Made by a program: the position numbers and the translations under genes. A stretch of DNA of 64,000 nucleotides, from contig CALUHR010000013.1 of NCBI GenBank assembly GCA_944320495.1, forward strand, positions 448,001 to 512,000, in the 5' to 3' direction. Positions within the stretch are counted from its first letter, which is position 1. The number at the start of each line of letters is the position of its first letter. This document shows, in pieces, positions 1 through 64,000 of the stretch. Under the pieces are notes generated by a model that searched no databases, was not told the DNA's origin, and saw nothing but the letters and a program-made list of their open reading frames with translations. The stretch comes from Candidatus Methanomethylophilaceae archaeon. GTDB taxonomy: Archaea > Thermoplasmatota > Thermoplasmata > Methanomassiliicoccales > Methanomethylophilaceae.

Positions 1-40
1 TCTGGGAGGACTTGAGGACGATCCTCCCTCTCTGATTCAT
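1..40 (-). CDS. possible 5' end of a gene running off the window (MNQRGRIVLKSSQ...)
   Basis: ATG at 40 on the minus strand, open to the window edge. Too short to identify. Confidence 0.3.
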   Translation of the reverse strand, partial: MNQRGRIVLKSSQ

Positions 41-184
41 GCTGATGCCATCGCCCTGCCATTGAAATGGATTTTGTTCGGATTATACATCCATCTTCAG
101 CCATGTGACCCATTCGTCGATCCTCTCGGATGCTCGGTCACAATCGTAGGGAGATCGAACGGATGTGCTGGCTATGCGGGCCTT

Positions 185-215
185 ATATTTTTATATTTAA
201 ATAGGCTTAAAAAGC
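185..215 (+). promoter_or_regulatory. AT-rich archaeal promoter region (TATA-like) upstream of the 70-aa gene
   Basis: TATTTTTATATTTAAATAGGCTTAAAAAG in a GC-rich background, about 30-55 nt before the ATG at 243. Confidence 0.55.
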
Positions 216-242
216 TCAGACTAGGGGGGATTTGCCATAGTC

Positions 243-455
243 ATGGAGAAAATCGACATCAAGAAGGCCCAGGCCATCGCCAAGAACAAGGGTCTCAAGC
301 CCGGCAAGGTCAAGGGAACCGACGGGGTCCAGTTCACGAAGGGGAAGAACGAGAGGCTCGACGTCATCACATGGGATGAGTTCGAGGCCATTCTCGCCAA
401 GAGGAGCCTGGCCATCTATGAGTCGGGCGGTTGGATGAAGATAATGAAGGCCTGA
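243..455 (+). CDS. small Lys-rich hypothetical protein (70 aa)
   Basis: Host-like codon usage (AAG, GCC, ATC), upstream promoter and downstream hairpin; TGA stop. Confidence 0.8.
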   Translation: MEKIDIKKAQAIAKNKGLKPGKVKGTDGVQFTKGKNERLDVITWDEFEAILAKRSLAIYESGGWMKIMKA

Positions 456-482
456 ATCACGATTTCATCGCTTCACATTCAG

Positions 483-508
483 ACCTGCCCGGATCCGGAC
501 GGGCAGGT
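483..508 (+). terminator. GC-rich hairpin followed by a pyrimidine/T tract
   Basis: ACCTGCCCG-gatccgga-CGGGCAGGT, then TCACTTCATCTTTTT. Confidence 0.55.
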
Positions 509-559
509 TCACTTCATCTTTTTATACTATGACAATATCCGCGTCTTAAGGCTCTCCGT

Positions 560-647
560 GCAAGGGTATCCGAGCCTGGCCAAAGGAGATAGGTTCAGGG
601 CCTATTCTCGTAGGAGTTCGAGGGTTCAAATCCCTTCCCTTGCACCA
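560..647 (+). tRNA. tRNA-Leu(CAG)
   Basis: GCAAGGG acceptor stem, ATAGG-TTCAGGG-CCTAT anticodon arm, long variable arm, GGTTCAAATCC T-arm, encoded CCA. Confidence 0.95.
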
Positions 648-774
648 ATTTCTGCATCCTGACAGCTCGTCAGAGCGTCACGCCCCCCATCCCCCGATTT
701 CGAAGCATCCGCCCATCTGTCGTCCCATCCCATCGCCGAATAGCTCTCCGGCTACATGTCTGGCACATCGCGTC

Positions 775-1038
775 TCACAGCGAGATGAGGATCCCGACGA
801 CCGTTATGGCCAGCAGTATGCCGGCGACCATCGCCCAGAACATGTCCCTCTCCTTCAGGAGGCAGGCGAGGCTGACGATAATGCCCGCGAACGGGGAGAG
901 TATGAGTACGAGGATGCCCGCGTGGAGGAGGCCGTCCCCCATGCCGAGGAGCTCCGCGGCGATGCCGGCGACCATCAGGACCATCCCGATCATCACGACC
1001 GCACGGAGCATGAGCGCGGTGGACTTGTTCAGCTCCAT
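775..1038 (-). CDS. small membrane protein, DUF1634-like partner of TauE/SafE (87 aa)
   Basis: MELNKSTALMLRAVV..., three hydrophobic segments. Its ATG overlaps the upstream CGA (CGATG); TGA stop. Confidence 0.75.
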   Translation of the reverse strand: MELNKSTALMLRAVVMIGMVLMVAGIAAELLGMGDGLLHAGILVLILSPFAGIIVSLACLLKERDMFWAMVAGILLAITVVGILISL

Positions 1039-1859
1039 CGGAGCACCCCCGCCGCCTGTAGAAGGACGATCGTCGCCATCACGAACACGACGACGGAGAA
1101 GTACTTCCTGAGATGCCTGGCGTTGATCCTGCGCGTCACCACGGTCCCGGCCAGGGACCCTAGGAACGCACCTATCGCGATCCCGGCGGCGAACTCCAGG
1201 AGGACCTGTCCGCCGAGGAAGTAGGTGATCGCTCCGGAGAAGGCGGTGATGCCGATCATGTAGCTGCTGGTGGCGCTGGCCGTCTTCATCGGCACGTGCA
1301 TGTACAGGTTCATCAGTGGGACCTTGACCATCCCGCCGCCGACGCCCGTCATGGAGGATATCATCCCGGCGACGGTGCAGAGTGCCATCCCACCTCTGAC
1401 GTGTTGGAGCTCGTACGAGACGTCCTCCCCGCTCGCCTCGTCCCTGTAAGAGAAGGCGTACCTGCCCCTTGCGTCCTCGGATGGGTGGACTATCGTCTCG
1501 GGGCTCCTGATCATGCGGTATCCGCTGAAGTAGACGATGATGGCGAAGATCACCATGAGGACCCATTCCTCGAGGTACGTCGCGACTATCGCCCCGATTA
1601 TCGCTCCTGTCGCCGTGGTTATCTCGAGAAGGAGGCCCAGGCGCACGTTCGAGAGGCCCTTGTCCACGTAGACCGTGGACGCTCCCACGGATCCGGCTAT
1701 GATGCCTATGAGGCTGATCGCCACCGCCTCCGTCGGCTCCAGACCCATGAGGAGGAGGACGGGCACGAAGATGATGCCTCCACCGAGGCCGAACAGGGCC
1801 CCGAGTATGCCGGCTCCGAGGCCGATGACCATCAGCAGAACCAGCAGCAGCGGATCCAT
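1038..1859 (-). CDS. sulfite exporter TauE/SafE family protein
   Basis: GLGGGIIFVP and GVGGGMVKVP repeats with many TM helices. Ends at CGA 1040-1038 overlapping the next ATG (standard-code stop at 1029). Confidence 0.9.
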
Positions 1860-1933
1860 GCAACCCGCATCGGTGATCCGTTTCTATACCTTACGCGGAA
1901 ACGCTCTTAATCGCACATCCCGTGACAACGCTC

Positions 1934-3250
1934 ATGGGCGTCTCCGAGTCGCTTGACAGGTTCTTCGAGATAAGCGGCAGGGGATCCACCATCTCCACGG
2001 AGGTCAAGGGCGGCGTCCTGATCTTCCTCTCGATGGTGTACATCATCGCCGTAAACACGGGCATGATGGTGGCCGCCGGGATGGACGAGTCGGCCTGCTA
2101 CACCGCGACCATCGTGATGGCCATCATCGGAACTCTCCTGATGGCGCTGTATGCCAAGTTCCCGGTGGCGCAGGCCCCGCTCATGGGCGTCAACGCGTTC
2201 TTCGCCTACACGATAGCGGGGACCATGGGGTTCTCCTGGCAGGAGGCCCTCGTGGCGGTCCTGATCTCGGGAGTGATATTCTTCGTGATCGCGATCACCG
2301 GCGTGAGGAAGCGCGTGCTGGACCAGATTCCCGCGAGCCTCAGGTTCGGGATCACCGCCGGCATCGGATGCTTCATCGTCTTCATCGGTCTGCAGAACGC
2401 CGGTCTGATAGCTGATTCCACCACCCTCGTGGGTCTCGGGGACTTCTCCGACCCCGCGGTCATCCTGGCGTTCTTCTGCATCATCCTCACCCTGTTCCTC
2501 TACGCCATGAGGGTCCCGGGGGCGGTGTTCTTCGGGATGATCGTCACGGCGGTGATCGGTGTGGCGATAGGCATCATCCCGTTGCCCGACGAGCTCGTCT
2601 CCATGCCATCCATGCCGCCGGTGGGCGACTTTATGGACGGGATATCTTCCAAACTCCTGAGCGTCGACTTCCTCGTGGCGGTGATCTCGCTGGCATTCGT
2701 CCAGTTCTTCGACAGCACCGGCACCCTGATGGCGACCGGGGAGAGGGCGGGGATCCTGGACGAGAAAGGCAACGTGAAGTGCGATAGGGCCCTCAATGCG
2801 GATTCGGCCACGTCCGTGATCAGCGGGCTCGTCGGAGCCACCCCCACCGGGTCCTTCGCGGAGTCCACTGTGGGCATCGAGGCGGGAGCAAGGACCGGCC
2901 TGGCGGCACTGACGGTCGCGTGCCTGTTCGCCGTCGCCCTGTTCGTGGGGCCGGCGTTCTCCGTGATCGGATACAGTTGCACGGTCGGAGCGATGGTCAT
3001 CGTCGGCGCCGCCATGATAACCCAGCTCAAGGGAGTGACATGGGACGACTGGCCGACCGCCGTGGCGGTCATGGCGACGGTCATCATCATGATCCTCACC
3101 TACTCGATCACCGACGGCATAGTGTTCGGCATACTGTTCTACTGCGTGTGCATGCTCGGGGCCCGCAGGTGGAGGGAGGTCAGCCCGATCATCTACGGTC
3201 TCGCGGTCCTGTTCGTGCTGTACCTGGTGTTCGTCGTGGGGAGGCTGTGA
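1934..3250 (+). CDS. NCS2 family (xanthine/uracil/guanine) permease
   Basis: Family motifs AQAPLMGVNAFFAY, FFDSTGT and AESTVGIEAGARTGL; TGA stop. Confidence 0.92.
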   Translation: MGVSESLDRFFEISGRGSTISTEVKGGVLIFLSMVYIIAVNTGMMVAAGMDESACYTATIVMAIIGTLLMALYAKFPVAQAPLMGVNAFFAYTIAGTMGFSWQEALVAVLISGVIFFVIAITGVRKRVLDQIPASLRFGITAGIGCFIVFIGLQNAGLIADSTTLVGLGDFSDPAVILAFFCIILTLFLYAMRVPGAVFFGMIVTAVIGVAIGIIPLPDELVSMPSMPPVGDFMDGISSKLLSVDFLVAVISLAFVQFFDSTGTLMATGERAGILDEKGNVKCDRALNADSATSVISGLVGATPTGSFAESTVGIEAGARTGLAALTVACLFAVALFVGPAFSVIGYSCTVGAMVIVGAAMITQLKGVTWDDWPTAVAVMATVIIMILTYSITDGIVFGILFYCVCMLGARRWREVSPIIYGLAVLFVLYLVFVVGRL

Positions 3251-3290
3251 CATCCGTCACTGTTTTATCCGCAGTGCCGATGGTCCGTGC

Positions 3291-4121
3291 GTGTCCGTAA
3301 TACTCGCCAGATACGCGGAGATAGGCCTGAAGAGCGCGCCGGTCAGGCGCCGGTTCGAGAACCAGCTCCGCGAGAACGCCGTCAACATGCTCATGGAGGA
3401 CGGCGTGGAGGCCATCGTCGAGAAGCAGGGAGCCAGGCTCTACGTGGAGGCCGAGGATCCCGAGAGGGCGGTGGCGACCCTGAGGAGGGTGTTCGGCATA
3501 GCCTCCGTCTCCGTCACGGAGACGACCTCGTCCAAGATGGAGGACATCTGCGCACTGGCGGCCTCGTACTCCCTTCCCAGGCTGTCGCAGGGGCAGTCCT
3601 TCGCCGTCCGCGCCCGCAGGGAGGGATCCCAGGGATACACGAGCATGGACGTCGGCCGCGAGGCCGGCTCGGCGATATTCATCGCCAACGAGGACAAGGG
3701 AGTCAGGGTCGACCTCACCGATCCGGACGTGGTCTTCAACGTGGAGGTCAGGGACAACAGGGCCTTCGTGTTCGGCGACGTGGTGAGGTGTCACGGCGGG
3801 TTCCCGGTCGGGAGCCAGGGCAAGGTCCTCGCCAGGATCGATGACGACCGCGGCATCGTGTCCGCCTGGCTCATGATGAAGCGCGGGTGCAGGGTCATAG
3901 CTTCCGGTTCCGCGGACTGGTCCTGCCTCAGGGCGTACGACCCGATGATCCGCGAGGGCACCGAGCACAGGCAGGCCCTGGGCCTGGTCATGGGCACCGC
4001 GCTGGAGGGCCTCGACTCGGTGGACGTGTCGCAGTACGATCTCCCGGTCTATTTCCCGACCATCGGGATGACCGATGCGGAGGTCGCGGAGCTGGCCGAG
4101 ACGATCAGGGCTGGTCTCTGA
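3291..4121 (+). CDS. thiI: THUMP-domain ThiI-like protein with a shortened, degenerate catalytic domain
   Basis: RYAEIGLKS N-terminus, THUMP domain, GGFPVGSQGK and AWLMMKRGC motifs; no SGGxDS PP-loop. Confidence 0.8.
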   Translation: MSVILARYAEIGLKSAPVRRRFENQLRENAVNMLMEDGVEAIVEKQGARLYVEAEDPERAVATLRRVFGIASVSVTETTSSKMEDICALAASYSLPRLSQGQSFAVRARREGSQGYTSMDVGREAGSAIFIANEDKGVRVDLTDPDVVFNVEVRDNRAFVFGDVVRCHGGFPVGSQGKVLARIDDDRGIVSAWLMMKRGCRVIASGSADWSCLRAYDPMIREGTEHRQALGLVMGTALEGLDSVDVSQYDLPVYFPTIGMTDAEVAELAETIRAGL

Positions 4122-4230
4122 TTCTATTCCCTCACACCTCGAACGACTTCGAGAGGCTGCCGGTCCGCGAATCATGTGCGGGTGAAACGGTACCGGATCC
4201 GATATCGGAATTCTATGGGCTGAAAAGGTC

Positions 4231-4248
4231 CCGCCCCCGAAGGGGCGG
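4231..4248 (-). terminator. hairpin terminator downstream of rpl15e
   Basis: Minus strand CCGCCCC-TTCG-GGGGCGG followed by GACCTTTT. Confidence 0.6.
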
Positions 4249-4271
4249 TAAGAGGTTTCAGGAAGTGAATA

Positions 4272-4901
4272 TCACTTGATCCTTCTCTGGTTGGCCCTGA
4301 CGGAAGGCCTGGCCTTCTCGGCACCCTTTCCGGTGTGCCTCATTCCACGGCCCTTCTGGCCTGCGGAGGTCTTACCGCGGTAGACACGGTTGGTGTGCTC
4401 CTTGTCGCAGATCCAGTTGATCTTGGGGTCGGCCTTGATCACGGGGTGCGCGGGGTCCACGAGGATGACCTCGTACCACTCCTGCTGTCCGTCGGCTCCG
4501 ACCCAGTAGGAGTTCAGAACCTCGAGGTTGGGGTAGCGCTTGGCGGTCCTCTCCTCGGCCATCCTCTGGAGGGACTTGCCGACGGTGATCTGGTTGATTC
4601 CCTTCCTCTTGGCCCTGCGTCCGGTGACGATGGCCCTCTTCTGGAAGGAACCCTTCCTGACCCTGGCCCTGACGACGACGTATCCCTGCTTGGCCTTGTA
4701 GCCGAGAGCCCTTGCCCTGTCGAGCCTGGTGGGGCGCTCGATGCGGAGGAAGTTCTCCTCCTTGCGCCACTGGATCCTGCGCTCGTAGTTCAGGGCCTTG
4801 ACGTAGCTCTTCTCGGGGACGTCCCAGGCCTTTCCGATATAGTAGTACATGCTTTTCCCGTTGACCGGGCGTGTCTCCTGCTGCTGAGTCTCTTCGCTCA
4901 T
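4272..4901 (-). CDS. rpl15e: 50S ribosomal protein L15e
   Basis: [34 protein letters not shown] and [11 protein letters not shown] motifs. Start may instead be 4850; TGA stop. Confidence 0.97.
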
Positions 4902-5019
4902 TGGAATCACCTTTACGGATTCACCGATGGACGGCACATCTCCGTTCGCGCGGCTAAGCGCCGCACTACGGTGGCGAGGGTCATCCGCTATAAATAGTCT
5001 GTTTCCCGGGCAGGATGTC

Positions 5020-6576
5020 TCGGTCCGAGTAGCTCCTCCTCATGGATGATGACGGGACTGGGATGCCCAGAGATTCGAAGATGACCTTCTGGTCATACGT
5101 CGGAGGATTGACGCGGTACTCGTCGTTCACTCTGAACGCTTTGATGTCGGAAGCCGCGGAGATGACGTCGAGATAGTTTATGCGACCGGCCAGTTCCGAC
5201 CCTTCCACCATGCCTATGAGGGCCGATTTCATTATGGATGCGAAGAAGTCCCCCATCATCGAAGCCAATGCCGTCTCGTTCGACGGAAACAGGGACGCCC
5301 CGCCCTGAAGGTCCGTCCTGAAGATGGTCCAGTCCTGCTGATAACGGCCTGATTTCCAGATGATCCCAAGCATCTCCTCGATGGAGTACCTGGAGTTTGA
5401 CACTATGACGGTTGCGCCGAGGCACAGTTCCTCCGACAATATGGCTTCCGCGTTACGTTCGACGTCTATGCCTCCGTCCGGGCCTCTGTTCAGCGTGAAG
5501 AACCGCATCAGATCGTCGAATCCGTAGTCTGCGATGATGCGGTCCTCGATCGATGGGCTCCATCTCATGCGCGATACGGTGTCCTCGAACTGTCTTAGAT
5601 TGGAATAGAACTCGACGGTGCGCTCGTCATGCGCTCTCATGTCAACGACCAGGTACACGTCGCAGCGGTTCAGTCCGAACGTCCTCTCCAGACGGAGAAT
5701 CTTGTACAGGGACCTGTCATAAACGACCGAGTCGTATCTCACGATGTCGCGGTTCTCCAGCAGCAGTTCCCTGGCGATGGGGGACGAGGAACCGACATCC
5801 ACGATGGTACTGTAGTCGGTCCCCAGGTAGTGTTCGATCTCGGACTCCGTGTATTCCCTTTCGCTCATGCAGAACGTGACGTCATTCACACCCATCCGGT
5901 CCAGATCCGCCGAGATGGCCTTCATCGTGCTGCGGTCTGCGCCGGAGTAGTTCGCCATGCGGAAGTAGAATGGCAATCCGGATTCGATGCTCAGTCCGAG
6001 GAACAGGCTCTTCGACGGAAAGTGGTCGAAGGATGCATGGCTGCTCGTGCCGAACAGCTTGTAGATGCTGATGGGCTCCTTGAGGACGTCTATGTCGTAC
6101 ACGATGGCAGATTTGCCCTTCGCAAACCTGGCGAAGAATTCGTGACGGTGGCGGTATACGGTGATCAGCAGGTTCATGTATCCGTGGAGGGACATCGGCG
6201 CAGAGTCCAGGGGCATGTCGAAGAACTCCGGCAGTATCGAGGACCTGATGTTCTGCGTGGACTGCGTCGGGGGACAGCAGCGGATCGCCCTACTGACGCA
6301 GTGGGAGAAGAGGTATTTCGAACAGTCCGTGCCGTACACATCGCACAATGCATCCCAGAGGCCGCAGCGTCTGCAGACGTTGAACATGAGATAGTACTCG
6401 CCCATGTCCTTGCTGTCGACGTCCACCGATTTGGACGATACGAGGTTGCCGTCCTTGTCGCATTTGCCGATGTACTTCCTCTTCTGTCTGGAGCGCTTCT
6501 TCTCAGGGTCCCACTCGGCCGTCACCTCATAGAGGTAGTAGTTGTCGCGAACCTTCTGGACCACGTTATAAGACAT
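5020..6576 (-). CDS. IS1634/IS4-like transposase homolog with a degenerate DDE triad
   Basis: N-terminal [25 protein letters not shown] typical of IS1634-type proteins and a GLPFYFRM segment. Ends at CGA 5022-5020, which clears the rpl15e TATA-like element near 4990 (standard stop at 4981). Confidence 0.7.
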
Positions 6577-6737
6577 GGTAACTATGATTGTAATAACTCG
6601 TTATTAACATCACACATCATTCATCAAAGCTAGAATATTTCGATTATGGGCATATGTTGATAACCATGTTATCTCGACGTGGGTCTTTACCTTTGGTTCG
6701 ACATGTTGTCCGTTCAACCTCTTGAGGAGGAGACGAC

Positions 6738-8552
6738 ATGGAACAGGTACTCAACGATGTCAAGGAATGCATCACGAAATACCGCTTCAGGGACATAGTC
6801 CCCAAGGTGAACGCTGCCCTCGATGCCGGATTCACGGCAGGACAGATCCTGGACCAGGGCATGGTCGCAGGAATGAACGAGATCGGAGAGGGCTTCAAGA
6901 ACAACACGATCTTCATGCCCCAGATGCTCATGGCCGCCAAGACCATGCAGGCAGGGCTGGAGGTTCTCAGGCCCAAGCTTGCCGAGTCTGACGACTCCGG
7001 CGTCAAGGGCAGGGCGATCGTCGGATCCGTCATGGGGGACGTTCATGACATCGGGAAGAACCTGGTCACCGTCATGTTGCAGGGTGTCGGAATGGACGTC
7101 ATCGATCTCGGTGCCGATGTCCCCCCGGAGGACTTCGTGTCGAAGCTCGACGAGAACCCCGACACGCGGATCGTCGCGTGCTCCTCGTCCATGACCCCCA
7201 CCCGTCAGGCCCTCAAGGACACCGCTGACAGGCTCAATGCCAGGGCCGACAGATCTGGTTTCGCCATTTTCGTGGGAGGGGCCACCATGGATCAGATGTT
7301 CAGCGACGAGATAAAGGCCGACATCTACACAGTCGATGCGGCAACTGCCGCCGACAGGGCGAAGGCGCTCCTCAGCGGATGTCCCATCGCGAAGCTCTCC
7401 GAGGAATCCAGGAGGGCGGCACTGGATTCGATGAGGGAGGTCGAGAGGGACATCGAGGCGGAGGAGGCGGTTGAGGTCCGCCACCGTCACATGGAGCCCC
7501 CTGCGATCAGGGCCCTCAGGGACTCCGGCAGGTACGACAGGTCCAAGATGTCCATCTGGGAGAACCTCCAGGAGTGGCTCAAGCACGACGAGGGTGTCCC
7601 GGACGCGTTCCTGAACCAGTACTTCTTCGATGTGCTCTTCGATCCCGTCATGATGAACTCGAGGAACCTCAAGGATGAGCTCCTCGAGCCCCTGCCCAGG
7701 TACGTGGACGCATGGGGCGTGACGCACCTCAACCCCGAAGGGTCCGCAGGGTCCCATCCCGAGGAGACTCCCGAGACCATCGTCATCAAGGACATCACAA
7801 AGTGGAGGGAGTATGTCCACGAGCAGCCCGCCACCGAGTTCCCTGATGAGGCCTGGGCGTTGGCGGATCAGCAGGCGGCGGCAGCACGCGAGGCAGGAAG
7901 GCCGATCGCCATCCCGATGTTCCCCGGACTGTTCGAGAGGACCCACTTCCTCCTCGGGATGAACGCGGCGCTCACCGCGTACTACGAGCACCCCGACGAG
8001 ATGCACGAGCTCATCGATTGGATCGCGGACTGGGAGTGCAGGTCCCTGGATGCCACCATGGGACGCTACCACGCCGAGATCCTCTTCCACCACGATGACT
8101 GGGGAACGGCCATCAACTCGTTCCTGGACCCAGACACCCACAGGGAGTTCTTCCTCAAGCCATACAAGAGGATCTTCGACCATTTCAGGGAGCTCGGCGG
8201 AAAGGTCGTGATCCACCACTCCGACAGCTACGCCGCCAATCTGGTGCCGATACAGATCGACATGGGCGCTGACATCTGGCAGGGTCCGGTCAGTGCCAAC
8301 AACATCCCGGAGCTGATCGACAAGTACGGAGACCGCTTCATCTTCATGGGCGGGATCGACAACGCCATCATCGATGCCCCCGGATTCACCGATGAGGGCG
8401 TCGAGGAGTTCGTCAGGCAGAGGATCGAGCAGAACGGATGTCACAGCTACATCCCCTGCCTCACCAGGGGCCTGGGGATCTCCATCGTCCCCGGCGTGTA
8501 CGACTCGGTCTCCAAGGCGATAGACAAGATCTCCGCCGAGAAGTTCGATTGA
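6738..8552 (+). CDS. cobalamin-binding corrinoid protein fused to a uroporphyrinogen-decarboxylase-fold (MtaA/MtbA-like) methyltransferase
   Basis: B12-binding GDVHDIGKNLV and DLGADV motifs. The C-terminal half has URO-D-fold motifs DAWGV, HDDWG, HHSDS and FMGGID; TGA stop. Confidence 0.88.
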   Translation: MEQVLNDVKECITKYRFRDIVPKVNAALDAGFTAGQILDQGMVAGMNEIGEGFKNNTIFMPQMLMAAKTMQAGLEVLRPKLAESDDSGVKGRAIVGSVMGDVHDIGKNLVTVMLQGVGMDVIDLGADVPPEDFVSKLDENPDTRIVACSSSMTPTRQALKDTADRLNARADRSGFAIFVGGATMDQMFSDEIKADIYTVDAATAADRAKALLSGCPIAKLSEESRRAALDSMREVERDIEAEEAVEVRHRHMEPPAIRALRDSGRYDRSKMSIWENLQEWLKHDEGVPDAFLNQYFFDVLFDPVMMNSRNLKDELLEPLPRYVDAWGVTHLNPEGSAGSHPEETPETIVIKDITKWREYVHEQPATEFPDEAWALADQQAAAAREAGRPIAIPMFPGLFERTHFLLGMNAALTAYYEHPDEMHELIDWIADWECRSLDATMGRYHAEILFHHDDWGTAINSFLDPDTHREFFLKPYKRIFDHFRELGGKVVIHHSDSYAANLVPIQIDMGADIWQGPVSANNIPELIDKYGDRFIFMGGIDNAIIDAPGFTDEGVEEFVRQRIEQNGCHSYIPCLTRGLGISIVPGVYDSVSKAIDKISAEKFD

Positions 8553-8553
8553 G

Positions 8554-9717
8554 GTGGAAACCGTGGGCGCGTACTCCGACGGGATGGGGAAGCCGGGTCT
8601 GGCGGCCGTGATGACCCTGTACTTCTTCAGTCTGGGGTTCTGCATAGTGACCCCTGCGATGGCGAAGTTTGCCGAGGCCTTCCCGTCCCAGGAGTACGCG
8701 CTCATAAACTCCCTTCCGACGATCTTCATAGCGGCTGCAGGGATAGCCTTCGGATTCGTGGCCGGCAGAAAGGTCGGATACAGGACGATGGCCGTCGCAG
8801 GTTCAGCTCTGTGCCTGGTCGCCGGCATAGCTCCCGCGTTCATCGACGATTTCGGGCTCATCCTCGTATGCCGCTCCATCGTCGGCATCGGGGTCGGGCT
8901 GCTCATACCGATGGCGAACGCCCTGGTCAACGGCTCCTTCGAGGGGGATGCCAGGGCAAGGTTGCTGTCTGCAGGCAGCCTGATGCTCAACCTGGGCGGC
9001 ATAGTCCTGCAGTCCGTCGGAGGGTTCCTGGCAGACGTCGGATGGCAGACGACGTTCTACGGCTACCTCCTATTCATCGTGGCGCTGGTGATGTCGTTCA
9101 TGATCCCCGATGTCCGCAGCGACGGACCCATGGGGTGGAGGTGCCTGGACCGCCGGATGGCCGTCGTGGTGGCCCTCTTCATGGTTTACGGCATCCTCCA
9201 GTTCTCGGTCATGCAAAACACCTCCGAGCTGTTCGAGCTCCGTGGCGCGGGAGGCGCATCCGCATCAGGCCTGGCACTGTCGGTTTTCACCGCTCTGGGG
9301 TGCGTCGGCGGGATGCTGTATTCACGCATAAGGTCGGTCTCAACCCGTGCGGTGTTTCCCCTGCTGTGGGCGGCAACGGCGGTGGGCGCGCTGATACAGG
9401 CGGTCTCCGAGAGCGGAGCGCTGATGACCGCAGGGCTGGCGGTGTTCGGATTCGGCTTCGGAATGATCATCCCCGCCTTCGTCGATTGGGCAGGGGTCAT
9501 GAGCAAGCCGTCCACCGTCGCATTCGCCACGGCCCTGACGACATCCGGGCTCTACACGGGCAGCTTCCTCTCCCTGGTGTGGAGCGGGGTCGGCGATTCG
9601 CTGTTCGGGGAGCACCTGGTGTCGAATCTGTGGGCGGCGGTCGCTGTCGGTGCACTGCTGGCGGTCGTGTTCCTCCTCTATGACCCCCTGAGGTCCAGCT
9701 CCGATGGGAGGAGCCGA
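8554..9717 (+). CDS. MFS transporter
   Basis: About 12 TM helices and RSIVGIGVG motif. Ends at CGA 9715-9717, 4 nt before the next ATG (standard stop at 9810 overlaps the next gene). Confidence 0.88.
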
Positions 9718-9721
9718 GCGG

Positions 9722-10282
9722 ATGGACGCCGTCGAAGCAGCCGTGCGTTCGGTGCCAGGTCCGAACGTCACGTACGTGGGGTCGTTCGATCTGGCGGAGC
9801 ACCCGGTTAGGATAACGGAGGAGGTCCGCCGTGCCTGCGAAGCCAACTACTGCGGGCACTATGGGAGGAATCGGGCATGTCCTCCTCACGCACCGCCGTG
9901 CCAGACGTGCGCAGCGATGCTCTCGCGTTACATCAAGGTGATATTGATCAGGACGACGTTTGCACGCGACGGACCGTTCGACCTCGAAGGGATGGAGAGG
10001 GCGTCAGAGGCGCACGCGGGCTACTCCTTCGATGTTCGTAGGATGCTCCGGGGCATCGACGGGCTGGAATTCACGATGCTTGGGGCCGGTCCTTGCACCC
10101 ATTGCTCGGGACGCCCCTGTCCGGAGGATGGGTGCAGGTCGCCTCCCGATCGCATGTTCTCGATAGAGGCGTACGGCATCGATCTGACATCGTTCCTCGT
10201 CTCCAACGGCATTGACCGCAGGGGAGGAGACAGGGAGCAGTCGTACTTCTCGATGGTCTTCTACAACCCTCTGGAGCATCGA
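9722..10282 (+). CDS. DUF2284-like Cys-rich metal-binding protein
   Basis: CEANYCGHYGRNRACPP, GAGPCTHC and FSIEAYGIDL motifs; GGAGG RBS. Ends at CGA 10280-10282, just before the convergent stop at 10290. Confidence 0.8.
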
Positions 10283-10289
10283 CGGAGCA

Positions 10290-11159
10290 TCAGTCCGCGG
10301 ACGTCGGACGTGTAGAGTTCAGGAACGACTTGCACTTGGCGTAGAGGTCGACGGTGGGCTGCGTGCTCGCCCATCCCGGCTCGGCATCCTTGATCTCGAG
10401 GCGCATCCTCCTTTCCAGGACCTTCAGGTTCTCGTCGAAGTTCTCGTTCCCGATCCCGTTGTCCAGTCTGAGCAGGTACTTGTAATCCCCGAGGCTCAGC
10501 AGCCATCTCATGTACCCGTCCTGTCCCGGCTCTATCCCGAGCACCTCCATCATGTCGGGCGTAAGGTTCTCGGCGATGGCCTCGGCCTCCTTGTTGTTGG
10601 CCCTCATGAAGTCGTCGTAGTTCGTCGCCATCGCCGGGAACACGTACATGCACCTCGGATAGCGCTTCTCCATCTGGAAGTACTTCGGGCCGCCGGCGAT
10701 GTTGACGCCGACGCAGTCGTGGCACAGGTTGCCTTCGGAGTCGCAGAACATCGCGGACGGCTTGTAGCCCTTCGAGCGGCACCACTCGGGGATGTTCCAT
10801 TCGTAGTTGCCGCACGTCCCGAGGTAGAACCCTATGGCGTCGACATGGGGCTGCATCTCCTCGGTCATCGCCTCCACCTTGGCCCTAAGGTCGTCGGGGA
10901 CCGCATGGAGTCCCAGATTGAACATGAGCACGACGAGGTTGAACCGGTCAGAGGACGGTACGTACCTCCCTGCGAGGAAGTCCCCCTCCTCGATCAGCCT
11001 GTAGGGGATGGAGTGGCTCTCCAGCTTCCTGCACATGGACCCGATGTTCTCGTTCCTGATGATTGCCACGTCCTTCTCCTCGGGGTCGCTGCTGAGGCTG
11101 TAGATGAGATTGTCCTCCAGCATAGGGCATCCGATGATGCCCAGAACTCCAGATGTCAT
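10290..11159 (-). CDS. DUF1638-like protein
   Basis: IIGCPMLE, NLGLH, FYLGTCG and CHDCVG motifs typical of DUF1638; TGA stop. Confidence 0.75.
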   Translation of the reverse strand: MTSGVLGIIGCPMLEDNLIYSLSSDPEEKDVAIIRNENIGSMCRKLESHSIPYRLIEEGDFLAGRYVPSSDRFNLVVLMFNLGLHAVPDDLRAKVEAMTEEMQPHVDAIGFYLGTCGNYEWNIPEWCRSKGYKPSAMFCDSEGNLCHDCVGVNIAGGPKYFQMEKRYPRCMYVFPAMATNYDDFMRANNKEAEAIAENLTPDMMEVLGIEPGQDGYMRWLLSLGDYKYLLRLDNGIGNENFDENLKVLERRMRLEIKDAEPGWASTQPTVDLYAKCKSFLNSTRPTSAD

Positions 11160-11263
11160 GAGTATGACATATCGCAATCCGGCGTATATATTGGGAGGGG
11201 AAACGGATTATACCTGGGTCCGGCGGCATCGGGTTTAATACGCCGTCGGGTTTGAGGCGCCGC

Positions 11264-11677
11264 ATGGATACGCGCGTCCGGTATCTGGTTGTGCTCATCG
11301 CGTACGTGGCCATCGTGATAGTCGCTGGCACTGCGGTGACGATCAGGTTCACGGAGCTGGACGCCGTCGATTCGTTCTATTACGTGGTGCAGACCCTGTG
11401 GACGGTCGGCTACGGCGATGTCGTCCCGGCAGGACACGTCGGCAAGGTGATCACGCTCTGGCTGAACATCCTGGGGACGGTGGCCGTCCTCTCCGCGATC
11501 GGAATCGTCAGCGGCATCGTCCTGGACCGGTTCATGGACCGCCAGAGGAAGCTGGAGTCCGAGGCGTCGGAGCGCCGCAGGGAGATGCGCAGGGCCGTCC
11601 TGGCATGGGCCGACCGCAACGGCATAGACCGCTCCGAGATCGAGGGGGTGATTGGCGATGGTCCTAAGGAGCACCGA
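11264..11677 (+). CDS. two-TM potassium channel subunit (KcsA-like)
   Basis: TLWTVGYGDVVP selectivity filter between two TM helices. Ends at CGA 11675-11677 (standard stop at 12085 would overlap the next gene by about 430 nt). Confidence 0.85.
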
Positions 11678-12131
11678 TGCGGAGCTGCTGAGGTGGGTCC
11701 TCATCGTCGCCGTCGTCCTGGGCGCGTTCACCCTCATGTTCTCTCACGTGGAGGGGTGGGACCTCTTCGACTCGTTCTACTTCGTGCTCTGCACGTCCAC
11801 CACCTCCGGCTTCGGGGACGTCGTGGTCTCTCCGGAGAACAGGCTGCTGGCATCCGTCTTCATCATCGTGGCCGCCACCCTGGTCCTGTCCCTGGCCGCC
11901 AACGTGGGGCAGTGGATCATGGACTCGGTGGGCCGCAGGATGGCGGTAAGGAGGTTCAGGGGCGAGGTGGCGGATACGAAGCTCCGGCTGAGGGGCCTGG
12001 GTGCCGACACGTCGGACCTGGAGGCCGAGCTGGATCGCATCATGGAGGCCGGGAGCAGGGCCATGGGGGAGATGAGGGCCGATGAGCTCGATCTCGGTCC
12101 AGAGCTGGAGGGTCTCCGCAGGAGGCGCCGA
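11658..12131 (+). CDS. second two-TM potassium channel subunit
   Basis: STTSGFGDVV filter and GGGGTG RBS. Ends at CGA 12129-12131; under the standard code it reads through into the next gene. Confidence 0.82.
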
Positions 12132-12182
12132 CCGTCCCCATGGCTACGTTCACTTTATCACGGTCCCGCGCATCTCTCGTGC

Positions 12183-13139
12183 ATGTACCGCCACGCCGAC
12201 CTGGGGGAAGCCATAGCACGCTCGGTCAGGGAGTCCTCCGAGGGGCGCGATGTCGCCGTAGCATTCTCTGGCGGCCTGGATTCCGGACTCGTCGCAGGTC
12301 TTGCGGCGAGATATGCGAGGTCCGTGCATCTGTACACGTGCGGCACCGCCAACGCCTACGACGTGGTCGCCGCCGACGAGCTCTCGAAGAGGCTCGGCCT
12401 GCCGTGGACGCATGTGAGGCTCACCACCGGGAACATAGGTCCTCTGATCGTCGAACTGATGTCCGCCACTGGGGTGACCGATCCGTTCACCGTGTCCTAC
12501 GAGCTCCAGCTGTTCAGCGTCTGCAGGGAGTGCTCCGAGGACGTGGTCCTCACCGGGCAGGGTGCGGACGAGTACTTCATGGGATGCGCCAAGTACGTGG
12601 GGAGGACGGCGGAGGCCTACGACTCACTGGTGAGGGCGGGGAAGGACCGTCTCCGCGAGGTGTCGATTCCGTGCGAGCTCGCCATAGCATCCCACTTCTC
12701 GAAGGACCTGCGTTATCCGTACATGGATCCGGAGGTCGTCGAGCAGGCGGAGGCCCTGGACCCGGAGGAGCTCTTGCCGAGGGATATGGATTCGAGGAAG
12801 GCCGTGCTGAAGGACATCGCCCGCGGCCTGGGGTTCGACTGCCTTCTGGACAGGAGGAAGAAGTCCTCCCAGTACGGCTCCGGGACCACCGACCTCATAA
12901 GGGCGGTCGCCAGGGAGAGGGGCATGAGGTACAACGAGTACATCGATTCCCTGCGCGGTGCCGCAACGTCGGGTCTGCCGATGAGCGGACGCGGGTCCGT
13001 GGTGGACGCCAGGGTGGACTCGGTCCTCAAGGCGGAGGCGGAGAGGATCATCCGTGAGGGTGGGATGGACCCGTCGGCGGTCATCGAGGCGGTTTACCGC
13101 AGGATCGTCAGGGACGGGGACCTGAGGTCCGTCAGGTGA
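12183..13139 (+). CDS. asparagine-synthase C-terminal-domain (PP-loop ATPase) protein with a RelB/DinJ-like C-terminal extension
   Basis: AVAFSGGLDS, GQGADEYFMG and RYPYMD motifs; no glutaminase domain; own AT-rich element (CTTTATC) upstream; TGA stop. Confidence 0.8.
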   Translation: MYRHADLGEAIARSVRESSEGRDVAVAFSGGLDSGLVAGLAARYARSVHLYTCGTANAYDVVAADELSKRLGLPWTHVRLTTGNIGPLIVELMSATGVTDPFTVSYELQLFSVCRECSEDVVLTGQGADEYFMGCAKYVGRTAEAYDSLVRAGKDRLREVSIPCELAIASHFSKDLRYPYMDPEVVEQAEALDPEELLPRDMDSRKAVLKDIARGLGFDCLLDRRKKSSQYGSGTTDLIRAVARERGMRYNEYIDSLRGAATSGLPMSGRGSVVDARVDSVLKAEAERIIREGGMDPSAVIEAVYRRIVRDGDLRSVR

Positions 13140-13301
13140 ACGATAAGCCCTCGATCCAAAAGCAATCGAGGGGCCATCCAAACGCTCGCTCAGCAATCCA
13201 GAATATCTGAAGCCGGGTCTCGGGATCCGGACCGGCGTCCGGATGACGGCAACGCGCATAACCATTTTAGGCGGGGCCACCATCCGGAACCAGGTGCCAA
13301 C

Positions 13302-13874
13302 ATGGATGTCATCGGCGTTATCGCCATCATGCTGAACGGACTCTGGCTGTTCCTGCCCGCGATGCTGCCGAACTCGGCGGCCGTCGTGTTCGGCGGAGGC
13401 ACCAAGATAGACTTCGGCAAGTCCTGGAGGGGCAGGAGGATCTTCGGGGACGGGAAGTCCTGGAGGGGATTCTTCGGAGGCGCGTTCTCCGGGATCCTGT
13501 TCGGGCTGATCCTGATCGGGATCTCCGCCCTGTTCGGTTCGGAGGACTACTGGGGCTTCGGGGCGTTCTGGGGCAACGTGGGCGTTCTCGCCTGCCTGTC
13601 CTTCGGAGCGGTGCTCGGGGACCTCTGCGGGGCGTTCATCAAGAGGCGCCTCGGCATGGAGAGGGGCCAGAAGGCCCCGATCCTGGACCAGTATGACTTC
13701 GTCATAGGCGCGTTCCTCGTGACGGCGCTGTTCTTCCCCGACTGGGTCTACGCCAACTTCATCGAGGGCTGGCACATCGCGGCCCTGATCTTCATCATAG
13801 TCATCATGTTCGCCATCCACAGGCTGGTGAACATAATCGGTTACAGGATGGGCCTGAAGAAGGAACCCTGGTGA
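13302..13874 (+). CDS. carS: CDP-archaeol synthase
   Basis: PAMLPNSAAV, DFGKS, GDGKSWRG and GDLCGAFIKRRLG...PILDQYDF motifs. Confidence 0.93.
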   Translation: MDVIGVIAIMLNGLWLFLPAMLPNSAAVVFGGGTKIDFGKSWRGRRIFGDGKSWRGFFGGAFSGILFGLILIGISALFGSEDYWGFGAFWGNVGVLACLSFGAVLGDLCGAFIKRRLGMERGQKAPILDQYDFVIGAFLVTALFFPDWVYANFIEGWHIAALIFIIVIMFAIHRLVNIIGYRMGLKKEPW

Positions 13875-13879
13875 TTCAA

Positions 13880-14410
13880 ATGAGCGAGCTATCCGACGCA
13901 TTGAAGGAGTGCGGAGCGCTGCAGTTCGGCGAGTTCACCCTCGCCTCCGGCGCCAAGAGCGACTACTACATCAACATCAAGAAGGCCAGCACGGACCCGA
14001 AGGTCCTGGGCCTCATCGCCCGCCTGATGGCGGAGAAGGTCCGCGAGAACGGCATCGAGGCCGACAGGATCGCCGGCGTCGTGCTCGGGGCCGTGCCGCT
14101 GGAGGCCGCGCTGGCCCTGGAGACGGGCCTCCCGTTCGTCATGGTCCGCAAGGAGAAGAAGGACCACGGGACCGGGAAGCAGATCGAGGGCGACCTGAAC
14201 GAGGGCGAGAGCGTCCTGATGGTGGAGGACGTGGTCACCACCGCCGGGTCCTGCATCAAGGGCATCCACGTGCTCCGCGAGGCCGGTGCGGACGTGAAGT
14301 GGGTCCTCTCCGTCATAGATCGCGAGGCCGGAGGCGCCGAGGCCCTGGAGGCCGAGGGAGTGAGGTTCATCCCGCTCGTCAAGGGCTCCGAGCTCCTGGG
14401 TGAGAGATGA
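13880..14410 (+). CDS. pyrE: orotate phosphoribosyltransferase
   Basis: FTLASGAKSDYYINIK, VRKEKKDHGTG and VEDVVTTAGS PRPP-binding motif. Confidence 0.96.
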   Translation: MSELSDALKECGALQFGEFTLASGAKSDYYINIKKASTDPKVLGLIARLMAEKVRENGIEADRIAGVVLGAVPLEAALALETGLPFVMVRKEKKDHGTGKQIEGDLNEGESVLMVEDVVTTAGSCIKGIHVLREAGADVKWVLSVIDREAGGAEALEAEGVRFIPLVKGSELLGER

Positions 14411-15747
14411 GGCCCGATCCCGACTGCAGGCTCTGCGGGCTCTGCGAGGGCCGCACGCAGGTCGTCTACCCGGACGGGAACCCCGGCAACGGGATCATCT
14501 TCGTCGGGGAGGGGCCGGGCGAGAACGAGGACCTGAAGGGCAGGCCGTTCGTGGGCAAGTCGGGGAAGATCCTGGAGGACATGATGGCGGCCCACGGCTT
14601 CGGCCGCGCCGACGTCATGATCACCAACACCGTCAAGTGCAGGCCGCCTGGCAACAGGGACCCCCTCCCGGAGGAGATGGCCGCCTGCCGCCCGTTCCTG
14701 TTCTCCGAGCTGGAGGATGCCAGGCTGGTCGTCGGCCTGGGGAAGTCGGCCTGCAGGAACCTGATGGGGTACGAGGGGCCGATGTCCCAGATAGTCAACG
14801 TTCCCGTGACGATAGACATCAACGGCCGCGAGGTCCTGTTCATCCCCACGTACCATCCGGCGGCGACGATATACAACCGCAACTCGCGTGCCGCCCTGGA
14901 CGAGACCATGAGGGTGGTGTCCCAGTGGCTCGGGAGGCCGGAACGGCAGGAGCCGAAGACCATGAGGTTCGGCGGGTTGATGCTGGACATGGACGGGACC
15001 GTCTACAAGGGCGGCGTCCCGATCCCTGGGGCCAGGGAGCTCATATCGTTCCTGAGGGACCAGAGGGTGCCATTCGTCTTCCTGACGAACAACTCTTCCC
15101 ACCCGCGCTCGTTCTACGGCGACAAGCTCAGGCGCCTGGGCTTCGACGTCACCGACCGCGAGGTCCTGACTTCGACGATCGCGACCATAAGGTTCCTCCT
15201 CTCCCAGCGGATGGGCAGGACCGTGTACCCTGTGGCGGTGCCCGGGGTCGTCGACGAGCTCAGGGAGGCGGGCATCCCGCTGGTCGAGGAGGACCCGGAC
15301 ATCGTGCTGCTGACCTTCGACACGATGATCACCTACGAGAAGATCAACAGGGCGTACAGGTTCCTGAAGGGCGGGGCGGAGCTCATAGCCACGCACCCTG
15401 ACGACCTGTGCCCGACCGAGGACTCCTACGACATAGACATCGGACCGTTCATCAGGATGTTCGAGCAGATGTGCCAGACCACCGCGACGGTCATCGGGAA
15501 GCCGAACCGTCTGATGCTCGAGATGGCCGCCCGCGAGATGGGCGTCGACCCGGGCGAGTGCGTCATGGTCGGAGACCGCCTGTACACGGACATAGCGATG
15601 GCGCAGAACGCCGGCACGCAGTCGGTGCTGGTCCTCTCCGGCGAGACCGACGAGGGGATGCTGGAGGGCTCCGACATCCACCCGACGGCCGTGCTCGGGT
15701 CCGTCGCGGAGCTCCCAGAGCTCATACTCCAGTCATTCGACGATCGA
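14407..15747 (+). CDS. family-4 uracil-DNA glycosylase fused to a HAD-IIA (NagD-like) phosphatase
   Basis: CRLC, GEGPG, GRPFVG, KCRPPGNRDP and YHPAA motifs, then DMDGTVY, TNNS, GKPN and GDRLYTDI. Ends at CGA 15745-15747 (standard stop at 15813). Confidence 0.88.
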
Positions 15748-15945
15748 CGTCAGCCGGTCGCAGGGCATCCCACGGATCCCCGAGGACAGGTGGCCAGATG
15801 TTCCTGGCTTTAAACCCCCTTTAAATATTCGCACCCCTTATCCTTTTAGGTCGTGCGCGCGTCCGGGAAGAGAAGGGTTCCCGGCCGGAAACCGCACAGG
15901 CACGGCATGGGATGCAGGGACGCATGTCCTGGAGAGGTGTGACAG

Positions 15946-18900
15946 TTGCATTTGAAAGCGGTCGAGATGGAGAACTTCAAGTCGTTCGGCGGTAAGATCG
16001 CCGTTCCGCTCATGGACGGATACACGGCGGTCACGGGACCGAACGGCTCGGGCAAGTCCAACATCACCGACGCCATCCTCTTCGTCCTGGGACCCAAGAG
16101 CTCCAAGGCCGTCCGCGCCGGGAAGCTCACCGACCTGATATTCGACGGCGGGAAGTCCCGCGGGAAGGCCGGGTTCACCAAGGTCTCCCTCGTGTTCGAC
16201 AACACCGACCGCCTCATGCCGTGGGACGACGACGAGGTCCGCCTCACACGCTTCGTCAAGCTCTCGGACAACGGCACCGACTACAGCTCATACTTCTACG
16301 TCAACGACCGCAAGTCCACGATGTCCGAGTTCGACGCCCTCCTCACCAAGGCCAGGATATCCGCCGACGGGTACAACCTCGTGCAGCAGGGGGACGTCAC
16401 ACGCATCGTCCAGATGAGCAACATGGAGCGCCGCCGCATCATCGACGGCATCTCGGGCATATCGAGCTTCGATGCCGACATCGAGAAGGCGCGCACCGAG
16501 AGGGCGGAGGCCGAGACCAACCTGGACAGGATCGGCATCGTGATGGAGGAGCTCGCCGTCCAGATCCAGAGGCTGGACCACGACAGGCAGGACGCCCAGA
16601 GGTACCTGGATGCTCAGGCCGCCCTGGAGACCGCCAAGGCGCAGTACGCTCACCGCAGGCTGCAGATGGAGACCGCCAAGCAGGCCTCCGTCGCCGAGCA
16701 GATAGGCCGCCTGGAGGCGTCCATCTCATCGGACACGGACTCCAAGGCCGAGATGGAGAGGCAGCGTGACGAGAAGATCGCGGAGATCCAGGCGAAGGAG
16801 CAGGAGATCGCCTCGAGGATCGGACCCGAGTACACCGAGCTCAAGAAGAGGATCGAGGGTGCGAAGATCGACCTGGCCACCAAGAAGAACGTGGTCGAGA
16901 GCGCCCAGACGGACATGGAGGAGCAGGAGGAGTTCCGCCAGACCTTCGAGGAGTCCATGGCCGCCAACAACGAGCAGGCCAACATGCTCAGGCAGAAGTC
17001 CGTGGAGCTCGACGAGGCCATATCCAAGGCGGAGTCGGAGCTCCAGGCCGCATCCGCGGAGGAGGCGGAGGCCTCGGAGGCCATCGCCCAGACCGGAGGG
17101 GAGCAGAGGGAGCTCCAGGCCAGGCTCGACAGCCTCGACGCGGAGTTCTCGCAGCGCTCGGAATCGCTCAGGCAGGCGCAGGCGGAGCTGTCCAAGGCGG
17201 AGGCCGAGGCGGACGAGGCCCACACGGCCGTCGCCGACCTGGACGAGCGCATCCAGAGCATCGATTTCGAGATCAAGGACGCCAAGTGGAGCCTGGACCA
17301 GCTGAAGGCGGAGGCCGGGCCCAGCACCGAGGACTTCGGGCAGAGGATCCTGGAGGCCAAGAGGCGCGAGGCGGAGCTGGAGAGGCAGGAGTCCGAGCTG
17401 GACTCCGCGTACCGCAGGATTGACGGGGAGTACAACGCCCTGCAGGCCGAGAAGCGCGTCACCGAACGCATGGGCCGCGGAAGCGCGGCCGTGGAGGCCA
17501 TCCTCGCGCTGAGGAATCGCGGCGAGATGCGCGGCATCCACGGCACCATCCAGGAGCTCGCCACCGTCGACAAGGAGTACGAGACCGCGCTCTCCGTCGC
17601 GGCGGGCAGCAAGATGATGGCGGTCGTCGTGGACGACGACCAGGTCGCCGCGGACGCGATCGCCTTCCTGAAGAGGGAGAGGCTGGGCCGCGTGACGTTC
17701 CTGCCCCTCACCAAGATGATGGGTGGCAAGCCCAGGGCCAAGGCGATCATCTCGGAGAAGGACTCCGAGGGGTACGCGATCAACCTCATCGATTTCGACC
17801 CGAAGTACCAGAACGCCTTCTGGTACGTCCTCGGGGACACCCTCGTGGTGAGGGACATGGACGCGGCCAGGAGGATCATGGGCGGCGTCAGGATCGTGAC
17901 CAGGGCCGGGGAGCTCGTGGAGGCCTCCGGAGCCATGGTGGGAGGGACGCTGAGCCTCCAGAACATGCCGCGCTTCGGCGCCGCGTCGGAGGACAAGCTC
18001 GCCGCCACCGGCGAGAAGCTCAGGAAGGCGCAGGAGGCCCTGGCCGATGTGCGCGCGAAGCTCCGCCAGGTGCGCGAGGAGATCCGCGGCATAGACGACG
18101 AGATGCGCAAGGCGTCCTCGTCGGGCATGGAGCAAAGGGAGCTCATGGCCCAGACCAAGGGCCGCGTGGAGGAGCTGGAGCGCTCCAGGAAGGCCGCCGC
18201 CGAGCAGATGAGGGCCGCCCGCGAGAGGATGTCCGCCGCCGACACCGCGCTGGAGGCGGCCACCAAGGCGTTCTCCGAGGGATCCTCGGAGATGTCCCGC
18301 GTGTCGGAGGAGAGGGCCGCGGTCAAGGACCGTATGGCGAAGATCGCCCCGGCCGACCTCCAGGCGAGGATACAGGCGGTCCGCGACAGGATATACAGGC
18401 TGAAGGACAGGCTGTCCGACCTCAGGATGCAGCGCAACGGCGCCTCCACCGAGATCAACGGTCTCGCGAAGCAGAACGAGTCCCTGCAGGTCCAGTTGGA
18501 CTCCGTCCTCCGCGCGATCGAGCAGGACCGCACGGCCATAGCCGAGGGTACCGCGCAGATCGAGAGGTCCAGGCTGGACCTGGACGCCCTCCGCAGGATC
18601 GAGTCCGAGATGGAGAGCGGCATCGAGGGCCTCCGCAACGAGAAGGACGCCCTCAACGAGGCGCGCTACAAGCTGGACGCGGACATCCGCGAGAAGTCGA
18701 AGGACATCGAGAACTCCGTGTCCGCACTGTCCTCGTTCAGGGCGCAGGCCATCCAGGTGGCCGACGCGGTGGAGCAGTGCCGCGCGGAGGTCGCCGCCAT
18801 AACGGTGGAGGTCCCGGAGCCGATCCCCTCGGAGGAGGAGATCCGCAGGGCCATACGCACCCATGAGTCCACCATCGCCAAGATCGGGAACGTCAACCTG

Positions 18901-19530
18901 AGGGCGATCCAGGACTACGAGGAGCGCAAGAGCCGCCACGACGCCCTGGGCGCCGAGGTGGAGAGCCTCAACCGCCACATCAGGGAGCTCAACGACCTGA
19001 TGGACACGCTCACCTCCAAGAAGCGCGGGCTCTTCATGTCGTCCTACGAGGCGGTCAACGAGAACTTCAAGGCCATATACGCCCAGCTCTCCGGAGGAGG
19101 GGAGGCGTTCATGGGCCTGGAGAACGAGGACGACCCGTTCGCGGGCGGCCTCATGATAAACGCGAAGCCCAGGAACGGCAAGCTCCTGAGGCTGGAGGCG
19201 CTGTCCGGAGGGGAGAAGTCCCTCACGGCGCTCTCGTTCATCTTCGCGATCCAGGAGTACCAGCCCTCGCCCTTCTACGTGCTGGATGAGGTGGACATGT
19301 TCCTGGACTCCGTGAACGCGGAGATGGTCGCCAAGAGGGTGAAGGAGAGCTCCTCGAAGGCGCAGTTCATACAGGTGTCCCTGAGGAAGGTCACCCTGGC
19401 GCTCGCCGACCATCTGATCGGCGTCACCAGACCGCCCACGGGGATCAGCAGGATAATCATGCAGCCGGACCTGGCCGAGGTCTCCAAGTACGAGGAGGAG
19501 GCCGAGGCCAAGAGGAAGGAGGCGATGTGA
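15946..19530 (+). CDS. smc: chromosome segregation protein SMC
   Basis: ENFKSF, GPNGSGKSN Walker A, coiled coils, hinge, LSGGEKS signature and LDEVD Walker B; TTG start, TGA stop. Confidence 0.98.
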   Translation: MHLKAVEMENFKSFGGKIAVPLMDGYTAVTGPNGSGKSNITDAILFVLGPKSSKAVRAGKLTDLIFDGGKSRGKAGFTKVSLVFDNTDRLMPWDDDEVRLTRFVKLSDNGTDYSSYFYVNDRKSTMSEFDALLTKARISADGYNLVQQGDVTRIVQMSNMERRRIIDGISGISSFDADIEKARTERAEAETNLDRIGIVMEELAVQIQRLDHDRQDAQRYLDAQAALETAKAQYAHRRLQMETAKQASVAEQIGRLEASISSDTDSKAEMERQRDEKIAEIQAKEQEIASRIGPEYTELKKRIEGAKIDLATKKNVVESAQTDMEEQEEFRQTFEESMAANNEQANMLRQKSVELDEAISKAESELQAASAEEAEASEAIAQTGGEQRELQARLDSLDAEFSQRSESLRQAQAELSKAEAEADEAHTAVADLDERIQSIDFEIKDAKWSLDQLKAEAGPSTEDFGQRILEAKRREAELERQESELDSAYRRIDGEYNALQAEKRVTERMGRGSAAVEAILALRNRGEMRGIHGTIQELATVDKEYETALSVAAGSKMMAVVVDDDQVAADAIAFLKRERLGRVTFLPLTKMMGGKPRAKAIISEKDSEGYAINLIDFDPKYQNAFWYVLGDTLVVRDMDAARRIMGGVRIVTRAGELVEASGAMVGGTLSLQNMPRFGAASEDKLAATGEKLRKAQEALADVRAKLRQVREEIRGIDDEMRKASSSGMEQRELMAQTKGRVEELERSRKAAAEQMRAARERMSAADTALEAATKAFSEGSSEMSRVSEERAAVKDRMAKIAPADLQARIQAVRDRIYRLKDRLSDLRMQRNGASTEINGLAKQNESLQVQLDSVLRAIEQDRTAIAEGTAQIERSRLDLDALRRIESEMESGIEGLRNEKDALNEARYKLDADIREKSKDIENSVSALSSFRAQAIQVADAVEQCRAEVAAITVEVPEPIPSEEEIRRAIRTHESTIAKIGNVNLRAIQDYEERKSRHDALGAEVESLNRHIRELNDLMDTLTSKKRGLFMSSYEAVNENFKAIYAQLSGGGEAFMGLENEDDPFAGGLMINAKPRNGKLLRLEALSGGEKSLTALSFIFAIQEYQPSPFYVLDEVDMFLDSVNAEMVAKRVKESSSKAQFIQVSLRKVTLALADHLIGVTRPPTGISRIIMQPDLAEVSKYEEEAEAKRKEAM

Positions 19531-19531
19531 G

Positions 19532-20401
19532 ATGGATGGGAACACAAGGATGGAGGATCTGGAGCAGCATCTGCTGTTCCACAGGGCGCTCGCCGACGAC
19601 GACGAGTCGCTCAGGAGGATAGGGGGATACATGGACATCCTCTCCCGGGCGGAGTCCGGGGAGAGGCTCCAGGACCCCGTGGACGAGTCGATCAGGGCCG
19701 TCTTCAGCCTGGTGCTGGAGAAGGGCATCGACCCCTGGGAGGTGGACCTCTCGGAGTTCGCCCGCATGTACGAGGCCAAGGTCTCCAGGGACAGCTTCGA
19801 CATGATCGTCGCGGGCAAGCTGCTGCTCATGGCATGGAGAATCCTGCGCATGCAGTCGGAGTCCACTAGGGCCAGGAGCGAGCCGCCGGTCGAGCCCGTC
19901 ATCGAGGAGGCCGACGACAGCTTCTTCTTCGAGGACGAGCCGCTGTACGTGCCCGAGGTCAGCTTCAGGGAGGCCTTCAGGAGGCAGACCGAGAGGCCCG
20001 TCACCGTGTACGAGCTCATCGACGCCTTCGAGGACGCCCGCAGGGACATCGATATCCAGCGCGAGCGCGAGCGCGTCCGCCGCGAGCTCAAGGCCAAGGA
20101 GCCCAAGAGGTTCGACAACAAGGCCCACGACGAGGACGACGAGCGCGACGTCGAGGCCGTGTGGAAGCGGATCGAGAGGCTCGGCACCGGGCAGATCGCC
20201 ATCCGCGACCTCTACACAGCCGACCTCCAGGAGAACCTCACCACCTTCGTGGCGGTGCTCCACCTGGTCAGGGACGGCAGGCTGGCCGTCTGGCAGGACG
20301 AGCTGCCCTACGGCACCATCTATCTGGAGATCAAGACGGACTGGTCCTCAGGGACCCTCGAGGACTCGCCCGGCCAGCTGGTGACCGAGGCGGTGAACCG
20401 A
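19532..20401 (+). CDS. scpA: segregation/condensation protein A (kleisin)
   Basis: IDPWEVDL and RPVTVYELIDAF motifs, C-terminal FVAVLHL winged helix, directly after smc. Ends at CGA 20399-20401, 1 nt before scpB (standard stop at 20761). Confidence 0.9.
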
Positions 20402-20402
20402 T

Positions 20403-20927
20403 TTGGACGCCAAGGGAGCGGCCGAGGCCGCGCTGTTCGCCAGTCCGGAGAACCTGAGGATCTCCGACATAGCGGAGCGCACGGGGTTCCCGGAGGAGGA
20501 GATCCGCACCGCGCTGATGGACCTCCGCAGGGAGTACGAGGAGCGCGATTCAGCCATAGTCATAGCCAAGATAGGCTCCGAGTACGGCATGATGCTCCGC
20601 GCGGAGTACTCCGACTTCCCCGGCATGTTCGGGAAGGCGGAGATGTCCGGAGGGCTGATGAGGACCCTCAGCACCATCGCATACAACCAGCCCGTGCTGC
20701 AGTCGGAGCTCGTGAGGACCAGGGGTCCCCGCGGGTACGACGACGTCCACAGGCTGATTGAGATGGGATTCGTCTCGGGGAAGAAGAGCGGGCAGACGCT
20801 GGAGCTGACGACGACCAAGAAGTTCTCGGACTACTTTGGCATCGGCTCCACCCGCAAGGCGGACATCCGCAAGTGGATCGAGTCCCAGGCGTCCAACTCC
20901 CGCATGCCCGAAGACGGCCAGGAATGA
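20403..20927 (+). CDS. scpB: segregation/condensation protein B
   Basis: AAEAALFAS, TLSTIAYNQPV and TTKKFSDYFG motifs; TTG start. Confidence 0.93.
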   Translation: MDAKGAAEAALFASPENLRISDIAERTGFPEEEIRTALMDLRREYEERDSAIVIAKIGSEYGMMLRAEYSDFPGMFGKAEMSGGLMRTLSTIAYNQPVLQSELVRTRGPRGYDDVHRLIEMGFVSGKKSGQTLELTTTKKFSDYFGIGSTRKADIRKWIESQASNSRMPEDGQE

Positions 20928-21092
20928 CAGATTGCGTATAAGCATTCGTCTCACACAATCATTTTGTGCAATCGGGTGTCGAAAGGCATCCGATTGCATA
21001 CATATTGCATAAGGACAATTCCATATCGCTATCTATCCCGTCTGGACTACATATCCCTAAAGAAAATCCTTATATGGGTTCACGAGGGTGAG

Positions 21093-21176
21093 ATGAGCAT
21101 CATGACGGTGCCCTCTGCCGACGTAGATGCCGCTCCGAGTGCCAGTGCAGTCCATCGGGACCTGGAGGACTGCCGA
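21093..21176 (+). CDS. possible 27-aa leader peptide ending in CGA that overlaps the permease ATG
   Basis: TATA-like CTTATAT near 21070, GGGTGAG before the ATG at 21093, and a CGATG junction at 21174-21178. It could instead be an untranslated leader. Confidence 0.3.
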
Positions 21177-22822
21177 TGTCCCTCCTGAAGAAGATAGATG
21201 AGATATCCGGCAGCTACAAGGCGAGGAACGCCTGGCTGACGTTCGCCATAGTTCTCTTCATAGCGATCATCGTCATCCCCGCGATATTCGTAGTCACCAA
21301 GCTCTTCACGGAGTGGGACCTGGTCAGCGGGGTCCTGAACGATCCCGCGAGCATGGAGGTAATCGAGGGCGCGGTGTGGAACTCGTTCAGCATAGCGGCC
21401 ATAGTCACGGTCATCGACATCCTCGTGGGACTGCCGATGGCGTGGATCATGGTCCGCAGGGATTTCAAGGGCAAGAAATGGCTCGACACCCTGCTGGACA
21501 TGCCCCTGGCGTTCCCGACCGCCGTCCTCGGAATCTCGGTGGTCATGTTCTGGGGCGCCCCCGAGGGCATCACGATCCCGGGGCTGGGGCTGGACCTGTC
21601 ACCGTACGTGATGCTCCTGTTCCTCCACATCATATTCACCTATCCGTACATGGTCCGCTCCCTGTCCGGAATCCTGGAGCAGATCGACGTCAACTACGAG
21701 ACCGCGGCCATGACCCTCGGCGCTTCGAAATGGACCGCCGTGAGGACCATCACGATCCCCCTGTTCCGCGCCGGTCTCGCCACCGGGTTCATCCTGTGCT
21801 TCGCCAGGTCCCTGTCGGAGACCGGGGGCACATACATCGCCCTGACCATGATGGGCGTCGAGAGCACCTTCTTCACCGGGCCGTCGTTCATCAGCTGGCT
21901 GAAGTCCGACCCGACCATGGTCGACTCCGGGGACTACATGGGCGCCATGATCCTGATCAGCGTAGTCATGATCGTCCTGGCCCTGATCCTCCTCGTGGTG
22001 GTGAAGTGGATCATCGCGAGGTTCAGGATCCCCTGGAAGAAGGTCTGGCCGGAGATCGGCAGGAGCGTCAGCCGCGGCCCCCTCCCGAAGGTCAAGGACG
22101 TCATCACAGTCGTGTTCCTGATTATCGTGGTCCTGCTGCCCTCTTTCTACATATTCGCGTATCTGACGGAGCCGATCCCCGACATAGACTACGGGACGCT
22201 CCTGTCGTCCACCGGGGTGTCGTTCCTGGTTGCGGGCGTGGCCGTCCTCGTCGACCTCATCCTGGGCATCCCGCTGTCGCTCTACATCGCCAGGCACAAG
22301 GGCGGGAAGCTCGCCGGCATCCTGGACGGGCTGGTCAACGTCCCCCTGATCATCCCGACCACCGCGCTTGGATTCTCCCTGGCGCTGTTCTGGGCCAGCT
22401 TCGGTGCTGGGGACTCGATGGCCATCGTGCTGGTCATCCTCGGTCACATCTCGTTCACGTATCCGCTCGTGGTGAGGAACCTGGTGGGCGCGATAGAGGA
22501 GGTCAACCCGGAGTGCGAGGAGATCGCCATGACCCTCGGCGCCAAGCCCTTCCGCGCGTTCAGGACAATCCTCATGCCGATCATCAAGTCGTCCGTCGTC
22601 GCCGGATGCATCCTGGCGTTCACCAGGTCCCTGGGCGAGACGGGCGCGACCATCGCCATCAGCGACAGCGTCAGCACGGTCCCGATCTACATCACCAACC
22701 TGGTCCAGGACCACATGTACACCGAGGCGGCGATGTGCTCCATCGTCCTGATCGCCATCTGCTTCGTGCTGATGATGGTCGTCAGGATGCTAACACACAG
22801 GAGGCAGGGTAGGGATGCCTGA
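21176..22822 (+). CDS. ABC transporter permease with two fused TM domains (ModB/WtpB/CysT-like)
   Basis: Two EAA-type loops (YETAAMTLGA and CEEIAMTLGA), each followed by ARSLSETG or TRSLGETG. Confidence 0.9.
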   Translation: MSLLKKIDEISGSYKARNAWLTFAIVLFIAIIVIPAIFVVTKLFTEWDLVSGVLNDPASMEVIEGAVWNSFSIAAIVTVIDILVGLPMAWIMVRRDFKGKKWLDTLLDMPLAFPTAVLGISVVMFWGAPEGITIPGLGLDLSPYVMLLFLHIIFTYPYMVRSLSGILEQIDVNYETAAMTLGASKWTAVRTITIPLFRAGLATGFILCFARSLSETGGTYIALTMMGVESTFFTGPSFISWLKSDPTMVDSGDYMGAMILISVVMIVLALILLVVVKWIIARFRIPWKKVWPEIGRSVSRGPLPKVKDVITVVFLIIVVLLPSFYIFAYLTEPIPDIDYGTLLSSTGVSFLVAGVAVLVDLILGIPLSLYIARHKGGKLAGILDGLVNVPLIIPTTALGFSLALFWASFGAGDSMAIVLVILGHISFTYPLVVRNLVGAIEEVNPECEEIAMTLGAKPFRAFRTILMPIIKSSVVAGCILAFTRSLGETGATIAISDSVSTVPIYITNLVQDHMYTEAAMCSIVLIAICFVLMMVVRMLTHRRQGRDA

Positions 22823-23915
22823 GATTGTTCTGGACGACCTCTGCAAGGACTTCGACGGCCATGTCGCAGCCGACCATCTGAGCCTGACCATAGGCGATGG
22901 GGAGTACGTCTGCATCCTGGGTCCCACCGGGGCCGGGAAGACCACCGCCATGAGGATGATCTGCGGTCTCACGATCCCCGATTCCGGGAGGGTGCTCCTG
23001 GACGGGAGGGACGTGACCATGGATTCGCCGGACTCCAGGAACGCCACCATGCTCACGCAGACCTACGCGCTATTCCCGCACATGACGGTCTACAACAACG
23101 TCATGTTCGCCCCCAAGACCAAGGGGTGGCCGGAGGGCGAGTCGAAGCAGATCGTCAGGAGCATGCTGCACCTGGTGCATCTCGACCAGAAGGCGGACTG
23201 GGTCCCCGGGGAGCTATCCGGCGGCCAGCAGCAGCGCATTGCCCTCGCCCGCGCCCTCGCATCCGGGTCGAAGATCCTCCTGCTGGACGAGCCGCTCAGG
23301 GCGCTGGACGCGCGCCTGAGGATCGACCTGAGGAAGGAGCTCAGGTCCCTGGCCAAGGAGATGGGGCTCACGTGCATCCACGTCACCCACGACCAGGATG
23401 AGGCCCTGGAGATGGCCGACCGCATCGCCGTCATCCGCAAGGGCAGGATCATACAGTTCGGGACCCCCCGCGAGGTCTTCGAGAACCCGGCCACGCCGTT
23501 CGTGGCCAACTTCGTGGGCAGGTCCAACATATTCTCCGGCAAGGTCGTCGGAGCCGGCGACGGCAGGGTGTCCGTGGACGTCGGCGGGATCGTCCTGACC
23601 GGGAGGGGGGACGGGATGGAGCCCGGCTCCGAGGCGGTTCTCGCCGTCAAGGTCGGGTTCACCAGGCTCTCGGCGCCCGGGGAGGGGCCGGAAGGTTCCG
23701 TGAAGGGCATAGTGGAGCGCATCGTGTACGAGGGGGCCACCGTGACCGTGGAGGTCTCCGCCGGGTCGTTGGGCCTGGTTTCGTCCAAGCTGCCGAGCGC
23801 GAGGTTCGAGGAGTTCAGCGTCGGAGCCGCGGTCGATGTATCGTGGCCGGCCGACAAGGCGACGGTGTTCCAGATGCCCGCCGGCGGGCTCGAAGAGGAG
23901 ATGAGGTTGGACCGA
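22815..23915 (+). CDS. ABC transporter ATP-binding protein (PotA/CysA-like with TOBE domain)
   Basis: GPTGAGKT, LSGGQQQR and LLLDEP motifs. Ends ...EEEMRLD then CGA 23913-23915, overlapping the next ATG (standard stop at 24011). Confidence 0.92.
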
Positions 23916-25000
23916 TGGCAAGGATCAAGTTGGACAGGATCTCCATGCGCTTCGGCGATTTCTACGCCGTCAGGGACATATCGCTCGAGATCGGGAACGG
24001 CGAGTACGTGACCATCCTCGGACCGTCCGGTTGCGGCAAGACCACGCTCATCAAGGTCATATCGGGGATCTGGACCCCGACCGAGGGGAAGGTCTACGTG
24101 GATGGCAGGGACGTCACGAACATCCCCATGGAGGACAGGGACGTCGGATACGTGTTCCAGAACATCGCACTGTTCCCGCACATGAACCTGAGGGACAACG
24201 TCGAGTACAGTCCCAGGGTGAAGGACCAGGGCGACGAGAGGATGGCCGAGCTGTCAGAGGAGTACCTCAAGCTCGTGGGCATGTTCCAGAGGGCCGGGAT
24301 GCTCCCGTCGGAGCTCTCCGGAGGGGAGCAGCAGAAGGTCGCCATCGCCCGCGCGCTGGCATCCGGTTCCAAGATGCTGATGCTCGACGAGCCGCTGTCC
24401 GCTCTGGACGCTCGCGTCCGCGTCGAGCTGAGGTACGAGCTCCGCAGGATCGTCAAGAAGCTCGGGATAACCGTTCTCCACGTCACGCACGACCAGGAGG
24501 AGGCCATGTCGGTCTCCGACCGCATCGTGCTCATGCGCTACGGCGCCATCGCCGAGTCCGGTGCGCCCCTGGACATATACCGCCGTCCGAAGTCCGTCTT
24601 CGCGGCCAACTTCATCGGGGAGACCAACCTCTTCGAGTGCACCGTCTCCGATTGGTCCAAGAGCGGGAAGACCAGGGTCACCATGCGCGGTGGCCGCGAG
24701 ATCCGCGTGTCCCGCACGGACTTCCGTCCCGGGGACGCCGTCGTAGTGTCCGTGAGGCCGGAGCATGTGCGTCCGGACGAGGACGGGATCGAGGCGAAGG
24801 TGCGCTCCGTGTCCTTCAGAGGGGTCTACTGGAGGGTGAGGACCATGGCCGAGAGCAGTGACTATATTGAGTACGACGTACCTGCAGACGGTGAGGTCCC
24901 CGAGGTGGGAGACACCGTGCGCCTGTCCTTCGACAGGAACGCATCCGTCGTGTTCCCCAGACCCGAGGGCGGAATAGAGGAGGAGATCAGACTTGAGTAA
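23915..25000 (+). CDS. ABC transporter ATP-binding protein (paralog)
   Basis: GPSGCGKT, LSGGEQQK and MLDEP motifs. Ends ...EEEIRLE then TAA. Confidence 0.93.
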   Translation: MARIKLDRISMRFGDFYAVRDISLEIGNGEYVTILGPSGCGKTTLIKVISGIWTPTEGKVYVDGRDVTNIPMEDRDVGYVFQNIALFPHMNLRDNVEYSPRVKDQGDERMAELSEEYLKLVGMFQRAGMLPSELSGGEQQKVAIARALASGSKMLMLDEPLSALDARVRVELRYELRRIVKKLGITVLHVTHDQEEAMSVSDRIVLMRYGAIAESGAPLDIYRRPKSVFAANFIGETNLFECTVSDWSKSGKTRVTMRGGREIRVSRTDFRPGDAVVVSVRPEHVRPDEDGIEAKVRSVSFRGVYWRVRTMAESSDYIEYDVPADGEVPEVGDTVRLSFDRNASVVFPRPEGGIEEEIRLE

Positions 25001-25673
25001 GGATCAATCCGGCCTGCTTGGATGGTTCGGGAAGAGGAAGGAGGGCGTCGTCGGAGACGGTCTCCGCGCCATGTCCCTCTCCGTCCGCGACTGCGTAACC
25101 GAACTTGGCCTGGCACTGCGCGCCATGGGCGAGGAGGACTCCTCCGCCGCCAAGAAGGCCATCGAGAGGCTGTTCAAGTGCGAGCACGAGGCCGACGCCC
25201 AGGAGGACGAGCTCTGCAACCAGATAAGCATAGGCGAGCTCGGCGCCCAGGAGCGCGAGGACCTCATGCACTTCATCCGCAAGACGGACAAGATCGCCAA
25301 CTGGAGCAAGGAGGCCGCCATCGGCGTCTCCCTGGTCGACGAGCTGGGCATGAAGGTGCCCAAGGGCATCTGGGACATGCTCGCGCAGTCCGTGTCCGAC
25401 CTGGAGTCGGAGGTCCGCGGCCTCGCCAATTCGATAGAGATGATGGGGTCCGAGGGATCCGACATCATGGAGTGCGTCCGCGGCATCAGGGAGATGGAGA
25501 GGACGCTCGACCGCGCCTACTACGAGATGACGAAGACCATCTTCCGCGCGGACATCGATCCCAAGGCGGTCATCATGCTGCTGAGGATAGTGGACGCCAT
25601 CGAGATGGCGGCGGACACCTGCAAGGCCTGCTCCGACACCGTCGCGATCCTCCACTACGCCAAGAGGGTGTGA
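24993..25673 (+). CDS. DUF47/PhoU-like phosphate transport regulator
   Basis: EHEADAQEDEL, REDLMHFIRKTDKIAN and IEMAADTC motifs. Confidence 0.8.
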   Translation: MSKDQSGLLGWFGKRKEGVVGDGLRAMSLSVRDCVTELGLALRAMGEEDSSAAKKAIERLFKCEHEADAQEDELCNQISIGELGAQEREDLMHFIRKTDKIANWSKEAAIGVSLVDELGMKVPKGIWDMLAQSVSDLESEVRGLANSIEMMGSEGSDIMECVRGIREMERTLDRAYYEMTKTIFRADIDPKAVIMLLRIVDAIEMAADTCKACSDTVAILHYAKRV

Positions 25674-27058
25674 GCCTGACCCTCTTCGGGCCCGGCGGCG
25701 TCAGGGCCGTCGTCAACAGCGACCTGACGCCGGAGGTGGCGCTGGATCTGGGACGCGCCGTGGGGAGGACCCTCGGCGGCACGGTGGCCCTCGCCACCGA
25801 CGCAAGGGACTCCGCCCGCATGGTCAGGTCGGCCATGGTCGCCGGCATGATGGCCGTCGGGGCGGACGTCGTGGATCTCGGCATGATCCCCACGCCGGCG
25901 CTGCAGTTCTACGTCCGCGAGCATCCGGGGATATCCGGAGGCGTCATGGTGACGGCCTCCCACAACCCTCCCGAGTATAACGGTATGAAGCTGATACTCG
26001 GTGACGGCACGGAGGCCACCACCGAGGACGAGGCCGAGCTGGGCACATCCTACGCAATGGAGGCCCGCGATGCCGATTGGGACAGGGTCGGGCGCATCCG
26101 CACCGAGGAGGGCGCGATATCCGATTACATAGACGCGATAGTCTCCAAGGTCGATGCTGAGGCCATCCGTTCCGCCGGTCTGACCGTTTGCGTCGATTGC
26201 GCGTGCGGTGCGGCCAGCTTCTCGACGCCGCTGCTCCTCAAGAGGCTCGGCGTCTCCACGGTGACGATAGGCTGCGACCCCGTGGCGTCCCCTCACAGGG
26301 ACAGCGACCCGACGGAGGAGAACCTCACGACCCTCATGGGTCTGGTAAGGTCCTCCGGCGCCGACATGGGCATCGCCCACGACGGTGACGGGGGCCGCGC
26401 AGTGTTCATCGACGGGACTGGGAGGTTCCTCAACGGATCAGTCTCCGGGGCCATAGTCGCAAGGAGCATCCTGGCCGAGGGCAAGGGCAAGGTCGTGACC
26501 CCGATAAGCTCGTCAAAGGTCCTGGAGGACGTGGTGACCGAGGCAGGAGGGCTGGTGAAGTACACCGAGGTCCTCTCGCACCAGGTCGTCCGTAAGATGC
26601 AGGAGAACCTCGCGGTGTTCGGGGTCGAGGAGCACGGGGGCATGGTGTTCCCCCAGATGCAGATGTGCAGGGACGGCGCCATGGCGCTCGCCAAGATGCT
26701 GGAGATCATCGCCAAGAACGGTCCGCTGGCCGACATGGTGTCGCAGCTCCCGTCGTACAGCACGAGGAAGGTCAAGGTCCCCTGTCCGGAGGGGCTCAAG
26801 GTGCCCGTGATGGACAGGCTTCACAGGGATGTGGAGGCCGCGGGGTCCCGCATGGACGTGACCGACGGCATCAAGATAATCCTGAACGACGGATGGGCGC
26901 TGATCCGCGCCTCTACGACGGAGCCCTGCATCAGGGTGTACTCGGAATCGATGGACGCCGGTACCGCCGACAGGATACTGTCGGAGTACTCCAGGATGGT
27001 CAAGGACCTGGTTCGCGGGCTCACAGATGCTTCGCGTGCACAGCCAGAGCCTCGTTGA
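25670..27058 (+). CDS. phosphoglucomutase/phosphomannomutase/phosphoglucosamine mutase family protein
   Basis: LFGPGGVR, VTASHNPPEYNG phosphoserine loop, AHDGDGGR and IRASTTEP motifs; GTG start overlaps the previous TGA. Confidence 0.93.
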   Translation: MSLTLFGPGGVRAVVNSDLTPEVALDLGRAVGRTLGGTVALATDARDSARMVRSAMVAGMMAVGADVVDLGMIPTPALQFYVREHPGISGGVMVTASHNPPEYNGMKLILGDGTEATTEDEAELGTSYAMEARDADWDRVGRIRTEEGAISDYIDAIVSKVDAEAIRSAGLTVCVDCACGAASFSTPLLLKRLGVSTVTIGCDPVASPHRDSDPTEENLTTLMGLVRSSGADMGIAHDGDGGRAVFIDGTGRFLNGSVSGAIVARSILAEGKGKVVTPISSSKVLEDVVTEAGGLVKYTEVLSHQVVRKMQENLAVFGVEEHGGMVFPQMQMCRDGAMALAKMLEIIAKNGPLADMVSQLPSYSTRKVKVPCPEGLKVPVMDRLHRDVEAAGSRMDVTDGIKIILNDGWALIRASTTEPCIRVYSESMDAGTADRILSEYSRMVKDLVRGLTDASRAQPEPR

Positions 27059-27878
27059 TGAGCCTGGCCGCCAGGATCGAGGTTATGCCGGAGGGGTCGG
27101 CCGGAGGGCAGACCTCGTTGACGTCGAATCCCACGAGCCTCTCGCCGATGATGTTGATGACCTTCTTCACATCCATCGGCATGAGGCCGAACGGTTCGGG
27201 TGTGCCGGTCCCGGGTGCGAACGCGGGGTCGATCCCGTCTATGTCCACGGTGAGGTAGACCTTCTCGGCCTTGACCTCGTCGAGGGCCTTGCCGATGGCC
27301 TTCTCGATCCCCATGTCCATGATGTCGTAGGAACTGATGAACGGGACGACGTCGTCCCTGTCGAGCTCCTCCTCGCCGATGGCTCTGGCTCCGAGGACGT
27401 AGACGTTGTCCAGTCCCAGGTGCTCCGCGGCGCGCCTCATGACGCAGGCGTGGCTGTTCGGGGTCCCGAGGTACTCGCCCCTCGAATCGAGGTGGGCGTC
27501 TATCGAGATGAGCGCGATGCTTTTCTCGGGGAAGGCGCGGACGATCGGGATGTTGATGGAGTGCTCCCCTCCGATGGCCACCGTGAACTTCCCGTCGTTG
27601 ATGGCGGGACGGACGGCGAAGTCCACCTCGGCGAACATGTCCTCGGGAAGGATGAAGTCGTCGCAGTTCCCGTAGTCGTACACCTCGAGACGTCTCTGGT
27701 GGATCCCGTGCTCGAAGTGTATCTCCTCAAAATTGTAGGAGGCCCGCCGGATGGCGGTCGGGGCCTCCCTGGCACCCGCCTTGAAACAGGCGGTGTGGTC
27801 GTACGGGATGCCGAATATCACGGCCTCCGCGTCGTTGTATTCTGATTCGGCGCCGGCGTAGGCAAGCCCGTACGACAT
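27021..27878 (-). CDS. speB: agmatinase
   Basis: GGEHSI, DAHLD and TVDIDGIDPAFAPGTGTPEP motifs. Confidence 0.95.
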   Translation of the reverse strand: MSYGLAYAGAESEYNDAEAVIFGIPYDHTACFKAGAREAPTAIRRASYNFEEIHFEHGIHQRRLEVYDYGNCDDFILPEDMFAEVDFAVRPAINDGKFTVAIGGEHSINIPIVRAFPEKSIALISIDAHLDSRGEYLGTPNSHACVMRRAAEHLGLDNVYVLGARAIGEEELDRDDVVPFISSYDIMDMGIEKAIGKALDEVKAEKVYLTVDIDGIDPAFAPGTGTPEPFGLMPMDVKKVINIIGERLVGFDVNEVCPPADPSGITSILAARLINEALAVHAKHL

Positions 27879-27888
27879 TGGTTTCACC

Positions 27889-28266
27889 TCACATTATCTT
27901 GTATCTGCCCATGGCCTCGAGGTAGAGGATCTCTCCGCCCTCGGCGAGGGGCTGCTCGTGGTCGGCGTTGATGGGGATAGAGATCTGCTCGAAGGTCTCC
28001 ATGTCCATGATGAGGGCCTCCTCATCGCTGAGGGTCAGGATCTGTCCCTTCCTCTTGTCGATGACGGGCACCTGGACCTTGGTGCTCACGGGTCCGACGA
28101 TGGACTTCTTAGCGCCGGTGAAGATGCTGACCGCGTCAACGTTGGCTTTGGCGGATCCGTGCTTTCCGGGCTTGGAGGTCGTGATCTTGATGATCTTGCA
28201 GGGCTCGTCGTCGACGTTGACGTACCTGCCCTCTTTCAGCTCCCTGATCTCTTTCATCTCCCACAT
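27889..28266 (-). CDS. eif5a: translation initiation factor aIF-5A
   Basis: TSKPGKHGSAK hypusine motif. Confidence 0.97.
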   Translation of the reverse strand: MWEMKEIRELKEGRYVNVDDEPCKIIKITTSKPGKHGSAKANVDAVSIFTGAKKSIVGPVSTKVQVPVIDKRKGQILTLSDEEALIMDMETFEQISIPINADHEQPLAEGGEILYLEAMGRYKIM

Positions 28267-28629
28267 TTGGACTCACTCTCTCATATTGATGAATGGCTCC
28301 GCGCCCATCAAGGCCGGAGGTTCACCCCCGTGAAGGAGGCGTCGATACGCATGTTCTTTGCAATCATGCTATCTGGACCACCCCTACGGGAGTATCTGGA
28401 TATTAAGATTACTGGGAAAACGGAATCTGGCACTCGTCTGGTGCCGGCATGTGTGGATCAGGTCCGGCGGATAGTTCGTCAGCGTCCCGCAGGGGTCTCC
28501 GGTCGGCGACGGCGGTGAGCACCACCGATGTGATCAGGTACGTGATTAGACCGGCGCCCGGGGATGTCCGCGCGGAGCCTTCCGGCTCCGTACGCGGTCA
28601 CGAGCCCGGGGTCGCGGTGGCGAAGCCGA

Positions 28630-29730
28630 TCGCCGCCTGCGCGGTCCGCCCTTGCCCTTGCCGCCCCTGTTCCTGGGCTTCCCCGACTTCTGCTTCTGGG
28701 GCTTCTTCGGCGGGTCGGGGTACCTCCTGCGGATGTCCTCCACCCTGGCCCTGAACTCCTCGTTCAGGCGGTCCCCGGCGAACTCGCCGTGGTACTCGTC
28801 GATCTTCGCCGCGATCAGGACCTTGCCGGCCAGCGCCCTGGCGACCTTCCCGCGCTGCCAATAGGGCGAGCGGTGGACCTCCGGGTGCTGGTAGATTATG
28901 CCGTGCTTGGGCCCCCTCTTGCCGGAGCGCATGCTCCTGAACATGGCCTTCTCGGCCCCGAGGAGCTGCACGGTGGAAGACGGGAGGGAGGCGAGCCTCT
29001 CCAGCCCTCCGGCGAGGGACACCAGCCTCGCGGCCAGCGGTCCTCCGAGCATGGCGCACATGTTGGGGCACGACTCCTCGACGATCCCCTGGATGTAGGC
29101 CTGGGTCCTGAGCTCGTCGTCGTAGAGGCGGTCGAGGGTGTCCGCCAGGTCCATGACCGCGCGGAGGTCCTCGTCATCCATGTCGGACCCGATGGACTCG
29201 ATGTCTATGCCGAGCTCCCCCATCACGGAGTCCCTGTCGCCGTATCTGGCGACGAGCTCGGCGTACCTCCTGTCGTGGGCGTAGTCCGCGAGCTCCGGGA
29301 AGTGCATCCCGTACCACTCGTGCAGCCTCTCGTTGTACAGGTTGATCGTCGCGATCTGGTCGTCCAGGCATCTGATGGCCTGGGCCATGCTGCGGTCCCT
29401 GGCTATGGGCTCGGAGGTCCTGAGCCTGCCGAGTCCCAGCATGACCTCGTGCATGAACGCGTCGTCGTATCCGTAGTCGGCGGCATGGATGAACGAGGAG
29501 TCGAACATCATGGGCTTCCCGAGCTCGGACTGCCTGCGCTCGGATACGGAGGGCTTCTCGATTCCGGCGACGAGCTCGCGCTCCTCGTCGAGCACGCCCC
29601 CGCGCTGCATCTCCGCCAGCTTCTGCGCCGCGGCCTCGGCGTCCTTGGGCATCAGCCTCTTGTCGAGGATCCTCCCGGACTTCTCGTCCACGAGGAAGCA
29701 CCCGAACCATTTCGTCACGAGCACCGCCAT
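28630..29730 (-). CDS. nop5: C/D box sRNP protein Nop5
   Basis: LHEWYGMHFPEL, LPSSTVQLLGAEKA and PKHGIIYQHP motifs with a Lys/Arg tail. Ends at CGA 28632-28630 (standard stop at 28546). Confidence 0.93.
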
Positions 29731-30332
29731 CGCATCACCCCCAGCTTCGCGAGCTCGGAGTCCGGGAGGTCCTCAGCATCGCCGCAGAGCAGCTGCAGGC
29801 GGGCCTGGAACTCCAGCTCCTCCATCCTGTCGAAGGCCTCCTCCAGGGTGGTCCCCTGCGTGAGGGCGCCGTGGCGGACCATGAGCATGGCCTTCGCGTC
29901 GGCGTGCTCGGCCACGGCGTCCACGAGCTCCTGGGTGCCCGGGGTCACGTACGGGACCTCCGCGACCCTCCCCAGGAGGAGCGCCCCTTCTGGGGTGAGG
30001 TTGCATCTGAGCCTCTCGCCCCGGACGGTGATCGCGATGCAGTTGAGCGGGTGGCAGTGGACCACCGCGTTCGTTCCGGGGTTGGCGCGGTACAGTGCCA
30101 GATGGAAGCCCGTCTCGATCGACGGCCTCCCTCCTGACACGACGGTGCCGTCCATGGAGACCTTCACCAGGTCCTCGGGGGACAGCAGGCTCTTGTTCCT
30201 GCCGGACGGCGTGATCAGGATGCCGTCGTCGATCCTGACGCTCATGTTCCCGCCGGCCGACACGGTGAGGTCCCTGTCGTACAGCATCCTGCAGGTCGCG
30301 ACCAGCGCCCCGCGAGCCTCCGCCTCGTCCAT
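29730..30332 (-). CDS. class II aldolase/adducin family protein (MtnB/Ald2-like)
   Basis: GGNMSVR, PSIETGFH, VVHCHP and LMVRHG motifs. Ends at CGA 29732-29730 overlapping the nop5 ATG. Confidence 0.9.
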
Positions 30333-30333
30333 G

Positions 30334-31332
30334 TCAGTCCCTCATGACGTGGACCTCGTCCGGTCTGAGGATCCCTTTCTCGGTGATGAACCCGGTCACG
30401 AGCTCCGCGGGGGTGACGTCGAACGCAGGGTTCAGCGCCTGGGAGCCCTCCGGGGCGATCCTGGCGCCGTTCATGACGCAGACCTCGTCCTGGGAGCGCT
30501 GCTCGATGACGATGTCCTTGCCCGACTCCATGGACAGGTCGAAGGTGGACACGGGCGCGGCGACGTAGAACGGGATGCCGAAGTGCTTCGCGACGATGGC
30601 CTTATCGAATGTCCCGATCTTGTTGGCGAAGTCCCCGTTGGCGGTGATCCTGTCCGCCCCGGTGATGATCATGTCGACGCCCTGGCTCATGTAATATGCG
30701 GACGCCCCGTCCGGGATGATCCTGTGCTCGATGCCCTCCTGCCACAGCTCCCAGGCGGTGAGCTGCATGCCCTGGAGGCGCGGTCTCGTTTCGGACACGT
30801 AGACGAAGAAGTCCCTGCCGGCGTCGTGCGCGTACCTCATGGGGGCGAGCGCGGTGCCGACGTCGACGGTGGCGAGGGCCCCGGCGTTGCAGTGGGTCAT
30901 CAGCTTCATGCCGTCCTCTATGAGCTCGCCGCCGTACCTGCCGATACTCCTGCACTTCTCGACGGTGGTCTCCGCATAGGTGTCAGCGGCCTTCACCGGG
31001 TCCTCGCCCTCGGCGAGCCTGGCGGACATCCAGTCCACGGCGTGGAAGAGGTCGTACGCGGTGGGGCGGGCGGCCTTGATGTCACTGGCGGCCCGGGCGA
31101 GGTCGTCCCCGTTCAGGGCCGCGAGGCACATGCCGTAGGCGGCGGAGGCCCCGATGGACGGCGCCCCGCGGGTGGTCATGTTCCTGATGGCCTCGGCCAC
31201 GTCGCGGTAGTCCCTGAACCCGACGATGCCGATCCTGGCCGGCAGCAGCCTCTGGTCGATCATGCGGACCTCACCGCCCTCGAACCAGACGGCCCTGATG
31301 TCCTTCCTGATTCCGTCTACGACAGCCTTCAT
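30334..31332 (-). CDS. mtnA: S-methyl-5-thioribose-1-phosphate isomerase
   Basis: RGAPSIG, ARPTA, THCNAGALAT, ETRPRLQG, NKIGT and NPAFDVTP motifs. Confidence 0.93.
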   Translation of the reverse strand: MKAVVDGIRKDIRAVWFEGGEVRMIDQRLLPARIGIVGFRDYRDVAEAIRNMTTRGAPSIGASAAYGMCLAALNGDDLARAASDIKAARPTAYDLFHAVDWMSARLAEGEDPVKAADTYAETTVEKCRSIGRYGGELIEDGMKLMTHCNAGALATVDVGTALAPMRYAHDAGRDFFVYVSETRPRLQGMQLTAWELWQEGIEHRIIPDGASAYYMSQGVDMIITGADRITANGDFANKIGTFDKAIVAKHFGIPFYVAAPVSTFDLSMESGKDIVIEQRSQDEVCVMNGARIAPEGSQALNPAFDVTPAELVTGFITEKGILRPDEVHVMRD

Positions 31333-31447
31333 GTTAACAACGGGGGAAGGTCGGGGACGTAGATAAGATGATGCCGATCCCCGTCCGTGCGAATCTCCAG
31401 TTCCATGATGCGTACAGTTTTTATCATTCGCAGGCATCACCCGGCTC

Positions 31448-32194
31448 ATGACCGACGGCCCACTCACAGACTTCGAGCTGTACTTCACCAAGAACGGACT
31501 GGTGCAGGTGTCGAACGACGTGAGGCGCCGCATCCTCCACGAGCTGGAGACGAAGGACCTGTCCCTCACAGACCTCTCCAAGATCCTCGGCAAGGCGCAG
31601 TCTACCCTTTCGGTACATCTGGACAAGATGGTCGACGAGAGCCTCATCGCCGTACACGACGATCCGGAGGACAGCAGGAGGAAGGTGTACTCCCTCGTGT
31701 CCATCATGCTCGCGTACTCCAAGCCCCCGTCGGACGACGCCATGACCATGGCGATGAAGGTCCTCACGGAGGTCGCGGATGACCCCATCGCGACGCGCAA
31801 CGCCCTGACCAAGTTCCTCTTCCTGGGGTTCGACGGGATGGGTCTTTCGGTGGAGCCCATGGCCACGATCCTGGGGTCCATACACGCTATGGCGCTGGGA
31901 GGGTTCCTCACGGGACCCACCATCGAGGACACGGTCGCCAACGCCAGGGACTACTACAAGAAGATGGGGTTCGGTGACGCCAGTGTGTTCTCCCTGAAAC
32001 CGCTGTCCATCACGATAAAGGACGACCTCTCGTTCTCGGCGGACGCCGCCAAGTCTCTCGGCAACTACGCCATCGGGTTCTTCAGCAAGGTCCTGGAGGA
32101 CGCCACAGGGAAGACCTACTCCGTCACATCGAGCGAGGTCTTCGGTCTCGACGGCAACTACTTCCGCTTCACCATCGAGCCCGTGAGCCAGCGA
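31448..32194 (+). CDS. ArsR-family HTH transcriptional regulator with a V4R-like C-terminal domain
   Basis: RRRILHEL...KAQSTLSVHLDKM...DSRRKVY winged HTH. Ends at CGA 32192-32194 (standard stop at 32857 would run through the whole convergent gene). Confidence 0.82.
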
Positions 32195-32824
32195 TCGCCT
32201 CGACGGTTCGAACGTCAGGAGGGCGCCGTTGCCCAGGGTCTCGCAGGAGACGAGCGTGAGCCTCATGCCTCCGTCGGCCACCCATCCGTCGCCGTCGCAG
32301 GGCGTGGGGGCGTCGCGGCCGCCGATGACGAGGCCTCCGACGAACACGGTGTACCTGTCCACCATGCCTGCTCTGAAGAACGACGATATCGTCTCGCCGC
32401 CGCCCTCCACGAGGACGTTCTCGACCCCCATGTCCGCGAGCTCCTTCATGACCTTCTCCAGGTCGATGCGGTCGGCGCCGGCGCGGATTATCTCCTCGCA
32501 GTCCCACTCGCGGTCGCAGCCCTCCAGGGTGACCATTATTGTCGGTGCCCTCTCGTCCAGGATCTTCGCTTCGTCCGGGGTCCTCCCGTGGGGGTCCAGA
32601 ACGATCCTGATGGGGTTGGTGTCGTAGTCCAGGTCCTTGAGCGTGAGATGCGGGTCGTCAGCGACGACGGTGCCGACGCCCACGAGTATGGCGTCGTATT
32701 TGCGCCTGAGCCCCTTGGCGCGGGCCTTGTCCTCCTCGGAGGAGATCGATACCTGGGTCCTGTCGTCCCCGGCGATCTTGCCGTCGGCGGACATGGCGCA
32801 GTTGACGTGTACGAAAGGTCTCAT
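32195..32824 (-). CDS. arfC: 2,5-diamino-6-ribosylamino-4(3H)-pyrimidinone 5'-phosphate reductase (RibD C-terminal family)
   Basis: AMSADGKIA, DAILVGVGTVVADDPHL and LVEGGGET motifs. Ends at CGA 32197-32195 (standard stop at 31424). Confidence 0.88.
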
Positions 32825-33858
32825 CTCTTCGCCCCCGGCGTGACTGTGAAACGATAGACGTCGTTGGTCCTCTCCACCCCGAACTTCACATCAAGGAAGG
32901 ACTCCAGCGTGTCCATCTGGCTCAGCAGGTGCCTGCTGATCCTGGAGACGTTGAACGAGCTCTCCCCGGTGGCCATGGCCATGTACGGGAGGAGCTGGTC
33001 GGCGGTGTGGACGTCCATGGTCGCACCGCTCTGCATCTCGCTGATGAGGTCCCTAGCGGCGTCCTTGCCGCTCCTCTCGGGCGACTGGCCCCTGGCGGAC
33101 AGGGCGTTGCTGCCGAGCATCCCGTTCTCGTACTCCGCGACGAGCACCAGTCCTGCTCCGCGGGAGTCCCCCTCGGTGCGTTGGACCTCGATGTCCACGT
33201 CGATGTCGGGTTCGAAGGCCTGCCTGCAGCTCTTCACCATGGCCTCGGGTATCCAGTCCGCCAGGCGCTGGCAGAAGCAGATCCCGCGGACCTGGACGAG
33301 CTCCCCGAGGGAGTCCAGCGCCAGCGGGGTTATGTCGCCTATGGGGTCTAGGGTGGCGATGACGCGCCCCCCGCCCTGGGGGTAGAAGCCCCTGTCGATG
33401 ATCTTGACGTCCGCGTTGATGCCCATGCGCCTCATCATAGGGAACAGCAGGGTCGAATAGGAGTCGATGGGCGGGGCCCACATGACGTTGGTCCCCCCGC
33501 TTATGTCGACGGTGAGCCTGCGGGTGTGGTTCCTCGCGGCCAGGAGCATCGCCTGCAGGACCAGGCTGATGCTTCCGGCGGAGCTGATGTTCACGTCGAT
33601 GTCGTACTCCTGCTCGGTCCCGGGGTAGAACTTGAGGTCCCCGGAGCCCATGGTGCACCCCTCCACGGTGGATCCGGCCATCCTGGCGACGGCCTTGACC
33701 GCGGCGACGTGCTGTCTGGAGAGTCCGTTGGTCGGTCTGTTCTCCCTTATGCGGGTGAGGTGTAGCGGTATGCCCGTGACGGTGGACATGGCTACCGACG
33801 TGCGGACCATCTGTCCCCCTCCCTCTCCGCGGGAGCCGTCTATCTCGAGCATATCCAT
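32821..33858 (-). CDS. rtcA: RNA 3'-terminal phosphate cyclase
   Basis: IDGSRGEGGGQMVR, GGTNVMWAP, RGFYPQGGG and DVHTADQLLPY motifs. Confidence 0.95.
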   Translation of the reverse strand: MDMLEIDGSRGEGGGQMVRTSVAMSTVTGIPLHLTRIRENRPTNGLSRQHVAAVKAVARMAGSTVEGCTMGSGDLKFYPGTEQEYDIDVNISSAGSISLVLQAMLLAARNHTRRLTVDISGGTNVMWAPPIDSYSTLLFPMMRRMGINADVKIIDRGFYPQGGGRVIATLDPIGDITPLALDSLGELVQVRGICFCQRLADWIPEAMVKSCRQAFEPDIDVDIEVQRTEGDSRGAGLVLVAEYENGMLGSNALSARGQSPERSGKDAARDLISEMQSGATMDVHTADQLLPYMAMATGESSFNVSRISRHLLSQMDTLESFLDVKFGVERTNDVYRFTVTPGAKR

Positions 33859-33926
33859 GCGACGGCGATTGGGGGCCGTTCTTTTAGGGGTTTCGATGGA
33901 TTCGAAACGGTGCAGAATTGGAGAGA

Positions 33927-34001
33927 TGGTGCGATTGCCGGGAATCGAACCCGGGTCAGAGGCTTGGGAAGCCCCCGTCCTAACCGCTAGACTACAATCG
34001 C
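33927..34001 (-). tRNA. tRNA-Gly(CCC)
   Basis: Minus strand GCGATTG...GGGGC-TTCCCAA-GCCTC...GGTTCGATTCC...CAATCGC-ACCA. Confidence 0.95.
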
Positions 34002-34093
34002 GCAGAGGCTCGAATACAGTCTACATATTTAATTGAGGCTGATGGCCCGTCCTGTGTTCTCTTTAAATACCAAATCCATCTATCGGAATCTGC

Positions 34094-34169
34094 GGGCTCG
34101 TGGTCTAGTGGTTATGACGTCGCCCTTACAAGGCGAAGGTCGCCGGTTCAATCCCGGCCGGGCCCACCA
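34094..34169 (+). tRNA. tRNA-Val(TAC)
   Basis: GGGCTCG acceptor stem, TCGCC-CTTACAA-GGCGA anticodon arm, encoded CCA. Confidence 0.95.
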
Positions 34170-34216
34170 CCTCATTCGTCACCAATAAATAGGGCGACCT
34201 GTTGCCCTGTCCTAAC

Positions 34217-34290
34217 GGACTCATGGTCTAGTTGGTTATGACGTCGCCTTCACACGGCGGAGGTCGCCGGTTCGAATCCGGCTGGGTCCA
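34217..34290 (+). tRNA. tRNA-Val(CAC)
   Basis: GGACTCA/TGGGTCC acceptor stem, TCGCC-TTCACAC-GGCGG anticodon arm, TTCGAAT T-loop; CCA not encoded. Confidence 0.93.
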
Positions 34291-34396
34291 CTCATGTTCT
34301 ACTCCCGATGATTCCGTCCCTACTTCACGTTCATCGGTCTGCGTTATCAACCCTGGGTGATATGCCGCATATGCCGGGTCCAGAGGCCCGGATCCC

Positions 34397-35575
34397 ATGA
34401 GACAGTCGATCCTCGCCGCAACCGCATCGCTGATTCTAGCGATGTCCATCCTGTTCCCGTCCGTCTCGGCCGACGCATACCAGTCCGCCCAGGACCGGTA
34501 TGAATCCGCGATGGGGGACCTGATCGCGACAGCTGTGCTCGTCGTGGTCCTCATCATCGTCATGGTCGCCGTGACCATCGTCTACAAGCGTCGCGTGCTC
34601 GATCCGATGAGGCCTGCATCGGGAGGCTTCATGGCCGGTGTCAACGACGACGTCCACGGAGGTCACGCCGAGGGCGGCGACATCGTCCTGTCCCGCAGTC
34701 TCGGAGGCGGCAGGTTCCCTGCTGTGGTGCTGGACGAGGCCTCGATCGGTGCCGTGCCCCCAGGATCGTTCAGGCTCGTCCTCCAGCCCGTCACGGTCGG
34801 AGGGAAACCTCGCGACGAGCCTCTGATCTCGTCATCCGACATATCCGCAGACCTGGTTCGCGACATCCTCTCGCTGGAGGGGGCCAGCGGGACGCTGAGC
34901 GTGTACACCCCCGACCGCGGGGACGCCCGCTCGGCCATGGAGGCCGCCATCGGATCGGAGCCGACAGAGTACGGTTTCTCGGCAGGCATGCTGTCGAAGG
35001 ACCTCAGCAACTTCCGCAGATGCGGAGGGAAGGCCGTGTCAGGGCCGATGTGCCTCTTCGGACAGGTGCTGCCTGCAGAGGGCGATGAGGCGAGGGGTCG
35101 CATGATGGACCAGTCCTTGGGTTTCCATGTAGTCGGTGACAAGGTCGTCAGACTCTCGGAGGATCTGGGAGGTATCGAAGCGGAGATGCGCGACATCGGT
35201 GCCGATTCGTTCGATGGCGCGGTCCCGGGGTCGTTCTACCTGCTGGTGGACCTCAAGGGCGTCTCGAAGACCGTCGGCGAGGCGGTCGAGGGCGCGATGA
35301 TGTCCGTCGATCCGGTCCCGTACCGCGTGGCCCTCGCGGTATGCTCCGACACGTCCCGTACGGGGGTCCTGTCGGTCTACACGCCGGAACGTGCGGATGC
35401 GGAGGGGATCATGAGGGAGGCGTCCGGAGGGGAGGACCCGTACGAGGCGAGGAGTCCGAGGAGGATGCTGAGCTTCGACGCCGCCTGTCTGGTGCGGAGG
35501 TCCGCCATGTCCGACTCCCCCAGGGCGGTCTACGGGCCCATGAGGGGCGATACGTCCGGTTACGACGACGCATAA
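34397..35575 (+). CDS. membrane-anchored hypothetical protein with an internal domain duplication
   Basis: Signal-like N-terminus plus a TM helix, then two similar units (GAVPPGSF...TLSVYTPDR and GAVPGSF...VLSVYTPER); TAA stop. Confidence 0.7.
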   Translation: MRQSILAATASLILAMSILFPSVSADAYQSAQDRYESAMGDLIATAVLVVVLIIVMVAVTIVYKRRVLDPMRPASGGFMAGVNDDVHGGHAEGGDIVLSRSLGGGRFPAVVLDEASIGAVPPGSFRLVLQPVTVGGKPRDEPLISSSDISADLVRDILSLEGASGTLSVYTPDRGDARSAMEAAIGSEPTEYGFSAGMLSKDLSNFRRCGGKAVSGPMCLFGQVLPAEGDEARGRMMDQSLGFHVVGDKVVRLSEDLGGIEAEMRDIGADSFDGAVPGSFYLLVDLKGVSKTVGEAVEGAMMSVDPVPYRVALAVCSDTSRTGVLSVYTPERADAEGIMREASGGEDPYEARSPRRMLSFDAACLVRRSAMSDSPRAVYGPMRGDTSGYDDA

Positions 35576-35606
35576 CGCTTAACCCCACCTAGGCGATTCC
35601 CGCCCG

Positions 35607-37007
35607 ATGGCACAGATTTCGGAAGCGAAAATACCCGAGACCCAGAGGACCGAGGAGGGCAGGCTCTTCGAGAAGGAGTTCGACACCGTCCTCGGCGGGG
35701 AGAAGAGGGACTACCCCTGCTACATCGGAGGGCTCAAGATCGGGTCCGGCAACCTGTTCTACCTGTGCAGCCCGGTCGACGAGTCGATCCGCTACGGCTC
35801 ATTCCAGGAGCCCGAGGCTGGCACCATGAGAGCCGCCGTCGCCGAGGCCGGCAAGAAGGTCTCCGAGTGGTCCCGTGTCCCGGCGGAGAAGCGCGCCTCG
35901 TACTTCGTCCCGTATCTGAACGGGCTGAAGGCCAGGAGGATGCACTACGCCGCGCTCGTCTCCGTGGCCTCCGGCATGGTCCGCGAGGACGCGCTGTTTG
36001 AGGTGGACTCGCTCATCTCCGCGCTGGAGAAGCTCATCGCGGACTCCCCCTCCTTCAAGGGGAGGAAGTCCGGGGTCTGGGCCGTGATCACCCAGCACAA
36101 CTCCCCGCTCGCGTCCCCCGTCGCGTATGCGGTCGGGGCGATGATCGCCGGGAACGCGGTCGTCATGAACCCGTCGAACACGTGCCCCATGCCGATATAC
36201 GACTTCTACTCCACCACGGAGCGCAGCGGTCTCCCAGGAGGGGTCCTGAACCTCGTGGTCGACCGCAACGAGTACGAGTCGACCCAGGAGCTGGCCAACG
36301 ACATGTCGCTCCGCGGCGTCGTGGCCTCCGGATCAGGCGACAGGATGGAGGACATGATGTTCCTCCAGATCGACGACGAGCTCCGCTTCGTCAACAACCT
36401 CAAGGGCATGAGCCCGTGCATCGTCTACCGTCCCGGGGACATGAAGGCGGCTGCCAGGATGATCCTGGAGTCCGCGTTCGCCTACAGCGGCCAGAGGATC
36501 CACTCCTGCTCCAAGGTCATCGTCACCATGGACGAGCAGAAGCAGCTGGTGGACGCCCTCGTGGAGAGGATGAAGGACCTCGTCGTGGGGGACCCCGTCC
36601 TCGACACGACCTTCACCGGCCCCGTCATAAGCATGGAGGCGGCCGAGAGGTTCTCCGAGCTCGCCCTGGAGAACGCAGCGTTCACGATATCCAAGGCCCC
36701 CAGGTGCATGGAGCCCAACGCGGCCAACTACGTGTCCCCGTTCATCGTCTCCGGACTGGACGAGGAGAACGAGCTGGACTTCATGGACTCCGGGCTCCCG
36801 ATCCTGGACGTCAAGGTGGTCCCGGACCTGGAGGGCGCCTTCGAGGAGCTCTCCAACACCGAGTGCGGCATGTCCGCGGGGATCTTCTCGAAGAACGCCG
36901 AGGCCATCGCGAGGCTCAAGAGCGACTGCGATGCGCCGGTGAAATACGTAAACGAGAGCACGAGGCGCCTCAGTCCCGTGGTCGGTCTCGAGCTCGACAG
37001 GTTCTGA
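35607..37007 (+). CDS. aldehyde dehydrogenase-fold protein (RocA/P5C-dehydrogenase-like) with degenerate catalytic residues
   Basis: YPCYIGG, MIAGNAVVMNPS, GGVLNLV and SAFAYSGQRIHSCS motifs. Confidence 0.85.
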   Translation: MAQISEAKIPETQRTEEGRLFEKEFDTVLGGEKRDYPCYIGGLKIGSGNLFYLCSPVDESIRYGSFQEPEAGTMRAAVAEAGKKVSEWSRVPAEKRASYFVPYLNGLKARRMHYAALVSVASGMVREDALFEVDSLISALEKLIADSPSFKGRKSGVWAVITQHNSPLASPVAYAVGAMIAGNAVVMNPSNTCPMPIYDFYSTTERSGLPGGVLNLVVDRNEYESTQELANDMSLRGVVASGSGDRMEDMMFLQIDDELRFVNNLKGMSPCIVYRPGDMKAAARMILESAFAYSGQRIHSCSKVIVTMDEQKQLVDALVERMKDLVVGDPVLDTTFTGPVISMEAAERFSELALENAAFTISKAPRCMEPNAANYVSPFIVSGLDEENELDFMDSGLPILDVKVVPDLEGAFEELSNTECGMSAGIFSKNAEAIARLKSDCDAPVKYVNESTRRLSPVVGLELDRF

Positions 37008-37586
37008 TCGGCCGACGCGGACGTTCCTGGCGCGTCCCCTCAGGGACTTCGCCAGGGCGTCCAACCTCTTCCTGTCGTACCCGGGGGCCGGTCTCGCCGG
37101 CATCCGGAGCAGGAACATCCCGTATCCCTCGACGGAATCCGCCGCCTCGAGGACCGTCTCCTCGGTCGTCCTCTCGTACAGGCGGACGATGGCGTCGAAG
37201 GTCCCTCCGTTCTCCTCGGCGATGCGGATGCTCCTGCGCTGGTCTCCGTCGGCGGCCCCGTCCATCAGGAGGCCGATGCCGGTGGCGTATCCCGCGCCGA
37301 TGAGGTCGTCCAGCTCGTCCGGATGCCTTCCGGACGTCTCGATGATGACGGGCAGCCCCCTGGGGCGGACGGTCTTGATGAGTCTGTGGATTCCGGGGAG
37401 CTCCTCAGGGTCCCCGTCGAGGCGGCGGACCACCATGGCGTCCACGATGTCGGTGTCGCGGGCTGTGACGGCGGCCACCGCATCCGGGTCCTCGCCCGGT
37501 CCGTCGGATCCATCGACTATGAGGACGCTCACCTGTCTGCCGGGCCATGCGACCATGTCGGTCCTGGAGAACGATGCTATGCGCAT
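37008..37586 (-). CDS. NrdG/PflA activase-like protein lacking the CxxxCxxC motif
   Basis: MRIASFSRTDMVAWPG N-terminus and IETSG motif resemble anaerobic RNR activases, but the protein has no cluster Cys. Ends at CGA 37010-37008, abutting the convergent TGA (standard stop at 36333). Confidence 0.6.
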
Positions 37587-37590
37587 GCCG

Positions 37591-38247
37591 TCACGCAGAG
37601 AAGTTGGAGATGAGCGAGTCCAGGACCTCGCACCCCTGCGGGTCCAGGTCGTCCAATACGGCCAGCCGTCCGCCGCGCATGACCGATACCGAAGCCATCG
37701 CGAGGGCGTACTCTCCGGACCATGCACGGACCACGAGAGGTCTGTCCGCGGACGGGATGCGGGCGGCGAGCCTGCGCATTGCGACGGTGGACTCCAGGCA
37801 CTGCTTCATGTTCCTGACCATGGGGTTGAGCATGATGTCCCGGCAACCTCCGGCCTCCGCGGCCGAGGAGAGCTCCATCAGGCCGTTCAGGCTCTCGCAG
37901 GACAGGATGACGGGTGCGCCGAGCGTCGAGGCCATCACCGCCAGGGCCATTTGGTCCCCGTTCTGGGAGCACAGGACGGGCTCGGAGCAGGGGATCGCCG
38001 ATGCGGCCGCCGCAAGGTTGCCGACGTCATCTGACTCCAGCACTATCCCGAGCCCGGTTCCGGAGGCGGCGAGCGCGGCCGCGGTCAGCATCCCAGCGTC
38101 CATCGCGTCGTCCCTCACGCATATGAGTCCGAGGGACGGCGTAACGGAGGCGATCGTGGCTATGCGTGCCACGCGCTCCGCCATCGAGTCCTCGTCCATG
38201 GCATCGGACACCGACAGCGCGAAGGACGCCCTCTCGAAGGATGTCAT
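37591..38247 (-). CDS. truncated corrinoid Fe-S protein gamma subunit (CdhE/AcsC)-like protein
   Basis: FALSVSDAM...LICVRD...PVILSC...DIMLNP pattern; ATG overlaps the upstream TGA. The family call is from memory of sequence pattern only. Confidence 0.5.
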   Translation of the reverse strand: MTSFERASFALSVSDAMDEDSMAERVARIATIASVTPSLGLICVRDDAMDAGMLTAAALAASGTGLGIVLESDDVGNLAAAASAIPCSEPVLCSQNGDQMALAVMASTLGAPVILSCESLNGLMELSSAAEAGGCRDIMLNPMVRNMKQCLESTVAMRRLAARIPSADRPLVVRAWSGEYALAMASVSVMRGGRLAVLDDLDPQGCEVLDSLISNFSA

Positions 38248-38981
38248 AGGTCCGCCAGCTCCTCCCCGTACACGCGGGCCATGTCTGCCGCGCCGGGGCC
38301 TCTCACGATCATCAGGTCGGCGCCCGACAGCATCGCCGCGAGCGCGGCCTCTCCCTCGATCATGGACGCGGAGCGCTCGTCCGTGAAGCCGTCGTCCCAC
38401 ACAGGGGTGACGTCGAACGCGATGGGCGCGTCGCAGTACGCGTCCCCGTCCAGCGCGCGGTTCCTGATGGATGCGGCCTCCGAGAACGCGTCAGGCTCCG
38501 GGAACCTCCCCGTCACCAGGTGCATCCTGTTCGGCCCCTCCGCGATCCCGGACCCGAACGTCATGGCGCGGACGTGCCCGTCATCCCCGGGGGACGCGTC
38601 CATGAGGATCAGGACGGTGCCGTCGATGTCCGCGCACGCGTCCACCGCCTCCCTGGGGCCGGATACGGCCACGGGGAGCCCGGTCCTGATGGCGACCGCC
38701 GCGACGACCATCGAGTCGTCGGGGTCCCGAACGCGAACGCACACGCCGTCCGCGCCGATCTCCCTCCACATCATCGCCCAGTCGCCCGGATTGGACGTCC
38801 TGCCCGAGAACATGGAGCGAACGAGGGGGTCCTCCGGCTCATGGCACAGGACCTCCCCCAGCACCATGGGCCTGCGCCTCCTGGCGCCGTCCTGCTCGAG
38901 GAACGGTTCGGTGCACGCCCCTCCGGCAGCGTAGTCGCCCCTGCCGAGGACGACCTCGGCCAGCTGTCTCCTCCTGCTCAT
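38244..38981 (-). CDS. truncated corrinoid Fe-S protein delta subunit (CdhD/AcsD)-like protein
   Basis: LAEVVLGRG...EPFL...EV and WAMMWREIGADGVCVR...MLSGADLMIVRGP resemble CdhD motifs. Confidence 0.6.
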   Translation of the reverse strand: MSRRRQLAEVVLGRGDYAAGGACTEPFLEQDGARRRRPMVLGEVLCHEPEDPLVRSMFSGRTSNPGDWAMMWREIGADGVCVRVRDPDDSMVVAAVAIRTGLPVAVSGPREAVDACADIDGTVLILMDASPGDDGHVRAMTFGSGIAEGPNRMHLVTGRFPEPDAFSEAASIRNRALDGDAYCDAPIAFDVTPVWDDGFTDERSASMIEGEAALAAMLSGADLMIVRGPGAADMARVYGEELADL

Positions 38982-39886
38982 CTGAACTCGGAGAACTCCT
39001 TGAGGGTGTACACGCCGTTGAGCCCCTCGATGCTGCTCGGGAGGCGGTCACGGATCTCGTCGAACGTTAGGTCGCTCTTGCCGATGTCCATGACCAGCTC
39101 CAGGTACATGGTCTCGTAGCAGATCTTGACCTTGCTGAACACGGAGATGAGGTTGATGTTCCATCCCGCGATGACGTCCAGGACCTGTCCGATGCCTCCG
39201 GGGCAGTCGGGCATCTCCAGACCGGCCTTGACGAGCCTGGTCCCCTCCTTGAAGAACGTCACGGAGAGGATCCACGAGTCGGCGTCCATCGTGATCAGGA
39301 CGTTCTTGCCGTCGATGTCCCTGAGGATGTCGCCGTACTGGTCGGCCACATTGAAGAGGCCGTCGCGGATGACGGTCGGGTAGCCCCTTTTGATCTCCTC
39401 CTTGCCTCCGTTGCCGGTGGCCCCCTTGAAGAGCCTGCCGATGTCCGCCGGCTTGATGTCGATGCGCCTGATCTTCGAGACGGACGGGTCCCCGGAGGCC
39501 TTGAGGTTCTCGAAGGTCTCCCTGAGGATGTCGGCCTCGCCGGCGAAGTTCATGTCGGCCATGAGCTTCCAGACGATGACCGTGTCGGATATCCCGTTGA
39601 GGGATACGGAGTTCAGGATGTTGATCTCGCGGGATGCCAGGAACTCGGACGCCTGGGCGCTGGAGCCCGGGACGTCGTCGAGGTACATCGTGATGTGCGT
39701 GAGCGTCCTGTAGTTCTCCTGCGGGAAGACCGAGAGGATGATCTCGTAGTCCTTGGGTCCCTCCGCCGGGTGCTTGAAAAGGGTGCTGTACACCACGCCG
39801 CCGTCGACGAGGCCCATGGTGTCCGACATCCAGCTGTCCATCCTGATGGACGAGCCCTCTGCCTTGGCGAACTCCCATATCTTCAT
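38978..39886 (-). CDS. ACT-domain-containing protein
   Basis: Two ACT-like units (DDVPGSSAQASEFLASREINIL and DCPGGIGQVLDVIAGWNINL). Confidence 0.7.
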   Translation of the reverse strand: MKIWEFAKAEGSSIRMDSWMSDTMGLVDGGVVYSTLFKHPAEGPKDYEIILSVFPQENYRTLTHITMYLDDVPGSSAQASEFLASREINILNSVSLNGISDTVIVWKLMADMNFAGEADILRETFENLKASGDPSVSKIRRIDIKPADIGRLFKGATGNGGKEEIKRGYPTVIRDGLFNVADQYGDILRDIDGKNVLITMDADSWILSVTFFKEGTRLVKAGLEMPDCPGGIGQVLDVIAGWNINLISVFSKVKICYETMYLELVMDIGKSDLTFDEIRDRLPSSIEGLNGVYTLKEFSEFR

Positions 39887-39935
39887 TGGCTACGACCATC
39901 GCGGGTATCGACATTAAGGTTGCGCCGAGGCCCCT

Positions 39936-40589
39936 TCGGTCCTTCTCGAACATGTGCTTCGGGGAGGTCAGCGGACGGGTCCAGAGCGGGTCGTCCTCCA
40001 GCCTCTCCAGGTCGAGTGCCAGATTGCGGAGGCTCCCGCCGTACGACGGGTCCCCGGCAATCCTGCGGATGGTCTTCGAGTCATCGCCGGAGCGCGTCTC
40101 CAGGCCCGACATCCTCAGGGCGCCGTCCATGAGGTCCGCCGCGCGGAGGAGGAGCGTCTGCGCCTCGCGTAGCATGCCTATGCGGGTGTCCGGGTCGACC
40201 TTCGCCCTCCTGCCGATCTCGTACCGGGCGGGCTTGGTCTCCGTACCTTTGGCTATGTATCCGCATCTCCTGCAGGACCTGCTCATCTCCACGGTCCCCC
40301 CGTCGAGGGTGCGGTTGCGGACCGATGTCATCGGGTTGCCGCACACGGGGCACAGGTCGCCGACGGGGCGGTCGCTGGACGCGTAGCTGATCTCCAGGTT
40401 GATGAGCCCCCTCTCGATCCCGATGCGCCTGACGCGGTCGGCCCCGACCCTGAAGAGCGGGTCGCGGTACGCCAGGTCGGCGGCGACGGCGTCGCAGAGC
40501 TCCCTCTGGGAGCGCATGCGCGGACACCGGACGAGGCAGTCGTCGATGGACCTGGCCACCTCGTCGTCGCTGGGGATCCTGTAGGCCAT
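39936..40589 (-). CDS. hypothetical protein with a zinc ribbon
   Basis: CPVCGNPM...CRRCGY. Ends at CGA 39938-39936, leaving a 49-nt gap before the ACT gene (standard stop at 39048 overlaps most of that gene). Confidence 0.75.
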
Positions 40590-40642
40590 GCGGCCTGGAT
40601 GTGCATTCCCGTTTATATTCTCGGTGCGCATCGGTCAGACGA

Positions 40643-40725
40643 GCGGGGGTAGCCGAGTCGGACAAAGGCGCGGGACTTAAGATCCCGTCCGCAGAGGTTC
40701 AGGGGTTCGAATCCCCTTCCCCGCA
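40643..40725 (+). tRNA. tRNA-Leu(TAA)
   Basis: GCGGGGG acceptor stem, CGGGA-CTTAAGA-TCCCG anticodon arm, long variable arm, TTCGAAT T-loop. Confidence 0.93.
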
Positions 40726-40769
40726 CCTTCTCAGAAAATAGTATACGGGCGTCGTCCGATACGAACCCC

Positions 40770-41042
40770 ATGTCTGAGAAAAGCGACGAATTCAAGGTCC
40801 AGCTCCTGGAGACCTTCGCCTCCCTCATCACCGCCGCGTTCGGTCTCGTGGCCGCGCTGGCGTGGAACGAGGCGATCAAGCAGGCCGTGGCCGTGGTCTT
40901 CCAGTCATCTGACGACCTGGTCGGGCTCACCGTCTACGCGGTCATCGTGACCGTCCTGGCGGTCATCATGACCCTGCTCATCGCCCGTTCGCTGAGCAAG
41001 GCGAAGAAGGCCCTCCACCTCGCCAAGGAGGACAAGGAGTGA
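40770..41042 (+). CDS. small membrane protein, DUF5654-like
   Basis: AAFGLVAALAWNEAI motif and two TM helices. Confidence 0.75.
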   Translation: MSEKSDEFKVQLLETFASLITAAFGLVAALAWNEAIKQAVAVVFQSSDDLVGLTVYAVIVTVLAVIMTLLIARSLSKAKKALHLAKEDKE

Positions 41043-41044
41043 CC

Positions 41045-42217
41045 TCGGGTCCGGGTCCTGCGCCCGGGCCCGCGAAACATCTTTTTGAGCACTATCCCGC
41101 GGCTGGTCAGGTAGCTGAGCAGCGCGTTCCCGGTGAGCTCCTCGGTCTGGGGCCCCTTTCTGACATAGAATATCTCTATCTTCCCGTCCTTCAGGAACAC
41201 CGGCTTGGGGCAGCTCTCGCAGTGCACGTGGATGACGGCCTTCCCGTCGATGTCCACGATCCTCGAGGTTATGAACGGCAGGAACCCCGACCCTATCTGG
41301 GACGAAATCAGGTTCCCGAGGTGGAGTCCCATCTTGTCCCTGCTCCCGTCGAACGAGTCCACGTCGGCGCCTATGACCGAGCCGTCGTCGGCGACCCCCA
41401 CGAGGAGGTCCCCTCCGTCCGAGTTGAGGAAGGCCACGATGGTCTTCAACACGGCCTTCTCCATCCTCTTGTCGTTCTCGCCTGTGGCCAGGTTGGTCCT
41501 GAGGGTGGACTTGTACTCCGTCCATTCGGACTCGCCCTCCTCGATGATGCGGCGGATCGCCGCCTCCTCCGCGCCCTCCAGCCCTATGGTCTCGGAGTTC
41601 TCCTCCAGGAACGTGTTGACGATGCCGTCGAACACGCTGTCCCTGCGCTGGAACGTGTGCAGGGCGGCCACCACGAGCGCTCCGATCAGGATGTAGGTGA
41701 GGTCCTCCATGAAGACGCCCAGGCTCAGGCCGTCTCTGTAGGGCGCGATCTGCGCGATCCAGTACTGGAGCATCCTCGTGAGGGTGTACGCGGAGAGGGC
41801 GATGCAGATCGAGATGAACGACACGGTCGCACGGCTCCCGTCGCGGTCCTTCGGCAGCGTGCGCAGGACCGAGTAGACGAGGATCATCCCCAGGAGGCCC
41901 AGGTTCATCCCCGTGACCAGGTTCGTCATGATCAGCAGGGCCCCGCCGTCGGCGGCCAGGCGTCCGAAGAACGCCAGGAAGAACGCCAGGACGACCAAGA
42001 CGATGAGCTCCGGCGGGACGTGGATGGCCTTGCGGTCGGTGAACACGGCCAGCCCGAAGATGATGACCATAGGTATGCCGGTCAGGCCGGCGGTCATCTC
42101 CCCCACGGCGAAGCTGATCGCCGTGAACACGACGATTATCGCGAAGGAGATGCAGTAGAACGCATACGCGCCGCGCTTCAGCCTGTGCTGCCCGATTGGG
42201 CCACCGTGTTCGGCCAT
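41045..42217 (-). CDS. multi-TM membrane protein with a C-terminal Schlafen/AlbA_2 domain
   Basis: About 6 TM helices, then ESEWTEYKS...VAFLNSDGGDLLVGVADDG...FYVRKG. Ends at CGA 41047-41045, 2 nt from the convergent TGA (standard stop at 40934). Confidence 0.82.
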
Positions 42218-42343
42218 GTCCGTAGAACGGAGTGGCCGACTTAACGGCTTCGGGGGTCCCCAGTCTCCCCCTACGTACGTATACATACGCCGTACCTCGG
42301 ATACCGAGGACGGGTTTAAGCCACGTCCGCGCATCCACGTATC

Positions 42344-42970
42344 ATGGACAGGATCATCACAGTCACGGGTGCAGGCGTCGCGACGGCAAAGCCGGACCAG
42401 GTCAGGATAGACGGGACCATAAGCGGACACCGCACGGACTACGCCTCCGCCGTCGAGGCCTCCGCCTCGTCGGTCGCCGAGCTCAGGAAGATCATCGGGG
42501 AGGCCGGGTTCGACATGGACCTCCTCAAGACGACCGGGTTCTCGGTCTCCGCCTCGTACAAACAGGTGGAGAGGGACGGGGCCAGGGTCATGGCCTTCGA
42601 CGGGTTCAGCTACAGCCACGGGGTCAGGATAACCGTCGACGCCGGGGAGGACGGCCTCGGGAGGCTCCTGGAAGCGATGCTCGGATGCGCCAACGCGCCG
42701 GAGTTCCGCGTCTCCTACACGGTCAGCGATCCCACGGAGCCCATGGCCCGCGCCAGGGCGGAGGCCGTGAGGGACGCCAGGCACAGGGCCAAGGACCTGG
42801 CCGAGGCCGCCGGTGTCAGGCTCGGGTCGCTGGTGTCGATATCCTACGTCTCCAGCCCGTGCAACGTCGCCACCCCCAGGATGAGGGCGATGTCGATGGA
42901 CATGGGGAGCATCGTCCCCGAGGACGCGGAGTTCCACGACTCGGTCACGATGGAGTGGGAGATCCTCTGA
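42344..42970 (+). CDS. SIMPL (DUF541) domain protein
   Basis: ITVTGAGVATAKPD, ARAEAVRDARHRAKDLAEAAGVRLG and SVTMEWEI motifs. Confidence 0.88.
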   Translation: MDRIITVTGAGVATAKPDQVRIDGTISGHRTDYASAVEASASSVAELRKIIGEAGFDMDLLKTTGFSVSASYKQVERDGARVMAFDGFSYSHGVRITVDAGEDGLGRLLEAMLGCANAPEFRVSYTVSDPTEPMARARAEAVRDARHRAKDLAEAAGVRLGSLVSISYVSSPCNVATPRMRAMSMDMGSIVPEDAEFHDSVTMEWEIL

Positions 42971-43022
42971 CGTCAGTCCCGGAAACGCTTCAATCATAAG
43001 GGGGGACTCCATCCCCCATGCC

Positions 43023-44171
43023 ATGAAGGACCTCCTCGCCGGGATAGGGGCCAGGGAGCCCCGCGCGAAGATCGCGCTGATAGTTCTGATCATAGCGGTG
43101 GCATCCACGGCGGGGGTCCTGACATACTCCGTCCTCTCGTCGGACCATCCGGAGCTGGAGCTTGTCAGAGGGGACCTCACCGTGAAGGGGTCCATCGCAC
43201 AGGAGGGCGTCGAGGCCGACGAGTACGCCGGCGTGGCCACGCTCACTTACGAGCTGTCCGGTTCGGATATAGAGTGGCGCGTACTGGACCTGGACGACAC
43301 GGCCTTCGTCCGCGACATCGGAGGCGGGTACTCGGAGCGCGGGTACACGACGGCATCCAACGGCCGCACGCTGACCATCGACGAGCCCGGCCGCTACTCC
43401 GTCAGGCTCTATGTGGATGGGGACCTCGACCGCAGCGGCACCGCCGTTCTCGACGGACCGGTCGACAGGACGTTCTCATGGAAGCAGACGCTCGCCTCCG
43501 GGTCATCCCACAGCTACTCCGTGTCCGTCCGCTACATGTACTCCGACTACCTGGGCTATTGCCAGGACGATGTCGTCCGCCATCAGAACGAGGACTCGGA
43601 TGCCAGGTTCGTCGTGATCGACGACACCATCAGGATGCTGGAGTCCGCCCTGGAGGCCGAGTACAGGGAGGTGCGCGGGAGCGCTGCCGTCATCGGCGGC
43701 CAGGACTACGCGGACTACTTGCTGTCCTTCGTCCAGTGCTGCATCTCGTACCCCGATCCGATATCGTCCGCGGACGGCGGATACGTCCTCGACACGGAGG
43801 AGGGCAGCGGGGACATGTTCCTCCACGGCGAGTGGGAACGCTGGTCGTATCCACTGGAGACGATCCACACGGGCTACGGGGACTGCGAGGACACCGCGTT
43901 CCTCGCCGCATCCCTGTTCTCCGCCGCCGGATACGGCGCGGCCATAGCAACGATCCCCAACCACATGGTGACGGCTGTGGTGCTCGCGGACTTCACCCCG
44001 CATTCCGCGGTCACAGGCCTGGAGCTGGCCGAGAAGAGGGTCACATCCACAGGGGAGAACCTGTTCTTCTGCGAGACGACGACGGATCTGGCCGTCCCGT
44101 GCGGATACGTCACGAAGGAGGTCCTGGACGGCATCGATGCCCTGGACAGCGTCACGATGGTGGTGCCGTGA
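43023..44171 (+). CDS. membrane-anchored transglutaminase-like (papain-fold) protein
   Basis: N-terminal TM helix; FVQCCISY, GDCEDTA, NHM and CETT give a Cys-His-Glu-type triad. Confidence 0.75.
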   Translation: MKDLLAGIGAREPRAKIALIVLIIAVASTAGVLTYSVLSSDHPELELVRGDLTVKGSIAQEGVEADEYAGVATLTYELSGSDIEWRVLDLDDTAFVRDIGGGYSERGYTTASNGRTLTIDEPGRYSVRLYVDGDLDRSGTAVLDGPVDRTFSWKQTLASGSSHSYSVSVRYMYSDYLGYCQDDVVRHQNEDSDARFVVIDDTIRMLESALEAEYREVRGSAAVIGGQDYADYLLSFVQCCISYPDPISSADGGYVLDTEEGSGDMFLHGEWERWSYPLETIHTGYGDCEDTAFLAASLFSAAGYGAAIATIPNHMVTAVVLADFTPHSAVTGLELAEKRVTSTGENLFFCETTTDLAVPCGYVTKEVLDGIDALDSVTMVVP

Positions 44172-44182
44172 GCCTCCGTGCG

Positions 44183-45334
44183 ATGGGGCTCCTGGCCCTC
44201 ATCGCGGCGATCGCCGTGGCGACCGTCGCGATCCTCAGCCTCGGGGGAGGCCAGACCGCCGACGAGCATCCGTCGTACGATTATCCGGACGGGGTCGCGG
44301 TCGACGGGGAGGCCGGGACGGTCTCCATGGAGGGCGCGGGCACCTGGTACGTCCTGGACCTGACCGCACCCTACGGCACCGCTACCGACGGGGGCCTGGA
44401 GGTCGCCGGATGGGAGACGATGCATGGGGACACGATACACCTGGACCCGGGGATCTACACGCTCAGGACCGGGGACCTCGAGTTCGACGCCGTGATGGAC
44501 GGCGAGATCCGCAGGGAGGCCTCCTGGCAGTACGACCTCGACGGGGCAGTCCTCACGGTCACGGTGGCCTACGGAATCGACCCCCACGACCTCTACGCGG
44601 AGTACCTTGTAGCCGAGGCCTATAACGAGGGGAGCTCCGCGGGCGGAGAGGACACCCGCCGCTTCTCGGACCTGCCTGGTCTCGCGATGGGGTCGGACAC
44701 CGTCGATTCGCTGGTGGGTTCCCTGGTATCCGAGTTCTCCAGGATAGGAGGCGATGCCGGCGACCGTCAGGCCCTGGCCGACTTCCTGGCCTCGTTCCCG
44801 CAGCTCGCGATAGAGTATCCCGACCGTGTGTACGAGGACGGTTCGATGGCTGGAGAGGACATGGAGATCTATGGCGCCGACGAGTACTGGGCGGCACCGC
44901 TCCAGACGCTGGCCATGATGAAGGGCGACTGCGAGGACACCGCCGTCCTCCTGGCCGCGATGTACGCCTCCGCAGGATACGACGCGGCGGTAGGAGGGAC
45001 GAACGGGCACGTGTTCGCAGGGGTCGCGATCCCGGGTTTCGAGGAGGTCCCCGCCGATCGTCTGGACGATCTCGGATACGGGTACTTCCGCCTGGCCGCG
45101 TCCGTGCCGGTGGAGGGCACCTGCGAGGGCGGGACAGCGTCCACGGTGTTCTACGCGGCGGAGACGACGAGGGACCAGGTGCCGGTGGGCTACATGTCCG
45201 GCGGCTCCTCCCAGTTCGGACGCGGGACCCAGTGGGGCACCGCGGGCTTCTATCCTCTGGATGCGGCGGCTGGGCTTTCGTCCTCTCAGATGTCCGGGTC
45301 CGGCGCCGAGTCGGGGATCCACGGCTCGTCGTGA
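44183..45334 (+). CDS. second transglutaminase-like protein (tandem paralog)
   Basis: Signal/TM helix; FPQLAIEY, GDCEDTA, GHV and AETT motifs. A GTG start at 44168 is possible. Confidence 0.75.
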   Translation: MGLLALIAAIAVATVAILSLGGGQTADEHPSYDYPDGVAVDGEAGTVSMEGAGTWYVLDLTAPYGTATDGGLEVAGWETMHGDTIHLDPGIYTLRTGDLEFDAVMDGEIRREASWQYDLDGAVLTVTVAYGIDPHDLYAEYLVAEAYNEGSSAGGEDTRRFSDLPGLAMGSDTVDSLVGSLVSEFSRIGGDAGDRQALADFLASFPQLAIEYPDRVYEDGSMAGEDMEIYGADEYWAAPLQTLAMMKGDCEDTAVLLAAMYASAGYDAAVGGTNGHVFAGVAIPGFEEVPADRLDDLGYGYFRLAASVPVEGTCEGGTASTVFYAAETTRDQVPVGYMSGGSSQFGRGTQWGTAGFYPLDAAAGLSSSQMSGSGAESGIHGSS

Positions 45335-46131
45335 GCCTCGGCGTCCCCCACCGCGATCTCGTCGCCGACATCGATCGTCATGAGGTCCCTGGCCGCGATC
45401 GTCCTGATCCCGGTGGCCCTCTCGGCCATGCGGGCCTGGTCGTCCGCCCCCTTCCTGAGGATGACGATCCCCAGGTGGACGAACACCGCGAGCTCCGGCC
45501 TGACGCGGTCTATGAACGTTATCGCGTCGTCGGTGCAGAGGTGGAAGTGGATGCGGTTCCCCATAGGGGTCGTGACCGGCAGGAGCAGCACCCTGCTTCC
45601 GACGTACTGGTCGGCTATCTCGTCGGAGTACGCCGTATCGCTGACGTAGGAGAGTATCCCGTGCCCGGTGTCGAACCTGAACCCGACGTTGGTGGGGTCG
45701 CTGTGGTCCGCCCGGCAGACCTCGGTCCGCAAGCCGTCGATGTCGAGGACGTCCCCGGGATGGAACACGGACACGTGCTCCGGCCTGCTCAGGTGGTAGG
45801 CGGAAACCGCCGGTCCCAGCCCGTCCTTCCCGTCGATCACGGTCTCCGAGCCGTACAGGGACCCGCGCCTCTCCCATCCTCCGCGGGTCATGCCCTCGAT
45901 GACGCTCTCCGCGTCGGAATAATGGTCGGGGTGGCAGTGCGAGATGACGACCGACTCGGTGCGGGTCAGGTCGTACCTGATCCTCTGCATGTTGGTCAGG
46001 GCCCCCGGTCCGGGGTCTATGTGCAGAAAGCGGCCGTCGTGCTCCACCAGGAACCCGCCGGTGCTGCGGGTCTGGTACATGGTGGTGTGACGCCCACCGC
46101 CGGTCCCCAGGAAGGTCATGCGGAAGCCCAT
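45286..46131 (-). CDS. MBL-fold metallo-hydrolase
   Basis: TFLGTGGG, IDPGPG, SHCHPDH and YVSDT motifs. Confidence 0.9.
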   Translation of the reverse strand: MGFRMTFLGTGGGRHTTMYQTRSTGGFLVEHDGRFLHIDPGPGALTNMQRIRYDLTRTESVVISHCHPDHYSDAESVIEGMTRGGWERRGSLYGSETVIDGKDGLGPAVSAYHLSRPEHVSVFHPGDVLDIDGLRTEVCRADHSDPTNVGFRFDTGHGILSYVSDTAYSDEIADQYVGSRVLLLPVTTPMGNRIHFHLCTDDAITFIDRVRPELAVFVHLGIVILRKGADDQARMAERATGIRTIAARDLMTIDVGDEIAVGDAEAHDEPWIPDSAPDPDI

Positions 46132-46253
46132 GCTTGCGGGAAGCACTTCGTCTTATTTCGTATTGGCGAACGACCCCTCCCCAGGAGACCTGGATGCATA
46201 TGCCGACCTTCCGAACGAAACCTATTCACGATGCGTCCTGCATCCGCCCCCTC

Positions 46254-47543
46254 ATGATCACAGCCATCCGCAACGCCTGGATCGTCACCCAGGACGCCCA
46301 GCGCAGGGTCCTGAAGGGGGACGTCGTCATAGACGGCGAGAGGATCGTCTCCGTGGGCCCGGCGTACGACGGCACCGCAGACAGGGAGATCGACGCCACC
46401 GGCGACATCGTGATGCCGGGGATGATCAACACCCACACCCACATCTCGATGTCCGTCATGAAGGGGGTCGTGGACGACCTGGCATTCCCGGACTTCCTGG
46501 ACAGGACGTTCAAGATCGACTCCGACCGCACCGACGACGACCTCGAGGTCGGCACCAAGCTCGGATGCATGGAGATGATGCGCGGTGGCACGACCACGTT
46601 CATGGACCTCTACTACTCGGAGGACGTCATCGCGAAGGCCACGCAGGAAGCGGGCATCCGCGGAGTGCTCTGCTGGTGCGTCCTCGACGAGGACAAGACC
46701 ACCCAGAAGGGCAACCCCCTGGACAACTGCCGCAGGTTCATCGAGACCCACAGGGGCAGGAGGAAGATCGTCCCCGGCGTGGGGCTCCAGGGCGTGTACG
46801 TTTGCGATGAGGACACCTGCGTCGGCGCGAAGGCCCTCTCGGACGAGATGCAGGCGCCCATGAACTTCCACCTGTCGGAGACGCAGGGCGAGGTCAACGA
46901 GCACAAGCGCAAGACCGGCCAGCGTCCCGCCGAGTGGCTGTCGGGCATCGGGGTCCTCGGACCCAGAGGCGTCGCGGCGCATTCCGCCTACCTCACCATG
47001 AGGGAGGTCAGGCTCATGGGCGAGGCAGGGATGTCCATATCCAGCTGTCCCGCGTCCAACATGAAGCTCGCCACCTCCGGCCTCGCCCCCGTCCCGCAGT
47101 TCCAGCAGAGCGGGGTCAACGTGACCATCGGCACCGATGGGAGCACCACAAACAACACCCTCGACATGTTCGCCGAGATGAGGCTCCTGGGGCTCCTGCA
47201 GAAGTTCGGCAACTGGGACGCGACCGTCGCCCCCGCCCAGGATCTCCTGGACTTCGCCACCATCAACGGCGCGAAGGCGGTCGGCATGGCCGACTCCATC
47301 GGATCCATCGAGCCCGGCAAGTACGCCGACCTTGTGATCCTGGACGGGAAGGCCCCCAACCTGAGGCCGCTGCTCCCCGAGAACATCATCGCCAACATAG
47401 TCTACTCCGGCAACAGCCTGAACGTGAAGACCGTGATGTGCCAGGGCGACGTCGTCGTCGAGGACGGACGCATCACCACCCTGGACACCGAGGACGTCCT
47501 GGCCAGGTCCGAGGACGCCTGGCGCTACCTCTGCCTGAGATGA
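46254..47543 (+). CDS. amidohydrolase, MTA/SAH/5'-deoxyadenosine deaminase family
   Basis: PGMINTHTH, FHLSET, AAHS, SCPASNMKLA, GTDG and GSIEPGKYAD motifs. An upstream in-frame CGA near 46211 favours the ATG at 46254. Confidence 0.9.
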   Translation: MITAIRNAWIVTQDAQRRVLKGDVVIDGERIVSVGPAYDGTADREIDATGDIVMPGMINTHTHISMSVMKGVVDDLAFPDFLDRTFKIDSDRTDDDLEVGTKLGCMEMMRGGTTTFMDLYYSEDVIAKATQEAGIRGVLCWCVLDEDKTTQKGNPLDNCRRFIETHRGRRKIVPGVGLQGVYVCDEDTCVGAKALSDEMQAPMNFHLSETQGEVNEHKRKTGQRPAEWLSGIGVLGPRGVAAHSAYLTMREVRLMGEAGMSISSCPASNMKLATSGLAPVPQFQQSGVNVTIGTDGSTTNNTLDMFAEMRLLGLLQKFGNWDATVAPAQDLLDFATINGAKAVGMADSIGSIEPGKYADLVILDGKAPNLRPLLPENIIANIVYSGNSLNVKTVMCQGDVVVEDGRITTLDTEDVLARSEDAWRYLCLR

Positions 47544-48364
47544 GAGCGGAGTTCGAGGTGCCGGACATACCGGCGATCAGGTCCGAGGGCCTGACGCCGG
47601 TGGACATGCACTACCACACCAGCTGCTCGGACTCGGACACGGACCCCGTCGCCGCCCTCCGCCTGGCCGAGCGCATGGGCGTGGGGTTCGCGGTCACCGA
47701 CCACAACCTGATCCAGTCGGTGCTGAGGCTGAAGGAGGTACGCTCCTCCGTCCCCGTCGTCCCGGGGATGGAGGTCAGCACCACCGACGGCCCGCACATA
47801 CTGGTCTACTTCCCCACCTCCAGGTCCCTGGAGAGGTTCTGGTACACGCGCATCCGCCCCCGCATCCAGGAGAACCCGTGGCTGGCCCTCAGGGACTGCA
47901 CCACCGAGAGGCTCCTGGACATGTGCGAGATGGAGGACTGCGTCGTCTCCGCCGCCCACCCCTCGGGATACTTCAACACCAACAAGGGCGTCGAGATCTG
48001 CATCCGCAAGGGCATCCTCATGCCGTCGGTGGCAAGGCGTCTCGACGCATACGAGGTGATCTCCGGGGGAATGACCCGCGAGTCCAACGAGAACTCCATA
48101 GCCGCCGCCAAGGAGTACGGGCTGGGGTTCACAGGGGGCACCGACTCCCACGTCCTCAACGGCCTCGGAGGCGTCGTCACCGTGTGCCAGTCGTCCACCG
48201 TGGAGGGGATCCTGGAGGACGTGAGGCACCATCGGGTGGACGTGATCGGACAGGAGAAGAACATCCGCGAGAAGGTCGTCACCGGCTCCGCCTCCGCCAT
48301 GAAGTTCGCCCTCCACGTGCCCTCGACCGTATCGGTGAAGGCTCGCGGGATGGTCCGGAGACGA
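47540..48364 (+). CDS. PHP-domain phosphoesterase
   Basis: DMHYHTSCSD, VTDHN, GMEV, AHP and GGTDSH motifs. Ends at CGA 48362-48364, abutting the convergent TGA (standard stop at 49870). Confidence 0.85.
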
Positions 48365-50170
48365 TCACTGGTCGTCTTCCTGCTCCTGCTCCGCCATCTC
48401 GGCCCTTGTCTGGCGGCGCTTCCTCACGTAAAGGACGAGTATCGCCAGCGCGGCCACCGCTATGATCGCCGCATAGTACCACAGCTCCACCTCGACGGCG
48501 TTGGGGACGATCAGGATTATCAGGAAGTCGATCAGCACGATCAGGAGGTACGTGTTGATGTCCAGGAAGTTCAGGAACCTCTCGTATATGGCGACGGGGT
48601 TCGAGTCGCGCCCCTCCCTGTTGGCGATGCGCTTGGCCCCGCCGATGATGATCTCGTCCAGGAACTTCACGTTGTTGATCATGTAGTACGTGGGGATCGT
48701 CAGGAACAGGAAGTTCATGCCGAGGATCATCAGGACCCATCCGGTCTGATTCCATCCGAAGGACTCCAGCAGCCATTCGCTCAGCGGAGGCGTGAGGAAG
48801 TAGAAGGCGATCTCTATCGCCGCGATGACCAGGATGTTGATGTACGCATGGGTCATGCTGCGGTAGACGGCCTTCTGGGACTTCTTCGAGGACGCGGAGA
48901 GGCGGTCGTAGGTCCTGGACCTGGCGTCGTTGAGCGAGCAGCATGCCGCGTAGATGGGGCGGGGGCACTTGGACACGACCCCGTCCCAGATGCTCCCCGC
49001 ATAGCGCGACACGATCGGGAGGGTTATCATCGAGAGCAGGGCCGCGCCGATGACCGAGGTGTAGAACCCGTCGTCTATGACCCCGTCAGCCAGCGCCTCG
49101 GCGGCGATGATGAACGCGAACTCCCCCATGGCGCAGAGGTTGATCGCCGAAAGGAACCCGTTCCTGCAGGTCTCGTTCCCGATCCAGTACGCCAGGAACC
49201 CGTTGCAGGTCATCAGGACGAAGTAGATGACGAAGAAGATCAGGATGGTGCCGATGTTGTCCACCAGGATGGACGCTGGATAGACCTCCGCACCTATGCT
49301 GATGAAGAACACGGCCATGAACAGGTCCCTCATGGGGCCGATCTTGCTGTTCACGTCCTTGGCCTTCCTGCTGCTGGCCACCATCATGCCCATCAGGAAC
49401 GCTCCGATGGCCATGGACAGGCCGGCGTATGTGGCCAGCAGGGCCATGAGGAACGCCAGTCCGACGGATGCGACCGTGAGGATCTCGTCGGACACGTTGT
49501 CGGAGATCCAGTTGATGATCCTCGGCACGACCCTCAGGCCCACGACGATGCTGATGACCATGAACACGAGGATCTTGACGATCAGGACGATGATCTCGTT
49601 GATGTCCATCCCGCCCATCTCCCCGGCGGAGTAGTTCGCCATCAGCGGCGTGATCATGGAAAGGATGATGACCTGGCCGATGTCCTCCATGATGGCGACG
49701 AGGATGAGCATGTCCACGTGGTCGCGGTCGAGCTTGTTCTGCGTCTTCAGCACGGCGAGCAGCACGGCGGACGAGGATCCGGAGATTATGGCGCCCAGCA
49801 CGAGGGACTGGGTCATGTCGTAGCCGAGGAGCGTCCCGGCCACGAATCCCCCTGTGAGCATGAGGGGTAGCAGGATGACCACCACGAGGATGGCGAAGGA
49901 CCCCTGCTTGCGGATCTTCTTGATGTTGATCTCCAGCCCTATGCAGAACATCAGCAGGACCAGTCCGAAGTCCTTCAGGAAGGAGATGATCTCCTCTTCG
50001 GCGAGGATCGTCCCCTTGTCCTGGAAGAGGAACATGACGTTGACCAGGACGATGCCCGCGATGATGTATCCGATGAGCGGGGGCAGCTTGAACTTGTTGA
50101 AGACGATGGAACAGACCGCGGCGAGCAGCGAGAACAGCGCCAGCGCCGTCAGCATCACCGTCTCTTCCAT
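48365..50170 (-). CDS. cation:proton antiporter (CPA2/KefB-like)
   Basis: PPLIGYIIAG, LLMFCIGLE, SSSAV, MEDIG and GEFAFII motifs. Confidence 0.9.
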   Translation of the reverse strand: MEETVMLTALALFSLLAAVCSIVFNKFKLPPLIGYIIAGIVLVNVMFLFQDKGTILAEEEIISFLKDFGLVLLMFCIGLEINIKKIRKQGSFAILVVVILLPLMLTGGFVAGTLLGYDMTQSLVLGAIISGSSSAVLLAVLKTQNKLDRDHVDMLILVAIMEDIGQVIILSMITPLMANYSAGEMGGMDINEIIVLIVKILVFMVISIVVGLRVVPRIINWISDNVSDEILTVASVGLAFLMALLATYAGLSMAIGAFLMGMMVASSRKAKDVNSKIGPMRDLFMAVFFISIGAEVYPASILVDNIGTILIFFVIYFVLMTCNGFLAYWIGNETCRNGFLSAINLCAMGEFAFIIAAEALADGVIDDGFYTSVIGAALLSMITLPIVSRYAGSIWDGVVSKCPRPIYAACCSLNDARSRTYDRLSASSKKSQKAVYRSMTHAYINILVIAAIEIAFYFLTPPLSEWLLESFGWNQTGWVLMILGMNFLFLTIPTYYMINNVKFLDEIIIGGAKRIANREGRDSNPVAIYERFLNFLDINTYLLIVLIDFLIILIVPNAVEVELWYYAAIIAVAALAILVLYVRKRRQTRAEMAEQEQEDDQ

Positions 50171-50274
50171 CTTCCCTCCGTGGCCGGTGATTTGGCGGTT
50201 ATTTATATAATGTTTCGAGCCCCGGGTCTCCGTCGCAAGAGGGTTTATTAATGCGATTCCGATGGCCTTCCGAC

Positions 50275-50350
50275 GCTCCGGTAGTGTAGCGGCCAATCAT
50301 TCGGCCCTTTCGAGGCCGACACACGGGTTCGAATCCCGTCCGGAGCACCA
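50275..50350 (+). tRNA. tRNA-Glu(TTC)
   Basis: GCTCCGG acceptor stem, CGGCC-CTTTCGA-GGCCG anticodon arm, TTCGAAT T-loop, encoded CCA. Confidence 0.95.
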
Positions 50351-50370
50351 TTTCCTCAATCACGACCGCA

Positions 50371-51483
50371 TCGGCGGCCGAGCATCATCTTCCTTCTGAA
50401 CTCGGCGCTCCTCTTCGCGACCTCGTCCACGTTGTGCCTGTCCACCACCTGAACCTCCGGCAGCCTGCGCGGGTTGGCCGCGAGCATCCTGTCCAGGAGG
50501 TTCCTGTCGGAGAACTCGCACTTCTTCAGGTACGGCCTCTCCCAGTTCGACGCCAGGTCCATCATGGCCTCGATCCCGCGGTCGTAGAACAGCGAGGCGA
50601 ACACGGCGCCGACGGTGGACTCCTTGGACATGATGGCGATGTTGCACCCGCGCACGGCGAAGTCGGTCCCGTTGAACGAGACCGCCGCCCCGCCCGCGTC
50701 TCTCACGAGGTCCAGGCACTGGTAGTCCGTGTCGTCCCCTCCGATGTACATGGTGCAGTCCAGGTCGATGTTGGTCTGCTTCCTGATGTCCAGGAGCTGG
50801 TACGCCTTGCGGTGGGACGTCACAGGCACCGAGGACTCCATGAGGCTCATGGCCGGGAGCTCGGGTATCTGGTTCTGGAGGATGTCGTCCAGGGTCCTGA
50901 TGATCTTGACGTCCCACTCGTCGATCTCCATGGGGACGTTGAGCTCGTACTCCACCTTCGGGATGCGCAGGGACGTCACCGTCTCGCACATCTCGCGCAT
51001 CCTGCGGGCGTCCGCGCGACCGAACTGCATGTGGTCGAGGTCGGTCTGGGAGCAGAACACCTCGCACAGCGGCACGTCGATCCTGTCGGCGACGGTCATC
51101 CATCCGTGATTGTAGATTGAGGTGGACACGAAGGTGGGGAGCATCCGGGATATGAAGCGGAGCGCGTCCTCGGAGCCGGGCATGAACCTGAGCGTCTCCT
51201 CGTACGCCTTCTTCAGGAGATGGTCGGTGGCGCCGTTGGCCTTCAGGAAAGGGATGACCCATTTGGCGGTGTTGCCGGCCGTGGCCTCCTCCCTGCCCAG
51301 CACATAGGCGGTGAGATGGTCGTACCTCCTCACCACGTCGTAGAAGTGGGCGCCGTTGCGGATGAAGCGGGCGCAGACGTCGCGGAGGGGGTCGTTCTGA
51401 AGGACGAAGCCGCAGAGGTTCGTCACGAGGATCCTGTCGGGGAAGAGCCCGAGCTCCTCCGCGGGGTCGTACTCTCCCGGCAT
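50371..51483 (-). CDS. HAD-like protein resembling EhaR-family proteins
   Basis: AGNTAKWVIPFL and MYIGGDDTD...AVSFNGTDFAVR motifs. ATG overlaps the purN CGA; ends at CGA 50373-50371 (standard stop at 50356). Confidence 0.6.
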
Positions 51484-52310
51484 CGCTGGTCCTCCAGCGC
51501 CCTGTCGACCATCTCGGAGAGGTCCACGGGTCCGCGGACGGTTCCGTCCGAGGTCACAGGCCTCTTGTCCTCTATCCTGACCCTGCCGTCGGCGAAGGCC
51601 CTGATGGTCTCGGTTATGAGGGGGAGCTCGCGCTTGGCACCATCCTCCCTGATCCTCTTGAACAGGGGCTCCTCCAGCCCCTCGGATGCCTTGATCTGGT
51701 CGAGGGTGGACGATTCCAGCTTCCTCGCCATCTGCTCCCACAGGGCGTCGTAGTTGCCTCCGCGGATGGGGAACCCGCAGTATGTGATGGCCGCCCCGCG
51801 GTCCCACTCCTTGGTGCACACGTGCATCATGGCGCCCTGTCTCTCCGCGTTCTCGGAGATGAGCTGCCAGATGACCTCCTGCCAGGTGCCTTTTGGTCCG
51901 TCCGGCAGAGCGGGGTGGAGGTTGAGCATGTCGAACTCGTCGCAGGTCTCGTCGTCCATCCAGAGCATGTATCCGGCGAGGATCCCCAGGTCGAACTCGT
52001 ACGGGGAGACGGCCTCGCGGAGCACCTTGCCGTACTCCACGCGCCATGCGGCCTCGTCGGCCTCCCTCAGCTCGGGCATGAACTCCTTCCAGGATGCGGT
52101 TACGAGCGGGATGCCGTAGCCCTCGACCATGTCGAAGAACATCTGCCGCTGTTCGCGCTTGGGGTTGTCGGTCTCCTCGTTGGACCAGTTGCAGAAGACG
52201 AATGCAATCTCGACGTCCAGGTCGCCCGCGAGCTTTCTGTCCATGACAGCCTTCAGGAGGTTGCGGGACCCCGGGCCCCTTCCGGTGGAGAACCAGCCGA
52301 GTCTGAGCAT
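51483..52310 (-). CDS. purN: phosphoribosylglycinamide formyltransferase (archaeal PurN-like)
   Basis: LGWFSTGRG, LAGYML, LNLHPALP and WDRG motifs. Ends at CGA 51485-51483 overlapping the next ATG (standard stop at 51423). Confidence 0.8.
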
Positions 52311-52505
52311 GGGTCGCGCCTATGCGCGCGCTCGTTAATTAAGGGTTCTTCGAGAACCGGGGGGCTGACGGACGGATGCGTTTTGGACGCATAATCGCAT
52401 GTCGATTTTACCGAGATGCTGTTTTCGATAATAGTCGGGGATAGAATGAAACTATCATTTTGACAATGTTGTGATCAACCCACATGGGCTTGTACGGAAT
52501 CCCCT

Positions 52506-52913
52506 TCAGACGTCGAACAGGACCGTGACCGACGGAGCGTCCCTGTCGATCTGCATCATGTGGTATGTCACGGCCTTGACCTCCGATCTCACACGGTGCT
52601 TCGAGCGGTCCAGCCTCTCGCCCCTCGCTGTGCAGACCACGTCGTTCCCCTCGAAGCGGACGTCGAACTCCCTCAGGATGAGGTTGTCGGCGTCCTCGAT
52701 GAACAGCATCTCGGAGAGGAACGAGAACAGCCTGTCCTCGTCGTCGATGCCGGTGACGCGGATGTCGACGGACTCGGACGTCCCGACGTTGGAGAGGTCC
52801 ACGGTCTGGTCGAACAGCGCATAGGCGGCGTTGCCGAAGCATTCCTCAAGAGTGGAGCCGAAGGCGCGGACCATCATGTCGGCTGTGTGGTCGATGAGGA
52901 CGTATCTCTCCAT
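52506..52913 (-). CDS. archease
   Basis: IDHTADM, AFGSTLEE and EVKAVTYH motifs. Confidence 0.93.
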   Translation of the reverse strand: MERYVLIDHTADMMVRAFGSTLEECFGNAAYALFDQTVDLSNVGTSESVDIRVTGIDDEDRLFSFLSEMLFIEDADNLILREFDVRFEGNDVVCTARGERLDRSKHRVRSEVKAVTYHMMQIDRDAPSVTVLFDV

Positions 52914-52983
52914 GTGGCGGGCATCGGGCACGGTCGATAACTACGTTCCGTTGGGATTCGATAGAAATTAACGGGAGCTCATC

Positions 52984-53211
52984 ATGCGGATGGTCATGGA
53001 ATCCCCCTGCGTCGCGGTCACCGTCAACGGGAAGGTCATCGAGGTCCCTGAGGGGACGACGCTGGCGGATCTGCTGGGTTCCGAGGGGTACGACCGGTCC
53101 CGCATCGCGGTGGAGGTCGACGGGGACATCTGTCCCCGCGCGGATCTCGGCTCCCGTGTCATCAGAGGCGGTGAGACGGTCGAGGTCGTCTCCTTCGTCG
53201 GAGGCGGATGA
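52984..53211 (+). CDS. thiS: sulfur carrier protein ThiS
   Basis: Ubiquitin-like, ending [10 protein letters not shown]. Confidence 0.92.
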   Translation: MRMVMESPCVAVTVNGKVIEVPEGTTLADLLGSEGYDRSRIAVEVDGDICPRADLGSRVIRGGETVEVVSFVGGG

Positions 53212-53771
53212 TGGGCCGCGGCGTGCGCATAGGGATCGCCGGGCTGGGTGGCATGGGCTCCAACGTGGCCGTTATGCTGGTCCGCTCCGGGTTCCGCGAC
53301 CTCGTGGTGGCGGACTTCGACACGGTGGACGAATCGAACATAGCCAGACAGGCGTATCTGCCGTGCCATCTGGGCATGTCCAAGACGGACGCTCTGGCAT
53401 CCGTCCTGCACGACATCGATCCCGGGGCATCGGTGGAGGTCCACGATACGAGGCTCGACGCCTCCAACGCCGCCGGGATATTCTCCGCATGCGACGTGGT
53501 GTGCGAGGCCCTGGACGACCCGGAGTCGAAGGCGATGCTCGTCGAGACCCTGCTGGAGGCCGGGTTCACGGTGGTCGCATGCTCCGGGATGGCCGGCGAC
53601 GGGGATGCCAACTCCATAGTCACGCGCAGGGCGATGGGGCGTCTCTGGGTCTGCGGCGACGGGGTGTCCGACGTTGCGTCCGAGGGGAGGCTGAACGCCG
53701 CCCGCGTGTCCGTGTGCGCGGGTCACATGGCGCTTGCGGCCATGCATCTGGCACAGGGGGAGGAACCCCGA
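53208..53771 (+). CDS. thiF: ThiS adenylyltransferase ThiF
   Basis: [23 protein letters not shown] and EALD motifs. Ends at CGA 53769-53771, freeing the AGGTGA RBS of thiG (standard stop at 53792). Confidence 0.9.
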
Positions 53772-53793
53772 TTTTGCATTCAAGGTGATTGAT

Positions 53794-54567
53794 ATGAGTG
53801 ATGAGCTGGTTCTGGGAGGTCGCAGGTTCAACTCGAGGTTCATCCTCGGGTCCGGGAAGTTCTCGCTGGAGATGACCCGCAGGGTCATCGAGGAGGGGGG
53901 CGTGGAGATGGCGACCCTCGCCGTGAGGAGGGCCAACGCCGCCGGGGAGGGGAACGTCCTGGACAGCATGCCCGAGGGCATAACGCTGCTCCCGAACACC
54001 TCCGGTGCCCGCACCGCCGAGGAGGCCGTGAGGATAGCCAGGCTCGCCCGCGAGCTCGGGTGCGGGGACTTCGTCAAGGTGGAGATCATCCGCGACACCA
54101 AGTACCTCCTGCCGGACAACCGCGAGACGGTCAGGGCCGTCGGGATGCTCGCCGACGAGGGATTCATCCCGATGCCGTACATGATGCCGGACCTGACCGC
54201 CGCAAGGGACATGGCGGACGCCGGCGCCGCGGCCGTCATGCCGCTCGGCGCCCCGATAGGGTCCAACAGGGGGCTCCTGACGAGGGACTTCGTCCGCATG
54301 ATGGTGGAGGAGCTCGACGTCCCCGTCATCGTGGACGCGGGCATCGGGAAGCCGTCCCAGGCCTGCGAGGCGATGGAGCTGGGATGCGCTGCCGTAATGG
54401 CGAACACGGCCATCGCCACCGCCCGTGACGTCCCGATGATGGCCCGCGCCTTCCGCACAGCCATAGAGGCGGGCCGCATGGCCTATCTGGCGGGGACCGG
54501 CAGGGTCCTCGAGGGGCGCGCGGAGGCCTCCAGCCCGCTGACCGGGTTCCTGGGGGGATCCGATTGA
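53794..54567 (+). CDS. thiG: thiazole synthase
   Basis: [41 protein letters not shown] and SSPLTGFL motifs. Confidence 0.96.
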
Positions 54568-54584
54568 GGGACCCCCTCCCATGG

Positions 54585-55700
54585 ATGGAGGACATAGGAA
54601 CAGACATCATGGACCGCGTCCTCGCCGCCCGCGAGGCTTACGATCCCTCATCGTACACCGAGTCGGACGTCCGCAGGGCGATGTGCGCCGAGCCGTCCGT
54701 CGAGGGATTCGCAGCGCTCCTGTCGCCGGCCGCGGAGCCTCTCCTCGAGGAGATCGCCGCACGTGCGAGGGAGGTCACCCGCGCGCACTTCGGGAACTCC
54801 GTCTGCATGTTCACCCCGCTGTACGTCTCCAACTACTGCATCAACGGATGCGTCTACTGCGGGTTCCACAAGGGGAACAGGATCGAGCGTCTCAAGCTCG
54901 GTCTGGACGACGTCGCCCGCGAGCTCGACGCCATCGCCGCCACCGGTCTGGAGGACATCCTCCTGCTCACAGGGGAGACCCACTCCGAGGAGGATGTGAG
55001 GTACGTCTGCGACTGTGTCTCCCTCGCCGCCGAGTGCTTCGCCGAGGTGGGCATCGAGGTCTTCCCGATGAACTCGGGAGACTACGCGAGGGTCCAGGCG
55101 GCAGGCGCCGACTACGTCACGGTGTTCCAGGAGACATATGACACCGGGAGGTACGACGAGCTCCATCCGTTCGGTCCCAAGTCCGTGTTCTCGTACAGGT
55201 TCAACGCCCAGGAGAGGGCGCTCATGGGAGGCATGCGCGGGGTGGCCTTCGGCGCCCTGCTGGGTCTGGCCGATTTCAGGAGGGACGCGTTCGCCTGCGG
55301 GCTCCACGCGATGGAGATACAGCGCAGATATCCCGCCGCGGAGATCTCCATGTCGCTCCCGAGGCTGAGGCCGGCCGCTCACATGGACCAGTCCTCCGGC
55401 GTGAGCGAGGCCCAGCTCCTCCAGGTCTCCATGGCGTACCGCCTGTTCCTGCCATATGCGGGGCAGACCATCTCCACCAGGGAGCGCCCCGGGTTCAGGG
55501 ACGGGATCGTCGGGATATCGGCCACCAAGATCTCGGCCGGGGTCAGCGTCGGCATCGGGGAGCACAGCGGGACGGGCCACGGCGAGGGCCAGTTCGTGAT
55601 ATCGGACCCGAGGGGCGTGGACGACGTGGTCTCGGCGCTGAGGTCCAACGGCCTCCAGCCCGTCATGGCCGACTATGTCCGCACGGGGCCCAGGGAATGA
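54585..55700 (+). CDS. thiH: 2-iminoacetate synthase (radical SAM)
   Basis: PLYVSNYCINGCVYCGF, FQETY, ISTRE and SAGVSVGIG motifs. Confidence 0.93.
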   Translation: MEDIGTDIMDRVLAAREAYDPSSYTESDVRRAMCAEPSVEGFAALLSPAAEPLLEEIAARAREVTRAHFGNSVCMFTPLYVSNYCINGCVYCGFHKGNRIERLKLGLDDVARELDAIAATGLEDILLLTGETHSEEDVRYVCDCVSLAAECFAEVGIEVFPMNSGDYARVQAAGADYVTVFQETYDTGRYDELHPFGPKSVFSYRFNAQERALMGGMRGVAFGALLGLADFRRDAFACGLHAMEIQRRYPAAEISMSLPRLRPAAHMDQSSGVSEAQLLQVSMAYRLFLPYAGQTISTRERPGFRDGIVGISATKISAGVSVGIGEHSGTGHGEGQFVISDPRGVDDVVSALRSNGLQPVMADYVRTGPRE

Positions 55701-56278
55701 TCGCCGTCACGTCCCGCTCGCTGTGCGGGGAGCCGTTCCTGACGAGGGTCGCCAGGCTGGCCGAGGCCCGTCCGGAGATGATCATCCTGAGGGAGAAGGA
55801 CCTCACGGAGGGCGAGTACCTGGCACTGGCGGCTGGATGCAAGCGCATCTGCGACCCTCTAGGCGTGCCTCTGGTCGTCAACCACTTCGTGTGGGTGGCC
55901 GGCATGCTGGGGATCAGAAGGATCCACCTGCCGATGCCGGACCTCCGCGAGGAGGACGTGTCGGGGTTCGACCTCGTGGGCGCGTCCGTGCACTCCGTGG
56001 AGGAGGCCAGGGAGGCCGTGTCGCTCGGGGCGGATTATCTCATAGCGGGGCACGTTTTCGGAACCGCCTGCAAGCCTACCGAGCCGAGGGGGCTCGGATT
56101 TCTTCGCGACGTCTGCTCGGCCGTGGACGTCCCCGTGTACGCCATCGGGGGCGTGGGCCCCGACAACTACCGGAGCGTCCTCGAGGCCGGTGCGCACGGC
56201 GCCGCGGTGATGTCGTCGGCCATGACCTGCGACGATCCCGAGGCTCTCGTTGACGCGATGCCCTCTCGCAAAGGTCGA
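55697..56278 (+). CDS. thiE: thiamine-phosphate synthase/TenI family protein
   Basis: ILREKDL, GASVHS, GHVFGTACK and YAIGG motifs. Ends at CGA 56276-56278 (standard stop at 56296). Confidence 0.8.
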
Positions 56279-56302
56279 TATCCCCCGAGCCGTTGACCCC
56301 GC

Positions 56303-56938
56303 ATGGACGAGGCGACCTTCGACCGCGCCAAGGCATTCATCCGCGACCTCTTCGAGGGCGACAGCGGCGGTCACGACTACTGGCATTCGATTCGCGTCCA
56401 CGACCTCGCCGTCTCCATCTGCGGCAGGGAGGGAGGCGACATGGACGTCGTCCGTCTGGCGGCGCTCCTGCACGATGCGGACGACCGCAAGCTCTTCGGA
56501 CAGGGGAGCCGCAACGCCAGGGGATTCATGGACTCCGAGGGCATACCCTCAGACGTCCAGGACGAGGTCGTGGAGATCATATCGAAGATATCGTTCAAGG
56601 GAGCCGACACCGAGGTGCCCGCATCGCTGGAGGGGAGGATAGTCCAGGACGCCGACAGGCTGGACGCCATAGGTGCCGTCGGCATAGCCAGGGCCTTCGC
56701 CTACGGCGGGAGCAGGGGCCGTCCGATGCACGATCCGGAGGTCCCGCCGTGCGAGGGCATGGGCGAGGCCGCCTACTTCGCCAATCGCGGGACGACGGTC
56801 AACCACTTCCACGAGAAGCTGCTCCTGCTGAAGGACATGATGAACACCCCGACCGCCCGCGCCATGGCGGAGTCCCGCCACCGCTACATGGAGGGCTTCC
56901 TGGAGGAGTTCCTGGACGAGTGGGAGGGCCGCAGGCGA
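56303..56938 (+). CDS. HD-domain protein
   Basis: GHDYWH, LLHDADD, VQDADRLDAIGAVGIAR and HFHEKLL motifs. Ends at CGA 56936-56938 (standard stop at 57235). Confidence 0.9.
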
Positions 56939-57598
56939 TCGCAGGAGCTCGAACCGGTTCTTGGAGAACTTCAGGACGCCGTCGGCCTGCATCCTTCCGA
57001 GCTCGGCCGACAGGGCGCTCCTGTCCACGCCCAGGTGGTCGGCCATCTGCTGCCTGTTCAGCGGTATGGAGAACTCGTTGCTCCCCGCGATCCTGGCCTG
57101 GTCGGACAGATAGGCGCACACCTTCTCGCGGATGCTCCGCTTCGACATCTGCCCCAGCCTCCTGTCGCGCTCCACGGTGCTGCGGGCGAGGGCCTGGACC
57201 AGATTTCTGACGACTCTCGAATGGAACTGGCATGATGACGGGCAGGTCGTCGTCACCCTGGAGATCTCGAAGAACATGATCTCGGACCGATCGCTGGTGA
57301 CGAAGCTCGTGTCCGCCCGCTCGCCCATCGAGCACGCGTACTCTGCGAAGATCACATCGCCCGGTCCGTGAGAGGAGACCAGGGTCCTGTTCCCCCACCA
57401 ATCCTGTTTTATGACGTCGACGCGGCCGTCGAGGACGACACCCAGGCAGTCGACGGGGTCCCCGCTGCGAAGCACGAACTCCCCCTTGGGATACTTCTCC
57501 CTGCGGGCGTTCAGGCATTCGCACATCGCTGTAATCTCATCATCAGACGTCCCCAGGAAGATCCCGGTGTTCCTGAGGATGGGGATTGGGCTTCTCAT
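56939..57598 (-). CDS. Crp/Fnr family transcriptional regulator (HcpR-like)
   Basis: cNMP-binding beta-roll and HTH (IPLNRQQMADHLGVDRSALSAELGRM). Ends at CGA 56941-56939 (standard stop at 56549). Confidence 0.9.
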
Positions 57599-57602
57599 AG
57601 AA

Positions 57603-57619
57603 TCGTTGTGATAACAACG
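57603..57619. promoter_or_regulatory. inverted repeat in the crp-hcp intergenic region, candidate operator
   Basis: CGTTGT-GATA-ACAACG dyad between the divergent regulator and hcp. Confidence 0.4.
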
Positions 57620-57675
57620 TTTCCGATTTATATCCTACGTAACCTCGATCGACCGAAGAACAGAGGTGACTCGAA

Positions 57676-59205
57676 ATGTCGGAAGAGATGTTCTGCTATC
57701 AGTGCGAGCAGACCGCCGGAGGCCGCGCATGCGTGGGCAGGTCAGGGGTCTGCGGCAAGACCTCCGAGGTGGCCATGCTCCAGGACGAGCTCACGGGCGC
57801 CCTCGTGGGCCTCGCCGATACCGTGGAAACCCCCACGCCCGGAATCGACTCCCTCGTCAGGAGGGCGCTCTTCGCCACCCTGACCAACGTGGACTTTGAT
57901 GCCGACAGCATCAGGGCTCTGACGGACGGGGTCAGGAAGGCGTCCGGAGGGGAGGGCGAGATACAGATGTCGTCGGTCTGGTGCGCCCAGGAGGACGTTC
58001 GCTCGCTGAAGTCCCTGATCCTGTTCGGGGTCCGTGGCATGGCGGCCTACGCGTACCACGCCGAGGTCCTGGGCGAGACCGACCCCGAGGTCGATTCGAT
58101 GATGTACGAGGCCCTCCGCGCCGTGGGGTCGGACATGGGCGCCGACGGTCTCCTTGACGTCGCCCTGAGGCTGGGGAAGGCGAATCTCGCCTGCATGGCG
58201 ATGCTGGACTGTGCGAACACCGCCAGATTCGGCATGCCCTCCCCTGCCACCGTATCCCGCGACGTGGCCGCCGGACCTGCGATCATCGTCACCGGGCACG
58301 ACCTGGAGGACCTCCGTTTGATCCTCGAGCAGACCGAGGGCAAGGGGATCAACGTCTACACCCACGGGGAGATGCTCCCGGCCTTCGGATATCCCGAGCT
58401 CAGGAAGTACACACATCTGAAGGGCAACTTCGGAACAGCCTGGCAGAACCAGAGGGACGAGTTCGACGGGGTCCCCGCGGCTATCGTGTACACGACAAAC
58501 TGCCTCATGCCGCCCAAGGATTCGTACAGGGACAGGGTGTTCACCACCGGACCCGTGGCCTTCCCAGGAACGGTCCACATCGGGGACGGTAAGGACTTCG
58601 CGCCCGTCATCGAGAAGGCCCTGGAGTTGGGAGGCTTCGCCGAGCCCACGAGCACCGGAGCGACGCTCACTACCGGGTTCGGACACGGGTTCGTGCTCTC
58701 CGTCGCCGACAAGGTCGTCGAGGCCGTCAAGTCGGGCCAGATCAACCACTTCTTCCTCGTGGGCGGATGCGACGGCGCCAAGCCCGGACGCGGATACTTC
58801 AGGGAGTTCGTCGAGAAGACCCCGGAGGATTCGGTCGTCCTCACGCTGGCCTGTGGGAAGTACAGGTTCAACGACCTGGACCTGGGGACGGTCGCCGGAC
58901 TCCCCCGTCTCATGGACATGGGCCAGTGCAACGATGCCTACGGAGCGGTGCAGGTGGCCGTGGCGCTGGCCGACGCGTTCGGATGCGGGGTCAACGACCT
59001 GCCCCTGTCGATGGTCATCTCGTGGTACGAGCAGAAGGCGGTGTGCATCCTCCTGACGCTGCTCCATCTGGGGATCAGGGGCATATACCTCGGACCATCG
59101 CTCCCGGCGTTCGTGTCCCCTGCCGTGCTCGACATCCTGGTACGGGAGTTCGACGTCCACGCCATCTCGGACGTCGATTCCGACATGGCCGCGATGCTCC
59201 GCTGA
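57676..59205 (+). CDS. hcp: hydroxylamine reductase (hybrid cluster protein)
   Basis: MFCYQCEQT...C...GVCGK, TGHDLEDL, YTHGEMLP, GGCDG, MGQCND and SWYEQKAV motifs. Confidence 0.96.
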   Translation: MSEEMFCYQCEQTAGGRACVGRSGVCGKTSEVAMLQDELTGALVGLADTVETPTPGIDSLVRRALFATLTNVDFDADSIRALTDGVRKASGGEGEIQMSSVWCAQEDVRSLKSLILFGVRGMAAYAYHAEVLGETDPEVDSMMYEALRAVGSDMGADGLLDVALRLGKANLACMAMLDCANTARFGMPSPATVSRDVAAGPAIIVTGHDLEDLRLILEQTEGKGINVYTHGEMLPAFGYPELRKYTHLKGNFGTAWQNQRDEFDGVPAAIVYTTNCLMPPKDSYRDRVFTTGPVAFPGTVHIGDGKDFAPVIEKALELGGFAEPTSTGATLTTGFGHGFVLSVADKVVEAVKSGQINHFFLVGGCDGAKPGRGYFREFVEKTPEDSVVLTLACGKYRFNDLDLGTVAGLPRLMDMGQCNDAYGAVQVAVALADAFGCGVNDLPLSMVISWYEQKAVCILLTLLHLGIRGIYLGPSLPAFVSPAVLDILVREFDVHAISDVDSDMAAMLR

Positions 59206-59344
59206 GCATCCACCCGACGGGTTCTACGGAATCCGTCGGGAAACATTCGGATACCGCAATTATTCCGCGAAATCCGAACGATTACCAGCGGGATTCCTGC
59301 AAAGTCTGCAAACCTTATTATCCGAAGCCGTCGGTCGGCCATCC

Positions 59345-60151
59345 ATGCGCATAACGATAGTGGGCTGCGGGTCCATCGGTTCCAAGCTGGCCAGCGCCGC
59401 CGATGAGATGCCCGAGGTCAAGAGGATCTACCTCGTCGACATGGAGAGGCATCTCGCCGAGGATCTCGCCGCCAGGCTCAAGAAGGCAATCGTTGTCGAC
59501 AGCGTGGAGGAGGAGCTCTACCACTGCGACCTCGTCATCGAGGCCGCCTCCCAGGCAGCCGCCAGGGACATCGCCCCCCGCGTCGTGTCCCGCGGTGTCG
59601 ACATGATGATAATGTCCGTCGGAGCCCTCGTGGACGACGACTTCCGTATGATGGTCAAGGACAAGGCCAAGAACTCCGAGGCCAAGATCTTCATCCCCTC
59701 CGGTGCGATCTGTGGCACCGACGGCCTGAGGGCGTCCGCCGTGGGTAGGCTCGACGAGGTCGAGCTCATCACCACCAAGGGCCCCAAGAGCCTGGAGGGG
59801 GTCCCGTACATCATCGACCACGGGATCGACGTGGACAAGGTGAAGGAGCCCACGGTCATCTTCTCCGGAACGGCCAGGGACGCGGTCAGGTTCTTCCCCA
59901 GGAACATCAACGTGGCCGCCACCGTCTCGCTCCTCGGAGTCGGGTTCGACAGGACCAAGGTCAAGATCGTCCTCGACCCGGGCAGCCACAGCAACTCCCA
60001 CGAGCTCAGGATCAAGGGCGAGTTCGGGGAGATGACCTGTCACACCTACAACGTGCCGTCCCCGGACAACCCGAAGACGTCCTATCTCGCATCCCTCTCC
60101 GCCATCGCCGCCCTCCACAGGATCGTCGGCAACGAGTGGATCGGGATCTGA
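59345..60151 (+). CDS. nadX: L-aspartate dehydrogenase
   Basis: VGCGSIG, EAASQ, PSGAICGTD, PRNINVAA and NPKTSYLA motifs. Confidence 0.92.
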   Translation: MRITIVGCGSIGSKLASAADEMPEVKRIYLVDMERHLAEDLAARLKKAIVVDSVEEELYHCDLVIEAASQAAARDIAPRVVSRGVDMMIMSVGALVDDDFRMMVKDKAKNSEAKIFIPSGAICGTDGLRASAVGRLDEVELITTKGPKSLEGVPYIIDHGIDVDKVKEPTVIFSGTARDAVRFFPRNINVAATVSLLGVGFDRTKVKIVLDPGSHSNSHELRIKGEFGEMTCHTYNVPSPDNPKTSYLASLSAIAALHRIVGNEWIGI

Positions 60152-60239
60152 TAATCAAACCCTGGCGGGCGCATGCCCGCCGACCTCCGGGATTCCGGAG
60201 GACATTCCATTATCATTACTGTACGCGTTCCGTCTCCGC

Positions 60240-60752
60240 ATGGAAGAGCGTCGGCATCTCGGCATGGAGGACATCCTCGGCCTGCTAAGGTCCAGAGGCA
60301 TAGCATTCGAGGAGGCGCATCACCCTCCGGTGTTCACCATCGAGGAGATGCTGGAGCAGGATCTCCCGCATCCCGAGCTAATCGCCAAGAACCTGTTCCT
60401 GAGGGACGACAAGAAGCGCAGGTACTATCTCGTGGTCGCCAGGGAGGATCAGAGGGTGGACCTGAAGGCCCTCCGCACGGTCATCGGTTCCAGGCCCCTC
60501 AGCATGGCCTCCGAGGAGGACCTGATGTCGCACCTCGGGCTAACGCGCGGGTCCGTCACGCCGTTCGGCATACTCAACGACCCGGACCGTTCGGTGGACG
60601 TGGTGGTCGACTCCAGCTTCCGCGGGTCCCGCATGGGCGTCCATCCCAACGACAACATGTGCACCGTCTGGGTCGGCACGGAGGACCTGGAGTCGCTCAT
60701 CTCGGACGGATGCGCGTCCTTCGCCTACGCGGACCTGCCCACATCCGACCGA
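60240..60752 (+). CDS. YbaK/ProX prolyl-tRNA editing family protein
   Basis: HPPVFT, AKNLFLRD, GSVTPFG and HPNDN motifs. Ends at CGA 60750-60752 (standard stop at 60788). Confidence 0.88.
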
Positions 60753-60797
60753 TGGGTCCATCGCCATTCCTATCTATGGCATCCCTAATACGGGGGC

Positions 60798-61886
60798 ATG
60801 CAGAAATCAAGGGCCGAGAGGCTCATGGAGAACGCCGAGGGCATGGACGCCGTCGTCATCGCGAACGACGGCGAGCCGTTCCTCGATTCGGCATTCTGGT
60901 ACCTCACCGAGCAGACCTCCGGGACGTTCGAGGGTAGCTTCGCCATCGCCGGACCCGGCGGGAAGCTGGACGTCATCGTCAGCATCCTCGAGGAGGAGGG
61001 CGCCCGCCAGGGGGCGGGGGATGTGCACGTCTACCACACCGGGAAGGAGCGCGACGAGTTCATCCGCGAGGCGCTGAAGGGCTGCACCAAGGTCGGGTTC
61101 AACGTGAACAACGCCACGTACGCGGCCGTCGAGTACGTGAAGAAGGTCGCGGAGGGGATCGAGGTTGTCAACGCATCCGACGCCATCGGGGACACCGTCT
61201 CCGTGAAGGACGAGAAGGAGATCGCCGCCACCCGCGAGGCTTGCAGGATATCGTCCATCGTCGCCGGGGAGATCCCGGACATGCTGTCCGAGGGCGTCAC
61301 CGAGAAGCAGGTGGCCGCCAGGATGGACAACAGGATGCGCGAGCTCGGCGGGACCGGGAACGCCTTCGACACCATCGCCGCGTTCGGCCCCTGGTCCTCT
61401 CAGCCCCACCACATGCCCTGCGACTACTCCCTGAGGAAGGGGGACACAGCCCTATTCGACTTCGGCACCAAGTACGACAGGTACTGCTCCGACATGACGA
61501 GGACCGTGTTCCTCGGAAGGCCCCCGGAAGTCCTCGAGAGGGCCTACGAGGTCGTCCTGGAGGCGCAGAGGGCCGGGATCGAGGCGTACCGCGCCGGGAT
61601 CAAGGCGTGCGAACCGGACCTCGCGGCCAGGAAGGTCATCGACGAGTCCGAGTTCAAGGGGAAGTTCATCCACTCGTTCGGGCACGGCATCGGCATGGAC
61701 GTGCACCAGCACATCTCCGTGTCTCCGAGGTCCGAGCAGATACTCAAGGCCGGCAACATCGTATCCGCCGAGCCCGGCGTGTACATACCCGGGGTCGGAG
61801 GCATAAGGATCGAGGACACGATACTCGTGACCGAGGACGGATGCGAGGTGCTCACGTCCTTCGACCACTCGTTCACGGTGGTATGA
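60798..61886 (+). CDS. M24 Xaa-Pro aminopeptidase
   Basis: DFG...YCSDMTRT, HSFGHGIG, AEPGVY and RIED motifs. Confidence 0.93.
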   Translation: MQKSRAERLMENAEGMDAVVIANDGEPFLDSAFWYLTEQTSGTFEGSFAIAGPGGKLDVIVSILEEEGARQGAGDVHVYHTGKERDEFIREALKGCTKVGFNVNNATYAAVEYVKKVAEGIEVVNASDAIGDTVSVKDEKEIAATREACRISSIVAGEIPDMLSEGVTEKQVAARMDNRMRELGGTGNAFDTIAAFGPWSSQPHHMPCDYSLRKGDTALFDFGTKYDRYCSDMTRTVFLGRPPEVLERAYEVVLEAQRAGIEAYRAGIKACEPDLAARKVIDESEFKGKFIHSFGHGIGMDVHQHISVSPRSEQILKAGNIVSAEPGVYIPGVGGIRIEDTILVTEDGCEVLTSFDHSFTVV

Positions 61887-63292
61887 TGGAGGCGGTTCTG
61901 ATGAGGGCCGAGGAGGCCCAGGACGTCCTCCACCAGGCCGTGGACCGTATGCGCGACCTCGGCGCCGTGTTCGCGGATGCCAGGTCCCAGACGGTCCGCG
62001 TCGCCGGGGCCACCACGATCAACGGCAACCTGAAGCAGCTGGTGGAGAAGAGCACGGGCGGCGTGTGCCTCAGGGCATGGGGAGGCTCCCGCTGGGGCTA
62101 CGGAACCGCCACCTCCTTCGACAGGGACGCGGTCCTGAGGGCCGCAGAGGAGGCCGTCTCCAACTCGAGGGACGACTCCGCCGTCAGGCTGGACCTGGAG
62201 CCCGCGGTCTCCCGCGGGGACCACCGCGCGGACGTGAGGGTCCATCCCGACTCAGTCGACCTGGACGAGAAGATCCAGGCCGCGCTCGACCTGGACAGGG
62301 CCCAGGCGATCGACGACAGGGTCATCAACCGCACCGGGGCCTACTCCGAGGAGGTCAAGACCAACGCCCTCGTGAACTCCGCCGGCTCCGACGTGAGCTG
62401 GGAGGAGGTCCGCACCATCTGCCGCGCCATGTCCATCGCGGCCGACGGCCAGAGGATGGAGCAGTACTACGACGGTCCGGACAGCACCCGCGGGTTCGAG
62501 GTCGTGAGGGACGCGGACCTGGAGGAGATAGGCAGGAACGCCGCCCGCGAGGCCATCGTCACGCTCTCCGCGGACCGCGCCCCGTCCGGCAACATGACCG
62601 TCATCTCCGACCCCATGGTCTCCGGCCTCCTGGCCCACGAGGCCATGGGACACGCGTCGGAGGGCGACGAGATCACCAAGAGGCGCTCGTTCCTTACGGA
62701 CGCCGTCGGCAGGAAGGTCGCCTCCGATCTGATAACGATGTACGACGACGGCACGGTCCCCGGGGCGCACGGGTCCATACGCTTCGATGACGAGGGGACA
62801 CCGGCGTCCAAGGTCACGATAATCGACCACGGGGTCTACCAGGGCTACATGCACAGCCTCGAGACCGCCTCCCGCCTGGGGGTCCACCCAACCGGCAACG
62901 GCAGGGCGGAGAACGCCGGCAAGAGGGTCTGGGTCAGGATGACCAACACGTTCTTCGGACCGGGCGACTGGGACAGAGACGAGCTCATCGCCGACACGAA
63001 GGAGGGCATCCTCTGCGACAAGATGCTCAACGGCATGGAGGACCCCGTGGGCGGATGCTTCGAGGCCAAGTGCCTGCGCGGATACCTGGTGAGGAACGGG
63101 GAGATAGTGAAGCCGGTGCAGTCGTTCACGCTCACGGGCAAGTCGATAGACATCCTGTCCTCGGTGGACGCCCTGTCCAAGGAGGTCCTCTTGGACGGGG
63201 GGATGTGCGGCAAGGGCATAGAGGACTGGGTCCGCGTATCGACGGGAGGCCCTTACATGCGCGCCAGGATGATCGTGGGGGGAGGCCAGTGA
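61886..63292 (+). CDS. tldD: TldD family metalloprotease
   Basis: LLAHEAMGHASEGD (HExxxH), DDEG and RMTNT motifs. Confidence 0.9.
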   Translation: MEAVLMRAEEAQDVLHQAVDRMRDLGAVFADARSQTVRVAGATTINGNLKQLVEKSTGGVCLRAWGGSRWGYGTATSFDRDAVLRAAEEAVSNSRDDSAVRLDLEPAVSRGDHRADVRVHPDSVDLDEKIQAALDLDRAQAIDDRVINRTGAYSEEVKTNALVNSAGSDVSWEEVRTICRAMSIAADGQRMEQYYDGPDSTRGFEVVRDADLEEIGRNAAREAIVTLSADRAPSGNMTVISDPMVSGLLAHEAMGHASEGDEITKRRSFLTDAVGRKVASDLITMYDDGTVPGAHGSIRFDDEGTPASKVTIIDHGVYQGYMHSLETASRLGVHPTGNGRAENAGKRVWVRMTNTFFGPGDWDRDELIADTKEGILCDKMLNGMEDPVGGCFEAKCLRGYLVRNGEIVKPVQSFTLTGKSIDILSSVDALSKEVLLDGGMCGKGIEDWVRVSTGGPYMRARMIVGGGQ

Positions 63293-64000
63293 GCGACCTC
63301 GAAGTCAACGTGGAGAGCGCGCTCCGCGCCCTCGAGGGATACGGCCAGGCGGAGGCCTACGGTCTGGAGTCCGTGATCCACACCGTCTACGTGGACGGCA
63401 CCCGCATCAGCAACATAGAGACCAAGCGCGAGTCCGGCCTCATGGTCAGGATGGCCGACGGCGGCCGCCAGGGCAAGTCCTCGGTCACCATCGGCGGCGA
63501 CAGCTCCGTCAAGGAGTGCGTGAGGATGGCCGAGGCGGTCATCAGGCACTCTCCGGAGGGTCCCGCGGTCAGGTACGCCGAACCGGGCAGCGCCAGGATA
63601 TCCGATCCCGGGGTCTGGGACGGGAGGGTCGAGGACGTGACCCCCGACGTCCTGAGGGAGATGGCCCAGCGCCTCATAGATTCATGCGGTGTGGACATCC
63701 CCAGGGCGCAGATACGTGTGTCGACTAACGTCAGCAGGGTGATGAACTCCAACGGCGTCGACGTCGGCCACAGGAGCACCCTGGTGTACGGTCACTTCAC
63801 GTCGATGTTCAGGGGCGAGCAGCCGGGCGAGGGCGTGGAGACCTTCCACGGCACCCATCTGGACATCCCGATCGAGGACATCGGTGCATCCCTTGCCAGG
63901 CAGGCGAGGGACTCTGCGTCGGCGAAGGGGTTCGAGGGCCACGAGTCGCTCTCGATGATCCTTCCGCCGGGCCAGCTCGGGGACATGCTCATGTCCTCCG
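63289..64000 (+). CDS. PmbA/TldE family protein (partial, runs off the window)
   Basis: GTG start overlapping the tldD TGA; open to the window end; NSNGVD motif; typical partner of tldD. Confidence 0.8.
   Translation, partial: MSDLEVNVESALRALEGYGQAEAYGLESVIHTVYVDGTRISNIETKRESGLMVRMADGGRQGKSSVTIGGDSSVKECVRMAEAVIRHSPEGPAVRYAEPGSARISDPGVWDGRVEDVTPDVLREMAQRLIDSCGVDIPRAQIRVSTNVSRVMNSNGVDVGHRSTLVYGHFTSMFRGEQPGEGVETFHGTHLDIPIEDIGASLARQARDSASAKGFEGHESLSMILPPGQLGDMLMSS

Follow-up and report, generated by a model that had tools for sequence, protein, structure and literature searches.

In organelles, sense codons have become stops in several lineages; NCBI translation tables 2, 22 and 23 list AGA/AGG in vertebrate mitochondria, UCA in Scenedesmus and UUA in Thraustochytrium, respectively. 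A -1 shift onto UAG accounts for the human AGR 'stops'. In bacteria, the prfB gene (RF2) is autoregulated through an in-frame UGA, at which a +1 frameshift is supported by a Shine-Dalgarno-like stimulator. In yeast, eRF1/eRF3 compete with tRNA-Arg for CGA and release the peptide there (Wada and Ito 2018, PMC7379694). The eRF1 variants L123F, L123R and L123Y, of which L123R is UGA-biased, led to better growth in a selection that was read as CGA termination (PMC7379694). Codons with ambiguous stop and sense meaning include UAG/Pyl in methanogens (PMC12626013) and UGA in Blastocrithidia and Condylostoma (PMC4967479). In two MAGs of Njordarchaeales, CGA is absent from recognisable domains, and a possible function as stop was raised for it (bioRxiv 10.64898/2026.04.02.715157).

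In agreement with the original prediction, which knew of no code with CGA as stop, a published code of that kind was not found in the literature. Based on a window of 64,000 nucleotides (the whole stretch of DNA analysed), the gut methanogen genome to which it belongs (G000) and related genomes, we conclude with high confidence that CGA is a functional stop codon in this genus of the family Methanomethylophilaceae.

Gene ends at CGA in the window

Genes of the window were called with a codon log-odds score and a stop set of TAA, TAG, TGA and CGA. For the final gene set, 13 antisense shadow ORFs were dropped and a DUF2284 gene was put in. The 64 complete genes end with TGA (38), CGA (24), TAA (2) and TAG (0), and the hand count of 24 CGA-ended genes in the original prediction agrees with these computed calls. 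Upon checking of the coordinates, all 24 predicted sites were found to be in-frame CGA codons on the predicted strand and genuine gene ends. An internal CGA was observed in none of the real genes, in line with the original prediction for the genes read there codon by codon. The long tails and the false fusion expected under the standard code were also recovered, with read-through of 3 to 502 codons beyond CGA and overlaps with neighbouring genes. Pfam matches stop at or just ahead of the terminal CGA in every CGA-ended gene that has any match. For example, RibD_C covers residues 1-192 of 199 aa, HTH_Crp_2 reaches residue 219/219, Aldolase_II spans 10-181 of 200 and TMP-TENI 2-174 of 193. The post-CGA tails contain no Pfam domain, save for Asn_synthase, which belongs to a gene of its own but is joined to a K+-channel gene when read with the standard code.

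On the minus strand, CGA ends a TauE/SafE exporter gene (1038..1859, CGA at 1038..1040) with a TauE match at residues 9-262 of 273 aa, and a 514-aa gene (5020..6564, CGA at 5020..5022) without a Pfam match, for which the next standard stop follows after 13 codons. At the former site, the CGA overlaps the start codon of a DUF1634 gene (775..1038) as CGATG. On the plus strand, an MFS transporter gene (8554..9717, CGA at 9715..9717) has its MFS_1 match at residues 24-340 of 387 aa, and in the DUF2284 gene (9704..10282, CGA at 10280..10282) positions 8-160/161 of the profile correspond to residues 35-186 of 192. Two Ion_trans_2 genes follow on this strand. The first, a channel gene (11291..11677, CGA at 11675..11677), is extended by 136 codons in the standard code, while the end of the second (11658..12131, CGA at 12129..12131) is supported by Pfam. 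Read with the standard code, the latter site yields an in-frame fusion with an Asn_synthase-like gene (12183..13139). A UDG-HAD fusion gene (14407..15747, plus strand, CGA at 15745..15747) has a Hydrolase_like match up to residue 436/446.

At six further sites, the aligned codon in relatives is either CGA or a standard stop. The end of scpA (19532..20401, plus strand, CGA at 20399..20401) is supported by Pfam and aligned relatives, and scpB starts at 20403. In the alignment, G004, G009, G013 and G018 have CGA, and G002, G005, G006, G007, G008, G014, G016 and the outgroup G021 have TGA. An ABC ATPase gene (22815..23915, plus strand, CGA at 23913..23915), with the same two kinds of support, overlaps the next ABC ATPase gene by CGATG; here, G009 and G018 have CGA, the outgroup G020 and five genomes of the genus have TGA, and the outgroup G023 has TAG. 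On the minus strand, the end of a Nop5/Nop56-like gene (28630..29730, CGA at 28630..28632) is supported by Pfam and by relatives with TGA (G009), CGA (G010) and TAA (outgroup G025). The adjacent class II aldolase gene (29730..30332, minus strand, CGA at 29730..29732) ends in a CGATG that also contains the Nop gene start, and is supported by aligned relatives. At this position, TGA was found in G018 (DNA about 97% identical), ten more same-genus genomes and three outgroups, and CGA in G001 and G010. Two convergent genes, both supported by Pfam and aligned relatives, share the hexamer CGATCG. Its first half ends an ArsR/MarR-type regulator gene (31448..32194, plus strand, CGA at 32192..32194; CGA in G001, G003 and G018, TGA in G004 and G011) and its second half the RibD_C reductase gene (32195..32794, minus strand, CGA at 32195..32197; TGA in G006, G011 and G018, CGA in G001, G003 and G014).

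Three minus-strand genes have CGA also in relatives: a 192-aa gene (37008..37586, CGA at 37008..37010; also in G018), a 217-aa gene (39936..40589, CGA at 39936..39938; also in G018), which the standard code extends by 296 codons, and an SLFN_AlbA_2 gene (41045..42217, CGA at 41045..41047; also in G001 and G018). The site at 37008 directly abuts the TGA of a convergent gene (35607..37007). For a PHP_C gene (47540..48364, plus strand, CGA at 48362..48364), the standard code adds 502 codons, reaching across a convergent gene (48365..50170). The end of a 370-aa gene (50371..51483, minus strand, CGA at 50371..50373) is based on the gene call, and that of a Formyl_trans_N gene (51483..52310, minus strand, CGA at 51483..51485) on Pfam, where the CGA and the start of the following gene merge into CGATG. 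Pfam also supports the ends of a ThiF-family gene (53208..53771, CGA at 53769..53771), thiE (TMP-TENI, 55697..56278, CGA at 56276..56278) and an HD-domain gene (56303..56938, CGA at 56936..56938), all on the plus strand. The last of these forms the first half of another CGATCG, of which the second half ends the Crp-like regulator gene with the HTH_Crp_2 match (56939..57598, minus strand, CGA at 56939..56941). The end of a YbaK/tRNA_edit gene (60264..60752, plus strand, CGA at 60750..60752) is supported by Pfam, and a peptidase M24 gene (60798..61886) follows in frame with it.

CGA in the genome and in relatives

Throughout G000, CGA preceded by coding signal is followed by non-coding signal in 593/655 cases (0.905). 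For TGA and TAA, this share is 0.893 and 0.856, respectively, and an ordinary sense codon reaches about 0.10. The value for CGA lies far outside chance expectation. The 1565 called genes end with TGA (1118), CGA (382), TAA (49) or TAG (16). Upon addition of CGA as stop, the number of non-overlapping genes increased from 1403 to 1565 and the coding coverage from 79% to 84%. In-frame CGA within coding segments amounts to 79 per 457,192 codons, mostly at same-frame gene junctions. A stricter filter of 41 internal-CGA candidates yielded aRF1 as the sole clear within-domain case; in an accessory membrane-protein gene (G000:C5:178733), homologous sequence persists beyond an in-frame CGA. Off-frame CGAs inside genes (about 39,000) are not depleted, with 7,893 of the type NCG-A (observed/expected 0.91) and 31,483 of the type NNC-GA (0.96). 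Only in-frame CGA is depleted.

The context of CGA stops features U at -1 in 4%, and T and C at +4 in 55-65% and 13-16%, respectively; apart from the +4 T preference, no shared motif was found around the approximately 380 sites. CGATG junctions, in which the stop overlaps the start codon of the following gene, account for 28% of CGA stops. Among the tenth of genes with the strongest codon adaptation, CGA makes up 5% of stops, as opposed to 36% among the 40% with the weakest, a pattern expected for a weak stop.

Like the codon distribution, orthology with standard stops was observed directly. In same-genus genomes, the codons aligned to CGA stops of G000 are CGA (36) or TGA (16) and in no case another Arg codon, and outgroups have TGA, TAA or TAG. 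Judging from these alignments, CGA and TGA are freely exchanged between orthologous gene ends. In 18/18 bulk-sampled genomes of the genus (52-65% GC), which include the closed genomes G008 and G015 (two of three closed genomes), CGA occurs only where coding signal ends. It is a sense codon in other families of Methanomassiliicoccales and in other genera of Methanomethylophilaceae.

tRNA-Arg(UCG), aRF1 and the reading of CGA

The original interpretation is supported with regard to CGA as terminator, but not with regard to loss of tRNA-Arg(UCG), altered aRF1 motifs or general editing. The tRNA-Arg(UCG) gene is present (G000:C13:413317-413390) and is kept genus-wide with compensatory anticodon-stem changes. 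It was directly observed in every closely examined genome of the genus, including the closed G008, G015 and G099. G000 hence features both the cognate tRNA and the use of CGA as terminator, along with one obligatory sense use in aRF1. In the outgroups, the anticodon stem of this tRNA has 5 bp with no mismatch, and the loop reads CUUCGGA. Subclade A of the genus shows a 31-39 mismatch, to which G000 and G018 add U32 and C38; in subclade B, C33 replaces U33 and an internal stem mismatch is present. By sequence, neither subclade has a canonical anticodon arm, and the tRNA is probably a poor decoder. In Blastocrithidia, a 4-bp anticodon stem raises stop-codon reading, so the oddities of tRNA-Arg(UCG) could act opposite to the assumed weakening.

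The NIKS and YxCxxxF motifs of aRF1, for which changes had been suspected, are both identical to those of sister genera reading CGA as Arg, and the GTS motif is likewise unchanged. Only A17D and S142C are diagnostic for the genus. R123, at position x of Y-x-C-xxx-F in G000 aRF1, and M65 are common to lineages reading CGA as Arg. Since these residues are shared and the motifs unchanged, no aRF1 feature explains termination at CGA in this genus only.

Codon 78 of aRF1, which specifies the conserved Arg78, was observed to be CGA in 27/27 genus-type genes. Outside the genus, it is CGC, CGT, CGG, AGA or AGG in 32/32 genes and CGA in 0/32. This is the only strong case of an internal CGA with coding signal on both sides inside one domain, and the conserved protein runs on in the same frame. 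The original prediction had regarded frequent internal CGA at conserved Arg as evidence against a stop; exactly one clear case was found, aRF1 itself, and we count it as support. Across the genus-type genes, the context is xCT CGA CTN AAR. Directly upstream stands GCT or TCT, two codons rarely used in G000 (4% for Ala and 2% for Ser, respectively). With U at -1 and C at +4, the flanks are opposite to those of CGA stops. The +4 C is forced by the following Leu codon, thus only the -1 U is free evidence of a selected context. A conserved RNA structure adjoining this CGA was not found.

We infer a mechanism in which CGA would be sensed in the ribosomal A site, interchangeably with UGA. Its likeliest reader would be the ordinary aRF1, whose Arg at x of Y-x-C-xxx-F corresponds to yeast L123R, and we consider this assignment probable. 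aRF1 would outcompete the retained tRNA-Arg(UCG) because of the non-canonical anticodon arm of this presumably inefficient decoder. CGA would then have a dual meaning, with stop nearly everywhere and Arg at low efficiency. Full-length aRF1 would be produced only when the tRNA wins over aRF1 at codon 78, and the result would be a negative feedback as in prfB, with read-through in place of the frameshift. We lean slightly towards such an autoregulation through the internal CGA. The model as a whole, in which aRF1 terminates at CGA against a weak tRNA and its gene is under feedback, appears reasonably likely. As the cognate tRNA is retained, the 382 stops are expected to be leaky; no significant excess of in-frame backup stops was found downstream of CGA (Mann-Whitney p = 0.31), which counts against the model.

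CGA could instead be a starved, nearly unassigned codon, at which scarce or defective tRNA-Arg(UCG) causes a stall that is resolved by rescue (aPelota/ABCE1 splitting plus peptidyl-tRNA hydrolysis, or drop-off) and not by aRF1. The anticodon arm in both subclades and the unchanged decoding motifs are consistent with this, and the avoidance of CGA in highly codon-adapted genes fits a slow or costly ending. Such a cost, however, seems too high for a quarter of all genes, the CGATG junctions suit ordinary termination and re-initiation, and the single conserved aRF1 CGA is left without a reason. Pelota by itself is not known to have peptide-release activity. We regard this explanation as unlikely.

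C-to-U mRNA editing of CGA to UGA, by which the ribosome meets a normal stop, makes a decoding change unnecessary and is in line with the exchange of CGA and TGA at orthologous stops and with the unchanged aRF1 motifs. However, the off-frame CGAs in genes are undepleted and 7,893 of them would alter an amino acid if edited, thus a CGA-acting deaminase cannot be general; the strictly frame-specific depletion makes the general editing proposed originally improbable. Editing restricted to the approximately 380 sites would have to do without a shared motif beyond +4 T, and gives no reason for CGA over TGA or AGG in aRF1 or for keeping a CGA tRNA. We know of no C-to-U mRNA editing in archaea, and consider this explanation very unlikely. 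That nothing is unusual, with CGA as a very rare Arg codon and the ends as assembly errors or genuine C-terminal tails, is hardly credible: a cognate tRNA exists and public protein sets carry read-through products (e.g. ScpA with 409 aa), but the pattern recurs in 18 bulk-sampled species from separate assemblies, closed genomes included, 43 recorded contigs encode a protein identical to G000 aRF1, the tails lack coding signal and domains and overlap neighbours by up to 502 codons, outgroup orthologs end at the same codon, and a plain rare Arg codon is contradicted by the non-coding signal after CGA, the genus-wide spread and the orthologous stops.

Comparison with known systems

Taken together, the genus-wide pattern looks like a new genetic-code variant, which is maybe self-regulating. 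We give an even chance to its being the first sense-to-stop code change in a free-living organism, with a dual CGA, a near-unaltered aRF1, a deliberately weakened tRNA and self-sensing by the aRF1 gene. As in the organelle codes, a sense codon is gone from gene interiors and marks gene ends, and as in vertebrate mitochondrial AGR it is an arginine-box codon. An organelle, however, has a dozen genes, while here a free-living archaeon uses the new stop in a quarter of about 1,500 genes and keeps the cognate tRNA. A -1 or +1 shift at CGA yields no stop codon here, hence a frameshift of the human AGR type cannot work.

In yeast, as proposed here, a single gene-end CGA is detectably read as stop. 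UGA-favouring eRF1 variants at x of Y-x-C-xxx-F enhance the effect, and the genus has Arg at this position, although relatives still reading CGA as Arg have it as well. The yeast reaction is of minor extent, a by-product seen with artificial reporters, whereas termination at CGA by aRF1 would be the normal end of about 380 genes. The Njordarchaeales MAGs likewise represent archaea with CGA missing from domains and a suggested stop role. They belong to a different phylum, have CGG-to-Trp alongside and no tRNA-UCG was found in them; gene ends were not analysed, and the CGA stop remains speculation in the text. In the ambiguous codons, too, a cognate tRNA and release-factor recognition meet on one codon, and competition and context decide. 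Those stops gained sense, whereas here a sense codon gained stop and kept one clear sense use.

With prfB, the aRF1 gene shares an early in-frame, clade-conserved codon at which its own product would terminate, and the termination context of this codon may be poor. A stimulatory structure was not found next to the aRF1 CGA, and the frame is unchanged, so that the proposed event would be read-through by the cognate tRNA. If this holds true, self-sensing by the aRF1 gene through its internal CGA would be an archaeal read-through counterpart of prfB.

CGA at gene ends in the window and across the genome

The genome of the studied archaeon (G000) is 1.77 Mb in length, is assembled in 14 contigs and has a GC content of 64%, which rises to about 83% at third codon positions. 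The window spans G000:C13:448001-512000. Genes were called with a codon log-odds score trained on long ORFs, using TAA, TAG, TGA and CGA as the stop set. With CGA counted as a stop, the calls tile the window with almost no gene overlap. After removal of 13 antisense shadow ORFs and inclusion of a DUF2284 gene, which scored below the threshold but was confirmed by Pfam, 64 complete genes were obtained, of which 38 end in TGA, 24 in CGA and two in TAA, whereas TAG ends are absent. The CGA number agrees with the earlier hand count of 24 out of 64, and all 24 listed positions hold CGA on the expected strand. The claimed overruns under the standard code were likewise confirmed: the CGA-ended genes of the window would extend by 3 to 502 codons, across neighbouring genes.

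In every CGA-ended window gene with a Pfam match, the domain ends at the CGA or just before it. Pfam detected no domains in the read-through tails of the window, with the exception of one fusion, in which read-through joins a K+-channel gene in frame to a separate Asn-synthase-like gene. At several window sites the last base of CGA is the first base of the next start codon (CGATG), as in TGATG junctions. Two tandem genes for small Ion_trans_2 channels (window 11291-12131, +) overlap by 20 nt and each end in CGA, and an smc-scpA-scpB operon is located at 15967-20927 (+). Four CGA-ended ORFs of the caller, including the one at 17517 (-), turned out to be shadow ORFs and not genes. All window TAG codons flanked on both sides by coding signal lie in antisense shadow frames.

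The stop-like behaviour of codons was determined genome-wide by scoring the 50 codons before and the 50 codons after each codon, with CGA and the standard stops set to neutral. Of 655 CGAs located after coding signal, 593 (0.905) had non-coding signal behind them; the 655 take in second CGAs within tails, and a stricter tally yielded 176 CGA to 709 TGA. The corresponding fraction is 0.893 for TGA and 0.856 for TAA, while the rarest sense codons reach about 0.6 and common sense codons about 0.10. Among 1565 gene calls, 1118 end in TGA, 382 (24%) in CGA, 49 in TAA and only 16 in TAG, and the CGA ends are spread over all contigs. With CGA added to the stop set, compatible genes increased from 1403 to 1565, and coding coverage rose from 79% to 84%. 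CGA makes up 5% of the stops among the most codon-adapted tenth of genes compared to 36% in the lowest 40%, a gradient that fits a terminator tolerated more than preferred. Backup stops are not significantly enriched after CGA, with immediate ones at 6.3% compared to 3.3% after TGA.

Convergent genes often have their stops exactly back to back (YGATCR), in the window at 32192-32197, 37005-37010, 48362-48367 and 56936-56941. Genome-wide, 28 of 236 convergent pairs have zero spacing, far more than have any other distance. One or both stops are CGA in 27 of these 28 pairs, and 13 have the palindrome CGATCG, a motif found at 20% of CGA stops. The arrangement may reflect a favoured CGA-U-C termination context working on both strands.

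Conservation in the genus and alternative explanations

Based on its relatives, G000 belongs to a genus with many species, within one family of the Methanomassiliicoccales. The codons aligned to its CGA stops are CGA or TGA in genomes of the same genus, and TGA, TAA or TAG in outgroups. When all gene ends of G000 that can be aligned without gaps to the sampled relatives were compared, its CGA stops aligned to CGA in 36 and to TGA in 16 cases and never to another Arg codon, while its TGA stops aligned to TGA in 185 and to TAA in three cases and never to CGA. The CGA at window site 29730, for example, is replaced by TGA in a genome with about 97% DNA identity, in ten other genomes of the genus and in three outgroups. 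In 18 genomes of the genus (52-65% GC, two closed), each sampled over 12-60 kb, CGA is confined to the ends of coding signal, with no or one sense-like case per sample. Most of these single cases occur in samples containing the gene of the archaeal release factor aRF1; one sample (G003) has such a case without aRF1. CGA is used inside genes by five other families of the order and by other genera of the same family. The occurrence of CGA at gene ends is real and genus-wide.

C-to-U editing of CGA to UGA in the mRNA, which the original prediction had considered, is unlikely, since the depletion of CGA is strictly bound to the reading frame. Off-frame CGA inside genes occurs close to expectation, with 7,893 NCG/A-spanning (observed/expected 0.91) and 31,483 NNC/GA-spanning occurrences (0.96), and site-specific editing would need about 380 sites without a shared motif. 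CGA is therefore sensed by a frame-aware agent, the ribosome. Termination by frameshifting to a standard stop, known from human mitochondria, was rejected, as the shifted codon would read NCG or GAN, neither of them a stop. A sequencing error at a CGATCG methylation motif was dismissed as well, given that 80% of the CGA stops are without the motif and many independent assemblies agree. Artefacts of assembly or base calling are ruled out by this agreement as well. In addition, the exact aRF1 protein sequence of G000 is recorded from 43 contigs.

The tRNA and the release factor

Contrary to the suggested loss of tRNA-Arg(UCG), ARAGORN detected its gene at G000:C13:413317-413390, about 35 kb before the window, and the gene is kept across the genus. 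In the genus, the tRNA shows compensatory changes in the anticodon stem, and A20, C35 and G36 are retained; the covariance model R2 used for it was built on the cloverleaf structure. In the outgroup tRNA, the 5-bp anticodon stem is perfect and the loop reads CUUCGGA. Within the genus, one subclade features a 31-39 mismatch and a short D loop, to which G000 and the relative G018 add U32 and C38. The other subclade, with G008 and G015 (both closed), G007 and G005 (L137, L140, L138 and L141), has C33 for U33, as well as A37, C38 and a mismatch inside the stem. U33 is near-universal in tRNAs, and C33 is very unusual for an elongator tRNA. The odd anticodon arm suggests a weakened decoder.

The aRF1 of G000 (contig C2, L032) has a length of 410 aa. 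An alignment of 48 aRF1 genes revealed no genus-specific change in the codon-reading motifs NIKS, GTS or YxCxxxF, in disagreement with the altered factor originally proposed as one option. Diagnostic for the genus are A17D and S142C only; M65 (position of human R68) was discarded as family-wide and R123 as order-wide. An Arg occupies the x of Y-x-C-xxx-F, aligned with yeast L123 and human L126. As this Arg is order-wide, it is not the trigger of CGA termination, although it may be a predisposition. In the region of the GTS loop, the sequence around residue 28 is GRSTEL in G000 and in G018, its closest relative, while all other examined genes have GRGTEL or a close variant. Both genomes have a high share of CGA stops, to which this change might be related. 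G005 (8% contamination) contains two aRF1 genes (L049, G005:C189, and L201, G005:C255) and is probably a mixed bin. At the Arg78 site, the genus-type gene has CGA, and the other gene, which resembles that of a different genus, has AAG.

Frequent internal CGA at conserved Arg residues had been named as evidence against a stop function. A search of the whole genome for in-frame CGA flanked by coding signal on both sides found no such frequency and a sole strong case within one domain, codon 78 of aRF1, a conserved Arg 17 residues after NIKS. The remaining strong matches are junctions of two same-frame genes, with a start codon within a few codons. Codon 78 is CGA in 27 of 27 genus-type genes; outside the genus it is CGC, CGT, CGG, AGA or AGG in 32 of 32. 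The preceding codon is always GCT or TCT, which in G000 encode 4% of Ala and 2% of Ser, respectively, so that this CGA has U at -1, and its next base is C. The context of CGA stops is the opposite: 4% have U at -1, and the +4 base is T in 55-65% and C in 13-16%. In aRF1, the C at +4 is fixed by the Leu codon that comes next. A read-through-stimulating RNA structure was rejected, since RNAalifold gave no support for a conserved structure near codon 78 in 23 genes (covariation term -0.26, one pair with changes on both sides).

An accessory membrane-protein gene also holds an in-frame CGA, at G000:C5:178733-178735 (+) (L202:1034-1036), followed by two conserved transmembrane helices. In homologs from five same-genus genomes, the aligned codon is TTC, TCT, TCA or GCG. 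Either the G000 gene is truncated, or it provides a second instance of CGA decoded as Arg.

Proposed mechanism, significance and known systems

Taken together, the results are best explained by a new code variant, with CGA serving mainly as a stop. We infer that aRF1 terminates at CGA in competition with the weak tRNA-Arg(UCG). Full-length aRF1 would itself require CGA at codon 78 to be decoded as Arg, which would account for the retention of the tRNA and would set up a negative feedback on aRF1. No published account of a CGA stop code in Methanomassiliicoccales was found in the literature searched. A 2026 preprint speculates on a CGA stop for two Njordarchaeales MAGs without tRNA-UCG (bioRxiv 10.64898/2026.04.02.715157).

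In public annotations based on standard-code gene calling, about a quarter of the proteins of the genus receive false C-terminal tails, are falsely fused or suppress neighbouring genes. Read-through products are already part of public protein sets: ScpA (window 19532-20761, +) is present in a read-through form of 409 aa compared to 289 aa up to the CGA, and the tails of close variants differ in length (338-519 aa). The standard-code annotation of the genus, whose members are gut methanogens of people and animals, is thus systematically wrong at gene ends.

If true, the variant would carry sense-to-stop code changes beyond the tiny genomes of organelles into that of a cell. It would also show that codon meaning can shift with the tRNA retained, which agrees more with an ambiguous-intermediate route than with codon capture by loss. 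The family also supplies PylRS/tRNA pairs used in genetic-code engineering, and natural CGA termination by a release factor of ordinary sequence would be relevant to sense-codon recoding.

According to a study in yeast, eRF1/eRF3 free peptides at CGA in competition with tRNA-Arg, and the UGA-biased variants L123F, L123R and L123Y gave better growth in a selection read as CGA termination (PMC7379694). As in yeast L123R, an Arg occupies the equivalent motif position of aRF1 in the genus. The proposed role of codon 78 would make this aRF1 the first archaeal candidate for release-factor autoregulation, resembling bacterial prfB in that negative feedback acts through the factor's own gene.

What the first reader, a model, noticed from the sequence alone, without database searches (positions are those of the whole stretch)
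23907..25000. Paralog control: tandem ABC ATPases end at the same residue, one with CGA and one with TAA
ATPase 1 ends ...EEEMRLD-CGA and ATPase 2 ends ...EEEIRLE-TAA. The CGA also overlaps the ATG of ATPase 2 as CGATG, mirroring the classic TGATG coupling. This is an internal control that needs no database.
Basis: seen in the sequence. Interest (0 to 1): 0.85.

Follow-up and report, generated by a model that had tools for sequence, protein, structure and literature searches.

The report
Arginine codon CGA ends transporter gene
Two neighbouring copies of a transporter ATPase gene end at the same residue, one with the normal stop TAA and one with the arginine codon CGA, and relatives have TGA at that exact spot; this is a clean local proof that this gut methanogen uses CGA to end genes, a code change I did not find described for any free-living organism.

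Summary
ATPase 1 (22815-23912) and ATPase 2 (23915-25000) are 40% identical and align end to end. ATPase 1 is followed by CGA (23913-23915), ATPase 2 by TAA, and the CGA shares its A with the ATG of ATPase 2 (CGATG).

Orthologues make the case stronger than the paralogue control alone. Of 48 complete orthologues in the family, 40 have TGA or TAA at this position and 8 have CGA. Several close relatives read TGATGG where this genome reads CGATGG. The 32-codon read-through tail is not conserved: substitutions fall on third positions of the ATPase 2 frame.

Genome-wide, coding potential collapses immediately after in-frame CGA. About a fifth of genes end there. CGATG junctions are as common as TGATG ones.

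CGA is not an absolute stop. A tRNA-Arg(UCG) with a mismatched 31-39 pair is retained, and the release-factor gene keeps one in-frame CGA at a conserved arginine.

Public gene calls for this locus are wrong: ATPase 1 carries 32 extra residues and ATPase 2 usually lacks 31.

This scan had already reported CGA-as-stop several times on other parts of this genome. Here it is tested independently at one locus. In single-genome samples, sister genera have almost no CGA and do not use it as a stop.

The parts
21176..22822 (+). Fused two-domain ABC permease gene, ending in TGA. It overlaps the ATG of ATPase 1 by 8 nt.
   Evidence: Pfam BPD_transp_1 with two stretches. NCBIfam sulfate/molybdate/tungstate-type permease models, all below the equivalog cut-offs. 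Junction read.
22815..23912 (+). ATPase 1 coding sequence, 366 codons, ending E-E-E-M-R-L-D
   Evidence: Contains no in-frame CGA. No solved homologue aligns beyond residue 354.
23913..23915 (+). CGA codon acting as the terminator of ATPase 1
   Evidence: Aligned with TGA, TAA or TAG in 40 of 48 orthologues and with CGA in 8. Coding potential is +0.85 before it and -1.68 after it in this frame.
23913..23917 (+). CGATG stop/start overlap junction (1 nt shared)
   Evidence: Relatives G013, G024, G028, G035 and G039 have TGATG at this position.
23903..23907 (+). GAGGT, a Shine-Dalgarno-like motif 7 nt upstream of the ATPase 2 ATG, inside the M-R-L codons of ATPase 1
   Evidence: Seen in the sequence. 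That it acts as a ribosome-binding site is inferred. I did not find a 16S rRNA 3' end in this assembly with the patterns I tried.
23916..24011 (+). Standard-code read-through tail: 31 codons after the CGA plus TGA. Judged non-coding in this frame.
   Evidence: Off-frame of ATPase 2. Against G009, 8 of 9 substitutions fall on ATPase 2 third positions, with 1 of 33 residue changes in the ATPase 2 frame against 8 of 32 in the tail frame. The tail frame holds extra stops in G013 and G024 and a second CGA in G009.
23915..25000 (+). ATPase 2 gene, 361 codons plus TAA (24998-25000)
   Evidence: The N-terminus M-A-R-I-K-L-D-R-I-S is conserved in orthologues.
24008..24010 (+). GTG used as a false start of ATPase 2 in most public gene calls (330-aa form). 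It overlaps the tail's TGA as GTGA.
   Evidence: Cluster look-up and alignment.
24993..25673 (+). DUF47/PhoU-like gene downstream. The start codon is uncertain.
   Evidence: Pfam PhoU_div, E = 2.4e-16.
25670..27058 (+). Archaeal phosphoglucosamine mutase GlmM. Its GTG start overlaps the upstream TGA as GTGA.
   Evidence: NCBIfam TIGR03990, 472.6 bits against a cut-off of 439. ORF list with CGA read as stop.

Best explanation
The locus is a tightly coupled archaeal ABC-importer operon. It encodes a fused permease, two paralogous PotA/CysA/ModC-type ATPases with C-terminal TOBE domains, a DUF47 protein and GlmM.

Translation of ATPase 1 ends at the CGA codon 23913-23915. In this genus (Methanoprimaticola-type, family Methanomethylophilaceae) CGA has changed from an arginine codon into a termination signal. 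Because the CGA shares its last base with the ATG of ATPase 2, a terminating ribosome can restart on ATPase 2, as at the TGATG junction that close relatives have at the same place.

Inferred mechanism: the single archaeal release factor aRF1 accepts C as well as U at the first codon position when GA follows. It out-competes a retained but weakened tRNA-Arg(UCG). That tRNA is kept because the aRF1 gene itself carries one in-frame CGA at a conserved arginine, which would give feedback control of release-factor level.

Shown here: the gene end at CGA, its equivalence to TGA in orthologues, the genome-wide pattern, the tRNA anomaly and the aRF1 CGA. Inferred: recognition by aRF1, re-initiation at the junction and autoregulation.
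For: Local evidence:
- The paralogues align end to end and stop at D366/E361.
- The codon after the last aligned residue is TGA or TAG in 16 of 19 orthologous loci and CGA in 3.
- In the wider sample it is TGA in 37, TAA in 3 and CGA in 8 of 48, and no orthologue continues.
- G013 and G024 read TGATGG where G000 reads CGATGG.
- Neither ATPase gene holds an in-frame CGA in 9 genus genomes. The same genes in 10 genomes of other families hold 39, including one at 62% GC.
- The tail is unconstrained.

Genome-wide evidence:
- In 246 of 1028 ORFs, mean coding score is +0.9 to +1.0 up to the codon before the first 3'-half CGA and -1.0 immediately after. CGT shows no such step.
- CGA is the only one of 61 sense codons with this drop.
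- 256 of 1133 high-confidence genes (23%) end in CGA.
- Off-frame CGA trinucleotides are abundant and not avoided (6,990 as NCG|A and 28,299 as xxC|GAx in 396,000 codons), so the signal is read in frame.
- CGATG behaves like TGATG, not like AGATG or GGATG.

Independent assemblies: the 398-aa open form recurs in 22 cluster members from NCBI, ENA and Logan.

Precedent: yeast eRF1/eRF3, whose eRF1 is the homologue of aRF1, detectably decodes CGA as stop (PMC7379694).

aRF1: exactly one in-frame CGA, at Arg78, in 22 of 23 genus genomes. That position is never CGA in 7 genomes of other families. Genus-fixed substitutions flank the NIKS motif.
Against: A cognate tRNA-Arg(UCG) gene is present and scores as a good tRNA (55.7 bits). 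It is conserved in 12 genus genomes.

The aRF1 gene can only give a full protein if CGA is sometimes read as arginine. Termination at CGA therefore cannot be absolute, and some ATPase 1 with the tail may be made.

There are no protein, ribosome-profiling or RNA data.

Gene sets were made with a crude coding-potential caller of my own.

The tree does not resolve whether CGA arose once or twice at this locus.
Confidence: 0.85

Rival explanations
1. CGA is an effectively unassigned (hungry) codon. Ribosomes stall there because the tRNA is poor or scarce, and are released by a rescue pathway or by slow non-specific aRF1 action. There would be no evolved recognition of CGA by aRF1. The gene end is the same; only the mechanism differs.
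For: All 12 genus copies of tRNA-Arg(UCG) have a mismatched 31-39 pair (A-A, C-A or U-C), so the anticodon stem has only 4 base pairs. Sampled sister genera have almost no CGA without using it as a stop, which looks like an unassigned state. In yeast, CGA termination was proposed as a rescue of stalled ribosomes (PMC7379694).
Against: About 23% of genes depend on CGA as their only nearby end signal, with a median of 28 codons to the next standard stop. Routine stalling at a fifth of all genes would be costly. CGA stands at tight stop/start overlaps as often as TGA. Genus-fixed substitutions flank the NIKS codon-reading motif of aRF1.
Confidence: 0.1
2. The standard code holds. A TGA-to-CGA stop-loss mutation gave ATPase 1 a tolerated 32-residue arginine-led tail that overlaps ATPase 2 by 97 nt.
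For: A single T-to-C transition suffices. A tRNA-Arg(UCG) exists. Public annotation pipelines call the 398-aa form.
Against: The tail is not conserved even between genomes whose ATPase 2 N-termini are identical. The same 'stop-loss to CGA' would have had to happen in about 250 to 400 genes of this genome and never to another codon. In-frame CGA is absent from the bodies of both genes across the genus.
Confidence: 0.02
3. C-to-U RNA editing converts CGA to UGA in the mRNA, so the ribosome sees a standard stop.
For: Only the general existence of C-to-U editing that creates stop codons in other systems (from my own knowledge). No RNA data could be obtained.
Against: Only in-frame CGA is avoided inside genes. 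6,990 NCG|A and 28,299 xxC|GAx occurrences are tolerated without depletion, and a frame-blind editor would recode the former. The in-frame CGA in aRF1 would be edited too and would destroy the gene.
Confidence: 0.02
4. The CGA is an assembly or sequencing artefact, or a programmed frameshift at the rare CGA fuses ATPase 1 to ATPase 2.
For: The genome is a 14-contig metagenome-type assembly. Fused double-ATPase ABC proteins exist elsewhere (from my own knowledge).
Against: The identical CGATGG is found in independent assemblies: G018, seven more species representatives, and 22 cluster members from three sources. In orthologues the junction spacing and frame relation vary (TGATG, TGAcATG, TAGATG, TGAgATG, TGAATG), so no fusion frame is conserved. 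There is no slippery heptamer at G-GAC-CGA.
Confidence: 0.01

Closest known systems
Sense-to-stop reassignments in organelles (UCA and UCG in Sphaeropleales mitochondria, UUR in Pycnococcus; PMC6821328; also AGA/AGG in vertebrate mitochondria, from my own knowledge)
   Same: A sense codon disappears from coding sequences and then serves as terminator. The release factor carries lineage-specific substitutions. A codon-disappearance path is proposed. Here, sampled sister genera show the near-empty state.
   Different: Those are tiny organelle genomes with a handful of genes, and the cognate tRNA is lost. Here it is a 1.77-Mb free-living archaeal genome with hundreds of CGA-terminated genes. The cognate tRNA is kept in altered form, and the release-factor gene itself holds the codon in frame.
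Misdecoding of CGA by yeast eRF1/eRF3 (PMC7379694)
   Same: The same codon and a homologous release factor. CGA resembles UGA, and eRF1 competes with the arginine tRNA. A single terminal CGA is detectably read as stop.
   Different: In yeast this is a minor side reaction on a rare arginine codon. Here it appears to be the normal meaning of the codon.
Possible CGA stop in two hydrothermal-vent archaeal assemblies (bioRxiv 10.64898/2026.04.02.715157)
   Same: CGA is absent from recognisable domains in archaeal genomes, and the author raises the possibility that it is a stop.
   Different: A different lineage, coupled there to CGG-to-Trp. tRNA(UCG) was not found in those assemblies. The method used cannot infer stops, and no gene-end evidence was given. 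Methanomethylophilaceae are not mentioned.
Overlapping stop/start translational coupling (TGATG and ATGA junctions) in prokaryotic operons (from my own knowledge)
   Same: A one-base overlap of terminator and initiator, a Shine-Dalgarno-like motif just upstream, and orthologues with the canonical TGATG at the same place.
   Different: The terminator is CGA.
PotA/CysA/ModC/MalK-type ABC importer ATPases with a TOBE domain (closest solved: E. coli PotA 8zx1 and 8y5f; Methanosarcina ModC 3d31)
   Same: ABC_tran plus TOBE_2 architecture with Walker A, LSGGQ, Walker B and H-loop motifs.
   Different: Two diverged paralogues (40% identity) sit in tandem beside one fused permease, which suggests a heterodimer. 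The substrate is unknown: all NCBIfam equivalog scores are below cut-off and no binding-protein gene is adjacent.

Membership tests
Termination codon (operational definition) | Stands at the position where orthologues and paralogues have a standard stop | tested here: met
   The paralogue has TAA. Orthologues have TGA, TAA or TAG in 40 of 48 and CGA in 8.
Termination codon (operational definition) | Absent from the interior of conserved coding sequence | tested here: met
   No CGA in either ATPase gene in 9 genus genomes, against 39 in 10 genomes of other families. At most 0.86 per 1000 in the middle thirds of ORFs genome-wide. Exception: one conserved CGA in aRF1.
Termination codon (operational definition) | Coding signal ends immediately after it | tested here: met
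   A sharp step at codon 0 in 246 ORFs. It is unique among the 61 sense codons. At this locus the score goes from +0.85 to -1.68.
Termination codon (operational definition) | No cognate tRNA | tested here: not met
   tRNA-Arg(UCG) is present at G000:C13:413317-413390 (55.7 bits to RF00005) and conserved in 12 genus genomes. All copies have a 31-39 mismatch.
Termination codon (operational definition) | Recognised by the release factor, with the polypeptide released there | not testable with these tools
   Only indirect evidence: genus-fixed substitutions beside the NIKS motif and the yeast precedent.
Organellar sense-to-stop codes (NCBI tables 2, 22, 23) | The genome is a mitochondrion or plastid | tested here: not met
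   A 1.77-Mb assembly with 45 tRNA genes, aRF1, and SMC/ScpAB, aIF5A and Nop56/58-type genes next to the locus. Relatives are titled Candidatus Methanoprimaticola or Methanomethylophilaceae.
ABC importer ATPase with TOBE domain | ABC_tran domain with Walker A, signature, Walker B and H-loop motifs, plus a C-terminal TOBE_2 domain | tested here: met
   PF00005 at E = 6e-33 and 2e-35; PF08402 at E = 6e-8 and 2.5e-11, all above the gathering scores. The motifs GP(T/S)G(A/C)GKTT, LSGG(Q/E)QQ, LLLDEP/LMLDEP and HVTHD are visible.
PotA / PhnT2 / WtpC equivalogs (substrate assignment) | Score above the NCBIfam equivalog cut-off | tested here: not met
   The best hit is PhnT2, at 324 and 338 bits against a cut-off of 457.7. 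PotA scores 302 and 312 against 482. The substrate is left open.
Stop/start overlap translational coupling | Terminator and initiator share bases, the two genes are on the same strand in one operon, and a ribosome-binding motif lies upstream | tested here: met
   CGATG at 23913-23917 and GAGGT at 23903-23907. TGATG in five relatives. Actual re-initiation is not testable here.

The most novel reading that the evidence does not exclude
CGA is a fourth, leaky stop codon in a whole genus of gut methanogens. It would be held in balance by three co-evolved parts: an aRF1 with altered surroundings of the NIKS motif, a tRNA-Arg(UCG) weakened by a 4-bp anticodon stem, and a single in-frame CGA sensor inside the aRF1 gene. 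The change would be staged across the family. In my single-genome samples, genera g16, g15 and g12 have almost purged CGA and already carry one CGA in aRF1, but do not yet use CGA to end genes. That would be a living intermediate of codon capture.
Probability: 0.45. Interest if true: 0.93.

Novelty: new variant of a known kind. Interest (0 to 1): 0.85.

Why it matters
Sense-to-stop changes of the genetic code are described for organelles. [quoted passage not shown] I found no description of a sense-to-stop change in a free-living organism in the library searched. A free-living archaeal genus that ends about a fifth of its genes at an arginine codon would be the first such case.

It would also show how a release factor can widen its codon set while the competing tRNA survives.

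There is a practical consequence. At this locus the exact sequences held in the public collection I searched give ATPase 1 a false 32-residue tail, and 10 of the 15 listed calls of ATPase 2 lack 31 N-terminal residues. Hundreds of proteins per genome in this human- and animal-gut lineage are probably mis-annotated in the same way.

The locus offers a compact, internally controlled test object: one operon with a TGA, a CGA and a TAA terminator on homologous genes.

Tried and rejected
No RNA or independent read evidence could be laid, and read laying was not used.
- I looked for the 16S rRNA 3' end in the assembly to confirm the anti-Shine-Dalgarno sequence. Nothing matched the patterns I tried, so the SD reading of GAGGT rests on general knowledge.
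- The first pentamer count (one search was preceded) was confounded by GGATGA/AGATGA junctions. It was repeated with a filter excluding nearby stops.
- The first generic per-genome step test failed on the positive control because antisense ORFs entered the training set. It was replaced by a greedy non-overlapping caller.
- An all-frame search for CGA/TGA equivalence around aRF1 in other genera was too noisy to use. It gave one clear case, in G060.
- A tree of the two ATPases left G013 (TGA), G009 (CGA) and G000+G018 (CGA) as a polytomy. The number of TGA/CGA switches at this locus is undetermined beyond at least one.
- Frameshift fusion, stop-loss, RNA editing and assembly artefact were considered and rejected (see rival explanations).
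- No structure prediction or complex prediction was run. Neither would bear on where translation ends.
Full report
**1. The observation**

- ATPase 1 opens at ATG 22815. Its last codons that resemble anything are E-E-E-M-R-L-D (23892-23912).
- The next codon is CGA (23913-23915). Under table 11 the frame then runs through 32 codons (R-W-Q-G-S-S-W-T-G...) to TGA at 24009-24011, giving 398 aa.
- ATPase 2 opens at ATG 23915, so the junction reads CGATG. It ends E-E-E-I-R-L-E then TAA (24998-25000), 361 aa.

BLASTP aligns the two from residue 1 to D366/E361 (40% identity, E = 7e-91) and finds nothing for residues 367-398. Both carry ABC_tran and TOBE_2, and in both the TOBE_2 match ends 14 residues before the proposed end. 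No solved homologue aligns past residue 354 of ATPase 1.

**2. Orthologues: a stronger control than the paralogue**

The tandem pair is present in 9 of 24 sampled genomes of the genus and in other families of the order. In 19 orthologous loci the codon after the last aligned residue is TGA or TAG in 16. It is CGA in three, all from the genus: G000, G018 and G009.

G013 and G024 read TGATGG where G000 reads CGATGG. G028, G035 and G039 also have TGATG.

A scan of species-representative genomes gave 48 complete orthologues, overlapping the first set. The counts are CGA 8, TGA 37 and TAA 3. Every CGA case is at least 73% identical to the query, and no orthologue continues past this point. Record titles place these relatives in Candidatus Methanoprimaticola and Methanomethylophilaceae.

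**3. The tail is not a protein**

Across the 97-nt overlap, 8 of 9 substitutions between G000 and G009 fall on third positions of the ATPase 2 frame. That changes 1 of 33 ATPase 2 residues but 8 of 32 tail residues.
- G000 and G018 have identical ATPase 2 N-termini but differ at three tail residues.
- G009 has a second in-frame CGA two codons on.
- In G013 and G024 the tail frame contains further stops.

**4. CGA use at this locus**

Neither ATPase gene contains an in-frame CGA in any of 9 genus genomes. The same two genes in 10 genomes of other families contain 39, including a genome of equal GC content (G035, 62%).

**5. Genome-wide context, computed independently here**

The assembly is 1.77 Mb at 61.6% GC.
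- In ORFs with the true-frame GC3 pattern, CGA is extremely depleted in the middle and piles up at the ends.
- After the first CGA in the 3' half, mean coding score falls from +0.87 to -0.60. For CGT, CGG, CTA, AGA and ATA it stays positive.
- Position by position, the score is +0.9 to +1.0 up to codon -1 and -1.0 from codon +1, in 246 of 1028 ORFs.
- CGA is the only one of 61 sense codons with this behaviour.
- With CGA read as a stop, 256 of 1133 high-confidence genes (23%) end in CGA, 832 in TGA, 34 in TAA and 11 in TAG. In this window the crude caller gives about 25 of 85.
- The local ORF map also tidies itself: SMC, ScpA, ScpB, permease, ATPase 1, ATPase 2, DUF47 and GlmM abut without long overlaps.

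**6. The coupling claim**

I required a clean frame switch exactly at the pentamer and no other stop nearby. Under that filter the genome has 20 CGATG and 20 TGATG junctions, against 3 AGATG and 6 GGATG. The frame continues through 546 GGATG and 163 AGATG, but through only 3 CGATG. TGA ends about three times more genes than CGA, so CGA is relatively enriched at this kind of junction.

The window holds three further CGATG gene junctions, on the minus strand at 29732-29728, 51485-51481 and 1040-1036. Each has a G-rich motif a few bases upstream. At the locus studied, GAGGT lies 7 nt before the ATG. That it acts as a ribosome-binding site is inference.

**7. Mechanism**

*Frame dependence.* Off-frame CGA trinucleotides are abundant and not avoided inside genes. 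The signal is therefore read in triplets by the ribosome. This argues against frame-blind RNA editing or cleavage.

*The tRNA.* A tRNA-Arg(UCG) gene is present and scores well (55.7 bits). In all 12 genus copies the innermost anticodon-stem pair, 31-39, is a mismatch (A-A, C-A or U-C).

*The release factor.* The genome has one aRF1 gene. It contains one in-frame CGA, at a conserved arginine, residue 78 from the Met start.
- The same single CGA is at the same position in 22 of 23 genus genomes.
- In 7 genomes of other families that arginine is CGC, CGG, CGT or AGA, and CGAs lie elsewhere.
- Genus aRF1s read Q-A-S-N-I-K-S-K-T-T-M-K, where other families read Q-S-S-N-I-K-S-(Q/K)-x-T-(R/Q)-K.

*Precedent.* In yeast, eRF1/eRF3 detectably decodes CGA as stop in competition with the arginine tRNA (PMC7379694).

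I therefore think aRF1 terminates at CGA. The weakened tRNA would survive to read the aRF1 sensor codon, and termination would be efficient but not absolute. These last steps are inferred.

**8. Reach of the change (a lead, only sampled)**

ATPase orthologues from other genera of the same family hold only 3 in-frame CGAs in about 42 genes. aRF1 genes of 20 genomes from 14 other genera mostly hold exactly one CGA, at arginines 11, 25, 50 or 78. Genus g22 has four, and g11, g17 and g19 have none.

I ran a per-genome step test on 200-kb samples:

| Sample | Mid-gene CGA per 1000 codons | 3'-half CGA cases | Cases with a coding-score step |
|---|---|---|---|
| G000 (own genus) | 1.81 | 36 | 27 |
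| G060 (g16), two samples | 0.14 and 0.79 | 2 and 4 | 0 |
| G055 (g15) | 0.27 | 4 | 0 |
| G044 (g12) | 0.20 | 3 | 0 |
| G087 (g18) | 0.78 | 23 | 2 |
| G140 (g23) | 1.15 | 20 | 1 |
| G130 (g22) | 4.78 | 84 | 7 |
| G030 (another family) | 1.02 | 21 | 1 |

- Only G000 shows the CGA step.
- G060, G055 and G044 have CGA almost absent and no steps.
- G087 and G140 use CGA sparingly as a sense codon.
- G130 and G030 use it as an ordinary sense codon.

This fits codon disappearance followed by capture as a stop in one genus. It rests on one genome per genus and a crude gene caller.

**9. Consequences for annotation**

The public collection I searched holds the 398-aa form of ATPase 1 (NCBI, ENA, Logan) and not the 366-aa form. 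Ten of the 15 listed calls of ATPase 2 are 330 aa, starting at GTG 24008. They lack the 31 residues before the Walker A motif.

**10. Literature and earlier notes**

I found no description of this for Methanomethylophilaceae or any other free-living organism. A 2026 preprint raises the possibility of CGA as stop for two hydrothermal-vent archaeal assemblies, without gene-end evidence. Sense-to-stop changes are documented in organelles (PMC6821328).

This scan had already reported CGA-as-stop, the odd tRNA and the aRF1 CGA on other parts of this genome. I re-derived each point I use.

**Verdict**

The locus is one of the cleanest single demonstrations of the code change. What remains open is the biochemical mechanism and the leak rate.

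Noticed in passing
window 19532-20927: ScpA ends at CGA 20399-20401 and ScpB starts at 20403. Under the standard code the ScpA frame runs on to 20761 (409 aa) and overlaps ScpB by about 360 nt. This is a second local example of a CGA gene end.
   Followed up: partly
window 29732-29728 (-), 51485-51481 (-), 1040-1036 (-): Three more CGATG junctions where the coding frame switches exactly at the pentamer, each with a G-rich motif a few bases upstream. A fourth candidate at 44181 has a TGA four codons earlier and does not count.
   Followed up: partly
window 24008-24010: Most public gene calls start ATPase 2 at this GTG (330 aa), which removes the 31 residues before the Walker A motif. This is a side effect of extending ATPase 1 through the CGA.
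   Followed up: yes
genome-wide (G000): The base after a terminal CGA is T in 55% of cases, against 29% after TGA. CGATCG alone accounts for 16% of CGA ends. The in-frame CGA in aRF1 is followed by C. This may be a context effect on termination efficiency.
   Followed up: partly
L154-L173 (aRF1 loci of 14 other genera of the family): aRF1 genes mostly carry exactly one in-frame CGA, at recurring arginines (11, 25, 50 or 78). The residue four places after NIKS is M or L in these genera, but R in g22, g19 and R or Q in other families.
   Followed up: partly
L174-L253 (200-400 kb samples of G060, G055, G087, G044, G140, G130, G030): The sampled genomes of genera g16, g15 and g12 have CGA almost absent from genes (0.14-0.79 per 1000) but do not end genes with it. 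In G060, CGA is several-fold enriched in the last 10 codons, and one ORF ends at CGA where 17 other genomes have TGA (L166, + strand, offset 6971).
   Followed up: partly
L076-L079, L084, L086, L088, L091, L120: Public records titled as bacteria (Bifidobacteriaceae, Lachnospiraceae, Bacteroides ovatus, Ruminococcus, Prevotella hominis, Dialister hominis and others, all 'cleanbin' isolates) carry this archaeal operon at 72-76% identity. The bins look mislabelled.
   Followed up: no
window 25022-27058: Under the standard code the GlmM frame is open from 25022 (678 aa). With CGA read as stop, it starts at GTG 25670, overlapping the TGA of the DUF47 gene as GTGA. That gives 462 aa and matches the archaeal GlmM model above its cut-off.
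   Followed up: yes
genome-wide (G000): TAG ends only about 1% of high-confidence genes (11 of 1133). ARAGORN found no tRNA with a CUA anticodon. Whether TAG is pyrrolysine here was not examined.
   Followed up: no
window 21176-25000: No substrate-binding protein gene lies next to the permease and ATPase genes (the upstream genes are SMC/ScpA/ScpB). The two diverged ATPases beside one fused permease suggest a heterodimeric ATPase pair. The substrate is unknown.
   Followed up: no

Follow-up and report, generated by a model that had tools for sequence, protein, structure and literature searches.

CGA as a probable translation terminator, with CGATG stop–start overlaps, in a genus of methanogenic archaea

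In a Candidatus Methanomethylophilaceae archaeon and its genus, the codon CGA probably serves as a terminator beside TGA and TAA, and four CGATG junctions in the DNA analyzed here are then stop–start overlaps of the same kind as TGATG. In this genome CGA marks where coding regions end, and at orthologous positions it is interchangeable with TGA. To our knowledge, CGA is a sense codon in every NCBI translation table.

Genome, window and scoring

The assembly (here G000) comprises 1.77 Mb in 14 contigs, with 62% GC. The window is a stretch of 64,000 nt from it (G000:C13:448001-512000). Third-position GC is ∼0.9, so the coding frame is easily scored. Codon log-odds were trained on the middle halves of long ORFs of G000. 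In the before/after test, a codon was considered when preceded by 30 strongly coding, stop-free codons, and the next 30 codons were then scored as coding or non-coding. This test replaced a crude first ORF set, in which rare codons piled up at both ORF ends and which was confounded by wrong-frame ends. The gene caller was run with TGA, TAA, TAG and CGA as stops and compared with table 11. Coding scores and gene calls come from simple custom scripts with chosen thresholds.

Other members of the genus were scored with the codon matrix of G000; these relatives are kin rather than independent cases, and their samples are partial. Matrices self-trained on 200-kb samples were dropped, as those of G043 and G015 settled on the wrong frame. 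One genome (G079, 45% GC) gave too few events for before/after scoring.

CGA marks the ends of coding regions

Among 374 CGA codons preceded by coding sequence, 351 (94%) were followed by non-coding sequence and 6 by coding sequence. TGA behaved similarly in the same test (1028 cases, 931 or 91% non-coding after, 28 coding after); for TAA, 40 of 60 cases were non-coding after and 6 coding. Sense controls gave a different picture. Non-coding sequence followed only 670 of 8073 CGC codons (8%; coding after 6200), 573 of 7576 GGA codons (8%; coding after 5884), 125 of 1161 CGT codons (11%; coding after 776) and 316 of 1461 AGA codons (22%; coding after 837). CGG, with 1096 cases, 415 of them coding after and 303 (28%) non-coding after, looks like a sense codon. 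A looser version of the test left the picture unchanged. In that looser version TAG gave an intermediate signal, as if it were partly sense, which on inspection was mostly an antisense-frame artefact.

The median distance between a terminal CGA and the next table-11 stop is 35 codons, compared with 29 after TGA, which indicates that the sequence past CGA is random with respect to that frame. Reading on under table 11 would add tails of >30 residues in 229 of 435 cases and of >100 residues in 129. A back-up stop lies within 5 codons in 69/435 cases for CGA and 153/1121 for TGA, so CGA shows no excess of them.

With CGA as a stop, 1696 genes were called, ending at TGA (1201), CGA (420), TAA (55) or TAG (20). 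CGA thus ends ∼25% of called genes in G000, and 23 of the 65 called in the window; TAG is hardly used. Table 11 gave 1570 genes, and overlaps of ≥30 nt fell from 26 under table 11 to 9 with CGA as a stop.

CGATG junctions in the window and the genome

A sequence-only reading of the window had pointed to four CGATG junctions as translational-coupling sites. CGATG is found at all four, and the gene calls place CGA in frame with the upstream gene and ATG at the opening of the downstream one. That reading had designated each junction by the A common to CGA and ATG. At 29728-29732 on the minus strand (CGA 29732-29730, ATG 29730-29728), a class II aldolase-like gene (29733-30332; 200 aa if ended at CGA; Pfam Aldolase_II at residues 10–181, E 9.4e-50) meets nop5 (28630-29730; 366 aa; Pfam Nop at residues 127–331), which is itself ended by a CGA at 28632-28630. 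At 1036-1040, also on the minus strand, a TauE-family gene (1041-1859) is followed by a DUF1634 gene (778-1038), as judged from Pfam and the gene calls. The junction at 23913-23917 on the plus strand joins two ABC ATPase genes (22815-23912 and 23915-24997; 366 and 361 aa), each with ABC_tran and TOBE_2 domains. At 51481-51485 on the minus strand, a formyltransferase-like gene (51486-52310; Formyl_trans_N) precedes a 370-aa gene (50374-51483), which also ends at CGA (50373-50371). The gene names assigned from sequence agree with Pfam for TauE/DUF1634, the ABC ATPases, Aldolase_II/Nop and Formyl_trans_N. The label 'EhaR-like' finds no such backing, as the 370-aa protein had no Pfam match; the downstream proteins at the other three of the four sites have Pfam domains.

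Under table 11, the upstream frames would run on as RWS followed by a stop at 1036-1040 (overlap 10 nt), a 32-residue tail at 23913-23917 (97 nt), RWRCS followed by a stop at 29728-29732 (16 nt) and a 20-residue tail at 51481-51485 (61 nt). As a bare word, CGATG is common in the window (403 matches against 287.5 ± 16.9 expected), so word count alone means little.

Gene neighborhood is more informative. The genome-wide junction count showed that, among 246 CGA-ended genes with a same-strand neighbor, the commonest junction is the 1-nt overlap CGATG (51). For 884 TGA-ended genes, the counts were 248 for ATGA and 20 for TGATG. CGA-ended genes take the 1-nt overlap because the 4-nt ATGA overlap needs TGA. 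We also applied a frame-switch test that is free of gene calls: the XGA frame must be coding before an XGATG pentamer and the ATG frame coding after it, with xGATGA removed. Across the genome, the frame switched exactly at the pentamer 31 times for CGATG and 28 times for TGATG, as against 6 for GGATG and 1 for AGATG. The junction pattern at CGATG is thus above chance. Run-on to the next table-11 stop spans 3–94 codons at CGATG junctions and 3–89 at TGATG junctions, with distributions alike. The proposed likeness to TGATG overlaps is borne out by these counts and run-on lengths, and by the TGATG found orthologously at the aldolase–nop5 junction (below). The comparator chosen for it, at 61884-61888, fits less neatly. 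TGATG is present there, but the sequence reads ATGATG from 61883 (61883-61888, plus strand), equally an ATGA overlap; TGA at 61884-61886 ends the upstream gene, and two in-frame ATGs could start the next.

Starts were scored for any 5-mer of the Shine–Dalgarno string at –18 to –3. An SD-like 5-mer precedes 30 of 51 CGATG starts (59%) and 12 of 20 TGATG starts (60%), along with 114/248 ATGA starts, 98/560 starts after gaps of >20 nt and 1387/13809 internal ATGs (10%). In the window it is present at three of the four CGATG sites; the one at 1038 has only GGGGGTG.

CGATG thus has the geometry and frequency of a stop–start overlap, a conclusion these data support. Like the TGATG and ATGA overlaps of prokaryotic operons, it joins same-strand genes, has a similar share of SD-like motifs, overlaps by 1 nt (as TGATG does) and is matched by TGATG in relatives. 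It differs in that the stop member is CGA, for which no 4-nt ATGA form is possible. The upstream protein would end at CGA, whose A also opens the ATG of the next gene, usually with an SD-like motif upstream. Judging from sequence, termination at CGA may then be efficient enough to lead to reinitiation, as had been suggested; independent SD-led initiation is an alternative route for the downstream gene.

Orthologous gene ends

The aldolase–nop5 junction was compared among 30 species, the kind of orthologous comparison that the sequence-only reading had called for. It reads CGATG in four (G000, G046, G010 and G001) and TGATG in three (G018, G013 and G009); in the remaining 23, TGA lies at or within ∼8 nt upstream of the start, as judged by eye with the frame unchecked. 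G018, which has TGATG where G000 has CGATG, is the nearest relative, with aRF1, ScpA and aldolase 100%, 99% and 98% identical to those of G000.

A second gene end in the window gives a similar result. A 289-aa frame at 19532-20398, which we take to be ScpA, ends ...EAVN and then CGA; a single base separates this CGA from the TTG (20403) at which the next gene, presumably ScpB, starts (20399-20405, plus strand). Its table-11 tail of 120 residues, rich in Arg, Gly and Pro, is out-of-frame sequence of that next gene. Among 12 species of the genus, the end codon of ScpA is CGA in 6 and TGA in 6.

For a systematic comparison, the C-terminal 60 residues of each gene called in G000 were aligned to 1.28 Mb sampled from eight other species, and only alignments reaching the last residue were kept. 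Among the 124 pairs obtained for 55 CGA-ended genes, the relative's next codon was TGA in 58, CGA in 38, TAA in 1 and a sense codon in 27. Arginine accounts for 3 of those 27, and all 27 frames meet a stop in 1–5 codons. Control TGA-ended genes (223 genes, 554 pairs) gave TGA 496, TAA 10, CGA 3 and sense 45. As 97 of the 124 pairs have a stop or CGA and only 3 an Arg codon, CGA is orthologous to stops and not to arginine codons.

Samples of 90–200 kb from each of eight other species of the genus held 0–2 interior CGA events apiece. Their ratios of terminal CGA to TGA vary: 26:47 in G010, 20:132 in G004, 16:124 in G013, 7:48 in G045, 7:149 in G043, 6:134 in G015, 3:95 in G066 and 1:69 in G006, with 351:931 in G000. 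G074 (49% GC), from a different genus of the same family, has several CGAs inside conserved-looking motifs, for instance after ...GGDGTIL in what is presumably NAD kinase. These interior CGAs suggest, from one 200-kb sample, that the change is not family-wide.

Retained sense CGA codons and tRNA-Arg(UCG)

CGA is nearly absent inside coding context, as the 6 of 374 cases above indicate, yet in three G000 genes a single Pfam domain spans an in-frame CGA. The codon occurs at residue 78 of aRF1 (within the eRF1_1 domain), at residue 30 of L18e (where G043 and G015 have it too) and at residue 119 of a Flavodoxin_4 protein, so it does not act as a stop at every site. In one 360-aa frame, another CGA falls precisely between a SIS and a HAD domain.

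Loss of the cognate tRNA would be a mark of reassignment, and G000 does not bear it: ARAGORN found a gene for tRNA-Arg(UCG), a tRNA that could in principle still decode CGA as Arg. With the tRNA kept and at least three genes needing readthrough, decoding is probably ambiguous. BLAST and ARAGORN together found this tRNA in 4 of 7 other genomes of the genus and in 19 genomes of nine other genera; BLAST gave no match in the other 3 of the 7 (97–99% complete). The anticodon-arm pair 31–39 is mismatched in 5/5 genus copies (A.A, U.C and three C.A) and paired in 19/19 copies from the nine other genera. The G000 copy has U32 and C38, as against C32 and A38 in the other 23 tRNAs read.

The release factor aRF1

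The CGA in aRF1 is conserved. It occurs at Arg78 in all 29 genus loci that could be parsed (1 of 30 was unparsed), and it is the only CGA of the gene in 28 of the 29, one count being inflated by an open frame past the gene end. Archaeal and human factors of solved structure also have Arg at the position aligned with Arg78. Across the family, 69 of 79 aRF1 loci hold exactly one in-frame CGA and three hold none; its place differs by lineage, with conserved sites at index 77, 24, 10, 122, 49 and others. No conserved RNA element was seen past the CGA, as codons 79–81 vary freely (44 rows, chosen for having CGA).

The arrangement recalls prfB, which autoregulates via an in-frame stop codon. In both cases a release-factor gene holds, early in frame and conserved across species, the factor's own target codon. 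The difference is that no frameshift is involved here: passage would be via tRNA-Arg reading, and feedback is a proposal only. By this analogy, the idea is that the aRF1 CGA might serve as a prfB-like feedback on release-factor level.

The decoding motifs of aRF1 show no genus-specific change in NIKS, which is intact, or in YxCxxxF; D17 and C142 are the only genus-specific residues among the first 150. The YxCxxxF motif has Y-R-C in 79/79 family aRF1s, including those from genera in which CGA seems to be a sense codon, and the Arg aligns with the yeast L123 position (via a human eRF1 alignment). Yeast eRF1/eRF3 is reported to be able to release at CGA in competition with tRNA-Arg (Wada and Ito, PMC7379694), and the UGA-biased eRF1 variants L123F, L123R and L123Y to strengthen this release (PMC7379694). 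The likeness lies in the Arg of the family aRF1 at the L123-aligned position; unlike the present case, release at CGA in yeast, as described there, is weak and incidental, occurring at repeats or at the ends of reporters, and is no genomic stop signal. Y-R-C and the yeast L123R data are thus leads, by analogy, to the possibility that aRF1 recognizes CGA as a stop.

Alternative explanations

Under the standard code, CGA would be a rare Arg codon, genes would run to the next TGA, TAA or TAG, and the four sites would be ordinary overlaps of 10–97 nt. The presence of tRNA-Arg(UCG) fits this, as do the brevity of two of the four tails (those at 1036-1040 and 29728-29732) and the conserved Arg encoded by CGA in aRF1, a residue that is likewise Arg in the a/eRF1 structures solved. 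But non-coding sequence follows 351 of 374 coding-context CGAs, tails of >30 residues would be added in 229 of 435 cases, 97 of 124 orthologous pairs show a stop or CGA and 3 an Arg codon, and the 120-residue tail of ScpA is out-of-frame ScpB sequence. We consider this explanation very improbable. An error of sequencing or assembly that turned TGA into CGA is further still from being credible: nothing was found in its favor, the pattern recurs in assemblies of nine species of the genus, 38 of 124 pairs share CGA at the orthologous gene end, and one aRF1 codon is CGA in 29/29 species.

C-to-U editing would convert CGA to UGA in mRNA, with normal UGA recognition ending translation. This would explain the interchange of CGA and TGA without a change in aRF1, whose decoding motifs are indeed unaltered. 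However, the CGAs in aRF1, L18e and flavodoxin would need to escape editing, and the conserved single CGA of aRF1 better fits competition at the ribosome. We know of no mRNA C-to-U editing system in archaea. Of the RNA data, 15 runs contain 5–22% of sampled G000 words, and the RNA contigs of 4 runs over 22815-32800 are short, shallow and 95–99% alike, with at least 98 differences, too thin to tell C from U. Editing is, in our judgment, improbable. Unlikely, though not so remote, is that ribosomes stall at a starved, near-unassigned CGA and that a rescue pathway, not aRF1, releases the chain. Here the genus-specific 31–39 mismatch of tRNA-Arg(UCG) would count in favor, together with its U32 and C38 in G000 (C32 and A38 in the other 23 tRNAs) and the want of a BLAST match in 3 of 7 other genus genomes. 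Against it, CGA ends 25% of genes with no excess of back-up stops, and stalling on such a scale would be costly; the conserved CGA specific to aRF1 points at the release factor; and yeast eRF1 has been reported to release at CGA (PMC7379694). Termination at CGA by the release factor thus appears the better reading of these data.

A possible route to CGA termination

If CGA is a terminator, aRF1 would release the chain there in competition with a weakened tRNA-Arg(UCG), and CGA would stay ambiguous, being read as sense in a few genes, aRF1 included. We envisage two parts: a permissive, UGA-leaning aRF1 common to the family, and a tRNA-Arg(UCG) weakened in this genus specifically. The family may earlier have given TAG to pyrrolysine, with a UGA-leaning aRF1 carrying Arg in the YxC motif. 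The genus would then have weakened tRNA-Arg(UCG) by the 31–39 mismatch, such that aRF1 would now win at CGA, and TGA and CGA could drift into each other at gene ends. Readthrough at the CGA of aRF1 itself could feed back on the level of the release factor. The few sense CGAs kept, in aRF1 and L18e, might thus be sensors that tune the translation apparatus to the balance of release and readthrough. That the whole gut-methanogen genus made CGA a working, still ambiguous stop by this stepwise route, sensor CGAs included, is a tentative proposal, conceivable rather than probable.

Relation to known codes

Sense-to-stop or unassigned codons occur in some mitochondria (AGA/AGG, TCA and TTA). In Mycoplasma capricolum, CGG is unassigned or nonsense (Oba 1991, as cited in PMC8629427). 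Going by that citation, these cases resemble ours in that an arginine-box codon is rare, poorly decoded and behaves as nonsense; they differ in that CGA here is the regular end of ∼25% of genes in a free-living archaeon that keeps the cognate tRNA. For two hydrothermal-vent archaeal assemblies, a preprint states that CGA is missing from recognizable domains and 'may' be a stop, its authors adding that their method cannot infer stops (10.64898/2026.04.02.715157). Those assemblies are likewise archaeal, with CGA missing from domains and a stop meaning raised, but as described there they have ∼50% GC, CGG read as Trp and no tRNA-UCG (10.64898/2026.04.02.715157). In G000, by comparison, CGG is sense-like, tRNA-Arg(UCG) is present, and TGA at orthologous positions demonstrates the stop role.

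Genetic Code 34, in which TAG encodes pyrrolysine genome-wide, has been described for the same archaeal family (10.1101/2024.09.30.615893). G000 contains PylS (260.8 bits against a cut-off of 178.15), and TAG ends 20 of its 1696 called genes. The presence of PylS and the near disuse of TAG as a stop fit the family's TAG=Pyl code; ARAGORN found no tRNA-Pyl in G000. In contrast, the passages and term counts of the Genetic Code 34 preprint hold no occurrence of CGA and describe reliance on the remaining standard stops (10.1101/2024.09.30.615893). In the literature consulted, as far as its accessible text goes, we found no paper that establishes a stop meaning of CGA for any archaeon or bacterium, including Methanomassiliicoccales.

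If CGA is indeed a terminator, it ends ∼25% of genes in G000, and in sister species 1–55% as many as TGA. Table-11 annotation of the genus would then contain wrong C-termini, false long overlaps and fused frames, errors that databases inherit; in G000 there would be 129 false tails of >100 residues. A cellular genome, as opposed to an organellar one, would then have turned a sense codon into a stop while retaining the tRNA, with species of a single genus at different stages of the change, and the 'ambiguous intermediate' route of code change would become directly testable. Such termination would also link a natural code to the laboratory release by eRF1 at CGA in yeast, and would suggest a release-factor feedback device in archaea.

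Other CGA gene ends in the window

CGA-ended genes also meet tail to tail. At 32192-32197, the gene calls place two convergent genes, both CGA-ended, that abut without spacer in the hexamer CGATCG. The same arrangement, CGATCG between a convergent CGA-ended pair, recurs at 56936-56941, and at 48362-48367 convergent gene ends meet without spacer in CGATCA.

Release factor and tRNA genes

The gene for the archaeal release factor aRF1 (G000:C2:85936-87165, minus strand; locus L013:937-2166) of the source genome, G000, contains a single in-frame CGA, which encodes a conserved arginine at residue 78. CGA is retained at this arginine in all 29 of the genus loci parsed. Across the family, 69 of 79 aRF1 genes have exactly one CGA, at positions that are lineage-specific. 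In G045, another species of the genus, the table-11 frame of aRF1 (locus L018/L077) is open to 655 aa, with CGA at about codon 410, where other species have TGA. CGA seems to end the release-factor gene itself in this species.

The gene for the tRNA cognate to CGA, tRNA-Arg(UCG), lies at G000:C13:413317-413390 (locus L014:518-591). Its product has an A31.A39 mismatch, plus U32 and C38. The 31-39 mismatch is found in 5/5 copies from the genus versus 0/19 from other genera.

TAG ends only 20 of the 1696 genes called across the G000 genome, which has PylS (G000:C9:67854-68522). ARAGORN found no gene for tRNA-Pyl, tRNA-Trp or tRNA-Tyr in the whole G000 genome; odd structure, introns or assembly gaps may account for these misses.

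Gene junctions

At three sites in the window, convergent genes abut stop to stop, with a spacer of 0, on a GATC-centred palindrome: CGATCG at 32192-32197 and 56936-56941, and CGATCA at 48362-48367. Genome-wide in G000, TC comes directly after the stop at 89 of 397 gene ends with CGA and at 149 of 1013 with TGA. The sequence-only reading had likened CGATG stop-start junctions to a TGATG overlap at 61884-61888. TGATG is indeed present there, but positions 61883-61888 read ATGATG, with two ATGs in frame, so this junction could equally be of the 4-nt ATGA type.

Internal and terminal CGA codons

In-frame CGA also occurs within ribosomal protein L18e (residue 30), within a Flavodoxin_4 protein (residue 119), and exactly at the SIS/HAD domain boundary of a 360-aa frame that may represent a readthrough fusion (jointly, L264:1057-1413 and L264:3121-4200, both minus strand, and L261:1331-1837, plus strand). 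In G043 and G015 (loci L181-L200), congeneric species in which CGA is seldom used, a standard stop lies 0-3 codons beyond several of the terminal CGAs, as in ...KPKQFL-CGA-stop. Such nearby stops would be consistent with an early stage in which they serve as back-ups.

Follow-up and report, generated by a model that had tools for sequence, protein, structure and literature searches.

Sense codons turned into stop codons have been found established only in organelles, as far as our literature search could trace. Among the organellar codes (NCBI translation tables 2, 22 and 23), the reassigned codons are AGA and AGG in vertebrate mitochondria, UCA in Scenedesmus and UUA in Thraustochytrium, respectively, and green-algal cases are documented in two studies (PMC6821328; PMC12574857). 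The gut archaeon described below resembles these codes in that an amino-acid codon, here CGA, vanishes inside genes and marks gene ends. However, the organellar codes operate in tiny genomes with a dozen or so genes, whereas the present case involves a free-living gut archaeon with approximately 1,500 genes in 1.77 Mb. In further contrast to the organellar codes, the cognate tRNA is retained in a weakened form, and one CGA codon is kept in the release-factor gene. Our literature searches turned up no account of a CGA stop codon in Methanomethylophilaceae or Methanoprimaticola.

Among archaea, two hydrothermal-vent assemblies have been reported in which CGA is absent from recognizable domains, and a stop role has been speculated upon (bioRxiv 10.64898/2026.04.02.715157). 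According to the author of that study, the method cannot infer stops; the report contains no analysis of gene ends and does not mention Methanomethylophilaceae. The vent archaea differ from the genome analysed here in belonging to another lineage, in having approximately 50% G+C, in decoding CGG as tryptophan and in that a tRNA with the UCG anticodon was not found in them. In yeast, eRF1/eRF3 can misread CGA (PMC7379694). The likeness to the present case is that a factor of the eRF1/aRF1 family acts on CGA, which is one transition away from UGA, when the tRNA decodes this codon poorly; however, in yeast this is a side reaction at artificial CGA repeats, whereas here it would be the normal ending of about a quarter of the genes. 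Finally, tRNAs with 4-bp anticodon stems alter stop decoding, as in the case of tRNA-Trp(CCA) of Blastocrithidia and ciliates, and a bacterial survey covers the same phenomenon (PMC13092985). In those systems, as in ours, the code change is tied to the loss of the 31-39 pair together with release-factor substitutions. In tRNA-Trp(CCA), however, the short stem accompanies a stop-to-sense change, whereas here it is found in the tRNA of a putative sense-to-stop codon, where it would weaken decoding.

We propose, with a probability of roughly 0.8, that in this archaeon CGA serves as a stop codon beside TGA, TAA and the rare TAG, that both genes at the locus described below end at CGA, and that the likeliest mechanism is a contest between the release factor aRF1 and tRNA-Arg(UCG). 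An archaeon that ends about a quarter of its genes at CGA would, if the proposal is true, extend the sense-to-stop change to cellular genomes. It would also provide a natural series of intermediate species in which to study how the meaning of a codon shifts, from the loss of the codon and the decay of its tRNA to its capture by the release factor and a feedback via the release-factor gene.

The junction between the regulator and arfC genes

The window, that is, the entire stretch of 64,000 nucleotides that was analysed (G000:C13:448001-512000), belongs to a Methanomethylophilaceae genome (G000) of 1.77 Mb with 61.6% G+C in 14 contigs; its named relatives are Ca. Methanoprimaticola sp. MG2 and LGM-RCC1. 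On the + strand, a frame opens with ATG at 31448 and reaches ...FTIEPVSQ, followed by CGA at 32192-32194; on the - strand, a frame opens with ATG at 32824 and reaches ...LLTFEPSR, followed by CGA at 32197-32195, which reads TCG on the + strand. The two CGAs adjoin, with 0 bases between them, and form the hexamer CGATCG (32192-32197), the core of an 8-base palindrome, GCGATCGC, at 32191-32198. Re-reading of the coordinates confirmed the observation in the earlier note of two convergent genes back-to-back at this hexamer. The same holds for its statement that the standard-code ORFs traverse the opposite gene: under translation table 11, the frames extend to 469 aa (+ strand, 31448-32857) and 466 aa (- strand, 32824-31424), each spanning the opposite gene entirely, with +220 codons past the hexamer in the regulator frame and +256 codons in the arfC frame. 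Neither gene contains another in-frame CGA. A further CGA in the regulator frame lies three codons past the first one (32201-32203, + strand) and might be a back-up stop, although it may be a coincidence.

The product of the + strand gene (31448-32191, 248 codons) matches Pfam HTH_5 and HTH_20 within residues 22-69 (HTH_5 at 25-67), and the NCBIfam MsvR profile (NF053755) aligns with it along its full length (positions 1-236 of 236 on residues 12-243), scoring 118 bits against an equivalog cut-off of 220. It had been called an ArsR-like regulator; the ArsR-type winged helix stands, and MsvR-like transcription regulator, denoting a winged helix with a V4R-type C-terminal domain, is the better name. 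The V4R domain is known from the annotation of homologues only, and Pfam confirms the winged helix. The - strand gene (32198-32824, 209 codons) is arfC, encoding the archaeal 2,5-diamino-6-ribosylamino-4(3H)-pyrimidinone 5'-phosphate reductase. ArfC matches Pfam RibD_C (PF01872; E-value of 1.9e-50, 171.9 bits against a cut-off of 24.1, profile positions 1-196 of 197 on residues 3-202) and TIGR00227 (187.7 bits, cut-off 150.15); TIGR01508 aligns over positions 1-208 of 210 on residues 3-205, with a score of 183.8 bits, just below its cut-off of 186.45. Upstream of arfC, the TGA of rtcA overlaps the arfC start codon in an ATGA (32821-32824, - strand), indicating that TGA is still a stop within that operon. 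No Rfam RNA element was detected at the junction at E-values up to 1, the only matches being three tRNAs at 33930-34290.

The family profiles end 4-7 residues before the CGAs (5 for MsvR and 4 for TIGR01508), and the read-through tails have no match in Pfam. In the + frame, the G+C content at the three codon positions (GC1/2/3) is 0.55/0.39/0.90 ahead of the CGA and 0.88/0.44/0.64 beyond it; the corresponding values for the - frame are 0.63/0.44/0.90 and 0.89/0.40/0.54. This flip falls exactly at both CGAs, and the composition past them is the signature of a gene read backwards. The lengths of the database homologues of the regulator point in the same direction. Most of the 116 homologues are 243-262 aa long, and in those of 300-432 aa the extra part always begins with R at the CGA position and continues as the antisense of arfC. 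On this comparison, the long homologues are evidently read-through misannotations. Public collections thus contain 300-432-aa versions of a 248-aa regulator, and such errors spread to databases and to metabolic models of gut methanogens; if CGA is a stop, hundreds of gene models in these organisms are fused or extended too far by standard annotation.

The two genes are convergent neighbours in 19 other genomes of the same genus, as in G000. In these 19 genomes, and in another 21 public records, both genes have their stops at the positions in question or within a few codons of them. The CGA of arfC is replaced by TGA, at exactly that codon, in the closest relative, G018 (97% identical). In other species, TGA or TAA ends arfC, displaced by no more than 3 codons, and in six the end is CGA. 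The regulator orthologues of most species end with TGA or TAA 0-4 residues past a conserved ...EP motif, and those of G018, G003, G010 and G001 have CGA at this position. The junction itself reads CGATCG in G000, G003, G010, G001 and UBA480, the latter from an unrelated study, TGATCG in G018, and TGATCA in G004, G011, G101 (ERR321628-bin.21) and SRP315200_co1_81; T/C swaps among relatives occur at both ends of the hexamer. These alignments suggest that CGATCG consists of two back-to-back stop codons and represents the C-for-T version of the TGATCA of the relatives. On this view, the ancestral junction would have been of the TGATCA type, with C later replacing each T.

Over the DNA shared by G000 and G018 (95% nucleotide identity), ArfC is conserved at 0.97 and the overlapping read-through frame at 0.86, whereas the regulator is conserved at 0.99 and the opposite read-through frame at 0.85. 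In more distant genome pairs, the tails likewise are less conserved than the real frames. Conserved C-terminal extensions matching the read-through sequences were thus not found, the tails being at 0.85-0.86 and the real frames at 0.97-0.99. Taken together, the composition flip, the identity of the tails and the lack of Pfam matches indicate that, past both CGAs, selection does not act on the protein that this frame would encode. With the stops of the orthologues mapping to these codons (0-3 codons off for arfC and 0-4 residues for the regulator), the profile ends and the unconserved tails, the idea that CGA terminates translation here, put forward on the basis of the hexamer, gains support from comparative sequence analysis.

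Under the standard code, CGA would encode arginine, and real proteins of 469 and 466 residues would fully overlap on opposite strands. Both frames are indeed open, and public databases contain the long forms (P0001, P0003, P0010 and P0017). Nevertheless, we consider this explanation very improbable, given that the tails are antisense-like in composition and devoid of domains, show lower conservation than the gene encoded by the other strand of that DNA, and do not exist in relatives in which TGA or TAA occupies this position. Furthermore, long antisense open frames are to be expected at 62% G+C and 90% GC3.

In-frame CGA and gene ends across the genome

Across the genome, each codon that follows 50 coding-like codons was classified by whether or not the next 50 codons look coding. 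Downstream of CGA, the sequence is non-coding in 534 cases and coding in 5. The corresponding non-coding to coding ratios are 1166:42 for TGA and 125:6 for TAA, whereas sense codons range from about 2:1 to 1:2.5, with rarely used ones, such as TTA, reaching up to 3:1. The 5 in-frame CGAs between coding-looking stretches in 1.77 Mb, compared with approximately 1,070 expected, imply that some read-through must occur. Within genes, the depletion of the CGA trinucleotide is specific to the reading frame: there are about 0 copies in frame 1 (~1,070 expected), 8,820 in frame 2 (11,353 expected) and 34,087 in frame 3 (27,841 expected). Given that CGA is depleted solely in frame and is plentiful out of frame, only a frame-aware reader, namely, the ribosome, fits, and no frame-blind process, such as sequencing error, base modification or indiscriminate RNA editing, suffices.

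This specificity bears directly on two other explanations. A sequencing or assembly artefact, with TGATCA as the true bases, would require just a T-to-C difference. However, apart from the effect being confined to one reading frame, unrelated studies have assembled CGATCG at this junction as well (UBA480, G001, G003 and G010), the long read-through forms derive from ENA, Logan and NCBI alike and comprise up to 37 member sequences, and, of 13 CGA ends in G000 checked against G018, 11 are CGA in both; we give an artefact almost no credence. The other explanation is mRNA editing, with C-to-U conversion turning CGA into UGA, as at some plant-organelle CGA codons. Editing would account for the one-for-one exchange of CGA and TGA among relatives and for the retention of the NIKS and YxCxxxF motifs in aRF1. 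Yet a deaminase is blind to frame, whereas CGA is missing in frame 1 only, and the frame-2 sites (xCG Axx), 8,820 in number, would become amino-acid changes. Editing also leaves unexplained the detuned tRNA-Arg(UCG), the correlation between this tRNA and the use of CGA, and the conserved arginine CGA of aRF1, which are described below, and we regard it as quite unlikely.

With CGA added as a fourth stop, our own simple codon-usage model predicts 1,498 genes, which cover 83% of the genome and end in TGA (1072), CGA (359), TAA (49) and TAG (18); within the window, there are 36 TGA, 23 CGA and 2 TAA ends. Past CGA ends, the sequence resembles that past TGA ends, with the next standard stop lying at a median distance of 26 versus 28 codons. 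The base that follows the stop is T for 55% of the CGA stops versus 29% of the TGA stops, and CGA stops avoid A. Sorted by the next two bases, the share of CGA among stops is 0.50 before TG, 0.39 before TC and 0.01 before AA. Termination at CGA seems to work best with T next. Both CGAs of the hexamer are in the favoured T, C context, the one that ends the regulator gene being followed by T, C and G.

Zero-gap convergent stops are a recurrent layout in this genome. According to the gene model, 26 of the 225 convergent pairs have a gap of zero, the hexamer at 32192-32197 being one of them, whereas each neighbouring gap size is represented by only 0-5 pairs. Three other such junctions are found in the window, at 37005-37010, 48362-48367 and 56936-56941. 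The zero-gap hexamers are CGATCG (12), CGATCA (8), TGATCG (5) and TGATCA (1), so that CGA constitutes 37 of the 52 zero-gap stops, compared with 24% of stops overall and with 57 of the 184 other stops that precede TC (Fisher p = 3e-7). This recurrent, strongly CGA-biased layout is a new observation; plausibly, a gap of zero is reached when a spacer can shrink no further. As a sequence, CGATCG is not rare, with 26 copies in the window versus 21.7 expected; what is above chance is where it sits, not its frequency. Restriction or methylation was considered as the cause of the hexamer bias and dropped, because TGATCA is not depleted genome-wide (614 copies versus 692 of CGATCG).

tRNA-Arg(UCG) and the release factor aRF1

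ARAGORN predicts a tRNA-Arg(UCG) in G000 at C13:413317-413390, and CGA therefore is not orphaned. In its anticodon stem, four good pairs stand above an A31·A39 mismatch, and the D-loop is shorter by 3 nt than that of the outgroup versions. A 31·39 mismatch is present in all recovered copies from the genus, in which the upper four anticodon-stem pairs covary (TCAGA/ACTGA, CTAGA/ACTAG, TTGGA/ACCAA and TCGGC/ACCGA), whereas six outgroup genomes from other families of the same order have a C31-G39 pair. Searches with three patterns did not find the tRNA in G005, G007, G008, G015, G104 and G079, and four candidate sites were not tRNAs; given that such a pattern search could miss copies with an intron or a divergent sequence, we do not claim loss. 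A functional stop codon would be expected to have no decoding tRNA, and in G000 the mismatched tRNA-Arg(UCG) remains. Its presence means that CGA cannot be a clean stop and is probably contested rather than cleanly reassigned.

The single aRF1 gene of G000 (G000:C2, L021:1084-2346, - strand) contains only one in-frame CGA, which encodes Arg78 in the conserved ...RLK... stretch after NIKS. Arg78 is encoded by CGA in 23 of the 24 genomes of the genus (context GCT/TCT CGA CTN), while adjacent synonymous sites vary. The exception is G005, which has Lys78 and in which the only CGA is located at Arg25. In the outgroup aRF1 genes, position 78 is CGC, CGT, CGG, AGG or AGA, and one to four CGAs are found elsewhere in the gene. 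The release-factor gene thus carries a conserved in-frame codon of the stop type. In bacteria, the in-frame UGA of the RF2 gene, prfB, autoregulates the factor via a +1 frameshift. As in prfB, the gene of the factor that would read the stop holds that very codon in frame, such that the abundance of the factor can control its own synthesis. However, prfB requires a +1 frameshift, whereas here plain read-through by tRNA-Arg(UCG) would restore Arg78, and the CGA at this position may provide feedback control of the release-factor level. The conserved CGA at the essential Arg78 is also the probable reason why tRNA-Arg(UCG) has been retained. Species without CGA ends keep the Arg78 CGA as well, and the codon alone therefore is no proof that aRF1 reads CGA.

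At 28 positions, aRF1 of the genus departs from the proteins of all 12 outgroups, and four of these positions, Q53, A56, T63 and M65, lie around NIKS. Two lineages that use CGA ends have changes of their own in recognition motifs: the substitution G28S in the GTx loop is private to G000 and G018, and NIKS is changed to NIRS in G001 and G012. G010 and G013 use CGA ends and have no change in the known aRF1 recognition motifs; aRF1 was not recovered for G009 and G003.

We suggest that, whenever CGA enters the ribosome, a weakened tRNA and the release factor compete for it. The cognate tRNA-Arg(UCG) would be crippled by the broken pair at the bottom of the anticodon stem, which is A31·A39 in G000, and the single aRF1 would accept CGA as well as UGA. 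Under strong GC pressure (GC3 of ~90%), TGA stops would then drift to CGA.

Distribution of CGA ends among relatives

The ends of genes in relatives were defined by homology to the G000 proteins, because an end classifier that uses composition only was too noisy and yielded many spurious TAG ends. CGA ends, which account for 24% of the ends in G000, are used in G010 (14 of 47), G018 (11 of 67), G001 (9 of 53), G003 (5 of 13), G009 (3 of 14) and G013 (5 of 33), and a single one was found in G004 (1 of 30). By contrast, several well-assembled species have none, even where G000 has CGA: no CGA ends were found in G085 (0/36, including 7 sites that are CGA in G000), G015 (0/34), G008 (LGM-RCC1; 0/30), G101 (0/36), G055 (0/36), G065 (0/29), G043 (0/14), G104 (0/15) and G079 (0/11). 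Sense CGA is missing in all these species, users and non-users alike. A tree built from the regulator, ArfC and RtcA divides the users between two distinct clades, one consisting of G013, G010, G000/G018 and G009, and the other of G001, G003 and G012.

The use of CGA ends is not genus-wide but follows the 31·39 state of tRNA-Arg(UCG), which is new here. In species with A31·A39 or U31·C39, 48 of 250 ends are CGA (19% pooled; 15-38% in six of the seven species), compared with 4 of 217 (~2%) in species with C31·A39. The difference is significant by Fisher test (p = 2e-10), but it represents two or three independent lineages; kinship inflates the statistics, and the counts for fragmentary relatives are small.

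The C31·A39 species lend some weight to the alternative that CGA is merely a hungry codon, at which ribosomes stall because it is unreadable, followed by rescue, drop-off or a frame slip, with no recognition by the release factor. These species avoid CGA both within genes and at gene ends, as would be the case for a codon that is simply bad, and the weakened tRNA-Arg(UCG) agrees with such stalling as well. However, stalling could hardly be what frees the products of a quarter of the genes, which include many conserved housekeeping ones, and we know of no hydrolytic rescue factor in archaea besides aRF1. After a +1 slip in the regulator gene, 143 codons would pass before a stop, and the preference for T as the next base resembles the context effects of release factors. 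We consider the hungry codon improbable, if worth weighing. Frameshifting in place of termination was likewise rejected for the regulator gene: besides the 143 open codons of the +1 frame, there are 21 in the -1 frame.

Under the proposed contest between tRNA and aRF1, the milder C·A mismatch would make CGA bad both as a sense codon and as a stop, and it would be avoided everywhere but in the aRF1 sensor. With an A·A or U·C mismatch, the release factor would win, and CGA would be tolerated as a stop. One may go a step further and view the genus as a code change caught in stages, in which sense CGA was gone, the 31-39 pair was lost, and a second hit enabled CGA as a stop. We offer this only tentatively, at somewhat less than even odds. 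Under the staged scenario, CGA would have become usable only in at least two independent lineages, among them that of G000, in which C31·A39 became A·A or U·C, the drift from TGA to CGA would be fastest at tight gene junctions, such as the hexamer described here, and nearly all species would keep the CGA 'sensor' at Arg78 of aRF1. If true, living relatives would keep the 'unassigned' and 'reassigned' states of a codon side by side, and the scenario is testable in a culture-derived strain, G013, which is probably Ca. Methanoprimaticola sp. MG2.

The rest of the family was surveyed using two 20-kb samples per genus. Within these samples, there is no build-up of CGA-only ends, with one odd case (G077, genus g16). 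Sense CGA is rare or absent in genera g10, g13, g14, g16, g20 and g21, and CGA encodes arginine in genera g11, g12, g17, g18, g19, g22 and g23.

Gene ends and in-frame CGA codons

Once CGA is read as a stop, the window holds 61 predicted genes, of which 36 terminate at TGA, 23 at CGA and 2 at TAA, and many long overlapping ORFs called under table 11 disappear. Across the source genome (G000), TAG terminates 18 of 1,498 predicted genes, a scarcity expected of a pyrrolysine-using Methanomassiliicoccales lineage.

The few in-frame CGA codons of G000 that are flanked by coding-like sequence on both sides comprise the one in the gene for the single release factor, aRF1, and four further sites, located on the minus strand at C13:194145, C8:98215 and C14:41696 (contig:position) and on the plus strand at C1:84558. 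In none of these four is the next base T (0/4). The CGA at C13:194145 looks like a junction between a sugar-isomerase-like and a HAD-phosphatase-like part. In the aRF1 of a relative, G005 (locus L080), position 78 is occupied by Lys rather than Arg and the sole in-frame CGA encodes a different conserved Arg, that at position 25, as though the codon had shifted there from 78. The G005 genome is 8% contaminated and contains two aRF1 fragments.

Zero-gap convergent junctions

Besides the junction at 32192-32197, facing genes whose stop codons lie back to back in one hexamer are found at three further places in the window: 37005-37010 (TGATCG), 48362-48367 (CGATCA) and 56936-56941 (CGATCG). Genome-wide, TGATCA accounts for just one of the 26 such junctions in G000.

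Over the whole window, both TGATCA (24 seen versus 7 expected) and GATC (445 versus 213) exceed the numbers expected from base composition.

tRNA genes

The 31-39 pair of tRNA-Arg(UCG) is broken, both in G000 (C13:413317-413390, outside the window) and in the relatives' loci L023-L034, L059 and L095. Where this pair is A·A or U·C, the species has many CGA-ended genes; where it is C·A, almost none. Within the window, a cluster of three tRNA genes, Gly-CCC (minus strand), Val-UAC and Val-CAC (both plus strand), lies at 33930-34290, immediately upstream of the rtcA-arfC operon. Pyl, Trp and Tyr tRNAs were absent from the ARAGORN output for the G000 genome, indicating that tRNA detection was incomplete.

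Other genomes and public records

In G077, a representative of genus g16, one gene (L106) is followed by CGA and then by no standard stop for 300 codons, and its G000 orthologue ends in TAA; the G077 gene may be a fusion, or it may end at CGA although G077 lies beyond the genus of G000.

The archaeal locus in which the regulator gene faces arfC is also present on contigs of the public records CAVABN01, CAVJLK01 and CAVHMZ01 (L157, L158 and L162), the bins of which are titled Bifidobacteriaceae bacterium, Ruminococcus sp. CAG:579 and Prevotella hominis; these bins are probably mislabelled or mixed.
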